A DNA stretch of 64,000 nt from Lophium mytilinum (taxonomy: Eukaryota). Numbering within the stretch: position 1 is the first letter of the stretch; every line of letters starts with the position of its first letter. The notes beneath the pieces were generated by a model that was not told where the DNA came from, did no database searches, and saw nothing but the letters and a program-made list of their open reading frames with translations. Of this stretch, positions 1 to 64,000 are shown in pieces. The position numbers were made by a program, and so were the translations under genes. The DNA lies in NCBI GenBank assembly GCA_010093605.1, contig MU004182.1, forward strand, positions 186,001 through 250,000, in the 5' to 3' direction.

Positions 1-845
1 AGTACAGGGAAATGTGCGAAGACATCTCCGTGACGGGCTCCGACAAGCGCTGGTGGGACTACCGCGAGCTGTTCAACTCCCGCGAGCAGCGCTACCGCAC
101 CATGCTCGTGGTCTCCATGGGCTTCTTCGGCCAATGGTCCGGCAACGGCCCCGTGTCCTACTACTACCCAGCCATGCTCCAGGGCGCCGGCATCACCAAC
201 AACCACACGCGCCTGTTGCTCAACGGCCTGCAGAACGTCGTCTCCTTCATCGGCGCCGTCTTCGGAGCCCTGTACACCGACAAGTGGGGCCGCCGCCCGC
301 AGCTCCTCGTCTCCACGGGCATCGTCGTCGTCATCTTCATCCTCGTGTGCGCTCTCGTCGCAACCAACGTCATCGACGGGCCGGACGGCAAGCCCAAGGT
401 CGACGACAGCGGCACGCCCATCATCAAGCGGCCCGGCCAAGCCAAGGCCGTCATCGGGCTCATCTTCATCTTCGGCTTCGTCTTCTCGGCCGGCTACACG
501 CCGCTGCAGCAGCTGTACCCGGTCGAGTGCCTGCGTTACGAGTCACGAGCCAAGGGTATGGCCTTCTACAACTTCTGGGTCAACATTGCCGGCTTCTACA
601 ACACGTTTGTGACCGGCATTGCGTTTTCGGGCGCTGGGTGGAAGTACTACTTCCTCTTCATCTTCTGGGATATCTTTGAGTTTGCGTTTATCTACTTCTT
701 CTATGTGGAGACGCGCAGGCGCACGCTTGAGGAGCTGTCGGAGATCTTTAGCAGCAGGACGCCGGTTAAGACGAGCTTGTCCAAGACGCAGATTGTGGTG
801 CATGGGAGCGATGGGGTTACGGAGGTGTTGGATAAGGAGGTCTAG
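1..845 (+). CDS. MFS sugar porter (lactose permease/cellodextrin transporter-like), 3' part; 5' end lies outside the window
   Basis: Motifs FFGQWSGNGPVSYY, DKWGRRP, YPVECLRYESRAKG and YVETRRRTLEE are typical of Lac12/CDT-type fungal sugar porters. Strong GC3 bias; stop TAG at 843-845. Confidence 0.93.
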   Translation, partial: YREMCEDISVTGSDKRWWDYRELFNSREQRYRTMLVVSMGFFGQWSGNGPVSYYYPAMLQGAGITNNHTRLLLNGLQNVVSFIGAVFGALYTDKWGRRPQLLVSTGIVVVIFILVCALVATNVIDGPDGKPKVDDSGTPIIKRPGQAKAVIGLIFIFGFVFSAGYTPLQQLYPVECLRYESRAKGMAFYNFWVNIAGFYNTFVTGIAFSGAGWKYYFLFIFWDIFEFAFIYFFYVETRRRTLEELSEIFSSRTPVKTSLSKTQIVVHGSDGVTEVLDKEV

Positions 846-1960
846 GTTAGAAGCCTTGACCTTTTGAAAAAGCCCTTAGCTTGCTCTGTTTTGAAATAAG
901 GTGTGGGGGGGATGGATGGGTCTGGGTATGGGTAATTGGCGAGACGAGAAGAACGTCGGAAAGTGGAGATCTAGTCTGCACCGCTCGGAGTTTTCACCAT
1001 CTACACAGATCTCTATAGTAGTATTCGAGAACTCGGCTTGAATCTTCTACTCGTTTCGTTGTATGTTGTGCCATGCCTGAAATTCTCTCCTGTCTCGGCC
1101 TCTTTAGCTCCTTGGAGGAGACTGTCGCCCGAGCTGTTTCTCTCTCTCTCTTCAAAGCATAGTCATGTTAACAAGCATCCCGTAATCCCGCTTCGTTACC
1201 AGGGTTCTGGACCTCATCCAGGCCCCCACTTACGGACTGTATGCGCGTCAAAGACTTGCTTACCCCCGCTTTGCCCCTTTGGATGCGGGAGCTGGGGGGC
1301 GGTTGACTGGGGTGTAGCGCAATCTACCCGCGGGGGAGTCTGTATGCAGTGTGACGGGGGCTATGCTGCTTGCGGCGCGGAGGGCGTTGTGTGTGTAGAT
1401 CCCGGGATAACGGGAGGTGTTCTAGAAGGGAAAAATGTGGGGGCGTAAGGCTTGGGCATGGGGATTGAGGGATTGGGTGGATACGGGAGAGGGGATTGGG
1501 TGGATACGGGAGGGGGGAGGATTGGAAAGGTGGGAGTCTAGGTATATTTAAGGTTTTCAATATTCATCCCTTCCCGAAAACGGTCTTGGGCGGCTCGATG
1601 ATACCGTGAGATAGGTTTGAGGAATTTGAGATTTGACCACTGGGGGTGGGAGACGTGTGGTCCTTTTTTGTATTCGCATTTTGCGTCGCTTGTAGTAGCG
1701 CATTCAGACTCTTGATGGTTGATAGTATGTGAGGATAGAAATACGTGACTTGTGAAATCTGTCCGGTCACGTGAAAGACCTCCCTAAAAGAGGGCTTCGA
1801 TGCTCTTGTCGAATGCAGTCAAAGACCGGCTTCAATAGTTCTCGAATAGAAACAGAGATTCGAGGTCAGTGGGCGCCTCGTGCGACTCAGGCCTGCACAA
1901 TCACAGCTGAAGCTTGACGGGACGAGGTAGACCAAAATCGGCAAAAGAAATAGCGGAGAT

Positions 1961-2552
1961 TCATGCGATAATAGAGGTAATCGGAATATACCACGGCTCC
2001 GTCCGCGTATGGGCCACCCCAACCGGCGAAGTCGTCGTGTTCTCGGCTGTCCAGTTGGTATCGCTGGGCGCAAAGCCAGTGGTATACGTCGGAAACTCGC
2101 TGCACACATAGATCAGTCGAGCTTCTCGACAATACGCAATGAGAAAAGACAGTGCGAGGATTTTGATGGCGAATCAGGAAGCACGATACATACCTCCAAT
2201 ACCACCACGACCGCGTTAGCAGGATCGTGTTCTCTTGGTACAAGAAACCGTAATCCCCCGACGAGTCACAGTAGGTGTACCAATCCATGTAGAGCGAGGT
2301 CTTGCCGTTGACCGCGTATGTGCAGTTGCCGGAGATGGTGTGGTTGCGGTCGGGGTCGGGGTCAGAGAAGTGGAAGGAGATGAAGGACATGAGGTTGATC
2401 TCTGGGTAAGATTGAAAGATTATAAGATCGGTGATGACGAGTGGGACTTGGCCACTTTGACGGGATTGGATTTCGGTGGATTGCTGATTTGGAAGCGCGA
2501 GGGAGGGGATGATGCTCATTGTGAGGGCCAGGAGCGGGGCGAGAAGGTGCAT
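1961..2552 (-). CDS. Small secreted protein, 165 aa, Alt a 1/AA1-like beta-rich; exons 2552-2194 and 2099-1961
   Basis: Signal peptide MHLLAPLLALTMSIIPSLA and two Cys (GNCT, TYCD). Removing intron 2193-2100 (GTATGT...CTGAT...GCAG) gives the C-terminus EPWYIPITSIIA*. The family call is by resemblance only. Confidence 0.7.
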
Positions 2553-3432
2553 CTTGAATGTAGTCGATGTGGAAGAGGTGAATTGATTTTGATGAGACAG
2601 AGTATACTAGAGTATTCGCTTCTTGAAATGCAATACTTCTCACTGGGACGGAGAGGTATTATAGCGATCTAAGTTCTTGAGCAATCACGTACCGAGTGCT
2701 TATATACGTTGACATGGTCAAGTCGGGTTCTCTCATATTTCATCTCTGCTAGACCGCTAGATCTATTGCCAAGGAGAGTCTGCTTATCTGCGTTGCTGTG
2801 AGTGATCATGCAGTACCCTAGGTCTAGGAATCGAATCCAAGGGTTACGCAGGCTTGTCACACCATGAGCGGAGGTACCTCAGATATTGTGTTCTGGTGCT
2901 GACGCATCTACAACTCAGTGTTCATAGGACGGGGTTCGCAGAATCTTCGGGAATGCCGCATCTAGAAGCCGCTCGTTTTTGGTGGCAAACATTTCTAGGT
3001 GGTATGCCATGAAGAAGCCCACATGCATGGTGGTAGCTGCAAGGGACATTAGCATGTTGTGTGCTGCATGCAGGCATCCGGTCTTATTGAGAGACACAGA
3101 AGACCCATCTGGAAATATCAATACAACTCTGCAGTTCGTCGCAAGCTGTGCGATCCCAATTCGCTTTGTGAAGTTCATAGGTGACGATGGGGAGAGGTGG
3201 AGACGATGCAAGTGGGGGTCTAGCGTGACCCGTACCGCTTCTAATTCCGCCTCTAGCATTGTGGACCCGTCCGACATCTCAGCCTCTCACGGTATCAATA
3301 CTGTGTACCCTGGTTTCACTATGCCATATTCTTGTGCTCTTAAGCTCCCCATACAGCTGCCAAACAGTTGATACGGTAAAGTTGCGGGGAGAAGCCCACC
3401 ACGAGTCCACGACTACGAACGAGTACTCCATT

Positions 3433-4476
3433 TTACCTACCTACCGTATGATCCGGCGTCTTCCGTCTCCACGTGGAGTCAGATATATTCAAAATATTCT
3501 CTGTATCATTGTCCGTATTTGGACCTTCCTCCGTCTTGGACACCTTCCCACCAGAAACACAAATCTCATGCTCAGAGACAACAACTGCAGCATGCTTGTA
3601 AATCCGACCGGGCGCTTCACCCACCACCTCCACCTCTTCCATAGCGAAGCTAGCCGTATCAAGCTTATAAACGGGGGTGTGGTCATATCGTGGATTTTCC
3701 CCATACCCTAAACACCCAATGACATAGATATACCCGCCCATCAACGTCGCACTGTGGTTATCCGTCGGCTGGAAGACGTCCTCAGGGTAACTGTACACCA
3801 CAAAGCTCCCATCAGGGTGGTGTTCCCAGACATCGTTGTATATGCAGAAATCAGGGTCGTAGGAATCCTCATGCTCGCCTCCGATCTGGATCACCCGGCC
3901 GTCGGGCAGCCGTGTAATAGACTGCCCGAAGCGCTCTGCGCACCAAACTGGCGTGCCCGGGAAGTCTCTCTTCACCCCGAACTTATCTTTGAAGTAATTC
4001 CCGGCGACCCAAGCATTCTTGCCGGACCGGATCATGGCATCCCAGAAGGGCATGTCGAGGCGGTCTGGATTCTTGGTTCCGAAAAGGCGGTTGCAGCCTG
4101 AAAGGAACTGCTCGGAGCTGATGGTGGATAGTGGTTCCTCGCTGGTTTCAGGTGATAGACCGACGAGTGCACGGCGCCCTTCATGCGAGATTTTCTGGAT
4201 GTTGGCCCCAGCAGCTAAGAGAGCGAGGACAATTGGCAGGCTGTGAGCATTATTTAATGCGGTTCGGCCGAATTCTTCAACTTCAAGATCTTGGGGCGTT
4301 TTGAGTTTCTCCACTACCAGATCGTAATCGTCATATTCGACGGCTTGTATGAGTGATATGGACTTCTCGTCATCTTCATTAGATGACAGGTGTGATGGCG
4401 AAGGGCGTTCTAAAGAGCCTTGTGAAACAGCTTCGTCCGCATCGCTGATAGATTTGGGGTCTGGGGCGGCTGACAT
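3433..4476 (-). CDS. Ankyrin-repeat plus Kelch-like beta-propeller protein, 347 aa, intronless
   Basis: Ankyrin-like FGRTALNNAHSLPIVLALLAAGANI, followed by Kelch-like blades: RFGQSITRLPDGRVIQIGGEHED, HSATLMGGYIYVIG, HAAVVVSEHEICVSGG. Confidence 0.8.
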   Translation of the reverse strand: MSAAPDPKSISDADEAVSQGSLERPSPSHLSSNEDDEKSISLIQAVEYDDYDLVVEKLKTPQDLEVEEFGRTALNNAHSLPIVLALLAAGANIQKISHEGRRALVGLSPETSEEPLSTISSEQFLSGCNRLFGTKNPDRLDMPFWDAMIRSGKNAWVAGNYFKDKFGVKRDFPGTPVWCAERFGQSITRLPDGRVIQIGGEHEDSYDPDFCIYNDVWEHHPDGSFVVYSYPEDVFQPTDNHSATLMGGYIYVIGCLGYGENPRYDHTPVYKLDTASFAMEEVEVVGEAPGRIYKHAAVVVSEHEICVSGGKVSKTEEGPNTDNDTENILNISDSTWRRKTPDHTVGR

Positions 4477-5229
4477 GATAGCCTAGTTACTTGCAGAATT
4501 TGAGATGTGACGATTGTGAAGGTGAGGAATTGAGGTATGCAAGGTCGTCCGACTTTTATTTCGGCCCCATGTCCCAGGCAACACTATTCTACTTGGGAAA
4601 TGACTCAAAAATGAGAAACGGAATCATCAGATACGTCCTAGAAGGTACTTACATTAACAGAAGCGTATTAAGTACCAGTATTCACGGAAATCGAGATGAA
4701 AGTTGTCGATGTGGCCGGTTGAAGCTTGCGATGTCGGAAATCTAGGTGGCGGCCCCAGATCCACGCTATCCCGTATTAGGGAACGATCACGTGCGCTGGG
4801 CCTATTGGCTGCAGTGCTTCAGCCCAAAGCAGTCAGTTACCGAAACGTACCGAATTCTAAAGCCTAGGAACAGTTGGCAGCAGCACTGGTCACATGTAAA
4901 AAGGCGGAATGATCTGATAGGAATAAGCGGAAGAATCGGCGGAACCGCAGAGATCTTACTAGAATACATAGCCAATCACCTCCCTTGCAATATTCAACAT
5001 TGATCGTATGCAGGGGTGCGGGTTGTGGTGATGTGGGAGGATTCCACCACACCAAGCTTTCCCCGCATTTCACTAAGAAGTGACGGCTCGGGTCATGAGC
5101 GGAAGACGGGATCGGTGCCATCCGCGTAGCACGCTGGTATGGCAATGAGAGGCATAGAAAAGCTATATGGAAAGTTGGATTTCTGTCAATGGAGATTCTA
5201 TACTGCTCAAGACCGCAACATTTGATATC

Positions 5230-6891
5230 ATGGGCGTAGATTCAGGTTTCAGCGTCTCTGGAGTTTTCACGATTGCTGGTGTTGTCTTGTTGGGGTCGTT
5301 GAGTTCAGTGAGCCTCGACCCAAAACAGTAGAAGAGAAGTAGATTATGCTAATATGGAATTGCATAGGTATTATTGTACTTCATCGCTACGGCGATATAC
5401 AACATCTACTTCCATCCCCTTTCCAGCTTCCCGGGCCCCAAATCATGGGCCGCGTCCAGTATACCTTTCTCCTTGAGCCATATGCGCGGAACCTTCGCGT
5501 TTGACGTCTTGAAATTACATGACAAGTACGGCGAGGTGTTCAGGATGGGCCCGAATCAGATATCGTTCATCAATGGCGATGCTTGGAAAGATATCTATGC
5601 GTACCGGAGCGACCGTCCTCACTTCACGAAGGATAAGACGAACTACTTCACGCCTCTCAATGGCGTGGAAAGCATCCACTCCGCCAAAGACGACGGCGTG
5701 CACTCACGCCACCGGCGACTCCTCGCACACGCCTTTTCAGAGAAGGCGTTGAGAGAGCAGGAGTCGTTGCTAACGACGTACATGAATCTCCTTGTGGTCC
5801 AGCTGAAGAAGCAGAGCGGTCCTGTTGACATGGTGCGGTGGCTCAACTACACGACATTCGACCTGATTGGCGATCTTACATTCGGCGAGCCGTTTGGATG
5901 CCTTCGGGACAGCGAATACCACCCCTGGGTCGCCATAGTCTTCCAGAGCATGCGCGCTTCCGCTTTTGTGGTGGCTGGGCGGCAATGGCCCGCTCTCGCG
6001 TCCATGCTCGTCAAGCTCATGCCGAAAAGTCTTTCGCAAAAAATACAGGATCATTGGGATCTAAGCGTGAATCGACTGAATCGTCGTCTGGCTACCAAGA
6101 CAGATCGACCGGATTTCGTGACATACCTCCAGCGACAGACGGGAGAGAAGGGATTAAGTCTTGAAGAGATGCATTCAAACGCCCCTCTTCTCATGATCGC
6201 CGGGAGCGAGACTACTGGGACGGCACTGTCAGCGTGTCTGTACTACTTGGCCTCGAACCCGGCAGTCTTCCAGAAGCTGAGGAAAGAGTTCGACGCGGCG
6301 ATAAAGTCGGATGAGGACATTACGATCGTAAACACCAGCGATCTGAAATACATGACAAATGTCCTGAACGAAACGATGCGGATATACAATCCTGTGCCAG
6401 GAGACCTGCCGCGCGAAGCTCCCAAGGAGGGGATTACAGTTGCTGGGTATTGGCTGCCACCATACGTGAGTTTTAGCTTTCGCGAAAATGACGCCGGGAT
6501 GTGACTGACCATGGAATAGACTCGAGCGTCAATGGGTATCTACGCAGCCTCGCATTCGGAACGTAACTTTCGAGACCCGTACGAGTTCGTTCCTGAGCGT
6601 TGGGACGATGATAACTCCATGTATGCGAACGATCAGAAATCGGCTTTCCAGCCTTTCTCGACAGGTCCTAGGAATTGTATTGGCAAAAAGTGAGTACTTG
6701 AGATTCCTGTACAGTTCGTGGCTGACTATCTATGAAGTCTTGCATGGGCAGAAATGCGTCTTATTCTTTCAAAGCTACTCTTCAATTTCGATATCGAGCT
6801 TTTGCCGGAAAGTAGAAATTGGGTTGACCAGAAGATGTTTGTATTATGGGAGAAGCATCCGCTCATGCTCAGCTTGAAGCCGAGGCATTGA
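5230..6891 (+). CDS. Cytochrome P450 monooxygenase, 499 aa, CYP65-like (Tri11/AvnA-type); exons 5230-5307, 5368-6465, 6520-6689, 6738-6891
   Basis: N-terminal TM anchor, [10 protein letters not shown]-helix AGSETT, ETMR (ExxR), PERW and heme motif [10 protein letters not shown]. Three GT-AG introns give a 1500-nt in-frame CDS. Confidence 0.95.
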
Positions 6892-7099
6892 GGACGGAGA
6901 GGTCAAGAGCGAGAAGTCTATGAACAGGATTCGATTTGGAGATAGGAGAATAAGGAAAAGTTCCCAGATGCTATCGGCAATGGAAACAGAAATTGAAGCG
7001 TTTGATGTGAGAAGCGATCGAGCCATATTTGCGGAATGTTCTGTACAGTACCACGTAACTCTGGCTTATGCCATCGCAAGCCCACAACTCATATTTCTC

Positions 7100-8754
7100 C
7101 TAGTTATGTTCCCTCATAGATTTCAGCCTAGGCGAAGATGCTCGCGTATAGTCAGTATCTGCTTCCAGCTCATGCGTGCCTCCTACGCTCATAAGCGGCT
7201 CCGTGACCGCCTCTGCTTCACTCATCCCGTGGTGGTCTGGTAATTCCGCGGCTTCTTTCCCAGTAGGCATCTCCTTTCTATGTACCACCCCACCAAGCTC
7301 GGCAAGTGGGATTACAAGAGATTCCAATACCTTAGCTGGCTCTTCTTCTGAAGTCGTAGCTTTTCGCCGTTTTTGTCGTCGGCGTCGATAAGAGATCAAA
7401 CCAATTCCAACACAGATAAGAATTGTTCCAACCCCAACACCGACTCCGATTCCCGTTTTTTCTTCAGTTGCAAGGCCGCTGATTGAGACTCGGTCAAAAT
7501 GATCTCCTTGACAGTCATAGTAGTTTTCGACAACTATTTGCGTCCAGAGCGCAGCAAAATCAGAGCAATCAAAGGTCGAGTTGTCAGAAGATATGCTCAA
7601 AGAGGCCGCATCCTTCAGCTCGGGGAAGGATACGCTGTTGTCTTGGTTAGATATTGGGTCTCCGCGTAGAAAACAAGGAAGACTCACTTCCCCATGTTTC
7701 CAGAAATATTTACTGATTCTCGGACTACTGCAAGCTTGTCGATGAGGTCAACTACCATGACTTTGGGGTTGTCTCTGATGGACAGACTGCCGGCTGATTC
7801 TAGGCTGGGTAAAATAATATAAGAAAGATCGGTATTGTTCGCAATCACAATGCTACTTTGCACGGTGTATAAGGACTCGAAGTAGATGTGAGTTAGTCCT
7901 GGATTCTCTTCTATAATGAGAGACTCTTGAACAAAGTTGAGATCGGGTGCCGCGCACGTATACACGTTTCGTAGAAGCACGTTGCTAATGTTTTTACACA
8001 AATTTAGTGTAACGTCGGGGGGACTGTAAACGTTGTTTCCAGCAATGGTGAGGCTTTTGATGCTCGGAATAAGCACAGTTATTTCCGACATAGCGTCTGG
8101 TTTTCGATGAGCAATAGTTTCGAAAGGGTTTAAATGGTCTCTTGGATAACGTACCATTATTCGAGATGTTCAGGCTTACCATATCACTACTAGTGAATGA
8201 CAAAGACCGAATGGACGTGTTGTGAATCTCCAGACTATCAATGGCGTAAAGGCCGTAGTAATCGTCGTCGATTGGCGGACCCTCCAATGCGGGCAGTGAA
8301 ATAAATGAGACATTCCCTAAGTCATTGGGTACCGTCAAGTTCTGCAAATTCTCGTTTCTCTCAACCCTTAAAGCACCAGTGATAGCCCAGACGCTGGACA
8401 GGTTCAAGCTCTTCAATCCAGGTACGTCAATTGCAACAAAGTTCCCGAGGACTGCATCCAATTCCTCCATTCTTATGTCATCTGTGGTTTCAGTGGCAAT
8501 TGCAATGCTACCAGAGAAAGTAGTACAGCTGGCCATGGCCAGAGCATCGGCATCTTTGTGGTTCGAAATAGTCTTCGTGCCAAAGGTTTCAGATGCGGCA
8601 GACGGCGTGATACTACAATCCACAGCTGATCAACGGTTAATTCAGACATGGGATCTCAGCAATGAGACGTTAGCAACATACAGGATGAGGTGGTGGTTGC
8701 TGAAACAGTCCCACTAAACAGAATCGCAACGAGAGACCAGAACAGCGCGCGCAT
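7100..8754 (-). CDS. Ecm33/Sps2-like receptor L-domain protein with a single TM helix and cytosolic tail, 495 aa; exons 8754-8682, 8625-8155, 8096-7688, 7634-7100
   Basis: Signal peptide MRALFWSLVAILFSGTVSA; CTTFSGSIAI; LxxLxxV/IxG-type repeats; FDCSDF; TM GIGVGVGVGTILICVGIGLISY followed by RRRRQKRRK. Three canonical introns join three separate ORFs in frame. Confidence 0.82.
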
Positions 8755-9462
8755 ATTTCAATTGCAACGACGTTCGTCCACCAGGAACGTGCAAGCCTTC
8801 CAATCTTCCGAAACTTACCGGCCGCCGTCCGTCGCAGCCTATATGTTACTCTATGCCCCGAAGTACCAAGTGCCAAAGCCCAAGGACGCCCATACCGACC
8901 GCAGTTTCAAGAAGCCCCAGCCTCGCTTGAATGATTCGCCGCAAAGACTTAGCAGCTTAGTCTATCTGTTAACCTTGAATTCGTGTCCGTTTGAACCAGT
9001 GAGCGTGTTGCATTGGGGCTCGGGCGCTTCGAAGGCTGGGCAGCGTGATGCCGGCCTGCGGCACAGTACATTGCAACCTTGGAAACTGTTGAATTTGCTC
9101 GAAATAATTCTCATTGTTTCCACTTAATGATTGTACTTATTTGCTATAAGGTTTGTAGGTTTACTATATCTAGTTGTTTTCTAGTTTTCTCTCTAGATAG
9201 GTACTTAAGAACAGTACGCACGTAGCTAGGTAGATTATCTTTTTAATCAGACAGTTCATCGGTTTACCTTTCAACTGAAACCCGCAATTTTGGAACAGAA
9301 CGCAGAGCTGCGGACAATTGCTGGGTGATGCACAGCCTCGGTGGGCCGGTTGGGCTGGCTGAAAATTTGTGACTTGCAAGATGGAGAGTAATGAAGTGGT
9401 GATTTGGTAATGCGAGGTGCACTGCGAGTAGTCTCATTTTACCAACAACCCCACGCTAAACG

Positions 9463-10533
9463 TTATTCAACGTCAATCCAGCTTGTTGCACAGCCGGCTC
9501 CGAGTGATTTGACGGTCCGATGTACTTGAATCTCGTTATAGCGTCCCTGAACATCTCCGAACTCACCATCGATAGGTAGTCCGCAATTGCCATGCTTGCC
9601 CCAGCCCCAGGCGATGACTTTGCCATCGGTCGTTATCGCAAGGACATGCTCGCTCCCAATAGCAAGCTGTTTAAGCATCGGAAGGCTTTCTGGCGGGTTG
9701 GTTCGGGTAGGTTTGCCCCAAGTGTGCAGCTTTCCACTTTGGTCCAAGACGAGAATCGAGCTCCATGTTGCTCCTACTTGTTTCCAACGAGGAGCGATTA
9801 CTGGTGCGGCTGAAATAAGGTTATTCTTGTCAGAGCCGAGGACGAGGTGTTCTCCGGAGTCTACGGCACCTAGAACATAGGTGAATTCTCTCCCGCAGAC
9901 AGCGCGAACGGCTCTAAAGGGAACTGGAATCTTTCGGGGCTTCCAGCTATCTTCCCGTGGTTCGCCAAGTTGGCCATTGCGACCTTTACCCCAGCCGTAT
10001 ACTTCGCCATTAGAAAGGACCGTGACAAAGTGGTTCATACTGCCGTGTATATCAATTGGATGTGCGTCTGAGTCGCCCCAGGAACCAATAGGCTTCATAA
10101 TCTCTGTCCATTGGTCTGAGCTGACGATAGGAAGTCCTTGTCCAAGTTCTCCTCGACGGCCAATTCCGGTCGTTAGAATCGCATAGCCAGTGTCTCTGCG
10201 GACGATTGCTGCCGACGCCTCCCAAGAAGCAGCGCACATGACAACACCATCGAGGCAATCTTGAAAATCCACAACAAAGTTTCTGTCCTTGTCCAAGATT
10301 TGATGCAGAATTGGCCCACAGCGAGAACCGGTGTTCTCTCCCACTGCCTTCGCCGAACCATTGGATAGTTGAATTAACGTGTGATTACCACCTCCAACTA
10401 TTCGCGTAACGTTGATCGAATCTAAGCCTTTGGGTGAAGGCTGAACTATACAAGATGTGGGGTCTGATATATCATTGTTGTGGCCTAAGCCGAGCTGATA
10501 GGATCCATTTGACCCGAAGGAATAAAGCGGCAT
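9463..10533 (-). CDS. ATS1: RCC1-repeat protein Ats1/Kti13 (alpha-tubulin suppressor, Elongator accessory)
   Basis: N-terminus MPLYSFGSNGSYQLGLGH, RCC1 repeats (GWGKGRNGQLG, GSEHVLA, AWGWGKHGNCG) and C-terminal GAGCATSWI are characteristic of Ats1. Confidence 0.85.
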   Translation of the reverse strand: MPLYSFGSNGSYQLGLGHNNDISDPTSCIVQPSPKGLDSINVTRIVGGGNHTLIQLSNGSAKAVGENTGSRCGPILHQILDKDRNFVVDFQDCLDGVVMCAASWEASAAIVRRDTGYAILTTGIGRRGELGQGLPIVSSDQWTEIMKPIGSWGDSDAHPIDIHGSMNHFVTVLSNGEVYGWGKGRNGQLGEPREDSWKPRKIPVPFRAVRAVCGREFTYVLGAVDSGEHLVLGSDKNNLISAAPVIAPRWKQVGATWSSILVLDQSGKLHTWGKPTRTNPPESLPMLKQLAIGSEHVLAITTDGKVIAWGWGKHGNCGLPIDGEFGDVQGRYNEIQVHRTVKSLGAGCATSWIDVE

Positions 10534-10823
10534 GATCTGTATTTATGTTGTTTGATCTGAAGTAGTCGTCGAGAAGCCATAACTATTTCGGATGTTGATA
10601 GATTTCAAAAAGTCTGCATGAAAGAGGATGGAGTGTTGAAGACCTGGCGATGGATGAGATGCGAGGAGAAGAGATTCGCACGTGATGGCGCTAGCCTACA
10701 AATCGAGCTAGCCACCGCCAAGCACCCACCACGATTTCGCATCTCCAAGAATTAGCAACGCCCATCGCGAACTCCTCCACGACAACTCCCACTCTCACAG
10801 CACGCATCTTTGCACACGCCAAG

Positions 10824-11693
10824 ATGTCGACTACCCAGGCACGTACCCCGACGCTTCTCAATTTGGCCGGATCCAGGGCGTCACCGAGTTCCTAAGGACA
10901 TTGCGAACTTTGAAGCCCTGGACCTCCAATTTGAGGAGCTGCTCCGTGTTGAAAATGAGAATCTAACGAAGACCAGAGTGTCCAATGCTTCGGCAAGAAG
11001 AAGACCGCGACTGGTGAGTTATTGCGACTCTTGGCCTCATTTGTTGATCAAGCAAAATTGCTAACATAATCCCACAGCCGTGGCGCACTGCAAGGTATAT
11101 TCGAATCCCTCTCCTCACGACCTTGGAACCGGATACTGTGAGACAGCGATACTGATACATCTGCGAATAGTCCGGCAAAGGCTTGATCAAGGTCAACGGC
11201 AAGCCGCTCTCGCTCGTCCAGCCCGAGATCTTGCGCTTCAAGGTCTACGAGCCTGTCCTCATCCTCGGCGTTGACAAGTTCGGTGCGTACCACGAATTCC
11301 AGCTCCGGGTACCCAAATTGCAAAGAGGGGCGAAGCACTGATAATGGATACAGCGGACGTTGACATCCGAGTTCGCGTCTCCGGTGGTGGACACACTTCC
11401 CAGATTTACGCCATCCGACAGGCCATTGCCAAGTCAATCGTATGTGCTGCCCTCGCCACTTTGAACTCCACCCTTCTTGATGGGGGAAATCCCGAAGTAC
11501 ATGACACTAATAACAGCCATTTCGATAGATTGCCTACTACCAAAAATACATCGACGAGCACTCCAAGAACCAGCTCAAGCAGGCCCTCGTCCAATACGAC
11601 CGCACCCTCCTCGTCGCCGACAACAGGCGTTGCGAGCCCAAGAAATTCGGCGGTCCCGGTGCGCGTGCCAGATACCAGAAATCGTACCGGTAG
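10824..11693 (+). CDS. RPS16: 40S ribosomal protein S16 (uS9), 143 aa; exons 10824-10838, 10977-11013, 11078-11094, 11171-11282, 11354-11439, 11529-11693
   Basis: Spliced product [23 protein letters not shown]...[18 protein letters not shown]...[19 protein letters not shown]. The 432-nt CDS matches the usual fungal S16 length. Confidence 0.97.
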
Positions 11694-12278
11694 AGGATTC
11701 ATTGTGCTTGGGGGATGGATGGTCTGGGCTGGAATGGTTGCGTCGGATGGTGGCTGCGGTATGGCTCAGCATTTCTCCGGCATGATCATGGCGATATGGA
11801 CTGCGTCTTTGTGTGATTCATAAAATGGGAAATACAATTCTAGTTGTGAACACACATTGAAGGAGGAATTGATCAAAGTGATCCTGGACAATTATCAGAC
11901 GCAACGCGTGATATTGGATGGCTGAAAGAGAAACACCAGGTCCGTGATATTGGATTTGACAGCCTGGATGGAAACTCAAGGTATAATTAGGTAAAGTTGG
12001 TCGTTCCAGCAGCACCGGTCCATGCGGGAATATACACCACACCACGCTGAAGCTCAAGAAGCCACAAGCCCACCCAGCAACCGTCCAACAACTACTTCTC
12101 CGAGCTACCCCAGAAAGCTCCCATGGCCCCTTGAACTTTATAGAACATCCACCCCTAAACCTCATGCCGCCAAACGCTAACAAAGCCGCCGATACTTCGC
12201 AAACCCTATCAACGAGTAAGCAAAGCTGCGATACAACCCTGTTGGCAGACGCATTATGCTCAGCCATCAGAAGTCAAT

Positions 12279-14879
12279 CTAGCCATCAGTACCATTGCTG
12301 CGGAACGCGGCGCAAAGGTCGGCATAGTGATGCGTGAGGTCCAGCACGTGCTGCGGCAGGCTGGTGCCCTGGATAATGCTGCGAATCTTGACGCCACCTT
12401 CTTCTTCGATGAGGCGGCGAATAGTGTAGAGTAAAGATGGCGAGAACTGCCAAGCCACCACATTAGCATATCGTCTGAATGGGGGATATGGGAAAGATAT
12501 AGACGTACTTCTGAGTACCACCGATACTGCCACGTCACGAGCCGCAGGAGGGCAGAGCACGTCTCCCGCACGTTGATGCGAATTTCGCTGAGGTTGAGGA
12601 CGCCTTTCATGGCTTTCGGGCTGAATTTGATTTGCAGACAGCTCTGGTACGCCTCTACCGCCTCATCGGTGTGATGCAGCCGCTCCGCCAGCTCGCCAAG
12701 GATCTCCCACTCTTCGGCGGATTTCTTGTATAGGAGCTGTTGCTGCCTGTACTGCGCCATCTCAGTGCGCCAGATCGTGTAGACGCGGAGGTCTTCGTAG
12801 AGCACCATGAAGAGGTTGTCCAGCCAGCGCTCACAGAGACGCTTATTTTGGAACTGGGTATAGTTTGAGGATTGAGCTTGATCGGGCTTAGGCGTGGTGT
12901 CAGTGGATAATAATGTATAGGGGGTAATAAGGGCATGGGAGTGGAAGTCATTGGAAAAGAATTTCCATTGCTCAACGAGAAACGGTGGGGGAGTTGCTGG
13001 CGAGAAAAAGTTGGAACCTACTTCGTCGCTGCCAGCTTTCACCTCCTCAGAGGTGATGGTGTGGCCTGGCTTTTCGATTGCGTCGCCTTCTAAGGACGAC
13101 TCGCCATGGGGCGGATTTGAGACTGGTGAACTTATCTCAGTTTCACCGTGACCGTTCGTCTTGGGGCTGGGGGAGCGTAGTGCAGTTGTGCTAGCATTAC
13201 GTGAACCTGGTTGATGTGTGATGGTTTGCTTTTCGTGTCGATATTCCTCCTCCATGACGAAGACCTGGCTACGGATTCGTAACAATTGGTCCCATCCAAT
13301 CTTTTTTGTGATCTCAGTCAGTAGAATGTAGGCTTTTAGGAAGGTGCCCTTAAAACCAGCAGCATGGAGTTTCCGTAGTGTGGGATGCACAAGCTCAATG
13401 CTGTCCGCGTTACTGTCGTCAATCTCATCGCATATCGTCTCGGGCATCGCGGGTAGGAAGACTTTTAGTGGCTCGGGCATCCGTGGCGCATCCTTGTCCT
13501 GATAGGTGAACATCGGGCAGGAGTTTAGGGTCAATAGTGCGAGATCCCACTGCTCCATGCTGACATAGATCTCAGCAAGACGAGCCCAGGTGCCAAACTC
13601 GCTCGGAGCGGAAACCACACTCCGTTTCGCAATCTCAATAGCAAGATCGCCACGTCCCTTCTTGTTACAAAATTCGGCTTGACAGTCTAGTAGCGAATAA
13701 TCCATGGGTAGGTCTTGAATCGTCTCGTGCAAGAGCTGAACAGCCTTTACTTCTTCATCCGCAGCAATGTATACACGAGCGAGTAAGGAGGAGATTTCGG
13801 GGTCTCGAGTACGCAGTTTCTCGAACAGGTTGATCCCAGAAGCATATCTTCCCGTAGTATTGATATATTCGAGGAGGCCAGTAGTCAGATGGTTGGACAC
13901 AAGATTGGGGACTTGGATCTCGGGATCAGATCCCAGTTGCCAGCCTGGACATCCATTAGAAGAGGCTCGATCATTGCTTATAGTTGTGCTCACCTTGGAA
14001 GAACAACCTCTCCGCCGCGTCCAAGAACTTGTGCTCGCTCTCAGTACTAGTAATTGGATTGAATCTCCGCACGCCAACAATCTTTTTTATAGTGTCGCCA
14101 GATCCATCGTCTGCGTAGGAATATGCGCGAAGAACACTGCAGAGGTAGGTTTCCAGCCACAAATCATCCGTGGCTACGCGCTTGTCTCCCCGCTCGTCAA
14201 TGCAATAGCTCTCCACTGTTCCGGGAATGGCCACCTGTACCCGCATGTCCAGACGCGAGAAGGCATTGTAGCAGCTGACCAGTCAGCGGGTTCCGACTCA
14301 ACGAATAGAGAGATCCTACCAGTATAGCCCAGATATCACTTTGTTCGTCTTGTCGTGTGGGGAGTATGTGAGAGTGTTTATGTAGGCAGCCAAGCTGGCT
14401 GATGAGGATGCATCGATGCCCGTAACATGGTGGTATACGCCAATCTGCAGAGTGTTATTTGTGGTGTACCGGGCCGAACTTGAGGAATCTCGGTGGAGGT
14501 GGGGTGGGACGGTAAGATAGTTGATGTACCTGTTTGGTCGACTGTTTTGACTGCTTAACGAGATGGACAAGATCCGGAGGGCCCAGTTCCCGCAGTGTCT
14601 GTAATGTTTCGGCGCGCGCTTCCACAGCTGTATGAAGCTCCTCTTCGAAAATTCTAGAGCGGTTGTTCCGTCAGCAATCTGGCCTCGAAAAGCAAGCTGA
14701 AGGCCGTCCACCCATAGGGTCCAGATATGGGCAATGGAGAGAGCAACACTGTGCTAGAGATTCCAAAGCGCGTTGAGGTGATGCAAATGAACTTATAGGG
14801 AGATCTGAGGCAGGAAAGGCGCTATATGGGCTCTTTGAGCAATGCAGACATACTCAGGAACTGATGGTGCGATCACCAT
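12279..14879 (-). CDS. BUD7: ChAPs family exomer cargo adaptor (Bud7/Bch1), 674 aa, 7 exons: 14879-14854, 14653-14530, 14444-14320, 14274-13994, 13944-13022, 12886-12509, 12446-12279
   Basis: Motifs LRELGPPDLVHL, YHHVTGIDASSSASLAAY, CCYNAFSRLDMRV, LNSCPM, GWDQLLRIRSQVFVMEEEY and KRLCERWLDNLFMVLYEDLR. Six canonical introns give a 2025-nt CDS. Confidence 0.93.
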
Positions 14880-15254
14880 GCTTGCCGCGGAGCGCAAGAC
14901 GCGCTAGACTTGCGCAATGCAGAGAAGTGATGCACGGAAGGTCTGGACTGTCGTCGAAGTATAACAAGCGGGTTTCGCGGAGGAGTGGAGGTTGTCAACG
15001 GTGGACTTGGGAAGAAGGTGAATTCGAGAGAACGGCGCTAGTTCCTCCGCGTTTCGTTTGACGCGACTACGTAGGGTTGGTAGAACGGCTCAACGGCTGG
15101 CCACGACTTCATTCACACTACACACGGCTTCTTCTCCTTGTTCTGCTCTCCATTCATATAACCTCTTCTGGCGTCTCTTCCATAGATGCCGTCCTCTCCT
15201 TTACCATCACCCTGACCGGCGAGCAGCTCTACAACCTCTCCGGCCCCTCCCAAT

Positions 15255-18200
15255 ATGGTACGTGGAAGCTTCAATTTATGCGCTGGCCCACCTCCCCGTC
15301 TTTCCAACCAGGCTAATGTATTATGTGTACAGTCGGCTTTCAAAGCGTTAAATGTGGAGTCAGACAACGAATCAGAGGATGAGGTCGACGATACGAAAGA
15401 AATCCAGATCGAAGATGCCTTGAAGCTCTACCAGACAGCTCTAAAGTACCACTCCGAAGGCCCACCTTCCTACGACCAGGCTTCTGAGGCCTACAAAGTC
15501 CTCTTCGCCTCCGAAATATTCAAATATGCAGAGTCACTGTCTGAGTTCCGGCGCCATGAGCTCTACGGTGACAAGTTGGAGTTTGACAATATTTTACAAG
15601 ACGATTTCGAGGCGGGGCCAGTCCAGCTCCCTGGCGCATCGGACGGCGCACCCAATACTTTGCCACAAATCCTCCATCTTTCTTATAAGAACTATGGCCA
15701 GTTCTTGCTCGAGTCGATGCAGTATCGCCTGCAACAGGCCCAGGCAGAACAAGGCCATTCCGTAGCTGATGCCGTCGCAATACGCCAGGGCACCGAGGGC
15801 CCGTTACGGTATTTTGCCGAAGCTTTGGACAAGGACGATGCCGATCTGGACTTGTGGTCACGGATATCCTCTGTTGCCGCACTCGTAGGAAGCAGTCGGA
15901 TTACCCGCTTTTGCTTGGAGGCTGTGCTGGACGGGGACGACGAGGGTCTTGAGAGCATACTCCGACTTCCGGGGCTGGAGGAAGGCTTTGCGGGCCATGA
16001 GTTGAAAGAAGTAAGCTACCATCATACCTTACACACAGCACTCACTAAGTTCATCTAGCTAGCAGAGAAGTTGCAAGACGACCTCTCGTTGATGCAGGCT
16101 CCTCTATCGTCTATGAAAAGGAAGAAGCTATCTCGACTGCTGAAAACTCGACTTAATCCATACCCCTTTGCCCCGCTGCCGTCGGAGGTCTCCAAGCTTA
16201 ACTCCTCTGAAATTTCAGGCCGCACTCCCAAACAATATGCTCTGAGTCCCGCCAAGAGAGATTGGGCGGCAGTTGGAGAAGTTATCCTACAGCAATACAT
16301 GGCAGAGCAAAGCGGATATTTGGACCTAGGACCAGGATCAGGCATTCAGATCAACCTTCCCCCTGATCCAGCTCGCGAACATCACGTATCACAACCAGAG
16401 AACGACCAGGTCCCCACGATATCAGACCATGGTGCACAGTCAAATTCATCCACATCTGGAGACGACAAATCTGCGAACGGAATCGTGCAAAGCCAGGTAG
16501 CAATACCTGCAGTGGACCGGCCAACACCGGAGGGAGAAGATTCAAAGCAACCTGAAGTCGACGCAACTGAAGATGTCACAATGACTGAAGCTGATGCAGA
16601 CGCGACGGAGAAAGAGAAAGAACCTGAGCTAGCTGCTGCTCCCGAAGCTTCCTCTGCACCATCTCGTAAACGCTCTACTGATTCCGCCGAACTTCCCGAA
16701 ACGGCAGATGGCGGGAGAGTGCGAAGTAAGAGGATCCGAGCCCGAGAGTCCATTGTAGAGGGCCCAGGAGTGGACGATGCCGAGATGGCCAGGCAGGCAG
16801 AGGATATGCTTGCTGCTTTTCACACCTCAGATGACGTGCTGTTTGGAACTTGGATCAAGCATCTTGAAAAGCTCGGCGTCACAGGTCTTACGCCGCCAGC
16901 GCAATTGAGGGCCTTGTATGCCGACGCGCAACCCGATGCACCCATCAATTCTGTCGACAGCACTAGCAAAGCAGTGTGCGACATGTTTTTCGTTATGAAG
17001 TACAGCCCCTCGAAAGCGGCAGCTGTTCTGCTCAGTAGCGAAACCGTGGACTTAGGTGGTATGTCGCGAGAAGCGGGTTTAAATGCCTTTCTAGGATATG
17101 CAAAATCTGGCGGCTCCTTCAACTGCACGAAGCCATTTCTGGGGGATGAAGGGCTGTCACATTTTGCAGACACAATTAATTCACGCTGGCTGAGCATGAA
17201 AGAGGTTGCGTTCGCGTGGCTTGAGACCTTATTACTGCCCAGATCCGCTGCTATGTCAGCGGCTTCTGGAGACGTCAAGGAATCCACCTATCTGCATTTT
17301 CGATGGACCGACGACTTGAAGCGACACGTCGTTCAGGTCATTGTCAATCTAGATGATTACATATCTCAACGTTTGCAAGATCAGATCTCCGAGCTGAACA
17401 TCGAACAACTTGAGCATGGGACCGCAGGGTTCTCTCAAGCCTTTGAGGGCAAAGACATGGTCATATTGGAGATGGCTCAGACTCTTTTCGAGCTCCATCT
17501 GGACATCTACTCCTTGATTCGACATCCCAATAGCGGCGTTGACGAGGCAACTCAAACTATCCAAAAAGACCGCCTAGAGCGATGGGCATCAATGGCCCGA
17601 GACGTTATAACGATGCGTTCCTGTGTGCATCAAGCGGGCGATCTGGACCAGCTTGAGTTGAGACACATCTGGGCTTCCGCATTCCATATCAGTGTTTGCG
17701 AAGATGTACCCCCGGAGCATATTCTAAATTGCATGGACGATCTGAAGAGTATTTTTAAGTCAATTGGCGAGCCGAAGATTCAGATACAGAACAATGCCGT
17801 CATGCCTGAACTGTCCGTAGCCGCCGTAGACCGGGAACTGGCAAAGATCAGCATGAAGGGCTTCTTCTTAAAAGTCTTCAACCACGACGAGAAGGATCCT
17901 GTGGCCGTCATAGAAAGCTTGGAACCAATCCTGGAACCTCTGGACTATATGCAGCAAGACATTGAACCTATCAATGATGGCAACGATCGTAGCCAAAACG
18001 AAGGTAGTAGCACTGCAACGTTCGATGAAGACTCCACGTCGCATGAAGTTCATATGACAAACCCATTGCGAGAAATGAGGAAGTTTCTTGACACCGCCAA
18101 CGTTTCTCTCCGTCTTTCGCTCTGGCAACGACTTCGAGAAGCTTATGAAGCTATTGACTATCCACCCAAGGTTGTCTCTTGCTACTTGCGAAGCATCGAA

Positions 18201-21200
18201 GTCATAACTAAGGAGTTCTGCTCGCCAACCTACCAGGACGCACAAACCTCCGACCGCTATTTCCTGCTCCTTAGCAGTCTGCGCATCATCGATGAACTGT
18301 TGATCAAAATCTTGCAGTTAGTCAAGGGTGACGATGCAGCATTCGACTGCATAGATTACGAGCACCTGCAAACCTCGATGAAAGCGATCACTCAATTCCT
18401 CGAGATTATGACGGCAGCCAACGTCTACGAAGACTTGGTGCGCGTTCAACAAATACCCACACCGAAGTATGATGGATCACATAACTCTTTGAAATTTAAT
18501 GCAGTTTTAAGGAAGTTGCATGACATGCAAATGCGGGCATGGATTCTTCAATTCTCTCTCTTCAAAGAGGGAATTGTCCAGAATGCCGGGGTCTTCCCCA
18601 CGCCCGATGAAGACAAGTACATGTTCCTTCGTGGTGTGCACTATACTACTGGGCTGCGAGGTTTCTGTCATGCCGCAGGTCGGACGTTTCTCAGGCTTTT
18701 AAAAGACGAAATTGTGCGTTTCTATGATTCCCCCGACGGGACCTTCCCTGATATCGGCATTGAGCTGTCACAAGTATTGTACGATTTGTATGGTTTGAAC
18801 ACCTTCACGGACCCTACTCAACTCATTGACTTTGATTCGAAACCGGAGGTGTTGGAGAGGAAGACGGCGACCCAACTTCTATCATTTCTCATGTCCCAGT
18901 CGCAGAAGATGAACACCAAGGATTTGCCGAAGAGCGAACTTAAGGTCGCCATCGATAAAGTGCATGGAGCACTTGGCCGGCCAAAAGCAAACGATGACAT
19001 GGCAATGAATCGCAAGATTCTCAATTCGTTCATCAAGTCTCCTATCAACCCTATCGATCTTTTCAGATGTCTGGAAGGTATTGGCACGCTTTCAGTCAAG
19101 CTCATCACTCCGAGCCGGGCCATTGCAGCCTCGAAAGGCTGGTACTATGTCATGGGTTCCATTTCTCTCGACAAATTTCGGTCACAGAAACGCATAGCCG
19201 CAGGGCCAACTGAGGATGTCAATATTGCTGCCGCCTTTTTCATGCAGGATCTTGAATACTCAACGGACCGATGGGAAACGTGGTATCGTCTGGCACAAGC
19301 GTACGACATGCAATTGGAGGAAGCCGTATCATGGACCGCGGAGAAGTTGAACAGCAACAGTCTCGAGATCCTCAACTTTCAACGGCATGCTATACACGCC
19401 TATACTATGGCAGTCGCGTGCGCAGTACGAGATGCCGACTCTTCACCGCAGACTATCGCAAAAGTCTCTCAGATGTATGAAGACTTTGGCAACAGAATTT
19501 ATTCTTCTTCAAGGGAGCCTTTTAGTATGCATGCGTTCAACCTCCGCGAAACGGAGCAGAAGTACTTCAGTGTGCAAACTATCTTCCAAGGAGAACCCTT
19601 CTCGCCCATGCGGCCGTTCTCAGCTTGGAAATTGGCTAGCGTGCTGTTTAAGAGGGCCATTGCAGGCAATCCGAACAAGTGGCTAAACCACTACATGCTG
19701 GGGAAATGCCTCTGGAAGATGCACTATGCAGACACAGTTACGCGGAGCACCAACAAAGTTCCTAGTTATGGAGAGGTGGTGAACGCTATTGTACGAGCAA
19801 TTGACGTGCTGCCAAAGAAAGATAACCGCCGTGAACCAATACTGGAGCCTCACTACAAATTGGTCTCGATAGTCTTCAAGTTGGTTAATCGAAAGGATAT
19901 TGTTCCTGAGCTCGGTAGCGAGATACTGGAGAACACGTCGTATGCGAGGAACATCCCAGCATGCACTGACCTGGATGAATGGGAACCCTACATCCTTCAA
20001 ATCCTCAAGGCCCTCCGTAGCGCAGACAAAGCGGGCTGGCATCATCGCATGACTGCTCGTGCGGCGCATGTCATCTACGACGACTCTCACGAAGACTATC
20101 CCGTCGCTCTGGGCGCCAAATCCGAGTTCACAGCGCAGATGTTCACAAAGACCATGGCTGTGCAAGTCTGGAAACCAGAGAACGAGCGTCCAGGCCGCCA
20201 TTTCGTCTACACAAGTCGCTACACGCGCTTCTTCGTGCGCCTCCTTGTTCAAACCGGCGATCGCGCCAATCTCGAAACCCTCGCCCGCCGCATTCGCAAG
20301 AAACCCCACGAGTTTTTCGAGCACGCAAAGCTATGGGGAGAGCTCTGCCTCGCATACCTCAAACTACTTCGCCGCATGGGCAATGTCCCCGAAGGCCATG
20401 AGGACGCCGTCTTCAAATCTCTCAACCACGAGGAGTTCACCGCCCGCAGCACGCGTCTAGATCAATGGTGTCACGCGAATTCAACCAATCCCATCGTTGA
20501 GGTCCTCCGCGAGGTCGTCGAGCTCAAGAAACTAAACAACGGGCTCATGAAGGCGCTGCTCATTGACGACCTCGTCGGGGACGCCTACGCGATGCTCTAC
20601 GCACAGGTTGGCCCAAGTCTAGAACCGCCTCAGCCGCCTATCCCGCAACACCAAGCCCCGGCGAATATGATGAACCTCTCGAGTCTCATGAACATACAGA
20701 CGGACGGCTCCTCGGACTCGAAACCGACCTTTCACACTCATGGTATGCCCCCACAGCAGGAACAGCAAGTGCCCCGCCCCCGCGCGAAGGGTGTTGGTCG
20801 TAGAGAGTTGCAGAAGAAGGCGGAGGCGGCGGTGCTGAGGCCGCCGGCGCCTGCAGTGCCTATACCGATTCGCAGCCCACCAACCAGTGCGCGGACATCC
20901 CTCGCTAACCTTGTTACCATGGGCCTGGTGCCTGGCTCCGGCTCTGGTCAGTCGTCCGACACCGCGACCCCGAACCTTGCAGTGCCTGTACTCCCGAGCA
21001 ACGCGCCGCCGGAGAATCGGCTGCAGGTCCCGCTTTCTGCGGCTACGAGCTCGAGAGGAGAGGGAGTCGGAGCGAGTGGGAGTGCGCCAGTGAGTGTGCC
21101 GGGGTCGGTACATGATAGTGCGGATGACGAGAGTGAGTTGAGCGAGTTGGCGGAGGACGACGAAGCGGACGAGGATGAGAAGGCCAAGAGTCTCTTGCCG

Positions 21201-21278
21201 ACTTTGGCGGCGAAAGGGAAGACGGTAGGCAATTGGAGTGGCGGGAAGAGTGTTGGCGCTGACGAGACGGGAGCTTGA
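15255..21278 (+). CDS. HIR3: Histone transcription regulator 3 (HIR complex, Cabin1 homolog), ~1966 aa; exons 15255-15257, 15333-16010, 16059-21278
   Basis: N-terminus MSAFKALNVE..EVDDTKEIQIEDALKLYQTALK; TPR-like LHLSYKNYG; WETWYRLAQAYD, EPHYKLVS, WHHRM and VWKPENERPGRHF. Exon 1 is the ATG alone. Confidence 0.93.
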
Positions 21279-21915
21279 GGGGATTTTTCCATCGGCAAAG
21301 GGGGTGTTATGCTGTACTTGTTCTCAATGGTGTTGAAGTGGAGAAGTATGCTTCTTGTTTGTTTTGTTATGCATTTACGGTGTGATGGCTACGGGCTACG
21401 GGGCGTGGGATTGCATAGGAGGCGTTAGACAATACTGTCTTACGGATCGGTAGATACCAAATTCCATACGACCGATCTAGTGTACGTTGTTTTAGTGCCT
21501 CGGAAGCCTACCGCTACTAAAAAGGATTGATATTCTGATTAGAACGGTGAATCATGATAGGGGTAGCGAAAAGAGTCACGTGCTATGTTCGACGGGGTCA
21601 GTTAGATTGAGTATTGCCTAGACTCTATTGGTATGTATCATCGATCCGTCTTTTACGCTTTTAAAGACTCGAATAGTTCCAAGAACCTCGTACATGGTCT
21701 AATGTCGAACATAGTGCCTTTCAAGCTAATATATGAGGTATCTTTCGACTCTGTGAAGTATACTATGAGGCGCTGGGGGTCAGGAGCTATCAGGACTGTG
21801 AATCTCAAGCGCGGGCAGTTTACGAGGGGCCCACACCTCGCTCGCCTCCACCCACGTTCGTCGGGCACAACGAACCTCGCAAACGTCGCAGGGGCAGCTC
21901 AAGGACATCAACAAA

Positions 21916-23349
21916 ATGGCATCTCACGACTCGATGAACTTCGACCCCGCGCTCGAGAACAACGACGACAGCCCAGACGACGACAGCGAGCCGTCGCCCA
22001 ACAACACCAACCATGGTGACGCCCCGCCGCCCGACCTCGACGTGCCCGTCCCCGTCGAGGGCTCCTCGTATGCGGTACGTGACGCGCAGCTGCCGTTGTT
22101 ATTGGGGAGTGCGCGATTCTAACGGGAGTGTGTTTAGGACTGGGAGGCCCTTCGATATGCCATCAATGCGTGGGCGCTGAGGGATAAGTTCAAGACGCGG
22201 ATACACAAGAAGGTATGTACATTCACATCTCATTATCGCTCCTTCTTCCATCATCTCACCTGTCAAGCTCCATTCATTGAGCTCCATCTACCATCTTCAT
22301 CACTTCAATAACTCCAGCCATACTTGATAAGCCATACCTAACCCACACCCCAGGACTCCACCCGTGCCGTATATCACTGCAAATACGAAACCAAAACCAA
22401 CCCGCCCTGCACCTGGCGCATCCGCGCCAACGTCTCGCGCCCCTCCTCATCCACTCCCTCGCAGCACCCTCCCTCCGTCGTCGTCACCGTCGTCCAGCCC
22501 TTCCACACCTGCAACCCCGACGAGCACGTCGAGGACGACAAGTACTGGCGCCGCGGCGTGCAGTTCACACAGCGCTGGGTGCGCGACTCGCTCGCCCGCT
22601 GCGGCTTCCAGGTGTCGGTCGACACGGCCCCCGCCGAAATTGTGCAGGTCATCAAGGAGCGCTTCGGCGAGGACATCGAGGAGAAGCTAGCGAAGAAGGC
22701 AAAGACGAGCCTGCTGGTCATGCGGGGCGATATCCAGCCGCCGCCGCGCGGGAAGACGCAGCGCGCGCCGGGGGTCAATCGGGGCGGGCGGCCGAGCAAG
22801 GCCATGCTGGAGGAGCGAAAGCGGGTCGCCGAGGCGGAGGCGCATATGCAGCGGCGGAGGGCGATTGAGAGGGAGCGGCGAGAGCGCGAGGGCTTGCCGC
22901 CGCTGAACGACCACGAGCTTATGCTGTTTGTGGAGGGCGAGGGCCATGGCCAGTCGCAGGCGCAGGGCGCGATGGCCATGGCGATGCAGGCACAGCAGAA
23001 TCCGGCGGTTGTGACGGGCGGCGAGGACTTTGTGTTTGAGTCTGGTGAGCGGATTCTGGGCCCTGTGCAGCAGTATCTGGTGGATGCCGCGAGGGCGGGC
23101 ACGACGGACCCTGCGCCGGCCTTCCATTCGCACTCGATTCCGAGTGGTGCCAGGTCTGTGGCGCCGATGCTGGCGAATGGGAGCTCGAGGCCGTGTGAGA
23201 CGTGCTCGGGGACTGGGGTGGTTAGTGTACCTGGCAGGGCGGGTGGCAGGAGCCAAGAGGACGACGAGTTGAATGTGCTGAAGAATCAGGTAGCGATGCT
23301 GGCAAAGCAGATTGCGTTGATGCAGAATCGGAGGGCGAGGGCTGGCTGA
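21916..23349 (+). CDS. Mutator (MuDR) N-terminal zinc-finger DNA-binding domain protein lacking the DDE transposase core, 409 aa; exons 21916-22074, 22138-22212, 22354-23349
   Basis: Spliced protein contains WEALRYAINAWALRDKF, YHCKYETKTNPPCTWRIRA...HTC, an HTH-like PAEIVQVIKERFGEDI..AKKAK and AT-hook-like RGGRP. Two canonical phase-0 introns. Confidence 0.72.
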
Positions 23350-24321
23350 TATGGTGTGGAAGGATGTGGAAGGATTCAGTCGGTTAGAGAGAGCTTCAGG
23401 TACCTGCCCTGTGGTGTGAGGGTACATACAGTTCTAAGGCATGATCAGATAGAGTTACGCCTTTCCTAGTCCAGGGTATTATTACTCTCCGAGAGAAAGG
23501 GGGTGAGGTTTCCGTTACGGCAAAGGACATAGAATATTTAATGAGAGGCAAGGTTTCGAGTCCGAAATGCACGGATTGTCTTTTATGTATTCGTTGACAC
23601 TGCTTGAGGAGCTTCATGGTATTGTCAACGTTCCGAATAAGGGGAAACTATAGTATCTTGGACTACTAATAAGCTCTCGAGGGTATTCTACTAGAGACAA
23701 TTCAACATGGTGTACACATATTCAAAGTGTATCCGCTACCCCAGGTTTCTATGGTTCGCGAGAGCCCCACGAACGATTGTAGAATAGGGAAGTGCACGAA
23801 TATCTATGGCGAGGCACTGTACGTTGCCACTTTTCAAATTGAGATGAATCCCCTGAAGGCGGCCCTGCTGACCTGACCTCAAACTGGATCAGAGTAATTG
23901 CAAGGGCAATCAAGGAGCATGGGTGACTAATGGTCCAGATCTCCATTCATTAAAGCCGAGCTCATTTACCGCGTCCCTTTTCTTTATTCCTCCGCCTCCT
24001 CCCCTCGGCCTCCCAAGTTCGACTAAGCTGCAGCTCGCAATACATTTGTTCTACTAACCCCTTCCTTAGGACTAGATAGAGAGCTACTTCATAAGAGTTA
24101 GTAGATATTATACCCTTATTGATGTATATGTAGCGAGGCGATATCCCGTATATGTGCGGGTAACTGTACATTTCGCGTTGAAATTTAGTAATTCAGCTTC
24201 TAGATGATGGAGCAAAGCTGTTCCTGGCTGAAGATAAGCCTAAAGTAGTGTGGGTGATGAATAGAGAAGAGGGGGGATAATTAGAGGAAAGGGAGGCGAT
24301 AAATAAGCTCGTCCTTCATTA

Positions 24322-26843
24322 TCACATGAAATCTTCCCATTCATTAGCCTCCTTGTTGCCATGCCAATCATTCCAAGGTCCAGGCGAATAATCTTCAGGC
24401 TTCAGTAGAGCTGTAATATTCTCCTGGACTTGACAACCGCTGTATTCCCAAAACCCGGCGCCTTCTGTGCCTTTGGGGGGACGGTGTTTAGAACCCTTCG
24501 GGTATGATTTACTATGCCAGTGTCGAGAGTTTGGACCCTGCGCCGTCTCTACCATTTTACAGGAGGCATATTTGACGCATTCCTCATCGAAGCCTTCGAC
24601 AAAGGAAAGGCCTGTGGCATTGAGGAAAGCGCTGCTCTCGTCTTCCAGCGGTACGAGCTTTCCTTCCTCGAGGCTGGACGAAACGCTGATGTTTCCGACT
24701 CTGCAAGGAAAGTTTCTTGATGGACCGTTGCGTGGATAGTCTTCAATCTTGTACCCAGGCGGAATTGCCTGGCCGTAGGGAGATTGTGCGACTGGTATGT
24801 TGAATACCACACCCGCCGAAAGACCAGCCATGACATGGTCGGTACTATTAGGCCGGACTTCCAGAGCAGCCGTCGCTCTTTCAATCCACGTGTCTCGGTC
24901 ATTAGTCTCATTGAAGCGTGCATGGATGTAGTGAACCACGGAATGCCGGACTATATCCTGTGCCATCGTCGCCATCAGCGGAGAAAAAGTCTTACGCTCG
25001 ACAGAAGGACATACCTCGGCCGTGACGTTTCCAAATTCCTTAGGGTTCTTTCGGAGGGCTTTCAGCCCGGGCGGTATACCAACCCACGGATCCGATAATC
25101 TCTTCTCTTTGAGCTTGAGGAAGGGTGAATTCAGACGAGAAGTCGTAGTCTTGATACTTTTAAAGGTGGTTAGAAACGGTTCGTAGTGTTAGGAAACACA
25201 TCCCCCTACAAGTTCAGGAAAAAGACCGCATCTGGGTATTCTTCCAAACAGACTTTTGTGATGAGTATACCTCGCAAGTCTGACTCGCAATCTCTACCGT
25301 ATTCGGTGGGTGTCCAAGTAATCCAGACCCTCATCTCCCTCCAATAATGGTTGATGGCCAGACCAAAAAACAATGTATTGAACCATCGCTGGAGCTCGTC
25401 CACTGCGTCTGAATGCTTGTGCGCATGGCGTCTATGACTTGTCAGTGGCTTCTGCAGATAAGATCGGTTGTTGACCTACCCGCCGCCCAACTCGTTGACC
25501 AGCGTAGTATTGGATAAGTCCGATTTCCCTGTCTTAAACAGCTCTATTCCGCTCTTAGTGATTATATCTATTATATCATCCCCTACGGAGGTGATGTACT
25601 CTCCATAATTTATCTCGGAGTTGTGAATGAGCTCGCTTGGAGTATGTGAGTACCAGTTCGTTTTGAATGGGCTTTCGGGGGTGAACGTACGGGCCCTCTC
25701 TGTGATAGGCGTTGCGTAGACCAGTAAAAGCGGAAAGAACTCCACTCTGGCCGCCCATTATGGACGCCGCCACCTTCCACCCTCGTTCTATACTCTTGGT
25801 CATGCTGTCCACGGCGGCCGTTTCTGTCTGCACAACCGCTGCGATTCTCCCTGCCATCCCAAGCCCACCAGTCATGACTGGTTGCATAGCGAACGAACCC
25901 CATTGTGCTGCGGCGCCTGCAATCGCTAGCACGGCATACAGAATAGCCAAGTCCTGTTTGTTTTCCTGTTCTCTACGTTTATCCTCCTCCGCTTCGTTCG
26001 TCTTTGCTACGTTATTGGTAAAGGTATCTTCGAGGCTCGACCTGTGTCCTTCGAAACTATCACGTGCACTCTGCGCAGCATCTCGCATGATCGAGAGCTG
26101 GGTGTTCAGAGTGCCGACAGAGTCCAGGAAGTACCAAGCTTTGCGCTTGTCGTCCTCAGAGACATGGTCCTTGGGATCGACGAACTTACAGTTAACGGGC
26201 TATCTTGAGATTAACACCACGCGTGCCATGGCATATGTGAGAACGACTCACTGAGCAAACTCCGTGCAGATTGCAGTCCGTGATGCTATCCGCCATGTCT
26301 GGCATCCAATATGTGATCATATATTCAATGAAATGGGGATATGTTTTGTTGTCCGACTTGTTCAACGAAGCCCAGTTGGCGCGTTCTTTTTCCATCCATC
26401 CGTCGACATCGTCTTCCTCCCACACGGTCGCGTTCGAGTGTGGCCAACCGCAGGGCCCGTCGGAGTCATCAAGTAGCCTGTGTTTGCTATGTTTGCTCTG
26501 TTTGACATGCGAGGTGGTGGAGCTGGCCGCGGAGGCTTAGAGTTTGTTTAGCAATTGAAGACGGGGAGTGCTAATATAGCGCCCAGTCATAGGTCCCTGT
26601 AGACTTTCGTTCTTCGACTAGTCTGCGAATCCATGCTAGGGCACCATAGGAGGCCTTACCTGTTGCGGTTACAGTAGCAGCTGCGGTTGAAGTAGCAACT
26701 GTAGTTGAAGTCTCAGCTGTGGTCGAAGTAGCGGCTGTGGCTGAAGTTGCTTCGTCCTTCAACCCCCGTCCATACAATCTACTCGGCTGTTCTAGAGGAG
26801 CTGCTTGAGCAAATAGCACTAGCTAAAGCCCCGCGAGCTTCAT
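24322..26843 (-). pseudogene. Uncharacterised secreted protein gene (711 codons, 7 exons) with an in-frame TAG at codon 7; exons 26843-26660, 26535-26252, 26199-25691, 25635-25480, 25431-25210, 25156-25015, 24957-24322
   Basis: ATG AAG CTC GCG GGG CTT TAG CTA GTG CTA TTT GCT reads MKLAGL*LVLFAQAAP. Six GT-AG introns with branch sites give a 2133-nt frame that is otherwise open. Confidence 0.72.
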
Positions 26844-27937
26844 TCTGACTGCGTACCAGATCGGATGAAGTGAACTTAGGAATACCGACAAGGACTGTCC
26901 GAGGCTAGAAGAACCGGTTCTGGGTGTTTGACATGAAAACGAAGACGAAGAAGGGTAGAGAGGGGCTTGGGGCCTTTGAATTACTTGAATGCCTTACTCT
27001 GAATCTAGGCCGCGCAAAGTAACCTTACCTGAATCTATAATCTTAACATAGGCTGAATATGTCTAACATAGGAATACTATAGTACGATCTTTGAAAGTCT
27101 AGATGATACCACATACCAAGAACAGAGTCATGCAGCACCTACTCAAACAAGCAACACTTCAGCTCTCGCCAAATCCGACAAGGCCGCCAGTAAACGCTCG
27201 GTGGGGAGATATTGGACTAGGTCAGGTCAGCTCTCTGATGTACGATAGGCCCAAACATAAACCCTGGTCACTTGGACTCTCGGTACCCTCCCAGTCTCGA
27301 CCACTTCCATCCTGATCTGGCCAGAATCCACTGTGTACTCCGTTGGCTTCATCCAAGCATTCACCGCAGCCCCTCGAGCCAGTTTAAGATAACTCTTCCC
27401 CTCTTCTGCTCTTATCGTCACTATCGGTACTTTTCCTATGGGTCCGCGGCACCTGGATTTTGTTGGGGGAGTGGCGCATAGTTTTTCCGTGGGCCACGAC
27501 ACCACATATATCAGTACTGCTCTCCCGTACCGCGTTTACACGCTCTACTTTACCCGACACGTGTATCCCCTCATGCCCTACCACTACATTGCTTCGGTAC
27601 TGTATCTGGGCTGTCACGCGGCAAAACCTACAATATTGTCGTACGGTTTTCTGCTTATATCTGCCTACAACTATAAACCAGCCGAAGGTTGTGGCATAGT
27701 TTCACTAAAATCTTGCAGACAATTAGCATACAGCCGATCAGGAGAGATAGCTACAGAACACCCTTTTAGACTACTCACTATCAAGACAATAGTACTGATA
27801 GTGCTCGTCTAATCATGAATATAGAAACCGCAGTCTATCGTGCCTCCACCCGCTACGCGCACTTTTGGATATCATGAGAAAGGAAAGAAACCACACACAA
27901 ACGAGATGTATCTCGCAGCCAACCAACCACATCTCAC

Positions 27938-29211
27938 TCAACATCCATTATAGTCCCCGCCCCACCCACCGCCGGGCGCCCCCCTCCCCTGCAACGCCCT
28001 CGCGACCTGAATCCCCTGCGTCAAGAATCCTACTGCCGTATCCACGCCTTCATGCCCCGTCCTAATCGTCCCCGGCATCGGTGGGTCCTCCGGCCGCTCA
28101 ATGACGCCCGCCAGTTGCGCATCGCTCACGCTTCTTTGATGCCGATCGAGCACTAGCCGCCTGATCCCGACGTGCCACCGCTCGAACCACTGCTCCTCGC
28201 TGAGCGTGGTGTAATGCCGCTGACCGGCGGCATTGACCGTGGAAAACGGCCACACGGCTTCGACGACAGCGTAGCGCTTTGTGGCGAAGAACAGGTACGG
28301 CCAGGCGAAGATCCATAGGAAGGAGAGGTAGAAGAGCCAGCGGATCCAGGTGGTGAGGCGCCAGGAGTTAATGCGCGAAGAGGTGTAGAGGTCCACGTAG
28401 CGGTCCTCGATGGGAAACGTGATGGAGATGCGCCCACGGTAGTTCGTGCTCCTGATCAGCCCCTCGAGCCGGTTCTTCAATGGAGTTGTGTCTATTCCGG
28501 AGACGGTGCGACTCAGGCGGAAGACGCGCAGCGTGGAAGGAGATGCGCAGTAGCGGTGGCACCATTCCTTGAGCTCTGGTTTCGCGAGTCCGACCTCTAG
28601 CTCTTTGGTATACCCCGGAGCGCGTTGCTTGATGAAGGACCCGCGGAGGACTTTCTCGCCGTTTTCGACGGTGCGCACGGTCATGGTTTGGGAAGAGTCG
28701 GGGCGAAGGTACTCCTTGAGGGAGAGCACGAGGCGGAAGTCGACGACTTGTTGCGTCTCTTTCTTGTTGTTGGCCACTTTGCGGGTTTCGCTGTGGTGGC
28801 CTGTGGTTATGGAGTTAGCACTGGGGTTATTGGATTTAGCGTGGAGGTTGTACCCATGATATACACCAACGGTTCCGGAGCGGTCATAGCCATTTCTCGG
28901 ATAGCTTGTTCGAGGTACACTGGGTCTGTGTCGTATCGCGAGTCCATCACGTTGGAGACTTCGCAGACTACAGGCTTGCCTCCGCTCAGTGAGTATCCGG
29001 CGTCGTGGTCCATGCGATTGGAGGGCGGGGGCGGGATGTGTCGAGGCGCGGGTCTGGTGCTGCTTGAACCACCCACATCGTCGGTATATGCAGGTGGAAG
29101 GCCAGAGATTTCGGGAGCGTCGTCGTAGTTGAAGTCGTCGGGGGTAGTGTGCATTGATAATGCGTCAGGATCGTCCCGAAAGGCCTCGGAGTCGCGAGTT
29201 GGCCGACCCAT
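27938..29211 (-). CDS. Conserved-looking fungal hypothetical protein, 406 aa, with PPAY motif and C-terminal TM segment; exons 29211-28854 and 28800-27938
   Basis: Intron 28853-28801 (GTACAA...GCTAAC...CAG) joins YIMG-HHSETRK..VVDF; TM WLFYLSFLWIFAWPYLFFA; strong coding bias. Confidence 0.85.
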
Positions 29212-29875
29212 GGTGAAGATTTGCAAGAGGAGTGTATGAAGCTCGTGAAGAGACTTTTGAGGTAGTGTATTCGGAGGAAAAGAAGATGATGGACGCGACG
29301 CGCCTTTTGTACTCTTGTCGGAGGAGGGGCAGGATCAGGGGCGGGTCTGACACGGTTCGTTTGGGACAAAAGCTAGGCAACTGCTTACCTATCCCAGTCG
29401 CTGGAACCAGGCTGTCTGTGTTTGGTGTGAAGAGATTTATCGATTGGTCAATGGAAGAGTATAAGCAGTCTTTCCAGTTCTTCGATAGATGTCGTGAAAT
29501 GGAACCGACTTCTTGGGTACTAAAGTCGTTAGGAAATCAGGGTCCTCGGTCGTTGATTCTCTGCAGCCATAGGACGCTAATTTAAGCTTAACGTGATCTA
29601 AAAATACTTTCGCGATTTCTTCGGCAACCTCACTTTTTCGCGCTTCGTGACATCAAGCCTCACTCACACGTCCGACCACACCTCATTCCTTTTCAACGCA
29701 CATCATAAGCTAGTAGACGACGCTGGCAACCTACGGTCCCCTCAGTCGATCTTTATGTGCGCGGCCAGCCCTTCGAGTAACCTTCCACAGGATATGGAAT
29801 TTTGGTAGTGCGACACGCCAACACCCATCTATACCTCAAACCCCAAGCCAAATCAGACGGAAATCGCTCTCTACC

Positions 29876-32182
29876 ATGGCCGCAGACGCTGTCGATACTC
29901 AAGTGCGCCAAACCAGCCAAGAACTCACTCCCACAACAGATCGCGTAGCCATCGACACCGAGTCGCCCCCAAACAGCCGCGAACCTACTCCCACGAAGGA
30001 CCCTGCAACCATCGACGCCGACCCGTGCGCTGACCAACTCGTTGCCCATGACGGGGTGAATTTCACAACCATTAAGGAGGGGCTAGCATATATTCTCGTA
30101 CCGCAGGGTACCCCGACCTCCACCGATCCTAAAGCCCCGAAGGAAGATGCCGACAAGCAGTCCGTCTTCTACAATCCCATTCAACAATTCAATCGCGACC
30201 TGAGCGTGCTGGCAATAAGGGCATTTGGAGAAGATTTTGTGGCGGCTCAGAAGCTGAGGAAGGAGGCCGAACATAACAAGCCAGCGAATAAGAGGAAGTG
30301 GGATAAGAAAAGGCAGAAGAAGAAGGAATTGAAGAATCTAGGGAGGAAGGGTGAGAACGAAGAGATTGGTCCACAAAGCCCGACTAAGAAGAGGAGGATT
30401 GAGGGAAGTGGAGAACAGGTGGAAGTCACGGATGGTAGAATTCATGAGCTTGGAGCCCTGATGCCAGACCAAGAAGAAATGGAAATCGACATCATTGTAG
30501 ATAAACCTGAAGCTGCTTCTCACGAAAAAGAAGTTCTCCCATCCAGCACCGAAAATGCAGTGGTACAGGTACCTACCAATTCTGCCCCTGGTGAGATACC
30601 GCAGATGTTCGGCGAAGGGTCGAAAGGTGATGTTATTGCGGGAAATGCGAATCCGACAGACCAGCTAGCTCCGCCAAACAGCGCCGTACCAGGACTAAAT
30701 GGCAACACACCACCACCAAAACCCGATATCCGAATTCTGGACGCCCTTTCAGCCACAGGTCTACGAGCGCTGCGCTATGCGCAAGAATTCCCCTTCGCAA
30801 CCGCAGTCACCGCCAATGACATGTCCCAAAAGGCGACTGCATCCATTGCTCTTAATGTGAAGCACAACAAATTAGAGGACAAGATTACTCCGAACACAGG
30901 AAATGCCATTGCCCACATGTACAGCTTCGTTGGGACGAAAGGCTACGATGTTATTGACCTAGATCCATACGGCACCGCAGCACCATTCCTAGACTCAGCA
31001 CTCCAAGCTCTCACCCATGGCGGCCTTCTCTGTGTGACCTGCACTGACTCCGGCGTCTTTGCATCCACTGGCTACCTCGAGAAGACCTACTCCCAATACG
31101 GTGGTCTCCCAATCAAAGGCTTCCACTCCCACGAAGGCGGTCTACGCTTGATACTGCATGCCATCGCCACATCAGCGGCAAGATACGGTATGGCCACCGA
31201 GCCTCTTCTCTCCCTCTCAATCGACTACTACGCGCGCGTGTTCGTCCGCGTACGTCGATCCCCCGCAGAAGTCAAATTTCTGGCAGGCAAGCAAATGCTC
31301 GTCTACAGTTGCGATGCGGGATGTGGTGCATGGCAGACCCAGTTCCTCGCCCGCAACATACCGCGCGAAAACAAGGACGGTAGTTTATACTACAAGCACT
31401 CCTTCGCGCAAGCGCCCTCCGCCTCACCTTTCTGCGAACATTGCGGGACGAAGACTCACCTTTCTGGTCCCATGTATGGCGGGCCCCTCCACAACCCCGC
31501 CTTCATCGAACGAATCCTTGACTTCCTCCCTCATATCGACAAGGAGACGTACGCCACGACCGCGCGAATAGAGGGGATGCTACAGACCGCGTACGAAGAG
31601 ACTCTAGTCGACGCACCGGTAGTCTCGAAACGGGGGAAGCCAACCAAGGACTCGGAAACCGCCGAAAATAAGACTGCGGACACGGACTTGTATTCTTCTT
31701 CCATCCCGAAAATGGACCCCGCGCAAATCGACCATCACCCCTTCTTCTTCACCCCCTCCAATCTCTCCAAAGTCATCCATTGCCAAGCTCCTCCGGACGC
31801 CGCCATTCGTGGCGCCTTGCGAAATGCCGGCTTTAGAGCTACGCGATCCCATTGCAAGCCGGGCACGATTCGTACAGATGCGAGCTGGAAGGATTTGTGG
31901 CACATCATGCGCGAGTGGGTCAAGCAGAAGGCACCGGTGAGGAAGGGAGCGTTAAGTGAGGGGAGTGCGGGGTGGAAGATTTTGAGATTAGGGGAGGGTG
32001 AAGCAGAGAGAGCGAGAGACGGGGACGGTGAAGGAGAACAGGAGGATGGTGGTAAAGGAGAAGGAGGGCAGAGATACAAGGTTGTTTTCGATGAGAAGCT
32101 GGGCAGGGACGAGGGGCCAAAGTTGATGCGGTATCAGATCAATCCGAGAGCGAATTGGGGGCCGATGAATCGGGCGAAGTAA
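29876..32182 (+). CDS. TRM1: tRNA (guanine-26-N2,N2)-dimethyltransferase Trm1
   Basis: VFYNPIQQFNRDLSVL, ILDALSATGLRALRY, DVIDLDPYGT, GGLLCVTCTD, zinc-binding Cys (CDAGC, CEHCG) and C-terminal YQINPRANWGP; basic NLS-like stretches. Confidence 0.97.
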   Translation: MAADAVDTQVRQTSQELTPTTDRVAIDTESPPNSREPTPTKDPATIDADPCADQLVAHDGVNFTTIKEGLAYILVPQGTPTSTDPKAPKEDADKQSVFYNPIQQFNRDLSVLAIRAFGEDFVAAQKLRKEAEHNKPANKRKWDKKRQKKKELKNLGRKGENEEIGPQSPTKKRRIEGSGEQVEVTDGRIHELGALMPDQEEMEIDIIVDKPEAASHEKEVLPSSTENAVVQVPTNSAPGEIPQMFGEGSKGDVIAGNANPTDQLAPPNSAVPGLNGNTPPPKPDIRILDALSATGLRALRYAQEFPFATAVTANDMSQKATASIALNVKHNKLEDKITPNTGNAIAHMYSFVGTKGYDVIDLDPYGTAAPFLDSALQALTHGGLLCVTCTDSGVFASTGYLEKTYSQYGGLPIKGFHSHEGGLRLILHAIATSAARYGMATEPLLSLSIDYYARVFVRVRRSPAEVKFLAGKQMLVYSCDAGCGAWQTQFLARNIPRENKDGSLYYKHSFAQAPSASPFCEHCGTKTHLSGPMYGGPLHNPAFIERILDFLPHIDKETYATTARIEGMLQTAYEETLVDAPVVSKRGKPTKDSETAENKTADTDLYSSSIPKMDPAQIDHHPFFFTPSNLSKVIHCQAPPDAAIRGALRNAGFRATRSHCKPGTIRTDASWKDLWHIMREWVKQKAPVRKGALSEGSAGWKILRLGEGEAERARDGDGEGEQEDGGKGEGGQRYKVVFDEKLGRDEGPKLMRYQINPRANWGPMNRAK

Positions 32183-32397
32183 GGTTGATCTAAGGTCATT
32201 TGGGATTGAGGCTAAGTAGCCTCTATATGACCAACGCGGATGAGTCGTGGATAAACCATTATGCCGCAGGAGCTTAAGAAGACGACGAACTCACTTATAC
32301 TGCTTGGCTCCAATCCTGTTCACTCGACAGCACTGTAAGGAGCAGCCCAGCCAGTAAGAAGACAGTCATCAAGAGGCAGTCCAATTTCCACTACTTG

Positions 32398-32610
32398 AAA
32401 CTTGACATCATGCTTTTAAAAAGTCGCACCCGCTAGTCTGGCTTCACAAGTATATTCAGAGGTAGCAAAAGGCATATGCACATAGTCTGATTCCCAGTAT
32501 ATAGAACGTGACATCCAACTTTCAGAATCTTGCACCTGCTAGACTGGCTTCACATGTATATCGGATCTGTCAAAACGCTAAAATACGCAGTCTAATTTTA
32601 GATGCGTGAG
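32398..32610. repeat. Degenerate ~106-bp tandem duplication (2 copies plus a fragment near 32661)
   Basis: GCTAG(T/A)CTGGCTTCACA(A/T)GTATAT starts at 32432 and 32538, and the flanks align. Confidence 0.65.
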
Positions 32611-32892
32611 GAATTCTATTATAAATCAGGACTTAATAAACTTACGTCCAATCCGCGGTGTATAGAACTTGACATTGCAGTTTCACGATTTCAGTTAGTC
32701 CAGGGGCGCTTTTGGGGGTATATGGGGTGCAATTGGTTCGCCAAGTAGGACCAATCTGGCCATATGTGAGTGTGCGCAGACCTCGTGACCTATCGCTGTC
32801 AGGGGTGGCCTGAAGAGCTATCAGCCTTGTCAAGATTGTCACTTCCCAGTGTTCGGATAGGGAGCGGTGCTAAATAAGTGAGGAGCTATAGG

Positions 32893-32902
32893 GTATATAA
32901 GA
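32893..32902 (+). promoter_or_regulatory. Putative TATA box of the downstream membrane-protein gene
   Basis: GTATATAAGA followed by a CT-rich tract, ~350 bp upstream of the ATG at 33248. Confidence 0.5.
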
Positions 32903-33100
32903 GGCCGAGCTCGGAGCTTCCTCCATCACTTCTACCTTCCACTTTCTTTGGCACCTGCTTGATGATGCCAGGACCGCCTTCGGACCGCAGACACCTGCCA
33001 ACGACTGCTCACGATACCTTCCGATTGCGGCCGCCAAGCTGTGCGACTATATCTACCTCCTCCATCGCACCATCCGACTCTCTTCCCTCAGCTTCCATAA

Positions 33101-33248
33101 TCCAATTCTCCTCCACACTCTCATCCGTTTGACAGACCTGATCGAACGTTGAATCCACTCCAACAGTGCCATCATCCGATTCTCTTCCACACTCTCATCC
33201 GTTTGACAAATTCGATCGAACGTTGAAGCCACTCCAACGGTGCCATCA
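33101..33248 (+). repeat. 74-bp direct tandem duplication (33101-33174 and 33175-33248)
   Basis: Both copies share TCCACACTCTCATCCGTTTGACA and GATCGAACGTTGAA..CCACTCCAAC.GTGCCATCA, with few substitutions. Confidence 0.92.
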
Positions 33249-34153
33249 TGCCTCCTCGTCGCTCCAACCATGAGGTGAATCAAGACGCACGTCGTGTCCT
33301 CCTCCGACCCTGGCGGTCCCCCACTGGGTGGGCGTTCTTGAGCGTTCTTCTCTCTTTCCTGGGTGTCACATTCGCCGCCGTCGACGCACAGCGTGCCTTG
33401 CATAGCGACAAAGGCCTCATGCAGAAGATCCTCACCATGCAATTCGTCATTGCCGTCTTGACCCTTGTACTGAACCTTCTGCTTCTTGGACTCCACGTCA
33501 TCCGAGCATTCGAAGTCATGACACGTTTGTACCACTTCCCCTCTCTCTACCTTCGTGGGCTAACTTCTACCTAGGTAACATGTCGCCGGTTCAAGCCACC
33601 TTCCTGTTGCGTACTGTCACCTTGACGCCCCGAAATACCCCACGCCCGCCGTCGCTGGGTCACTTCCTGCCCAGCACTGGTTACCAATTCACGAACAAGT
33701 TCCGCGAAGACTGGGTCACATACGTCAAAATCATCCTTCTCGTCACCAACCTGGCCATGGGGGTCAGAAGGCTCAACAGAGCCCACGAAGAGTATAGGCC
33801 CTGGCTCCACCCAAAGGGTCTCGCCATAAGTGACGCTCGCTGGAACCTGGGATGCGCCGTTCTTCTGCTCTTTATCACCCTTTTCCTCGTGGGCTTGGAT
33901 ATGTTTAAACTTCTCCATAGGGTGCGTATGGAGAACTGGAAGAAACGCGGTACGTATTGTTCCTCTTCCGCTCAACCTTACGGTGTTTGAGCCCATATGC
34001 TGACGCTCTGTAAAGAAGAAGCAGCCACCGGCCGCAGATCAGCCGCTTCTTCCGAAAGAGCTGTCGGTAGCCGCCCCCACAGTGACTAGGCAGAGGGGTA
34101 CGCTGAGGGGCACGCAGAGGGGGACACTGAGGGGTACCCTGGGGGAACGGTGA
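33248..34153 (+). CDS. Hypothetical ~4-TM membrane protein (241 or 253 aa depending on the intron-2 donor); intron 1 33525-33574, intron 2 33922 or 33950 to 34015
   Basis: Hydrophobic segments WAFLSVLLSFLGVTFAAV, FVIAVLTLVLNLLLLGL, WVTYVKIILLVTNLAMGV and LGCAVLLLFITLFLVGL; branch sites GCTAAC and GCTGAC. Confidence 0.7.
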
Positions 34154-34290
34154 GGGGAGGTCAGGGGTCTATTATGGGTAAACAATAGGATATTCTGCAT
34201 GTTCTTTCGGCAGCGTACGAGTGGAGCAGGGGCATGCGGAGGGGCCTTTTATGCCGTAATTAGCAGTTACTATGCCTCGGCGTCAAACAT

Positions 34291-34752
34291 TCTACACTCG
34301 TTCACCACTGTTTGAGGTGCCTCACAATATTTTCAAGATGAGAGAATTCAACCTTTTGAATTACTATTAGACTCGTGAAGCCACTCTAGACAGTGTCAGC
34401 ATGATGTACGCAGATCGGCTTCCAATTCCAACACGCTCGGCATAGCGATCCGGACACTCGTTCACCACTGTTTGAGGTGGCTCAAGTATTTTCAATCAGA
34501 AAGAATCTCAACATTTTGGACTAACAGTAAACTCGTGAGGCCACTCTAGACAGTGTCAACACGGTGTACGCAGATTGAAATTGTATCCGATGTGTCCGAC
34601 TTCCAATTCAAACACGCTCGGCACATCAATCCGTACACTCGTTCACCACTGTTTGAGGTGCCTCACAGTTCCGAATAAAAAAAGGGAAAACAGACAATTT
34701 AGACTACCGGTAGCCTCACGAGGCTACTCCAGACAGTGTCAACATGGCGTAC
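34291..34752 (+). repeat. Three tandem ~160-181-bp units, each an imperfect inverted repeat (hairpin); candidate structured ncRNA
   Basis: Identical 26-mer ACACTCGTTCACCACTGTTTGAGGTG at 34294, 34454 and 34635. Each is followed ~55-65 nt later by a complementary arm (C/T)ACTC(T/C)AGACAGTGTCA(A/G)C. Confidence 0.88.
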
Positions 34753-34759
34753 AGAACCT

Positions 34760-37700
34760 TCACGCGCGCCTCTCAGGCCCATCATCCGGCCTCCCATCCC
34801 ATTCAGACTCCTCATCCGGCTCAACACAATACCCGCCACCGCTCTCCGCAGTCGGCGTGGTAGGCATACCCGTGATACCGGTCGGTATGTTCGTCGTGAA
34901 ACTCCACGTATACGGCGGGAAACAGAGCGAGCTTGTCCGGACATGCGCCCTAGTGGAGCGCGTTGTGACCGGGCCAACGCAGTAGCCTCCGCCGCTTCCT
35001 GCGGTCGGTGTGGGAGGGACACCTGTTATGCCGGAGGGGATGTCGGATGCGAAGCTCCAGGTGTATGGAGAGAAACAGAGAGAAGAAGTTTCGATCGCGG
35101 AGATGGTGGTGAGGGTGGGGCGGTGGTGAGTTGGGCGAGGCGGGGGTCTATGTCCTTCATCAGGCCCTTCTCCGTTGTCTTCGGGCCACTCCGTCACGGT
35201 TACGGTTTTTCCGGAGATGTAACATGGTTTGGAGTACGATACGGGGGTTGGCTTAGGAGTGATGACGGGAGGATGAGGGCGTTCGCAGAAGCCGTAGTCG
35301 GATTGGCAGCCTCTATCGCAGGCAAAGGGGGTGTTGCCACTGGCATGAGGTCAGTGTCAAGGTCTGGCAGCGGAAGGAAGGTATCTTACCATCGGCCATC
35401 TGGGCCACAGCATCTTCCGAACTTCGATCCCTTGCAAGTAAATCCTCTATGTTCTCCGCATGTCCCGTCCGGCGAGATGGGATTCGAAGGTGGTGTGACG
35501 GGCCGGGGCGGTTCGCAGGCGCCGAAACGAGGTTGGCATAGTTCGCCGCAAGCGAAGTCATTGTTGCCGCTGTAGTAAGGAGTTGGCAGTCAGAATGAGA
35601 ATGAATGAATAGTGGGGAAGGGGTGGTTTTACCAATGACCATCTCTGCTACAGCATCTTCCAAATGGCGATCCTTTGCATGTATAGCCCCTACGGCCTCC
35701 GCATGTCCCGTCTGGCGAGATCGAGCCTGGTGGTAGGTTTGGTGTTGGCGAAGGTTCGTTTTCACAGCTCTTCTTTCCTCCTTTGATGTAGCAGGTCGAG
35801 AAAGATGAGGATGATGGGCTGGCTACCACTCCAAACGGCGAAGTTTCAGAGCTAGAATAGACAGAGGATGATATACTAGAAGATGTCGATATTGCAGAGC
35901 GAGAATAGACGGAGGAGTCTATACTAGAAGATGTTGATGTTGCAGAGGGAACATTAGAGCTGCTAGGCGAAGGACTACTAGCGCTGGCAGAAGGGAGGCT
36001 GGTGGGCGGCGGGGCCTCTGAAGATACCGGGCTTGGGATTGAGCATGGAACCTTCATCATGCCCCCGCTAGACCGTTGAGATGTGGTTTGTCCAATAGCG
36101 CTCCTCAATGTACAAGAACCCATCGTATATGTGAAGTCGACACACTCACTCATTCCTGCGCACTGGACTTGACAGTCTGAGAACGTTGTACGAGTTGGGG
36201 CACTTAGAACGGTCCCTGAATGAATGACTCCGCAGTACGCACGGAAACAGACATCCGAGTATTGATACACTTGGCCGTCTTGGACTCCATTACAGGTAAG
36301 TGGCAGCGGAGATGACGACTGAACAAGCGCGGATGTTGTAATAGTGCTTGATGTAGAGCTTGGACTTGACGGAGTGGCAGAGGAACTCGCTGTGGGTGGT
36401 GGCTGTGAGCTAGTTGAAACTACCACGGTTGAGCTTGTCGGCGATGAGACCACACCACCTGGAGACGCTACGGAAGAGCTTCTAGTGGATGAAAGAGAGG
36501 CACTCAGCGTGCTTGTCGATACGGTGACTGGAGAAGGCGAGAGCGGATTGCTAGCTATGGTTGATAGTGACGAGGAGCTTGATGTTACCGGTGTAGTCGT
36601 AGGAGAGAATGGTGGCGAGCTTGAGCCGATTAACAACCGCGCTGCACAAGCCCCAGGCTGATTCCGCGACATGCCCAAAGCGCTCTTCATCTGACAGGAT
36701 GAGCTCATGCTGGTATACTGGACACCCACACAGTTCCGAGCATTTCGACAAGTAGAAATGCATCCAGAGAAAGAGAGGCCTCCCATCGCTTGGCCTAGAT
36801 TTCCATAGGGACCGCCCATGTAGCTGGTGTTGCACTCGACGGTAAAGTCGGATCCGGTATCCGAGTATCCTTGACTAAGGCCGCAACAGGAGGCTGGACT
36901 GGGGCTACCAGAGAGGGTGGAGGATGAAGATGACGCTCCAGACTGTACACTCGTGGGACCACCTAGTGTCGGCGAGCCTGGTGACGAGCTGAAGGAAGAT
37001 GGTATTGACGGAGTTATGACTGACCCAGAAGCCGGCAGTGAGCTTGGAAGCACGGACGAGCTTGAAATCACGGACGAGCTTGAAATCACGGACGAGCTTG
37101 GAAGCCTAGATGACGATGACGATGAAGATGCGGACGATTGTGAGCTTGAAGCACTAGATGACGATGGCAGCGACGCTAATGGTGAGCTTGTGGCCTCGGG
37201 GGAAAATGAGCTTGGAGCTGTAAGCGAAGATGGCAGCGACACTGATGGAGAGCTCGATTCTGCTAAAGATAATGTTGTGCTCGTGGCTATAGGAGAAGAC
37301 GGTGAGGCTGAGACAACGGGAGAAGCTGACGAGCTCAGAGTGACAGAAGAAGACGACGAGTTTGCCACAGCCGATGACGGCGAGGACAGACTTAGTGCCG
37401 TAGACGACAGCGGGGAAGCAATTGATGGTGAGGTCGAAGGCACGGTGGAAGATAGCGACGCGATCGATGCCGAGCTTAGAGCCGATGGACTTGACAAAGT
37501 CAACGAGTCTGACAGTGAGCTGGGTAGCCCAGACGAGGAAGTTGGAGCAAGCGAGGATGAACTTGAGCCAAATACCCTCCTTGCCGCACAGGCCCCTGGT
37601 TGATTGGCTGGAGTGGCAATAGTATTCTTGTATGAGCAAGTTGAGCTTGAAGGTCCTTGGTTGCCAGACGTGAACTGAACGACCACACAGCCATCTGTGG

Positions 37701-40700
37701 TGCTGCATCCGGCTACACAATTGGCGAAGGTAAGACCACGCACGGTTCTGATGTTTTGACCTGGATGACTGGCGTTGCATTCAACGATATAATCAGATCC
37801 GGCAGCTGTGAAGGGTCCTTCATCGAGGCCGCAACAGGTAGCGCTACTGGGACTAGGGATCGACGGGGCAGATGAGGTTGATGCACTTGATGAGCTGCTG
37901 GCTCCCAATGCCGTTGAGGGTTGAGAAGATGATACTGAGATACTGCTTGGGGAACTTCCAGGTGCCGCCGATGTGAGAGTTGAAGACGACGCTGCTGGGG
38001 TTGAAGATGGCGAACTAGTAGAGGCGGAGACACTACTGCTCAAGCTCGTGGATGTTGATGGTGGGAGATTGCTTGGGGAGCTCCCAGGTGCCACCGATGT
38101 GAGAGTTGACGACGTTGCTGCTGAACTTGAAGAAGGCAGACTTGTAGACATCGAGGCAGTGCTTGTGGAAGGTGAGAGTACGATACTGCTTGGCGAGCTC
38201 CCGGGAGCTAGCGATGTGAGACTTGACGACGACGCTGCTGAACTTGAAGATAGCAGACTTGCAGACGTCGAGGCAGTGCTTGTGGAAGGTGAGAGTACGA
38301 CACTGTTTGGCGAGCTCCCGGGTGCCAGCGATGTGAGACTTGACGACGACGCTGCTGAACTTGAAGATGGCAGACTTGACAACGACACTGCTGAAGTTGA
38401 AGATTGCAGACTTGTAGAGACGGGAACACTGCTGCTGATGCTCGCGGATGGTGATGCTGGGCTACTGGGTCCGCTGGTAGAGATGGTTGTGGCCGGCGAA
38501 GCCGGAGAATTACTTGGAGAGATTGAACCACCAAGCCCGCTTGATAAACTACTCGATGATGATGAAGCTGGCGATGAGCTCGGGGAATTCGCTGGTGGCG
38601 AACTTGGGGAGTTGCTTGGAGAAGCTGAGCTACTGGATCTGCTAGATAAAGAGCTTGGAGAAGTTAGGGGGCCGGGTCCGCTCGATGAAATGCTCGCTGG
38701 TGGTGAAGCTGACAGATTGCTTGAAGAAAATGGGCTACTGGGTGCGCTAGATGAGTTAGTTGGCGGCGGCGGTGTTGACGAGATGCCTGGAGAGGTTGGG
38801 CCACCGGGTCCACTTGATGGACTGCTTGTTGGCGGCAAAGTTGAAGAAGCGCTCGGAGAAGTTGGCCCACTGGAAAAGCTTGATGAGTTGCTTGCTAGTG
38901 GAGATGTTGGCAGGTAGCTTAAAGAAATTGAACTACTGGATCCGCTTGATGAACTACTTATTGGCGGCAAAGCTGAAGAAGCGCTCGGAGAAGTTGGCCC
39001 ACTGGAAAAGCTTGATGAGTTGCTTGCTGGTGGCGATGTTGGCGAGTAACTTAAAGAAATTGAAATACTGGATCCGCTTGATGCACTACTTGTTGACGGC
39101 AAAGCTGATGAAGTGCTCGTAGAGCTCGCTGGTGGCGATGTTGGCGAGTTGCTCGAAGAAGTTGAACCACTGGATCCGCTCGATAGACTAGTTATTGGCG
39201 ACAGAGCTGATGAAGTGCTCGTAAAACCCGCGGGTTGAGATGGTGACAAGTTGCTCGAAGAAGCTGAGTCGCTGAGTCCACTAGACGAACTACTTGACAG
39301 TGATGAAGCTGGAGAATTGCTTAGAGACACTGAGCTACTGCTTACGCTGGTAGGACTACTCGACGCGGCTACAGATGGCGTATTTCCTGGCAAATTGACA
39401 CTACTTGAATTACCGGGAGCTGATGTTGCCAGTGATATAGTCCCTGATGTGGTGGTTATTGCAGTCGTGATACTGGGTACTTGGCTTGTAGCACTTGTTG
39501 TGCTGGTCACTGAGCTTGATGAAGGCTCTTCGACCTTTTGGAAGAATGCTGCCGGCGTCTCATCAATAGTGGGAGGTCCCTTCGTATATCTCTTAAGGGT
39601 ACAAAGCCTATCTTGAGTATAGACGACACCAACGCACATAACGTTGGCTGCACAGGCACCTAAACATGATGACAGTGGGACATTTGTCATGTTTGCAATG
39701 TCCGTGGTAGGATCGGTATAGGTTGCGTTACAGTTCGGTTGGAAGCAAACACCTCCTTGACAGTAGCTCTGCCCTTCGGCATATCCAAAGCAGCTTGTGA
39801 CTGTGGGGGATGCGCTGAAGCTTGCGGAAGATGTGGTTATTGAGGGGGATGATGAGACACTGGAATTGGTCGAGGATTGTTCGAATGATAACGGTGAAGA
39901 TGTCGCAGTTGACGGTGGAGAAGACGCTGGACTAGAAGAAGTTGAGGACCCAGACAGCGCCGAGCTGATCGCACTACTTTCATCTAGAGATGATAGACTC
40001 GATGTAGCTGTCGGGCCTTGGGGCGGAGAGGAGGAAAGGCCAAGAGATGATTGCGAACTTGAGAACTCAGACAAGGTACCTAAGAGGCTGTCTGAAGAAC
40101 CAAGGCTTGCTGATAGCGATAGGCTTGCTGAGGATGAGCTTGATGTAGTTGTTGCACTTTGTGATGGAGAGGAGGAGCTGCTAAGTTGCGACTGTGAGCT
40201 CGAGACGCTGCTCGAAGAGCCAAAGCTTGCCGATGGCGACAGGCTTGCTGATGTCGATAGGCTTCCCGAAGATGAACTCGATGTAGCTGTTGCATTTTGC
40301 GATGGAGAGGAGGAGCTGCTAAGTTGTGACTGTGAGCTCGAGAGGCTACCCGAAGAGCTAAGGCTTGCCGATGACGAAAGACTCCCTGAATCTGAATTCG
40401 ATGTAGCTGTCGGACCTTGCGGCGCGGACGGAGAGCTGCCTGGAGATGATTGCGAGCTCAAAAGGCTAGACAAGGTACTGGACAGACTACCTGAAAAGCT
40501 AAGGCTTGCTGATGCCGATGGGCTTCCCGAGGATAGACTTGATGCTGTTGTCGCACCTTGTGATGCGGATGGAGAGCTACCATTAGATGATAGCAAGCTC
40601 AAGGGGCTAGAGAAGGGGGTCGTGAAGCTGTCCGAAGAGTTAAAGCTTAAAGTCAGCGATGGGCTTTCCAAAGGTGAGCTCGCTGAGAAAAATGAAGACG

Positions 40701-43700
40701 CGATGGAAGTTCCCGAAGATTGCGATAAGGATCCTGTCGATGGGCTTCCAGAAGACGAAGTTGCACCGATCGACATTGACGAGCTACTGGATTGACTAGT
40801 TGAGCCAGTCAAAGACGAAGAGCCACTTGCAAAGTTGCAAACTGCCGAATCGGTAGTGGGGCTGTCTGAAGGCGTGCCTGTGGTAGATTTAAGCTGGCAC
40901 GATTTTGATGTTCTCCCGTAAGATACACCCACACAGTTAGCTGTTTGCTGACACGTGCTGACACAAGCCTCAAAGCTATTTTTGGTGGAAGCGAATCCAA
41001 GATTTCCAGTAGGATAATTAGTGCTGCATCTGATGGTGCATAAGCCACCACCAGGCGGAGAATATGACGATCCGTTTGACCCAGGACACAAGCTTGAAGG
41101 CGACGAGGCAAGCGGAGATGAGGTCACGGATACTGCGCTCGATGCTCCACTTGAGGCCGAGGAGATACCAGGTGAGCTGCTGATTGACGATGGCGTTGAT
41201 CCAGAAGTGTTCAAAGACGGTGAAATAGAGGTTGTACTTGAAGCCGTAGTTGAGGCTGACGCAGGAGCCGAATTCATGACTACAGAGCTGGTGACCGATC
41301 CAGACGCGAAAGAAGAGACGGAAAGCGGAGATGATGAGGCGCTCGATGTCTGGTTGTTCCAGCTCACGCTTGGCTGAGATGTGGACGAACTAGAATCGCT
41401 GTTGAGCGTAGATGGAGAGACTCCTGGTCCACCTGTTGAGCTGGATGATGTTCCAGACGTTGTAGCTGTTATAGACGGGGTGTTGGACGCGGGCGAAATT
41501 GACGAGGCTGAACTAGACCCAGAGGAGACGGAGAAAGTACTTGTCGTACTGGACGGGCCTGAATCTACGGATGGGCTAGAACCGCTAATAGGCGTGGAAG
41601 AAATGCTCTCCCCACTGAATGAGCTAAACAAACCTGATGTCGATGCAAAGAAGCTAACTGAAGTATTCGAGGTAGTGGATAATGCCGAAAGGGTGGATGG
41701 ACTGAAGCTGCTACTAAACGGAGGGGAAGAGAATCCAGTCCCGCTGAAGGAGGTGGGTGAGGTTGAATTCGCTCCAGGGGAGCTCCACAGAGTACCTGAT
41801 GAGGCGGAGGGGACAAAAGCTGTGGATGAGCTAGAGCTGCTACTAGTCGGAGAGGATACCCCGGTCCCACCAAAGGAGCTGGACGAGGACGAAGTCAATG
41901 CAGAGGAGCTGGACAAAGTGCTTGACGAGGTGGAGGGGGCAAAAGCTATGGATGAGCTGGAGTTGCTACTAGTCGGAAGGGAGACCCCGCTCCCACTAGA
42001 GGAACTGGATGAAGCTGGAGGCAATCCGGAGGAGCTAGACGAAGTACTTGATGACGCGGACGTGACTGAAACTGTGGACGAACTAGAGCTGCTACTAGGC
42101 ACAGACGAAACCCCCTTCCCGCTAAATGAGCTGAGTGAAGACGATGTCGATCCGGAAGAACTAGACGAAGTACTTGACGACCCAGACGAGACTGAACTTG
42201 TAGATGAGCTAGAGCTGCTACTAGGCGGAGAAGAAACCCCGTTCCCGCTGAACGAGCTGGGCGAAGACGAAGTCGATCCGGAGGAGCTTGACAAAGTACC
42301 AGATGACGCGGACGGGACTGACATCACAGATGAGCCAGAGCTGCTGGTAAGCAGAGTAGAAGAAACCCCTTCCCCGTTGAACGAGCTTTGTGAAAGTGAA
42401 GATGTTATGGACGAGCTAGAGCTACTGCTAGTGGAAGGAGAAGAAACTCCTTGCCCGCTGAAGGAGCTTGGCGAGGGCGAAGCTATGGATGAGCTGGAGC
42501 TACTGCTAGCCGGAGGAGAAGAAACTCCTGTTCCATTAAAGGAACTGGGTAAAGGTGAAGACGATAGAGATGAGAATACGCTGGACGGGGACTCCACCGA
42601 AGTAAGGTTGGTGGAGCTAGAGCCACCTGAAACAGTACTCGGCGCAGACGAAGAGCCTGAGAATGATGAGGGGAAGGACGACAAGTAGGTGGATCCAGAT
42701 GGCAGCGAGGATGATGAGGATATTGAAGACGTCATCACAGCTATAGATGAGGCATTAGAAATGCTACTACTACTCCCTCCCGTCGTGGATGGTGATGTCC
42801 CAGAGAGCGATGAGCTTGACGAAGGAGGGTGATAAGCAGCGCACAGTCTTGGGCCGTTGTTCGTGATGGATGAGCCGTTCGTAGCCACGTAATAACAAGC
42901 TTGCGAGTCCGGATACCATACTGCCTCGTTGCAGCCCTGGGCATTGTCGCATATCTGAACACACTGTCCAAAAGTTGAGGAGAATGTGGAGCTTGAGCTG
43001 CCGAGATATACACCGTTACACAGGATCTCATAGGAATTGCTCCCAGAGAAGACGGTGCTGCCTTCAGCCTGCCCACAGCACAATGCAATTGATAGGGTCG
43101 ACGAGGCAGCGCTTGATGATGTGGCTCCCGAAGAAACGTTAGTCATGGCGGTGATGGTCGGTGATGAGAGCGATGTTGAAGAAGGGACTGTGGTTTCTGT
43201 ACCCGAGGAAGTGGTTCTACTACTCGTGTCGGAGAGACTATTCGTGCCTGTGGATAACGGTGTTGAAGCTATAGAAGAGAATTCGCTTGAAGACGAAGCG
43301 CTAGCTGAGCTGCTGTTCACTCCAGCGGAGGGTGATACCAAAGACGGCGAAAACGATGTGCTGAAGGTTGAGTTACTGGGCGGACCGCTGCTCAATGTCC
43401 CCGACGGTGATGGCGAAAATGATGATGAAAGCTCGCTCGAGGAGGGGCTTCCAGATGGACTGCTATTCGGACTACTAGGTGGTGACACGGAGGGAGGCGA
43501 AGACACCGCGCTTGAAGATGACGCACTGCTGTTCGATAAGAGAGTTGGCGGTATCGAAATAGGCGAAGAGAGCATGCTTGAAGATGAGGTACCAATTTGA
43601 CTGCTATTCCATCCACCAGATGGCGATATTGAGATAGATGAAGAAAACACGCTTGAATCTGAAACACTAGATTGGCTGCTGTTCGATGCGCCAGTTGGCG

Positions 43701-46700
43701 AAGCCGAGACAGGAGAAGGCAATGCGCTAGAAGATTGACTGCTACTCGATACTCCTGATGGCGATATCGGACCCGGAGAAGAGGATGCACTCGAGGTCGA
43801 GATTGCAACCGAAAGGGTGGTAGGAATAGTCGTTGGAATTGAAGACGAAAATCCTGACGCGCCACCTGAAGTCGTCGCAGATACAGAAGCAGGACTGATG
43901 CTGCTGGTAATGGAGGAACTGTTTGATCCAGAAGACGATGATGTTGGAGACGGTGAAGAGGCCGCGCTTGGAGAGATTGCCACCGAGAAGGTAGTAGGAA
44001 CAGTCGTTGAGATTGACGACGGAGATCCTGACGCACTGTTCGAAGTCGTTGCGGATACAGATGCGGGACTGGAGCTGTTACTAATGGAGAGGCTGTTCGT
44101 CCATACAGTTGAGGATGCCAGAGGCGACGAGGAGAACGCCGCTGAGGATGTGATGCTTGACGAAGTAACAACACTCGGTTGTGTGGGTGTCGAAGAGGAG
44201 ATTGCCTCGCTGGACAGGTTGCTGGACACTCCAGAAGTTGATGATAGCGATGAGGTGGAGTTCGAGTATATACTCTGTGAAAGACTGTCGGTCGTTGAAG
44301 TGATGCTCGGCGATGAAAGACCTGCACTCGATCCGGTGCTTGTCAACGAGGAAATTGTGACACTAGTCGAGCTGCTAGACACTCCAGATGTGAAGGAGCT
44401 GCCGGTAATCAGCGCGGTGCTTAAAGATAGACTACCACTAGAAGAAGAGTTCCCTAAGCTATAAGAGGGATTCGTTCCCGAGACGGTACTGCTGAATGAC
44501 GAAGATGCGGCAGGTGATTGGCTACTCGACAACGAGGGTGAGCTTCCGGAGGATCCCATAGCTGGGCTTGATATAGTGCTCAGAGAATAGCTATTGCCAA
44601 ATGATGAAGACCCGAGCCCCAGTGAACTGCTTGACGATGATGCAGTGGCGTTGGAAAGTGTAAAGCCTGACGTTATTGGAGAACGCGACTCTGCCGAAGT
44701 AGTCACTTCGGATGAATAAGAGGATCCAGAGGAAGTGATGAAGCTCGTGCTAGGAGGTATGGAGCTTGTTGAAGACGACGGCGCTGGTGAAGTAGATCCA
44801 GACAAGTTGAAAGCGGAAGAAAGTATGCTGAACGACCCTGGAGAGCTAGTTGTTGATGCACTCAACGAAGGCGAGCTAGGGGTTGCCGAGGGGTTGCTAG
44901 TGAGGGAGAAGTTGCTGCTCGCTCCGGTCACTAAGAATGAAGAACTCAGCGAAGAATTGCCCGTTGTAGAAGCTTTAAATGGCGAAGATGTTGGTTGGGA
45001 GACGCCGCTAGGGCTGCTGGCAACCGTAAGACTGAGAGTGGATCCAGAAGTAGATGGAGAGAGGCTCGAGGAAGAATTCAGTAACGCAGAAGAATTCGAG
45101 GGAAGACGGTAAGCTGCGCAAAGTCCTTGCACCGTGGCCAACTGGGCGTTTGGCGCGGGAGCCAAGTGATAACATTCAGAAGGATCTCCACCTGGAACCG
45201 CTGCATACCACAATACCTCACTGCAAGTAGCATCACTCTCACAGTCCTGAATACACTCGGTAAACGACAGGTCAGTTGAGGAGGCCTCTTCTGAGGCTTG
45301 ATACCAAGCATCGCAAAGAACTTGATAGGTGCCGCTTCCGGAAGCGACTGTAGATCCACACAGCCCAGCACACACTGCAGACGATGAAGTAGAAGTAATC
45401 GAGCTCGAGGTAGTAGTTGTCTCTGTCAGATCGATAGTCGTGCTTGTGAAAGTCGATGACGAGAGACCTGAGCTTGATCCGAGGGCGAAACTTGCCGACG
45501 AAGTTGTGGCAGATGAGCTACTGTTTACTGACATTGGTGTGTTTTGACTCGGCGAAAACAACGATGCAGACATCACCCCGCTACTAGAGCTTGAGATGGT
45601 TGGGCTATTGTTGGATGCTGAGAGGCTAGAATCAATCGATGATCCCGAGTAAGACTGGCTCGCAGAAAGAGTACTGCTGCTGCGTTGTGTTTCGGACTGA
45701 TTCGAGGATACAGAGCCAGATACGAGGCTACTACTACCACTATCGACTGTACCAGAAGCCGTAGGGATGATAGTTTGTGTGCTGTTTAGAAGTGGCGAAC
45801 TGACCATCGAAGACACAGTAGACATTGGTGATACTACGGCGCTTCCGTTGACAGTGGATGTCGAAGTGGTTGGAGAGCTCTCTGAACTGTTCAAGAGCGG
45901 TGAACTGAATGACGAAATAACACTTGATGATGTCGTTGTCACGCTGCTCTCACTCACGACGACTTCTGAAGTGACTGAGACACTTTGTGAGCTGCTGGAG
46001 AGTGATGAACTTTCTGTCGAAAATACGCTAGACAATGAAGACACCGTGGAACTTTCATTGACAACTGATTCTGAAGTAGTCGATGCACTTTGCGTGCTAC
46101 TCATCGTTGGGGAGGTGGCTAGGAGCATGCTCGAGTTCGTCAATGGTGAAATGACTGTCGAAAACGCGCTGAACAATGAAGATACTGTGGAACTTTCATT
46201 GACAATGGACTCGGAAGTAGTCGATATACTTTGTGTGATATTCATCATCGGGGAGGTCGCTGAGGGCATGCTCGAGTTTGTCAATAGTGAACTAATTGCT
46301 GGAGACACGCTCGGCGATGGCGATACCACGCTGCTCTCACTTATGGACAGTGCCGACGTAATCGAAATATTTTCCGAGCTGCTCAAAAGCAGTGAACTAG
46401 ATGTTGAAGACACGTTGTTAGATGACGATACTGTAGAACTTTCACTGGCAGCGAATTCTGAAGAGACCGAGGAGCTTTGTGTACTCAATGTTGAGGAGCT
46501 AGCCAAAGACGCGCTCGAATTCGTCAATGGTGAACTGACTGCTAGAGACATGCTCGGGGATGATGATGCCACGCTACTGTCGCTGATGACGGGTGTAGAA
46601 GTGAGCGAGATACTTTCCGAATTTGACGGTGTACGCAAACTAGTAACCGAGCTTTCTGAAGAAGAAGTCAACGAACGCGAGACCCAGACCGCAGCACATG

Positions 46701-49700
46701 TTCCAGGAGAGTCGACAGTCACAGAGCCAGAGACAGTAACTTGAATCAGGTAGCAGATTCCTGGTGATCCTGGAATGAACCACGCTTCGTTGCAACTGCT
46801 AGACTGTTCACATGCGTCTACGCACTCTGAAATTGACTGGGCTGAGTTGTCGGTACTGTACTGCGCCAGAGCTCCGTATAGGTATCTATCGCAGTATATT
46901 TGATAAGTATCTCCTGAGGCGACCAAAGTACTACCATCTGTCACTCCACAGCACGTGACTGGAGATGGAGTCGAAGAGATTGAGCTATTTGTTGCGCTTT
47001 CTGAGAGACTCAATGTGCTGGTGGGAGTTATGGAAATGCCCGGTACTGAGGAGCTAGGTCCAGTCGATACGCTTGAAGAGGATGGGCTTGAATAAGGCGT
47101 ACTGTTGCCAGACTGCGTGACGGATGGAACCGACGAAGGTTCGACCGACGAAGGTTCGACCAACGAAGGCTCGACCGACGAAGGCTCGACCGACGTAGGT
47201 TCGACTGACGACGATTGAGAGGATGATGATGATTGGCTCGGATTCGACGTGGTGCTGTCAGATTGTGCGTAAGTGGAGGCCGACGAAGATTCAATTGATG
47301 ACGATTGAGCTGATGACGAGAATTGAATCGAAGTCGACGTTGTGTTTTCAAGCTGTGTGGTAGATGGAGCGAACGAAAATCCGGTTGAGGACGAAAGTTC
47401 GATTGACGACGATAGAGCTGATGAAGATTGATTCCACGAAGTTTGAATCGATGATGATTGAGCCGATGAGGATTCAATTGACGGCGAAGCACTTGATTCT
47501 CCAGTCGAGGTTGCACTTGATAAAGACGCAAATCCGGACGGCGGCATCACGCTGCCCTCACTAGTTACGGATCCTGGAGTAAACGAAGTATCTTCTGAAC
47601 TGGAAAAGGCAGTAGAGGTGACCGTCAAACTTGCCGAAGAAGACAATGAGCTTGGTAGCCGTGCTGCTGCACATGAATCAGGGTATTCGAAACTATCAGG
47701 ATAAGAGTCTATCAGCTGTATATGGTAACAGCTTCCTAGCGGCGATCCGGGGATGAATAGCCCTTCATCGCAGGTGCTAACGTCTTCGCATAAACTCAGA
47801 CAATCTGCGAGTGACGAGGCATCGGTATTGTTGGTCGGCGAGCCGGGTGAGAACAGGTATCTGCCACAATAGACCTGATACGTGTCTCCTGTAGACACGA
47901 ACGTACTGCCTTCTGCTACTCCACAGCATGTTGCTGCATAGGAAGTTGAAGAAGGCAAGCTCTGTGTTGGGCTTCCTGGGATACTTGCCGACGCGCTTGA
48001 AGTCTCAGGACTGCTGGGCTGGAGAGTTGAGTTCGATGATAACGATGAAGGACCAGAAGTAGCATTTGTTGAGGAAGACGAAGAGGCTGAAGACGTCTCA
48101 GAAGGCATTGAACTAGAGATGCTAGCGCTACTAGCCAGGGCTGATGGCTCTGTTGTGGTGGTGGCTGCTATAGCGGTATTTGATATCGATGTTCCTGGGG
48201 AAGCGGAGGTTGATGTGGAGCTCGAGCTACTTTGCGTTTGAGATTGATCGGGGAAACTTGATGCCTCGGAAGTGGAGTACGAAGAAGATAGCGGTGATGA
48301 TGGTAGTGAGCTTGCGGCACTAGCTTCGGATGATATCGCAGCGCTCGAATTGCTCGAGAGAGCCATCGTTGGTTCGGATGACTGGCTTAGACTTTGGGAT
48401 ATTGGTGATGTTGATGACGGGGTGGTCACAGCTAGGACAGAAGAGCTCGAAGTCGCTGTGATGCTCGAAGTGGCTGAAGACGACGTCAGAGACTGTGATA
48501 AAGTCTCCGAAAGTGAACTGGAAAGTGAACCAGTACTCGATGCATCTGAAGATGGCAGGGAGCTCGAGAAATTATAACCCGTGGATCCCGCCGACGAAGT
48601 CACAGACTGTGATAATGATTCCGAAAGAGAAATTGAAAGTGAAGTAGTACTAGATGCGACTGAAGCTGGTAGGGAGCTCGAGAAATCAGAAGTCGTGAAT
48701 TCCACCGACGAAGACCGGGATAATGACTCGGAAAGAGTCGTTGAGAGCGGTCCACTGCTTAATCCGACTGAAGACGACGAGGTGCTCGAAGAGCTATAGA
48801 CTGTGGATTCTGTCGACGAAACGGGAAGCCCTTCGCTCGTCGAAGTCGCCACGGACGTCACCGATATGACACTTGATAAAGCCGGAGACTTGTACGCCAT
48901 GCACACATTTGAGTCTGGGTAAGAGTACGCGTCCCCAGTAGATCCGAAGCAAGCCTTATTCGATTGGAACCAAATTGCATTGTCACAGTAGGAAGAGCCA
49001 CTACAAGTGCGAATGCAATCTTCGTAGGTGCCGCCGCTACCACTAGACATGTACGATATGTTTGAGCCGCGGATAGTACCACAACCCTGTTGGTACGTGT
49101 CGACACCATCCGTAATAGTCGCACCGTTTGCATAACCGCAGCAAAGGGCGCTGGTGGGAGAGGGCGACGGTGTCGATGATCTAGAGTGGTTTGGTCCCAC
49201 CTGTAGTCCGCCGCATGCATCGGAGTCATAGATCGGAGGGTCGCCAGAGACGGTGGTCAAAAATTGACAGTAACCTTGCATTTTGCTTGCGTTGGGCGGA
49301 TAGTAAGCTACGTCGTTGCAGTTTGTTTGATCGTCGCAAGCGTTCATACAGTCCTCAAATGTGGGCTCGATATACCATCTCTCGTTCGTGCCTTGGTATT
49401 GACCGCACTGGACTTCGTAGATGCTTCCCGCGGAATAGTATGTTGTCCCGTTCGGCCTCCCGCAGCAGACAGAACCGGTGGGGCTTGCGAATGGAGAAAT
49501 CAGGCTTGTGGATGAGGAGAGGTTAGGACTTGCGATGGGGGAGCTCGAGACAGTAGTCGAATAGAGGGTTGGACTTAGGATGGGAGGACTGGAACTGGGG
49601 GAGGAGGAGCCAGGGCTCGCAATTAGGGTACTCGATACTGTAGTCGAGGAGATGCTTGTATTGGCAACCAAAGAAATTGGACTGGTAGACGAGGAGAGGT

Positions 49701-52700
49701 CAGGGCTGGTAATCAAGGAGCTCGAAACTGTAGTCGAAGAGAGGCTTGTATCTGTGACCGGAGCATTTGAGGTGGTTGACGAGGAGATGTCGGTGCTGGC
49801 GATCTCGGACCTTGAATCTGTAGTCGAAGAGAGGCTCGCATCTGTAACCGGNNNNNNNNNNNNNNNNNNNNNNNNNNNNNNNNNNNNNNNNNNNNNNNNN
49901 NNNNNNNNNNNNNNNNNNNNNNNNNNNNNNNNNNNNNNNNNNNNNNNNNNNNNNNNNNNNNNNNNNNNNNNNNNNNNNNNNNNNNNNNNNNNNNNNNNNN
50001 NNNNNNNNNNNNNNNNNNNNNNNNNNNNNNNNNNNNTTGAGGTGGTTGACGAGGAGATGTCGGTGCTGGCGATCTCGGAACTTGAATCTGTAGTCGACGA
50101 GAGGCTTGGGCTTTCAACCAGAGCAGTTGAGGTGGTTGACGGGGAGAGATCAGGGCTGGCGATCTCGGAACTCGACACTGCGGACGATGTGAGGCCTGGA
50201 CTTTCGATAGGAGAACTGGTAGAGCTCGTGGACAAGGAAGTAGGGCTCGTGATCAGGGAACTCGAAATTGTAGGCGAAGTGAAGCTTAGGCTTGCGATCG
50301 AAGAGTCTGAAAATGCCGAGGATGAAAACCCAAGACTGCTAGAACTAGAACTAGCTGTGACGCTCGTGCCCTGAACTAAGGCATCACAGGTTCCTATCTC
50401 AGTCTGAGGAGTTCCTCCAACAGCTCCCTGCTTGAGATAGCAGGTGGAACCGCTGGTATAAGAAACATCTGTGCATTCTGAAGTAGTGGCACATCTCGTC
50501 ATGCAGTCCACGAATGAGCCTCCAAAGCTTGGGTCGCCTAGATTGTTGAATGTTTTAATCACGTCATATTGGACTAGGAAAGTGGTATTCCCCAGAATTA
50601 GTGTCGTTGTGTAGTTGGCGATTCCGCCACAGACGGTGGAAGGGGTAGGAGATGGTGATGATGAAACCGAGGATGAGCTTGGAGAGGTTGAAGATGGTAC
50701 TGAGGATCCCGAGGATGAAGATGAGTAACTCGAAGTTGTTTCCGTTTGAAATGATGGCGACGGACTCGTTGTTAGAGATGTGGTTTGGGAGACGGTCGAT
50801 GATGCACTTAGATCCAGTGAGCTTGACAATGGGGATGATTGACTGGTCGATACTGATGGCGACGATGGAGAGTTCGAAGTGCTTTCGGCCTGAGACGATT
50901 GGCCGGAGAACAACGTAGTAGTAAAAGTGCTCGAGGGCTCAGAGGAATAAACCGACTCGCTTTGGCTCGAAGTTATCGAAGATGTTACTGCCGTAGAGCT
51001 CTCGCTAGATGCCGATGGAGATACAGTTGGTGTAGTACTTAGAGGGCTCGAAGGCCCAGACAGTACGGAAGACTCACTAGGGCTGTCGGAGAAATGTGTA
51101 GCTGAGGATCCCGAGAGCAGCGATAGTGAGAGCGATGACGATTCGGAGGACAACGAGGGCGATGATAGAACCGACAACGAGATTGAACCTGTCGTAGCTG
51201 CAGTCTCAGAAAAGGAGCTGGTGGCAGTCGTTTCAGAGAGACTACTCGACCCAAGTGTTGACGTCGCGACTGCAGAGGAAGTCGAGCTAGTCAGACGATA
51301 CCCAGCACACCAGGGGCCGATGGCCTGCAGTGTCTGTGGGCTTTCGGTCTGATATAGGTAGCAGTATGTAGTCCCAACTGAACCGTCACTATCTGGGTAA
51401 TACGCTATCTCGTCGCAGGTAGAATTCAAGCTACAATTCTGAGCACATTCCGAGAATGTAATACCGGCAATGTAATCTCCGATCGGATTCCCTGCGTAGT
51501 AAAAGCCACAGAAGATTTGATATGTGCTGCTCCCAAAGGCTGTAACGCTGCCGTCTTGCCCACATGCACATGTTGCAGGGGACGACGTTGCGGATAGCGA
51601 TAACGTAGTGCCTGAGGCGGTACCTATAGTACTTGTGATGATGCTGGAATCGGATGGACTAGTCAAAGACGATGAGGGAGCCGAAGAGGGCGTCGAGGAA
51701 GTCGATACGACCGAGGAAGAGCTTGATGGTCCAGCTATGATTACTGCATCGCATGTTCCAGTCTCAGACGATGTGGTTCCCAGACTGCCTTTAAGGTAAC
51801 ATATTTGTCCTTCCGTGTACGACAGGTCCACGCAAAGTGCGTTAGTTGCGCAGGCCAACAAACAGTCGTTGAAGCTCCCATCAAAGATCGGACTACCGAG
51901 ATTATCATTCGACTTGACAACGTCTGCTTCAATGAGAAATTCCACGCCTTCAACAATTGCGGTAGAATAGTTGGCGAAACCGTAACAGCTAATAGATGGG
52001 GAGGGACTAGGACTCGATATACCTGACGAACTGCCCATTATTGAGGAGGTGAAATCACCCGACGTACTTGCAGATGCCGAAATTGAGGAAGATGTCAGAA
52101 CCGAAGTAGAGGCAGACGGGCTAGATAACGAAGGCGACGAGAAAGCTGAGAAAGAAGAAGAAGCAGATTGGCTACTTGATACGGACGGCGTTTGTGTTGG
52201 CATCGGACTTGTACTGAACGACTGTATAACAAGCATAGCATCGCATGTTCCTGCCTCCGATGTCGTAGATCCAATATCTTGCTTAAGGTAGCATATGCCG
52301 CCGTTGGTGTAAGATAAATCAACACAAGCCGGCTGTGATACACAGCTATCGATACACTGAGTGAAGTTCAGATTATACAACGGGTCGCCGAGATTGTTGT
52401 TAGATTTCGTAACATCCTCGGTAATGACGAATGTCAGGCCCGCGCTCGTATATGTTGAGCCGCTGAGTCCGTAGCAAGAGTTGGACGGCGATGGTACAGG
52501 GGATGGCGAAGCCAGAGTCGAGGTTCCGGAGAGTGAGGGAGAAGCTTGTGGGCTTGGGCTTGGGCTTGGGCTTGGGCTTGGGCTTGGGCTTGGGCTTGGG
52601 CTTGGGCTTGGGCTTGGGCTTGGGCTTGGGCTTGGACTTGATGCTGATGGTTCCTGAGAAGAAGATTCCAGGGTTGACGTCGCGGTTGCCGAGAGTGAAG

Positions 52701-55700
52701 CCGAAAAGCTCGAGATTGATGATGAAGCCGAGACCTCTGACGACGTAGACACATCTTGCGTCGATGTAGAAGGCAGCGTCGCAGAGACACTTGTGCTACT
52801 AGACTGCGAGATGAGTAGCGCATCGCAGGTCCCCGATTGAGGCGTTGTATCCCCTACGCTCTTCTTGAGGAAACATGGTCCATTGCCCGAGAATGAGAGA
52901 TCTACGCAACCTGGGGTCGCTGTACATTCTTCTATACACTGCGTGAAGTTGATGTTGTAAAGCGGGCCACTGAGATTGTCGTTTGATTTGTACACACCCG
53001 CTGAAATAAGGAAATCTTGGCCAGCGATGGTGACAATGGTGTTGTTCCCTAAACCGTAACAGGGCAGTGACGGCGATGGTGATGGTAAAGGAGTTGACGA
53101 GCTTGGAATCAAGGATACAGAAGTCAAGGTTCCGACTGATGATGAGTCCGACTCCGAAGACAGCAAAGAAGATGACGCTAGAGATGAGGAGGGTAGCCCG
53201 AGCGATGAAGCAGTCGAGCTTGTCACAGATGATGACGCAAGCTCCGACGATGGCGAAGATGATACGGAAGATAAAGATGGTAACTCGGACGATGAATCAG
53301 TTGAAGTTGGTAAGGACGATGACCCAGATTCTGAAAATATTGAGGATGATACGGTTGGAGAAGGCGAGGTGATCTCAGACGATGAAGCAATCGAGGTCGT
53401 TAAGAACGATGACTCAGGCTCAGAAGTTAACGAGGATGACACTGTTGGAGATGGCGAAGGTAGCTCGGACGATGACTCAGGCTCGGAAGTTGTTGAGGAT
53501 ACCGTCAGAGAAGGCGAGGGTAGCTCGGACGATGAAGCAACCGAGGTTGGTAACGACGATGAGTCCGGCTCAGAAGTTGTTGAGAATGTTACCGTTGGAG
53601 AAGGTGATGGTAGCTCGGATGATGAAGCAATCGATGTTAGAGAGGACGATGGCTCAGGCCCAGAAGTCGTTAAGGATAACATGGCTGAAGAAGTCGAGGG
53701 TAGCTGGGACGATATATCGGTCGATGTTGCCAGGGAAGAGGAGCTAGGCTCCGGCAACTGCGAGGAGTAAAACGTGGCAGACGAAGAAGACTGCGATACA
53801 AGTACGGCGTCACAGGTCCCTATTTCAGCCGTGGTGACTCCAACAGACCTCTTGAGGAAGCAGGGCCCACCGTTCGAAAATGACAAATCAACACAGTCTG
53901 GATTCGCTGCGCAAGTTGCAATGCATTCGGTGAAATTCATGTTATAGAGAGGGCCTGTAAGGTTGTCGTTCGACTTGTAGACATCCGCTGAGATAAGGAA
54001 CGATTTCCCTCCAGTCGTGTATGTAGAGCTATTCCCAAGTCCATAGCAGGCCGCAGACGGGGATGGTATGAATGCAGACGAAGAAGTTGAAGAGCTCGGC
54101 AGATTGGATGAGGATGACGACAATGTTAGAGACGAAGAGAGTGGTGTTGACGATGGTGCCGTAGAAGTAGACTGCGAGACAAGCATAGCATCACATGTAC
54201 CCAGCTGGGTCGTCGTCGTTCCCACCGACTTCTGAAGAAAGCAGGGCCCATTAGTCGAGTACGAGAGGTCAACGCAATCCGGACGTGCCGCGCAAGCTGC
54301 AATGCAGTCTGTGAAATTCATGTTGTAGAGAGGGCCCGCGATGTTATCGTTTGATTTGTACACATCGGCTGCGATAAGGAACGTCTTGTCTCCTACGGTG
54401 TAAGTTGATCCGTCCCCTAAGCCATAGCAGGCCGCGGAAGGGGACGGAGTAGAAGTGACGGAGGTTGTTGGACTGGAGACCGCCGGAATTAACGAAGGCG
54501 TTGAAGAGTTTTCTGAGGTGCTCGAAGAATCTGATGAGGAGCTCGAAGCAGAGGTTGCTAGGCTCGATGATACCGATTCCGAGGCGCTTGAAGAAGTTAA
54601 CGATGAGCTGGAAGTAGAAGCTCCCAGACTCGAGGAAGGCAACGAAACCGATTCCGAAGCGCTCGATGAACCAGATGATGAGCTCGAAGCCGAGACTTCC
54701 AGGCTCGATGATATTGATTCCGAGGCGCTCGAAGAAACTAACGCTGAGCTCGAAGCAGAGTCCGACGGGCTGGCCGAAGGCGATGAAGATAGTCCCGATG
54801 TGCTTGAGTAAACTGACGTTGAATTCGAAGCAGAGTCCGACGGGCTAGCTGAAGGCGATGAAAACGACTCCGAAGCGCTTGGAGAAATTGACGCTGAGTT
54901 CGAAGTAGAAACTGCCAGACTCGAAGAAGGCAATGAAAACGATTCCGAAGCGCTTGAAGAAACTGGCCCTGAGCTCGAAGCAGAGTCCGAAGGGTTGCCC
55001 GAAGTCGATGAATATAGTTCCGAGGTACTCGAAGTGGCTGACGATGAGCTAGAAGCAGAGTCTGACGGGCTGAACGGCGGTGAGCTTGAGGTCGTCGAAC
55101 TCTGATCTACGGCGGATGAGATAGACAGAGATGAGCTAGATAGTATTAAGCTTGATACCGACAGGCTCTCGGTGACAGAAGACGACAAAAGTAAAGAGCT
55201 GAAAGTAGAAGACGATACGTCGAACGAGCTCGATGGTGGAGTTGGACTAGTCACTACGACGGAAGAGCTCAACGGGGGACCAGGAATGCCATATGCTGCG
55301 CAATAACCTAGCAGATCCTGTATTGGGTACGATCCAGCTGATATCAAGTAACAGTAGCCAGGGGCAGTAGGAAGGTACAACGCCTCAGTGCATTCAGGAT
55401 CGTCGTCGCAATTTTGTACACACTGTACGATATCAATGCCAGAGGTCGGCGTGGTGTCGGCTGATTGAGACCCAGGGTACCAAGCCCCGCAAACTAGTTG
55501 ATAGTAATTGCCGCCGGACGTCACGAAAGTATATCCCTCAGCTTGCCCACAGCATGCTGCGGCTGAGGATGTCGAGGAAAGAGATGACGTGGTCCCCGAA
55601 GTGACTAAAGAAGAGGAAGCTGTTGATAACGATGAGCTCGAGGTCGAGAGGACTTCTTGTCTCAAAGCTCCGCACTCTCCAGGTTCCAAGACGGCATCTC

Positions 55701-58700
55701 CTACAGTGCCCTTCAGAAAACAGTCGTTCGAGGAAGGATGGAATGACAAGTCGAGACAAGCACTATTTGCTGCACAATAAGATACGCAAGTGTTAAAGTC
55801 CACGCCACGGTAAGTCGCAATGTCACCGTTAAGGTGGTTGATATCGCATTCTACAGTGAAAGTGACATCATTGTTCGTGAAGGTCGTTTGGTTCTGGTAG
55901 CCGCAGCAGTATCCAGACGGAGTCGGACTTGCGGACGAGGTTGATGTTGTGGTTGTCGGGCTTCCTCCAGACAAGAGACCGTCACAGGTTCCGGACTCCG
56001 TAGATGCAGTTCCTACTGAGCTCTTCAAGTAGCAGGTCCCTCCGCTGGTGTAACTAACATCAACACATGAAGAATTTCCTGAGCACCTAGTCAGGCAATC
56101 ATTGAAGGTACCGCCGAAGAATGGGCCATCAAGGAGACCGCCGAAATGTGTGGTATCAACCGAGACAGTAAAGTTTTTTCCGCCGATAGTCGCTGTAGTT
56201 CCATTCGCATATCCTCCGCAGGACGGCTGAGCGGTTGGAGATGGAGAAGACATTGTTGCTGACGTTGAGGTTGAGGTTGAAGCTGTCGGGCTTCCTCCGG
56301 ACAAGAGGCCGTCGCAGGTTCCTAATTCCGTGGATGCCGTACCAACTGAGCTTTTCAAATAGCAGACCCCGGAATCGGTGTAGCTAGTATAGCTAACGTC
56401 AACGCAGGACGAATTTGCTGCACAGGCCGTCAGGCAATCACCGAAAGTCCCGCTATAGATGGGGTCCCCCAGATTGCCACCGAAGTGCGTGACGCCAACT
56501 TGGACGGTAAAGCTTTTGCTCCCTATAATTGCCGTAGTTCCATTCGCGTATCCACCACAAGTTGGTGGAGCGCTCGGGGAAGGGGATGAGGATGTTGCTG
56601 TCGTTAAGGTTGAGAGGGACGGGCTTCGCCCCGATAAGAGGCCGTCACACGTTCCTACCTCTGCGTTTGCATTTCCGACAGAACTTTTCAAGTAGCAAAC
56701 CCCTGAGTCGGTGTAACTAGTGTAGCTAACGTCAACACAAGAGCTGTTCCCCGCACAAGCCGTCAAGCAATCGGCAAAGGTGCCGCCGTAGATGGGATCT
56801 CCCAAATTGCCGCCAAAATGCGTAACGCCGAGTTGTATGGTGAAGGTTTGGCCACCTATGACTGTCGTGGTTCCGTTCGCATATCCACCGCAAGTGGGCG
56901 GAGCGCTTGGAGAGGGAGAAGAGGTTGAAGACGAAGTCGAAGATGACGCCGTCGGTATTGGTAGGAGACCGTCACAGCTTCCGGCTTCAGCATAGGCATC
57001 GCCCACGGAACTTTTCAAGTAGCAAGTCCCACCGCTTGTGTATGTGACATCAACACAACTGGAATTTCCCGCACAGGCCGTCAGGCAATCGTTGAAAGTA
57101 CCACCAAAGAAAGGACCTGCCAAATTACCACCAAAGTGCGTGATACCCAACTGAACCAAAAATGGCTTCCCGCCCACAGTAGCTGTGGATCCGTTTGCGT
57201 AGCCGTAGCAGTCCGTCATGCTTGGGGAGGGTGCCGGGGAAGAGGAAACTGTGGAACTTGACGTCGTTGATATTGGCAAAAGACCATCACAGGTGCCCGC
57301 TTCAGCGTAAGAGCTCCCTACTGAGCTCTTGAGATAACAGGTTCCTCCGATTGTGTAAGATACATCTACACAGCTGGAGTTCCCCGCACAGGCGTTTAGG
57401 CAGTCAATGAACGTCAGACCGAAAAGTGGGTCTCCTAGGTTTCCACCAAAGTGTGTAGTCCCTAGACTTATGAGGAAGGTCTTACCACCAGTAGTAGCTG
57501 TAGACCCATTTGCATACCCGTAACAATCTGTCATACTAGGGGACGGAGACGGGGAGGCGGTCGTTGAGCTTGATGCCGTTGATATTGGCAAGAGACCATC
57601 GCAAGTACCTGCTTCAGCAAAGGCAGTTCCTACGGAGCTCTTCAGGTAACAGGTACCCCCAACTGTGTAGGATACGTCTACGCAGCTGGAGTTTGATGCA
57701 CAACTGGCCAAGCAGTCGCTGAATGCAAGATTGAAAATCGGGTCTCCGAGATTCCCACCGAAGTGCGATATTCCTGTTTGGATAAGGAACTGCTTTCCTC
57801 CAATCGTCGCCGTAGATCCGTTCACGTAGCCGCCGCAGGCCTGCACCGTTGGAGATGGGGAAGAACTCGATGTTGACGTCGTTGAGGATGGGCTGCTTGG
57901 AAGGAGGCCGTCACAGCTCCCCGGATCCGAGATTGTGTTTCCCACAGAACCTTTCAGATAGCAGGTCCCACCAGAGGTATACGTCACATCCAAACAGCTA
58001 GAATTGCCTGCGCATGCTGCTAGACAGTCGCTGAATGCCAGATTATAGATAGGGTCGCCTAGGTTCCCACCGAAGTGACTAATTCCAGACTGGATTAAGA
58101 ACGATTTACCTCCAACAACCGCAGTAGACCCATTTGCGTAACCATAGCATGCGGATGGAGACGGCGAAGCAGCAGCTGAAGAAGAAATAGTCGAAGTACT
58201 AGAGGGCGAAGCTTGAGGGTACAATCCATCACAGGTGCCAGCCTCGTAAACCCGACTACCGACCGAGTTCTTCAAATAGCAAGTGCCCCCGCTGGTGTAT
58301 GAGGCATCAACACAGGCAGGGTTTGCGGCGCAACGTGCCAGACAGCCGGTGAAGTTGAGGTTATAGACTGGTCCCTCAAGATTTCCGCCGTTATGGGAAA
58401 GATCTGACTCGACGAAGAAAGGTATGCCGGCTACTATGGCCGTAGAGGCGTTTGCATAGCCATAGCAGGGAGACGAAGGGGACGCTGTAGCTGACGACGA
58501 TACAGTCGGAGACACGCTATTCGTTGATGAGGAGCTTGGTGTACTCGAACTCACTAGGGCATCGCAAGTCCCGGCCTGATATGTCGGATTGGTTCCAGCG
58601 ACGCCCTGATTCAGATAACAGGTACCTCCGCTGGTATATGCAGCATCTGTGCACCCCTGAGTAGTAGCACAAGTTGTCATGCACTGCGTGAAATTGAGAT

Positions 58701-61700
58701 TGTAGAGGGGTCCAGCGAGCAGCTTATTTGAATTGACGGTGTTAGTTTGGACCAAAAAGGTCACTCCGTTGATGGTGGCTGTGGTACCGTTTGCGTATCC
58801 ATAACAGCTTACGGATGCAGATGGAGATGACGAAGCGAATGTTGATGTTCCAGACGTCGCAGAATTCGAAATGGTTGTCGACGTTACTACGGACCTCACG
58901 GACACCAAGGCGTCACAAGTCCCGGCCTCATACGCTGGATTTGTCCCAGCAACTCCCTGTTTTAGATAGCACGTGCCTCCGCTGGTGTACGAGAGATCTG
59001 TACATGTCGAATTTGACGCGCAGGCCGTAATGCATTGCGTAAAATTCAAATTGAAGAGCGGGTCTCCAAGATTGTTATTGGAGTTCCTAGTGTTTGAGTT
59101 GATGACAAAGGTGACGCCGCCGAATGTAGTAGTTGCAGAGTCCGCGTATCCATAACAAGACGCGGATGGCGACGGCGATGGCGACGAAAAGGTCGACAGT
59201 GACGATGACGGTGAGATGGATGCTATTGAGCTTGAAGCGGACGAGCTAGATAGCGCTGGCGATGAAGACGCCGAGAGCGAAGAAGAGAGTGAGCTGGATG
59301 CTGTCGAACTCGAAGTGGACGAGGATTGCGATGACGTCGATGAAGAAGCCGAGAGCGAAGAGGAAAGTGAGCTGGATGTCGTCAAGCTCGAAGCGGATGG
59401 CGACGGCGATGGGGACGAAGAGGCCGAGAGCGAAAGCGAAGCTGAGCTGGTGGCTGTCAAGCTTGAAGTCGACGAGCTGGACAGCGATGCGCTCCCGATC
59501 ACCAAAGCGTCGCATGTACCACTTTCTGAACTTTTAGTTCCAACGCTCTGTTTCAGATAACAGGTCCCGCCGCTGAGATGAGTAGTCAGTAAATATCTGC
59601 GGTCTCAGGCATAACACCCATACCTTGTATATGCAAGATCAACACAAGCCGCGTTAATTGTGCAGTTCCCCAAGCAGTCTAGAAAAGAACCTCCGAACAG
59701 AGGGTTACCCAAGTTATTGTTTGACTTCGTCACGCCGTATTCAATGTAGAAGGTGACTCCATTGACTGTGGTTGTTGTGCCATTGGAGTAGCCATAACAT
59801 GTTGGCGGAGCTACAGACGTAGTTGAAGATAGTGCCGAACTAGTAGAAGACCCAGGGCTTGCTGAGGGTGCTGAGGTAGGAGACAGGGACTGGGACGATG
59901 ACACTGCGGAAACTGCATTAGAGCTGGAGCTTCCCAGAAGAGTCGTCAGAACGCCGGTGAGAACAAAGCCTAGCCCAATAGTCGAAGTACTTGGAGGAGT
60001 TGAATACAGATTGCAGACTGAAGTCGTAGCGTTATAGACCGCCGATTGGCATGCGTTGTTTCCCCAGCCCGCACAGACGTCTAGACACAACTGAAGCGAA
60101 AAAACTGCCGAGACGCTGGAAAGAAGGGTTCCTGGGGTAGCGTTATTGCACAGAACGGTGTAGTTCTGGCCACTGCTCAAGTATGTCGTGCCATTAGCAG
60201 CTGGGCAAGTGAGGGCAGTAGTTGAAGGAGACGCCGACGAGACTATACTGGAAGATGTCGTAGAAGATATCGTGGGACTCGTAGACCCACTGGCACTTCC
60301 ACTCGAACCCAGAAGGGAGCTCAAGATGCCCGTCAACACGTTACTCACGCCGGTTACTAAGAAATATGATGTCCCTGATGCTGCGCGTCTCAGTGTACAC
60401 ACTTGGCTTGTAGCGTTGTATGAGGCAGTGCCACATCCGCCGCTCGAGTCTAAAAAGCTTGAGCAATAATTGACGCATGTTACCAGATCTGCTGTTATGA
60501 CGGTGCCAATGACAGTCCCTCCGGAAGTATCTGTACCGCACAGAACGGTGTACTGTTGGCCATTGCTCGTGTAGGTTGTGCCGTTAGCACCAGGGCACAC
60601 TAATGCGGATGCTGAGGCTGAGGGTGATGCGGACGCGACTGAGGGGCTGGGACTGCTTCCACTAGAGCCTCCTAGAAGGCCGCTCAGAACCCCGGTCAAT
60701 AGATCAACTGTGCCCCCTACCAAACCAGTTCCAGAGCTTACAGCGGCTCTCAGTGTACAAGTAAGCGTAGTTGAATCGAATGTAGACGAAGCACATTGGC
60801 CGTTCGAGTAGCCGGCGCAATAGTTCAGGCAGGTTGTAAGGTCCGCAACGCCATTAACAGTGCCCAGTATAGTCCCTCCAGTGTTTGTGTAACACAAAAC
60901 CGTATACGTTCGCCCATAACTAGTATACATTGTTCCATTGGCAGACGGACAACTCAAAGCAGTCGAAGATGGCGATGCTGACAGGCTCGTGCTAGAGAGA
61001 ACAGTGCTACTACCTGTAGAACTCGATGCCAATGTGGAACTTGAAAAAAGGCTAAGCGCGGTAGAGCTTGTAGAACTGGATGGTATTATAGAGCTTGAAG
61101 GGGAACTAGTAGCCACTAAAGAGCTTGTAGAACTTGAGGCGAATGTGGAGCTCAAAGGGGAGCTAGTGGCGGTAGAGCCTGAAGAAGAACTAGTAGCCAC
61201 TGAAGAGCTTTTAGTCGTCGTAGAACTTATAGGTGAGACGGAGCTAGAAGCCACCAAGGAGTTCGAGGTTGTAGGCGATGAAGAACCTCCGACCCCTCCA
61301 AGATTGATGCTGGTAATCGATAGACTCGGAAAACTTAATGACAGACCGGAGACAGCGGCGGAGCTGGATATCACCGAATTGCTCGAAGAGACCGAGCTAA
61401 TGATCGAGACTGAGATCGAAAGCACGCTCGACGTTGTTGTAGCAGAAACGGCACTCGACGCAGATGTTGTAATCAGGCTGGTTATGGACGGAGCGCGGGA
61501 CGAGCTCGAACTCGAACTCGACGAGGAAAGCAGTGTAGCAGAACTCGTAACAGCCGGCGAGCTTGTCGTCAACGCTGTCGATGACGACGTAGCCACTGGA
61601 GATGAAGACGGGGCTACCGTCCGCACGGCATCCCAAACCGTGGGATTATAACTACCAGTGTTGGCGAGAGACTTGACATAGCACTCGGCAGGTCCTTGAG

Positions 61701-62424
61701 AGTGGAGCGGGATGTATCCGACATCTTGACAATTGCTCAAGGAGTTGCAGTAGCCGATACAGGCATCGAACGAGCCAGAGTAAGGCGAGTAAAGGGGCCC
61801 GGCAATGTTCGCGTCGTACCTATCCAGATAGCAGGTGATGGTGTAGTAGTATGTTCCTATCCGAACGACCTGGCCATCATTTGCGGGACAGCTGATAGTC
61901 GTGGATGGCGAAGCTACAACAACAACGGTGGTTGAAGGCGTCTGGGTGGTGGTCGTTGCCACCAATACTGCTGAGGATGATGGAACTCCTGTATAGCGCA
62001 CAGCATCGTGGACCGTGGCGACATATGAGCCCGAATTGACCGCACTTTTAGGGTAGCATTGTGGAGGACTCCCAGCGTTATAGCTGACAGCCACACAGTT
62101 GGAGAGGGAGGCGCAATAATCAATACAAGCGTCCATGGTGGCGTATCCGTAGTAGGGGCCGCCAATGTTCGAATCATAGCGATCGTATGAACAGGTGATG
62201 AGGTATGATTTCGATCCGGAAGTGTATATGGTGCCGGATGATCCAGGGCAGACAATCGCGCGTTCTGCCAGTTGTCGCTCTGTCAAGATTTCTGGCACTG
62301 CTAATTCCTTACCCGCCAATGCAGGTACTCGTGCTGGTGCTCCATAAACGAGCGATGTGAAGTGTAAGTTTACCAAAAGAATTGCGAGGCGCCTGTGCCA
62401 GGCGCCTCTGCTAGAACTCGCCAT
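34760..62424 (-). CDS. Giant secreted Ser/Thr-rich mucin-like protein, ~9166 aa, with ~36 PAN/Apple-like modules and two C-terminal CBM18 chitin-binding domains; exons 62424-59624, 59572-35633, 35569-35390, 35339-34760
   Basis: Signal peptide RRLAILLVNLHFTSLVYGA; repeated C-x3-C-x5-C-VDVSY..CYLK modules. Introns 59623-59573, 35632-35570 and 35389-35340 each restore an interrupted domain (YTS/GGTCYLK; CCSRDGHC/GNNDFACG; CCGPDGRC/GNTPFAC). Length includes a 185-N gap. Confidence 0.9.
49852..50036. other. Assembly gap (185 N) inside a ~78-bp coding tandem repeat
   Basis: N run flanked on both sides by near-identical GAGGTGGTTGACGAGGAGATGTCGGTGCTGGCGATCTCGGA units. Confidence 0.95.
52550..52633. 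repeat. Perfect hexanucleotide microsatellite (GGGCTT)14 encoding (Pro-Ser)n on the minus strand
   Basis: Read directly from the sequence. Confidence 0.95.
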
Positions 62425-63116
62425 ACTCACCTGCTAGGCTCGGCCTAGAAGAGAACGTCGCGGATAACTCGAGTCGCCGATCGAGATGGGGAAAATGAAT
62501 GGTAGGCCGGGGAACTAATGAGTGATGAAGGCCGTAAATCGCGAGAAAGACAGCCAGAGGAAGGCTAGTCGACAGCAAGACGCGTCTCGGATGACTTTTC
62601 CAGAAGAGCGGCCTGATCTCTTAATCCCGGGGTACGTGGCGCGTCCATATTTTCGCGGTCTAGTTGGAATGGAGATCTCTCAAGGCATATCTCCGCATGG
62701 GAATGCACCAAAGGCGAGATGGTGGTACATAGGGATCGCTTGTACGGCAGTTGAGCAAGACTGTCGGGTTTGAAGATATAATTGACTACGCGCAGTACAG
62801 ACTTCAAATACTCTTAATCTAAACGAAGTGGAAATGAGTGCAAACCCACGTAGCCTGTGTATGACGCCCACACGTCTGTGGTAATCATGTATGAACTTAC
62901 ATATCGAAAGTTTAGTGGCGATCATGCATCAAAACAGCAGCGTAATCACCCATGCCAGCTTTTCTAGATCTTGATGGACACATGCTGATTCACAGCGTGT
63001 CAAATTTGCAGTAGTTGAAATGCTCTTATCCTCACTAATCGCCCTCTCTTTCTTGGGCTCTGCCGACGGAGCCGTTGTAAGGGTCGGGCCGCCAATGTCT
63101 TCAGCAAGGGGGTTCT

Positions 63117-63949
63117 CTACATTCTTGGTTTCAATTTCGTGCTGTCAATTCGCTTGCCCTCGTCAGCCTGCTCAGGAACCGTGAGATCTGGAAAATTCGC
63201 CGGCATAATACGTCGAGGTGTGCTGCCGGGGACGACATTGTACTTGGAAAAGTCCGTGATGCCAGTTTTGCGAAGAAAATCTTCGTCCAACTCCAGGCAG
63301 CCGTTGACCACGGACGGAGGCGCCCGCAGAATGGCCAGGATTGCATCCGAGTATATGGTCGGTTTCCTTAAGTCCTTCAGGTTCTCGTGCTCCACATTCT
63401 CCGTGGCGGCGGACTGAATAGCGACTGCGGGCCAGATGCTGGTGATTGCCATATCAGTCTTGCCCTCCCTCTCGAAATCTACTGCCAGCCCTTTCGTAAG
63501 GATACTCATACCAACCTTCCCCATCGCGTAAGCCGTTTTTCCGCGAAAGAACCTCGAATAAATTGGAGGGCTGACGACAATTATCCGGCCCTTCCAGCCA
63601 TTGTTCTTGAAATGCGGCAACGCAGCCTGAAGAGTCCCATATAAGCCCTCGATGTTCACCCGTTGCATCAGCTGGAACCGCTTCATGGGTGTGTTTTCTA
63701 CGCTCGCCCACCAAATCGCACCGGAATTATAGATGAGAACGTCCAGACGGCCATAGATCTCAATCGTCCGCGCGACCAATCTTTCCACGCTGGCAAAGTC
63801 GCGCGCGTCTACCGCGACAGCTGTGGCATCGCCTCCAGCTTCGCGGATCTCGCGCTCTACCGTACTGATTGTAGAATGTGGGGAGTTCGGGTCCGGTGGA
63901 AACGGAGTCGTTTTCGAGGCATCAGATGTACTTTTCGCAGCGACAACCA
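63117..63949 (-). CDS. Short-chain dehydrogenase/reductase, HSDL2-like; last exon only, 5' end outside the window
   Basis: VVAAKS, GRLDVLIYNSGAI, catalytic YAMGK (YxxxK). Branch site CTGAC and acceptor TGTGTAG end at 63950, so the ORF-track N-terminus is intronic. Confidence 0.9.
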
Positions 63950-64000
63950 CTACACATCGAGACATTGTCAGCCATTTATCTACATGCAACTTCACGATAT

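Follow-up and report, generated by a model that had tools for sequence, protein, structure and literature searches.

The window, which is the whole 64,000-nucleotide stretch of Lophium mytilinum DNA that was analyzed, carries a TRM1 gene whose reading frame continues upstream of its first AUG as far as a pair of stop codons. The features of the gene, with a leader that is covered by RNA, are as follows:

29676..29722, plus strand: 5' leader without ATG; position 29676 marks the least extent of the transcript and does not map its start
29711..29716, plus strand: tandem in-frame stop codons TAG TAG, which close the frame upstream
29720..29727, plus strand: near-cognate start CTG at 29723-29725 in the context acgCTGgc, conserved in orthologs
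29723..29875, plus strand: presequence-like N-terminal extension of 51 codons, putatively for mitochondrial targeting, by its composition and by alignment with 15 ortholog extensions
29755..29808, plus strand: longer, 17-codon version of the following upstream open reading frame (uORF), from a weak-context ATG (tttATGt) to the same stop, with an equivalent in 5 of 16 representatives (L001, L010, L067, L079 and L011)
29794..29808, plus strand: out-of-frame uORF of four codons, composed of ATG, three sense codons and TAG (M-E-F-W), conserved in 15 of 16 representatives
29876..32182, plus strand: AUG-started TRM1 of 768 amino acids, a tRNA G26 dimethyltransferase, putatively the nuclear form, in an RNA contig without an intron
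30290..30397, plus strand: basic clusters KRKWDKKRQKKK and KKRR, candidate nuclear localization signals by pattern match alone

The open reading frame matches the Pfam TRM family (PF02005) with an E-value of 5.4e-106 and 355 bits, against a cut-off of 27. The closest named relative of its protein is TRM1 of Mytilinidion resinicola, which is 79% identical and with which it groups in a protein tree (support 1.0), as expected for a Mytilinidiales-like dothideomycete. The frame is TRM1, orthologous to named Trm1 tRNA (guanine26-N2)-dimethyltransferases, and m2,2G26 activity is predicted. A single TRM1 match was found in the 43-Mb genome among five candidates scored, in an assembly that is possibly incomplete. 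The first in-frame ATG is at 29876, in the context accATGg, and the first 51 residues from it include 10 Asp/Glu and 4 Arg/Lys, so the N-terminus is acidic, as an earlier sequence-only reading of this DNA had described it.

The surroundings of TRM1 include a divergent gene at 27591-29493 on the minus strand, with an ATG at 29211 and an intron at 28800-28852. The frame of its second exon has no Pfam match, and its RNA contig ends at 29493, which is 182 nt from the TRM1 contig. Within 33009-33226, open reading frame translations contain two similar stretches in tandem, and an RNA contig of very high depth, whose ends are loose, matches 33105-33172, as a dispersed repeat might. On the minus strand at 35629-62433, an open frame of 7991 codons and an adjoining one of 942 codons have PAN-domain matches and coincide with a strong GC skew at 36-58 kb. 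These two frames are probably one giant gene for a repetitive protein.

Upstream of the AUG, the details given by the sequence-only reading proved exact on re-reading: TAG TAG is followed directly by ACG ACG (29717-29722) and CTG, the CTG has A at -3 and G at +4, and translation from it would add 51 amino acids with seven Arg, one Lys and neither Asp nor Glu. Ser and Thr account for 12 of these codons. No in-frame ATG occurs between 29717 and 29875, and two out-of-frame ATGs inside the extension, at 29755 and 29794, are absent from that reading. When the 153 nt were shuffled by base, 15% of the shuffles were stop-free, and 0.36% were also acid-free with at least eight Arg/Lys; among the 4383 51-codon segments of the window that are open and Met-free, 153 have the same composition. 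These frequencies suggest that the open basic extension, taken without orthologs, is not beyond chance, and it is the ortholog comparison that raises it above chance.

RNA evidence comes from one public run, whose contigs are unstranded and may derive from the very strain that gave the genome. Because the introns of neighboring genes are spliced out in its contigs, the run represents RNA. The contig at 29676-32636 is continuous, with no gap and no joint, and begins 47 nt before the CUG; the nearest ATG upstream of the leader is at 29499. The earlier reading had made the extension depend on transcription from upstream of the CTG, which is indeed covered without a joint from 29676 on, a position that reflects coverage, since these contigs give neither start sites nor any second, shorter mRNA.

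A metagenome scan confirmed 175 relatives of this TRM1, the best 80 of which were kept and gave 79 distinct loci with flanks. Loci were sorted by a protein tree with named sequences and by cluster look-ups. Tree rows were omitted as identical to a kept row (L012, L024, L036, L048, L074 and L077) or as short (L058 and L072), and L058 was assigned to the window's clade by its likeness to L011. Among these loci from the best 80 of 175 relatives, 22 of the 79 form the window's clade, with Mytilinidion, Lepidopterella-like and Pleosporales members (support 0.995), and 39 others, all outside this clade, have an AUG-started presequence-like peptide. The AUG-started loci include ones clustered with Saccharomyces cerevisiae (L071, which is S. 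cerevisiae TRM1 by cluster look-up), Lachnellula, Corynascus, Penicillium and Cladosporium. Another seven loci, which lack an AUG, fall together with Coniocarpon and have GTG (six) or CTG (one) in the context A-NN-start-GC, and two AUG-less loci near Lasallia and Umbilicaria have CTG with G at -3. Nine loci (L005, L009, L028, L041, L042, L050, L053, L061 and L068) were unclassed by rule, and L003, L060 and L062, in which inspection revealed CTG plus internal AUGs, were counted as CTG type. In L028, a distant TRM1, a 105-codon open frame upstream of 2501 has no in-frame ATG before the conserved domain and ends in a presequence-like stretch, as either an intron or a purely non-AUG start would produce. 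Detailed comparisons use 16 clade representatives that share less than 80% identity yet are related, mostly Pleosporales, so that counts among them are not independent events. The AUG-started comparison set comprises 32 presequences, 7 of the 39 having been left out as near-duplicates or yeasts.

At one aligned position, 21 of 21 loci in the window's clade (L012 and L062 being left out as duplicates) have CTG (20 loci) or GTG (one), followed by a homologous peptide in a frame without stops. The sole CTG-to-GTG swap among the clade loci examined is in L058. Stops in the orthologous frame would have told against the sequence-only reading; the frame is open and the CTG is kept. Clade extensions are 39-58 amino acids long, Arg-rich, and acid-free or nearly so (0-1 Asp/Glu in the 16 representatives). 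When the 16 extensions are aligned, their first 100 nt contain no gaps other than three of 3 nt each. Representatives have CTG in 16 of 16, GC at +4/+5 in 16 of 16, and A (15) or G (one) at -3, the counts at -3 and +4/+5 being partly circular because the starts had been chosen with a rule (A at -3, CTG or GTG, then GC, 15-60 codons before the downstream AUG) or, for L003, by eye. Free of that circularity are the uORF spacing and the contrast between clade and control: the rule matches 22 of 23 clade loci, once each, versus 1 of 39 AUG-type loci, and the clade locus that it misses (L003) has CTG-GC with G at -3. CTG makes up 26% of Leu codons in the gene body. Upstream of the CUG, apart from -3, column identity is at most 10 of 16, and the first in-frame stop among orthologs lies 2-48 codons before the CUG. 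Over the whole gene, the third base is invariant in just 5 of 429 well-filled codon columns, and three of these correspond to the G of the CUG, the A of the uORF AUG and the T of the uORF stop.

Initiation had originally been attributed to CUG or ACG. Conservation in orthologs upholds the first of these codons. The ACG codons at 29717 and 29720 do not share in it: the codon before CTG varies (ACA, AAT, AAG, ACC, AAA, ACT, ATC or GTT), with only the purine at -3 kept, and for this reason the start is placed at the CUG. The window TRM1 has these features of a conserved non-AUG extension: a near-cognate codon whose context is good and with which conservation begins on the 5' side, an open frame under coding constraint, and an unspliced mRNA. 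Translation very probably initiates at CUG 29723.

The predicted extensions resemble mitochondrial presequences. Those of the 16 representatives contain 4-8 Arg plus Lys and 0-1 Asp/Glu, compared with 4-10 Asp/Glu in the next segment of equal length, and the 32 AUG-started TRM1 presequences contain 4-10 Arg plus Lys and 0-2 Asp/Glu. Hydrophobic moments are 0.46-0.94 in the clade versus 0.38-0.79 in AUG-started presequences, and the best 11-residue value in the window (0.52) is at the low end of the clade and within the AUG-started range. Most Pleosporales extensions end in an R-x-F-H-T-S-like motif, a candidate protease cleavage motif that has drifted in the window. The extension would in all likelihood direct mitochondrial import, and because the N-terminus of the short form is acidic, import likely depends on the extension. 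The ortholog comparison also supports the dual targeting that the sequence-only reading had proposed.

In 30 of 32 AUG-type loci, the upstream AUG has a pyrimidine at -3, which indicates that a weak first start is paired with a strong second one across the family. In this reading, the window's clade would use CUG as the weak start where most other filamentous ascomycetes use a weak-context AUG. The deep nodes of the TRM1 tree are weak, and the direction and number of changes between AUG and CUG are not fixed by it.

Yeast Ala1 and Grs1 are examples of proteins with non-AUG start codons. In the genome that contains the window, presequence-like peptides of CCA1 (L083), MOD5 (L082) and ALA1 (L085) begin at upstream AUGs with a pyrimidine at -3, and because these genes use AUGs, the CUG appears to be specific to TRM1. 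Three in-frame AUGs precede the domain of CCA1. At the TRZ1 locus of this genome (L084; G000:C14, minus strand), the AUG is preceded, upstream of 1070960, by 225 open codons among which there is no in-frame ATG. Approximately 157 codons upstream, aaaTTGgc opens a stretch rich in Arg, Ser and Thr, and the open frame also contains five ATGs that are out of frame. TRZ1 is a likely second source of a non-AUG mitochondrial isoform in this genome, judging from its reading frame.

The nested uORF begins 71 nt after the CUG, and its stop (29806-29808) ends 67 nt before the main AUG. Its AUG is located at +68 or +71 from the start codon in 15 of the 16 representatives, with a purine at -3 in 15 of 15. 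A length of four codons in 14 of 16 makes it a short AUG uORF, as in control of the GCN4/cpc-1 type. Its stop, which is TAA instead of TAG in L011 and L058, lies 31-70 nt before the main AUG in 13 representatives, and the distance from stop to next in-frame AUG is 7 to 70 nt among the representatives. The exceptions are L060, which is without the uORF AUG, and L013, which is without the uORF stop and in which the open reading frame overlaps the main AUG. The leaders of L060 and L062 have neither the AUG nor the stop of the uORF, and 30 nt after the CTG they contain an in-frame AUG in weak context. Some lineages can therefore do without the uORF. Half of the representatives (8 of 16, from Pleosporales, such as L007, L011, L014, L018 and L080) have a second in-frame AUG 6-7 codons after the main one, where ribosomes that re-initiate late could still start.

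The codon that supplies the A of the uORF AUG stands for six different amino acids (I, S, R, L, P and A) and nevertheless ends in A in 16 of 16 representatives, and the codon that supplies the T of the uORF stop encodes G, S, D or R, yet it ends in T in 16 of 16. Constraint at the uORF acts on nucleotides, at synonymous sites. This pattern makes it quite probable that the uORF is a selected translation element. A conserved Trp or uORF peptide was considered and rejected, since 11 of the 16 have W at the position, four have C and one has L, and the uORF sense codons vary. Also rejected was an RNA hairpin that helps recognition of the CUG, given z = -0.39 for the window leader, per-sequence values from -1.66 to +2.76, and no pairs in the consensus of 16 sequences. 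Because that consensus contains no conserved structure, RNA structure does not explain the conserved uORF sites.

Short uORFs are also nested in AUG-started presequences. Sixteen of the 32 AUG-type loci have an out-of-frame open reading frame of 1-8 codons 35-50 nt after the first AUG, all with a purine at -3, and the other 16 have no short uORF. Ten of the 16 begin at exactly +43, in another frame, with His, Asn or Tyr codons supplying the AT; these loci come from the clade that includes Lachnellula and from the sister clade that includes Corynascus. In three Penicillium-like loci the open reading frame is 3 codons long, and the Lasallia-near locus L076 has a uORF at +68. Among the loci compared, no similar uORF is present in the Cladosporium group, Corynascus itself or yeast. 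On the more tentative reading given below, short nested uORFs would occur in three or more fungal classes, with frame and position differing among them and with either AUG or a near-cognate codon as the upstream start.

We propose that the single TRM1 gene would yield two enzymes. A minority of scanning ribosomes would start at CUG 29723 and add the basic presequence of 51 amino acids, and the resulting long form would enter mitochondria, where it would methylate the tRNAs at G26. AUG 29876 would give the short form, which, with its acidic N-terminus and clusters resembling nuclear localization signals, would act on nuclear-encoded tRNAs. Ribosomes that pass the CUG would meet the out-of-frame AUG with its purine at -3, translate four codons and stop shortly (67 nt) before the main AUG, so the short form would require leakage past the uORF or re-initiation; its output would be lowered and the mitochondrial share raised. 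Because a conserved out-of-frame uORF lies between both starts, plain leaky scanning is an incomplete account. We regard the explanation as a whole, a CUG-started mitochondrial form plus a uORF-tuned short form, as likely on the comparative evidence, and for the narrower proposal that the uORF is a ratio-setting damper with some re-initiation the chances seem about even. More tentatively, filamentous ascomycete TRM1 could contain a three-part switch, composed of a weak start, which may be a CUG, a GUG or an AUG in poor context, a very small out-of-frame uORF within the presequence codons and a strong AUG, in which the uORF would regulate the nuclear versus mitochondrial share with initiation conditions. 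Such a switch is perhaps general and overlooked in dual-targeted genes. We consider this reading as a whole doubtful.

Alternately, there might be two mRNAs. A long transcript would then be translated nearly exclusively from the CUG into the mitochondrial form, the internal AUG being an insulator, and the nuclear form would come from a shorter transcript that starts after 29794. Alternative 5' ends exist in yeast TRM1, and the purine at -3 of every uORF AUG, the short distance of 31-70 nt from stop to main AUG, and the overlap with the main AUG that is tolerated in L013 all fit an insulator. According to parts of one report (PMC3105428), AUGs that lie within about 100-200 nt of a short uORF are poorly recognized, and an insulator role is proposed for the tNOX uORF. 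However, an insulator needs no stop fixed four codons on, and the stop is kept in 14 of 16 representatives even with a swap between TAG and TAA; moreover, most dual-localized Cryptococcus synthetases come from one transcript according to PMC7049704. Two mRNAs are thus possible, though we think them rather unlikely.

Queueing-enhanced non-AUG initiation is a known phenomenon, and ribosomes that dwell at the uORF AUG or stop might hold scanning complexes over the CUG and so increase initiation there. The distance from CUG to uORF AUG is 68 or 71 nt in all 15 representatives that have both, whereas that from stop to next in-frame AUG varies (7 to 70 nt), no conserved RNA structure is available to slow scanning, and the AUG-type uORFs lie at exactly +43 in 10 of 16 loci. 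L060, which has lost the uORF, carries an added in-frame weak AUG, a single event. However, fixed spacing is also what descent and a constrained presequence would give, and other lineages have spacings of 23, 35, 37, 46 and 50 nt, which leaves queueing an improbable explanation.

It is highly improbable that the region is an untranslated leader whose conserved bases constitute a promoter or RNA-binding element. This would accord with the chance of 15% for an open 51-codon frame, with the 116 of 119 listed homologous proteins that begin at the downstream AUG region, and with a protein search using the extension alone (residues 1-60), in which none of 15 candidates scored and no protein was found. 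However, gene callers pass over non-AUG starts, all 16 representatives keep the frame open with 0-1 Asp/Glu and with gaps of 3 nt, 39 other loci have AUG-started presequences at the same place, and the conserved bases form three islands that coincide exactly with a near-cognate start, an AUG and a stop. Least probable, and largely refuted, is a reading of the extension from an upstream AUG (for example, ATG 29499) through an intron that ends at a TAG triplet: TAG TAG follows a pyrimidine-rich stretch, in the manner of a 3' splice site, and splicing to 29717 could place that ATG in frame, but none of the 10 joints of the RNA run lies between 28853 and 33948, the contig crosses both TAGs unspliced, 29213-29716 contains no consensus 5' splice site, the invariant CTG is left unexplained, the upstream stop differs in position (2 to 48 codons among orthologs), and the CUG is on an unspliced RNA that extends 47 nt or more in front of it and has no ATG there, which removes this alternative.

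The preferred reading, a CUG-started long form and a uORF-tuned short form, can be compared with known systems. In the relevant sections of two papers, yeast Trm1 acts on cytoplasmic and mitochondrial tRNAs (PMC10275265, PMC10608323), and S. cerevisiae TRM1 yields proteins of 570 and 554 amino acids from two in-frame AUGs (PMC10608323). As in those accounts, a single gene with two N-termini would serve nuclear-encoded and mitochondrial tRNAs in L. mytilinum. The yeast AUGs are 16 codons apart, both yeast forms can enter mitochondria, and no out-of-frame AUG lies between them, as far as these sources go. In contrast, the window TRM1 does not have two in-frame AUGs of the yeast type; it has a CUG as upstream start, a 51-amino acid extension, an acidic short-form N-terminus and a uORF between the starts.

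For fungal tRNA synthetases, a layout of weak AUG and strong AUG, with interchange between the weak AUG and near-cognate codons, is described in portions of PMC7049704. Mitochondrial isoforms started by near-cognate codons are reported there for Cryptococcus ArgRS and LeuRS and in parts of PMC6582344 for yeast Trz1, with yeast Ala1 and Grs1 named among them. TRM1 resembles these enzymes, as portrayed in those portions, in that a non-AUG codon in strong context adds a presequence, and differs in the conserved uORF nested in the presequence, none being described for them in the consulted portions of PMC7049704 and PMC6582344. TRM1 is not mentioned in the main text of either paper, nor in one supplement of PMC7049704.

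Short uORFs allow resumed scanning with poor re-initiation at nearby AUGs, and human tNOX, R3HCC1 and EIF4G2 have non-AUG extensions with internal out-of-frame AUGs, as stated in sections of PMC3105428. The uORFs of these human genes are, in the same sections, long or many and tend to leave the non-AUG start as the only one, whereas that of the window has four codons and a fixed position, and both forms are presumably needed. PTEN (in parts of PMC4892431) and Neurospora cpc-1 (in part of PMC5487733) are like the window TRM1 in combining conserved AUG uORFs and near-cognate in-frame starts in one leader. The PTEN uORFs shift the isoform ratio and, unlike the nested uORF of the window, are near the cap and upstream of the extension starts (same part of PMC4892431), and cpc-1 has a leader of more than 700 nt with two uORFs for stress control (same part of PMC5487733). 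As presented there, neither gene divides an enzyme between organelles. The paired uORFs and long leader of GCN4 and cpc-1 are not found at the window TRM1, which has one conserved uORF.

A literature search by title and abstract, with genome-wide tables of non-AUG starts outside its reach, found no non-AUG TRM1 and no uORF nested in a fungal presequence. Dual targeting by non-AUG starts is already known, and the TRM1 layout with its nested uORF is the new element within the literature searched. The likely mitochondrial Trm1 is absent from gene models across a large clade of fungi, as seen in the predominance of listed homologs that begin at the downstream AUG region. TRM1 offers a natural experiment in the change from AUG to CUG or GUG, with dozens of sequences, and because the nested uORF is removable by changes that are silent in the extension frame, its role is testable. 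The question that this arrangement may address is how a cell keeps a useful organelle share of an enzyme when the isoform relies on an inefficient start codon.

Follow-up and report, generated by a model that had tools for sequence, protein, structure and literature searches.

A 27.5-kb gene of Lophium mytilinum predicted to encode a secreted, Ser/Thr-rich protein with 36 PAN modules and a C-terminal hevein-fold pair

Typical yeast adhesins span 600–2,500 residues, and little is known of the proteins that serve adhesion and the sheath in filamentous ascomycetes (PMC6023273). Blastomyces BAD1 is held on chitin by its C-terminal domain (PMC3708853, PMC6023273). Among proteins with PAN modules, the oomycete wall adhesin CBEL binds galactose/GalNAc motifs (PMC3532174), and glycan binding by MIC4 is abolished by the substitution K469M (PMC6608980, likewise excerpted); PAN domains also bind proteins (PMC9024836). 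Here we analyze a window of 64,000 nt from contig MU004182.1 of the pine-dwelling fungus Lophium mytilinum (positions 186,001 to 250,000) that carries a multi-PAN gene. Some Candida glabrata adhesins have grown to several thousand residues in long-read assemblies, and there are fungal peptide synthetases of more than 15,000 residues. The initial annotation of this locus called its product much larger than typical fungal adhesins, and at 9,166 residues against 600–2,500 for yeast adhesins (PMC6023273) it is. Because the available text of PMC8746771 and PMC9548116 gives no upper size for C. glabrata adhesins, we claim no size record.

The spliced coding sequence consists of four minus-strand exons totaling 27,501 nt, which translate into 9,166 residues and a stop codon with no internal stops and with 62 X residues from a run of N. 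The earlier proposal that four open reading frame fragments join into one 27.5-kb coding sequence with an exon of ~23.9 kb and a product of ~9,170 residues is borne out. Exon 1 (59624..62424; 2,801 nt) holds the start codon, the signal peptide, a probable pro-peptide (residues 1–55), PAN modules 1–5, and the start of module 6, and it scores 57 bits against Pfam PAN_1. The signal peptide, at about residues 1–28 (62341..62424, minus strand), was read by eye from a basic stretch, a hydrophobic stretch (19-residue hydropathy 1.51 at residue 13), and a small-residue cut near residue 28. Intron 1 (59573..59623; 51 nt) falls within module 6, outside the stretch covered by reads, and is probably genuine, given its splice signals and the return of module 6 to the pattern of its neighbors. 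Exon 2 (35633..59572; 23,940 nt) encodes modules 6–36, the Ser/Thr spacers, and the start of the first hevein-fold module. It is followed by intron 2 (35570..35632; 63 nt), which interrupts a cysteine codon in phase 2; exon 3 (35390..35569; 180 nt), a symmetric phase 2 exon equal to one hevein repeat unit (the end of hevein module 1, a linker, and the start of hevein module 2); and intron 3 (35340..35389; 50 nt), which sits at the same codon of hevein module 2 as intron 2 does in hevein module 1. Exon 4 (34760..35339; 580 nt) completes hevein module 2 and adds a Pro-rich tail with two aromatic-rich two-cysteine repeats, a hydrophilic end, and the stop codon. All three introns are GT..AG with a CTGAC branch site 15–24 nt upstream of each end.

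Along exon 2 the sense frame is free of stops, whereas the other five frames contain 183–703. Antisense frames of 243–436 codons within the gene are shadows of the Ser-rich frame, and the three that were looked up are absent from the protein collection. An origin as a DNA satellite is ruled out, as all six Ser codons are used, 297–605 times each. Dinucleotide indices gave no sign of RIP, no tRNA was found in the window, and Rfam returned no credible match at 32000–35000. The flanking genes are housekeeping genes.

Transcription is indicated by a public RNA-like run, X3, which skips 63 nt at intron 2 and 50 nt at intron 3, the exact lengths of these introns, whereas DNA runs X1 and X2 show no skips there. 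We treat X3 as RNA because of these two skips and because it lacks depth at 34486–34527, where the DNA runs have depth; the assignment is by read pattern, as none of the listed runs with matching reads carries an RNA label in its record. X3 has depth in all 30 bins of 34400–54300. One spliced contig confirms introns 2 and 3 and exon 4, and transcript contigs cover the 3′ 20 kb of the gene, although such contigs cannot demonstrate a single 27.5-kb transcript.

The gene also contains a run of 185 N (49852..50036), located inside a 90-nt (30-residue) tandem repeat of a spacer. As 185 nt equals 5 nt plus two 90-nt repeat units, the frame is kept across the gap. That the gap might separate two genes was a concern raised at the outset, but the same 90-nt repeat lies in phase on either side of it, and there is neither a stop before the gap nor a second signal peptide after it. 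The junction is present in all three runs at 2.1–2.9 times flanking depth. These observations bear on the alternative that the locus does not yield one working protein at all, being instead two genes with the gap between them, a polyprotein processed into small units, or a repeat expansion that is transcribed and left untranslated. None of the listed contigs spans the gene or crosses the gap with 31 letters on each side (the short side reaches 20), none of the 637 scored candidate homologues of 4,389–13,965 residues was confirmed, and the sole orthologue seen is a Mytilinidion fragment of 172 residues (89.5% identical), all of which would fit such a scenario. Set against it, in addition to the state of the gap, are a single frame open for 23.9 kb and spacers nearly free of dibasic sites, and we regard it as very unlikely.

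The predicted protein is 31.7% Ser, 11.2% Thr, 7.3% Pro, and 0.2% Trp. Its inter-module spacers had been described as Ser/Thr/Pro tracts of tens to many hundreds of residues with many N-x-S/T sequons; the measured range is 20–676 residues, and 118 sequons were counted. Together the spacers amount to 5,841 residues (43% Ser, 11% Thr), or about two thirds of the chain, while the modules account for 3,039, and the one dibasic site within them lies at the edge of module 34. We found no catalytic domain and no transmembrane segment. A GPI signal is also absent: the C-terminal end is hydrophilic, with a highest 19-residue hydropathy of 0.3 among the last 40 windows, and exon 4 has no Pfam match and no usable ESM Atlas match. 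This GPI-less tail did not figure in the initial description. The fragmentation by automated annotation that had been anticipated there is real, in that the Lophium mytilinum record KAF2500984.1 is a mis-spliced piece of 444 residues with an invented intron, one part (52038–51076) being in frame and the other (50935–50567) in the wrong frame.

A four-cysteine core pattern (C-x3-C..C..C) identifies 36 PAN modules, where about 36 had been counted at first, and in addition two C-terminal hevein stretches. All 36 are recovered (weakest 14 bits) by a profile of 345 modules from database matches; as a few of these came from the Lophium and Mytilinidion fragments, the profile is not fully independent. 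The four cysteines, which in PAN/Apple domains form two disulfides linking a helix and a strand, are invariant in the 35 modules aligned. PF00024 and PF14295 were the PAN/Apple families tested; the three large pieces reach 57, 168, and 57 bits against Pfam PAN_1, for which the cut-off is 21.4, with only 3, 7, and 4 single stretches passing E 0.1. Modules 6–18 form a dense block (55297..59805) with linkers mostly of 22–36 residues, and modules 6–16 belong to one 17-member clade. Modules 19–25 (50383..54435) have longer spacers and contain the mis-annotated KAF2500984.1, modules 26–31 (42838..49473) form an 8-cysteine class that lacks the lysine following the fourth core cysteine and has spacers of up to 676 residues, and modules 32–36 occupy 36061..41094, all likewise on the minus strand. 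The modules split into several clades, and half of them (18 of 36) lie in the first 2,360 residues. Among six of modules 9–16 (15 pairs), synonymous divergence is 0.71–0.95 per site, near saturation, compared with 0.13–0.29 for non-synonymous divergence; at the level of sequence, the 36 predicted PAN-fold modules are under protein-level constraint.

The fold was modeled for two of the 36 modules, 10 and 28, and both come out as PAN, in keeping with the Pfam scores and with the fold first proposed. The model of module 10 (pLDDT 91.6) best matches apple 5 of TgMIC4 bound to lacto-N-biose (Z 9.3, rmsd 1.4 Å, 64 aligned residues) and also 6RYV, a copper oxidase of Colletotrichum, over its PAN modules (Z 8.1, rmsd 2.1 Å, 74 aligned). 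Module 28 (pLDDT 92.7) best matches a PAN domain (Z 8.5, rmsd 2.8 Å, 72 aligned), and the top rows of the wide fold searches with both modules are PAN/Apple chains. Foldseek placed the same families at the top, though with no match under E 0.001, and the ESM Atlas returned PAN clusters only at scores under 0.9. The WSC profile (PF01822) had no match at E 0.1, and the Wsc1 structure 7PZ2 scores Z 5.4 and 4.4 against modules 10 and 28, below canonical PAN.

The motif C-[YF]-x-K occurs in 18 of the 36 modules and aligns with the same motif in TgMIC4 apple 5. Its lysine may correspond to K469 of TgMIC4, on an offset derived from the chain range and the A56 boundary (PMC8247436). C-x-x-K is also present in factor XI apple domains, in TgMIC4 apples 1–2, and in most modules of relatives (271 of 335); owing to this broad occurrence, which includes non-lectin apple domains, the motif may be structural. 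Eleven of the 36 modules have neither Lys nor Arg at the lysine position, and the literature searched describes no ligand for the widespread fungal PAN module. Loss of the lysine from the 8-cysteine class, together with a chain that is about two thirds spacer and the life of mytilinidioid fungi on wood, bark, and resin (PMC11514609), would suit a protective hydrogel, in which the glycosylated Ser/Thr mass would itself be the function, retaining water and keeping out resin or enzymes on bark. The PAN and hevein modules would then cross-link chains by protein contacts rather than bind glycans. Yet seventeen similar modules under constraint with one conserved surface motif seem more than a bulk gel would need, and we consider this explanation quite unlikely.

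The C-terminal hevein/CBM18-fold pair was overlooked in the first reading of the locus. Module 1 (residues 8887–8932; 35515..35715, minus strand) and module 2 (residues 8947–8992; 35285..35472, minus strand) are split by introns 2 and 3, respectively, and each has eight cysteines with an adjacent CC and hevein spacing. Against a local profile of six stretches from three relatives that Pfam calls PF00187, they score 34.7 and 32.6 bits over 47 profile positions, compared with 7.7 for the best of 200 shuffles. Pfam PF00187 itself has no match on the single-exon pieces, each of which carries just part of a hevein module, and exon 3 alone as query found no homologue among 41 candidates and none among solved structures. 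The chitin site of hevein comprises Ser19, Trp21, Trp23, and Tyr30 (PMC6908686, PMC10136942, both in excerpt). At these positions, assigned by cysteine spacing, module 1 has S/D/H/A, with Ser and His retained and the other two site aromatics missing, and module 2 has G/D/R/A, keeping none of the four, whereas all six hevein modules of the relatives keep Ser plus two or three aromatics. This pair is central to the idea that the protein is a tethered adhesin like BAD1, with the hevein pair re-binding chitin of the fungus's own wall and the N-terminal PAN block held a micrometer out. The profile scores, the lack of a GPI tail, the concentration of modules toward the N terminus, and the precedent of BAD1, fixed to chitin by its C-terminal domain (PMC3708853, PMC6023273, in excerpt), argue for such a tether; the degenerate chitin sites, the internal rather than terminal position of hevein modules in relatives, and the absence of the Trp-rich 24-residue tandem repeats of the BAD1 class argue against it. 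On this evidence, a BAD1-like tether is unlikely.

Smaller proteins of the same design occur across Dothideomycetes, reaching 2,770 residues with 12 modules, which lowers the novelty of the Lophium protein: on its sequence features it is an extreme variant of a common fungal surface-protein design, not a new kind. They include KAK8161536.1 of Phyllosticta citrichinensis (2,770 residues), KAK8226641.1 of P. capitalensis (2,081 residues, partial), KAI7317595.1 of Hortaea werneckii (2,119 residues), KAK4933650.1 of Elasticomyces, and KAK4617423.1 of Fulvia fulva. These five secreted, uncharacterized proteins have 7–12 fungal-type PAN modules separated by Ser/Thr spacers but only a third of the Lophium length and modules, or less in length, and their hevein (PF00187) stretches, three in KAK8161536.1, two in KAK8226641.1, and one, under the Pfam cut-off, in KAI7317595.1, are internal with a largely intact chitin site. 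One further fungal-looking relative has 15 PAN modules. Across the 18 relatives scanned, PF00187 accompanies PAN modules in three and CBM_1 in one. The PAN profile reaches 6,796 representative proteins from all kingdoms at E 0.001, and a profile search of proteins of 161–2,000 residues (2 of 7,999 candidates) was uninformative. In metagenomes, none of 77 pattern matches to modules 7–16 was confirmed, whereas 11 fungal relatives as queries gave 183 confirmed matches out of 457 and 79 loci that were kept, with at most 6 modules and no open frame over 1,233 residues. These loci, only 24 of which are at least 10 kb long and which came from a query unlike Mytilinidiaceae, weakly suggest that giant versions are rare. 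The literature listings searched, mostly of openly accessible papers, showed no report of a giant fungal multi-PAN protein or of this gene, no description of the function of the Dothideomycete relatives was found in the literature searched, and the available text of PMC11267884 has nothing on PAN modules. The relatives also bear on a scaffoldin-like role, in which modules would dock oxidases or hydrolases along the thread. Among solved fungal structures, the N-terminal PAN pair of the copper radical oxidase 6RYV is the nearest to the Lophium modules, the Hortaea and Elasticomyces relatives have between their modules a G-x-S-x-G region that looks esterase-like by eye (Pfam named none), and the Lophium modules fall into several clades. 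With no docking partner known or found and only housekeeping genes as neighbors, we find an enzyme scaffold extremely improbable.

We consider it on balance probable that one functional gene specifies a secreted, non-enzymatic, heavily glycosylated and multivalent thread belonging to the extracellular matrix or hyphal sheath, a beads-on-a-string protein for which we infer both a glycan ligand and the role. The signal peptide would direct entry into the ER, where the disulfide-bonded modules could fold one by one, and O-mannosylation of the 5,841 spacer residues would stiffen the chain into a thread of up to 1–2 micrometers. Individually weak PAN modules might then bind glycans, most plausibly galactose-bearing ones, of the fungus's own wall and sheath or of the bark and wood of conifers. 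Through the avidity of many such modules the protein would both stay on the hypha and glue hyphae together or onto the substrate. The two hevein-fold modules could serve as a degenerate wall anchor with weak chitin binding or another partner. The micrometer-scale fiber envisaged by the initial annotation is arithmetically feasible, with an extended length of 1.3–2.2 micrometers for an assumed rise per residue.

A more elaborate version, possible but doubtful, is a positionally programmed micrometer-long matrix fiber in which 17 related lectin-type modules, arrayed toward the N terminus, grip the substrate or neighboring hyphae, the distinct 8-cysteine class in the half with long spacers binds other partners or chains, and the hevein pair, having given up chitin, forms a joining or anchoring knot. 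If so, the sheath of a filamentous ascomycete would be built from a protein on a par with animal gel mucins or bacterial giant adhesins; among the fungal family members found here it is the largest. In any case, a filamentous fungus keeps and transcribes a 27.5-kb gene that databases miss. Its predicted product, secreted and non-enzymatic, would have a mass of about 900 kDa before any glycosylation and exceeds the usual upper size of described yeast adhesins more than threefold. Because annotation fragments such genes, as in both Mytilinidiaceae records seen, they may be a hidden class, and giant secreted proteins should be looked for in fungal DNA rather than in annotated proteomes. The gene also supplies several natural PAN module classes for ligand study.

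The Lophium modules share the fold and four-cysteine core of TgMIC4 (apple 5), Sarcocystis SML-2, and the 6RYV PAN modules of Colletotrichum graminicola; the C-x-x-K motif is common to them and MIC4 apple 5, and the 6RYV match spans nearly the whole module, including the N-terminal hairpin. However, identity is 15–22%, those proteins have 1–6 modules and no giant mucin thread, and 6RYV is an enzyme. Like BAD1, the Lophium protein is predicted to be secreted without a GPI anchor and has a long repeat body and a small cysteine-rich C-terminal domain of the kind proposed as a wall anchor, but BAD1 is a 120-kDa protein of Trp-rich 24-residue repeats with an EGF-like end shown to bind chitin, whereas here Trp is scarce, folded PAN modules make up the repeats, and the hevein site has degenerated. 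CBEL (CBM1 + PAN/Apple) is likewise a non-enzymatic wall protein that pairs a polysaccharide-binding module with PAN modules and has a galactose/GalNAc lectin activity of its own; it differs in having two repeats only and CBM1 in place of a hevein fold, and in coming from an oomycete. With the GPI-anchored yeast adhesins Als, Epa, and Flo the Lophium protein has in common a signal peptide (by eye here), a Ser/Thr-rich stalk, and tandem repeats. Those adhesins, of 600–2,500 residues, rely on a GPI anchor and a single N-terminal binding domain, whereas the Lophium protein, without a GPI signal, carries binding-type modules along its whole chain.

The four open-frame fragments that the initial annotation joined on the minus strand at 34760..62424 form a real spliced gene, as it had proposed. 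In the translated gene model, exons 1 (62424–59624), 2 (59572–35633), 3 (35569–35390), and 4 (35339–34760) join into a coding sequence of 27,501 nt that encodes 9,166 aa (∼898 kDa as computed from the predicted chain) and a single stop. The 23.9-kb exon 2 has no stops in its coding frame and 183–703 in each of the remaining five frames, and introns 1, 2, and 3 (59573..59623, 35570..35632, and 35340..35389; 51, 63, and 50 nt) all have GT..AG borders and a CTGAC branch site. The signal peptide was assigned by eye. A perfect splice-donor hexamer (62425–62430, minus strand) lies immediately ahead of the proposed start codon.

The stretch is contained in three public sequencing runs, X1 and X2 (DNA) and X3, two of which may be the source of the sequence itself; their contigs were compared over 34400–54300, a range outside which intron 1 lies. 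X3 skips exactly 35340–35389 and 35570–35632, introns 3 and 2, whereas the DNA runs show no such skips; this supports the treatment of X3 as RNA, which was a guess from the index. X3 depth is present in 30 of 30 bins of this range and is zero at 34486–34527, where X1 and X2 are covered. Transcript contigs of X3 cover the 3′ 20 kb as pieces that do not amount to one continuous transcript. Judging by its length, the longest piece extends beyond the start codon of the giant into the upstream dehydrogenase gene, and therefore the untranslated regions may overlap or X3 may contain some DNA. A gap of 185 Ns sits within a 90-nt tandem repeat. Its left flank ends five bases before a unit boundary and its right flank begins at one, so that the 185 Ns correspond to five bases and a further two units, and the frame is preserved with any integral number of units. 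The five-base junction occurs in X1, X2, and X3 at 2.1–2.9 times the flanking depth, with a short side of only 20 letters, under the bridging rule; this depth fits a collapsed array with two or three junctions, and the protein length is uncertain by ∼30 aa. Every run breaks at 52549–52640, where 15 copies of a 6-nt repeat encode an extensin-like Ser-Pro run.

Splitting by automated annotation had been anticipated, and KAF2500984.1 (Lophium mytilinum, 444 aa) is such a piece: its residues 1–321 (52038–51076, minus strand) are in the frame of the giant, but residues 322–444 (50935–50567, minus strand) are in the wrong frame. X3 covers 50050–52541 without a gap, and the annotated intron of KAF2500984.1 is therefore unsupported. 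XP_033581563.1 from Mytilinidion resinicola (172 aa), 89.5% identical to modules 7–8 over 162 aa, is likely an orthologue that is also a fragment. The giant is a confirmed, mis-annotated gene. Its host, a little-known fungus of wood and bark, belongs by taxonomy lookup to the Mytilinidiaceae within the Dothideomycetes and has been recorded from Pinus (PMC11514609).

Ordinary genes surround the giant at 1–33000 and 63117–64000 (sugar transporter, Kelch protein, cytochrome P450, RCC1-like, ribosomal S9/S16, ChAPs, Trm1, and short-chain dehydrogenase), and no cluster of surface genes was found there. Beginning just after the stop codon, 34293–34758 holds three degenerate copies of a 160–183-nt unit without an Rfam match; depth is high there and loose ends are numerous, suggesting that the unit recurs at other sites in the genome. 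At 16059–21278 on the plus strand lies an open frame of 1,739 codons with no Pfam match; its ATG-started form has no exact counterpart in the protein collection.

The chain contains exactly 36 cysteine modules by both cysteine pattern and profile (∼36 had been estimated) and, as also expected, many N-x-S/T sequons (118); Ser and Thr make up 43%. The three large pieces match Pfam PAN_1 and PAN_4, in line with the PAN/Apple assignment. The AlphaFold models of modules 10 (six cysteines, pLDDT 91.6) and 28 (eight cysteines, pLDDT 92.7) are likewise predicted to adopt this fold, with PAN/Apple chains ranked first for each. Module 10 matches TgMIC4 apple 5 (Z 9.3, rmsd 1.4 Å, 64 residues) and Colletotrichum copper oxidase 6RYV (Z 8.1), and module 28 matches plasminogen-type and kallikrein/factor XI domains (Z 8.1–8.5); Z values of this moderate size are what 80 residues would lead one to expect, and sequence profiles lead to the same chains. 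A tree of all 36 modules supports groups of modules 1–5, a 17-member clade (6–16, 19–23, and 25), an eight-cysteine group (18, 24, and 26–31), and modules 32–35. Six 82-aa modules from the 9–16 block show 0.13–0.29 non-synonymous differences per site when compared with one another, and their synonymous differences are close to saturation, indicating old duplications under protein-level constraint.

The motif C-[YF]-x-K is kept in 18 of the 36 modules, with Lys or Arg alone in seven and neither in 11. It aligns with the same motif in TgMIC4 apple 5, and its lysine may be equivalent to TgMIC4 Lys469. The motif is also present in factor XI; for both reasons it is no more than a hint of glycan binding. 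The substitution K469M abolishes glycan binding by TgMIC4 (PMC6608980).

A profile built from 35 modules (the intron-split module 6 was omitted) gave 6,796 matches at E 0.001 among 1.84 billion representatives; the best 150 matches were looked at, and KAF2500984.1 is one of them. Of 161 proteins fetched, none with a Ser+Thr content of 22% or more exceeds 12 modules, a number reached by a 2,770-aa Phyllosticta citrichinensis protein with three hevein modules; a 1,765-aa protein of no recorded name (21% Ser+Thr) has 15, and proteins of Elasticomyces, Recurvomyces, P. capitalensis, and Fulvia have 9–11. Judged from sequence, the design is not unique, and predicted multi-PAN mucins of this kind are widespread in fungi. 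The largest mucin-like relative found is less than a third as long as the giant, whose novelty is mostly one of scale. Thirty-six modules are no record across life, since the non-mucin protein P0001 (5,928 aa) has 33 by our profile and an annelid protein 21. The ENA record of P0001 has 55 matched PAN stretches, 33–40 by our thresholds, without mucin spacers. Seventy-nine unannotated metagenome loci, 24 of them at least 10 kb, hold at most six modules, the query not being Mytilinidiaceae-like. The protein collection yielded no homologue longer than 4,389 aa, an absence that means little because the full-length giant is itself missing from it. The literature searched yielded no published description of the giant.

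Several PAN proteins have other domains. P0021 (KAJ9630987.1, Dothideales, 1,415 aa) has five CBM_1 and six PAN_4 stretches, a pairing described as unique to oomycetes in PMC3532174. P0052 (Hortaea) and P0013 (Elasticomyces) share a ∼300-aa region with G-x-S-x-G between PAN modules that looks esterase-like by eye; Pfam at E 0.001 named no family for it. The C-terminal SET and short-chain dehydrogenase domains of P0013 and P0137 resemble annotation fusions with adjacent genes; in the P0137 cluster, one further member has a different end.

The initial annotation overlooked two eight-cysteine hevein-fold modules, 60 aa apart, that splicing forms at the C terminus. Both are interrupted by an intron at the equivalent cysteine codon, which makes exon 3 a single duplicated unit. 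Their scores are 34.7 and 32.6 bits on a profile of six hevein stretches taken from proteins of Phyllosticta and Hortaea; the best of 200 shuffles reached 7.7. Hevein-fold modules could tether the giant to chitin, for which BAD1 of Blastomyces is the precedent (PMC3708853 and PMC6023273). The chitin-site residues of hevein, Ser19, Trp21, Trp23, and Tyr30 (PMC6908686 and PMC10136942), correspond to S/D/H/A in the first module and G/D/R/A in the second, and all six hevein modules of relatives retain the serine and two or three aromatics. This degeneracy counts against a BAD1-like tether, our initial reading, which we now consider unlikely.

We lean modestly toward a secreted, O-mannosylated thread whose lysine-bearing modules would bind glycans, a reading grounded in the gene, two spliced introns, 3′ transcript contigs, two module folds, constraint, and the absence of catalytic, GPI, and transmembrane parts. 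Secretion and O-mannosylation of the spacers would follow established fungal biology. An extended thread rises 0.2–0.35 nm per residue, which would give 1.3–2.2 μm as an upper range. More tentatively, lysine-bearing modules may bind glycans, and avidity may provide retention and adhesion. Hydropathy reveals no GPI or transmembrane stretch in the hydrophilic tail, which carries two short repeats, each rich in aromatics and with two cysteines, that match nothing in Pfam or the ESM Atlas. That the chains form a protective gel cross-linked through protein is quite improbable. It is very doubtful that the giant is not one working protein. Of its nine dibasic sites, four fall inside modules and a fifth at the edge of one; the signal peptide accounts for another and the tail for the remaining three, which makes Kex2 cutting into units unlikely. 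An enzyme scaffold seems the most far-fetched.

For the glycan-binding thread, the precedents in binding and adhesion are the oomycete wall protein CBEL (PMC3532174 and PMC4617103) and MIC4. BAD1 offers a chitin tether, whereas the hevein pair of the giant keeps the fold and has largely lost the chitin-site residues.
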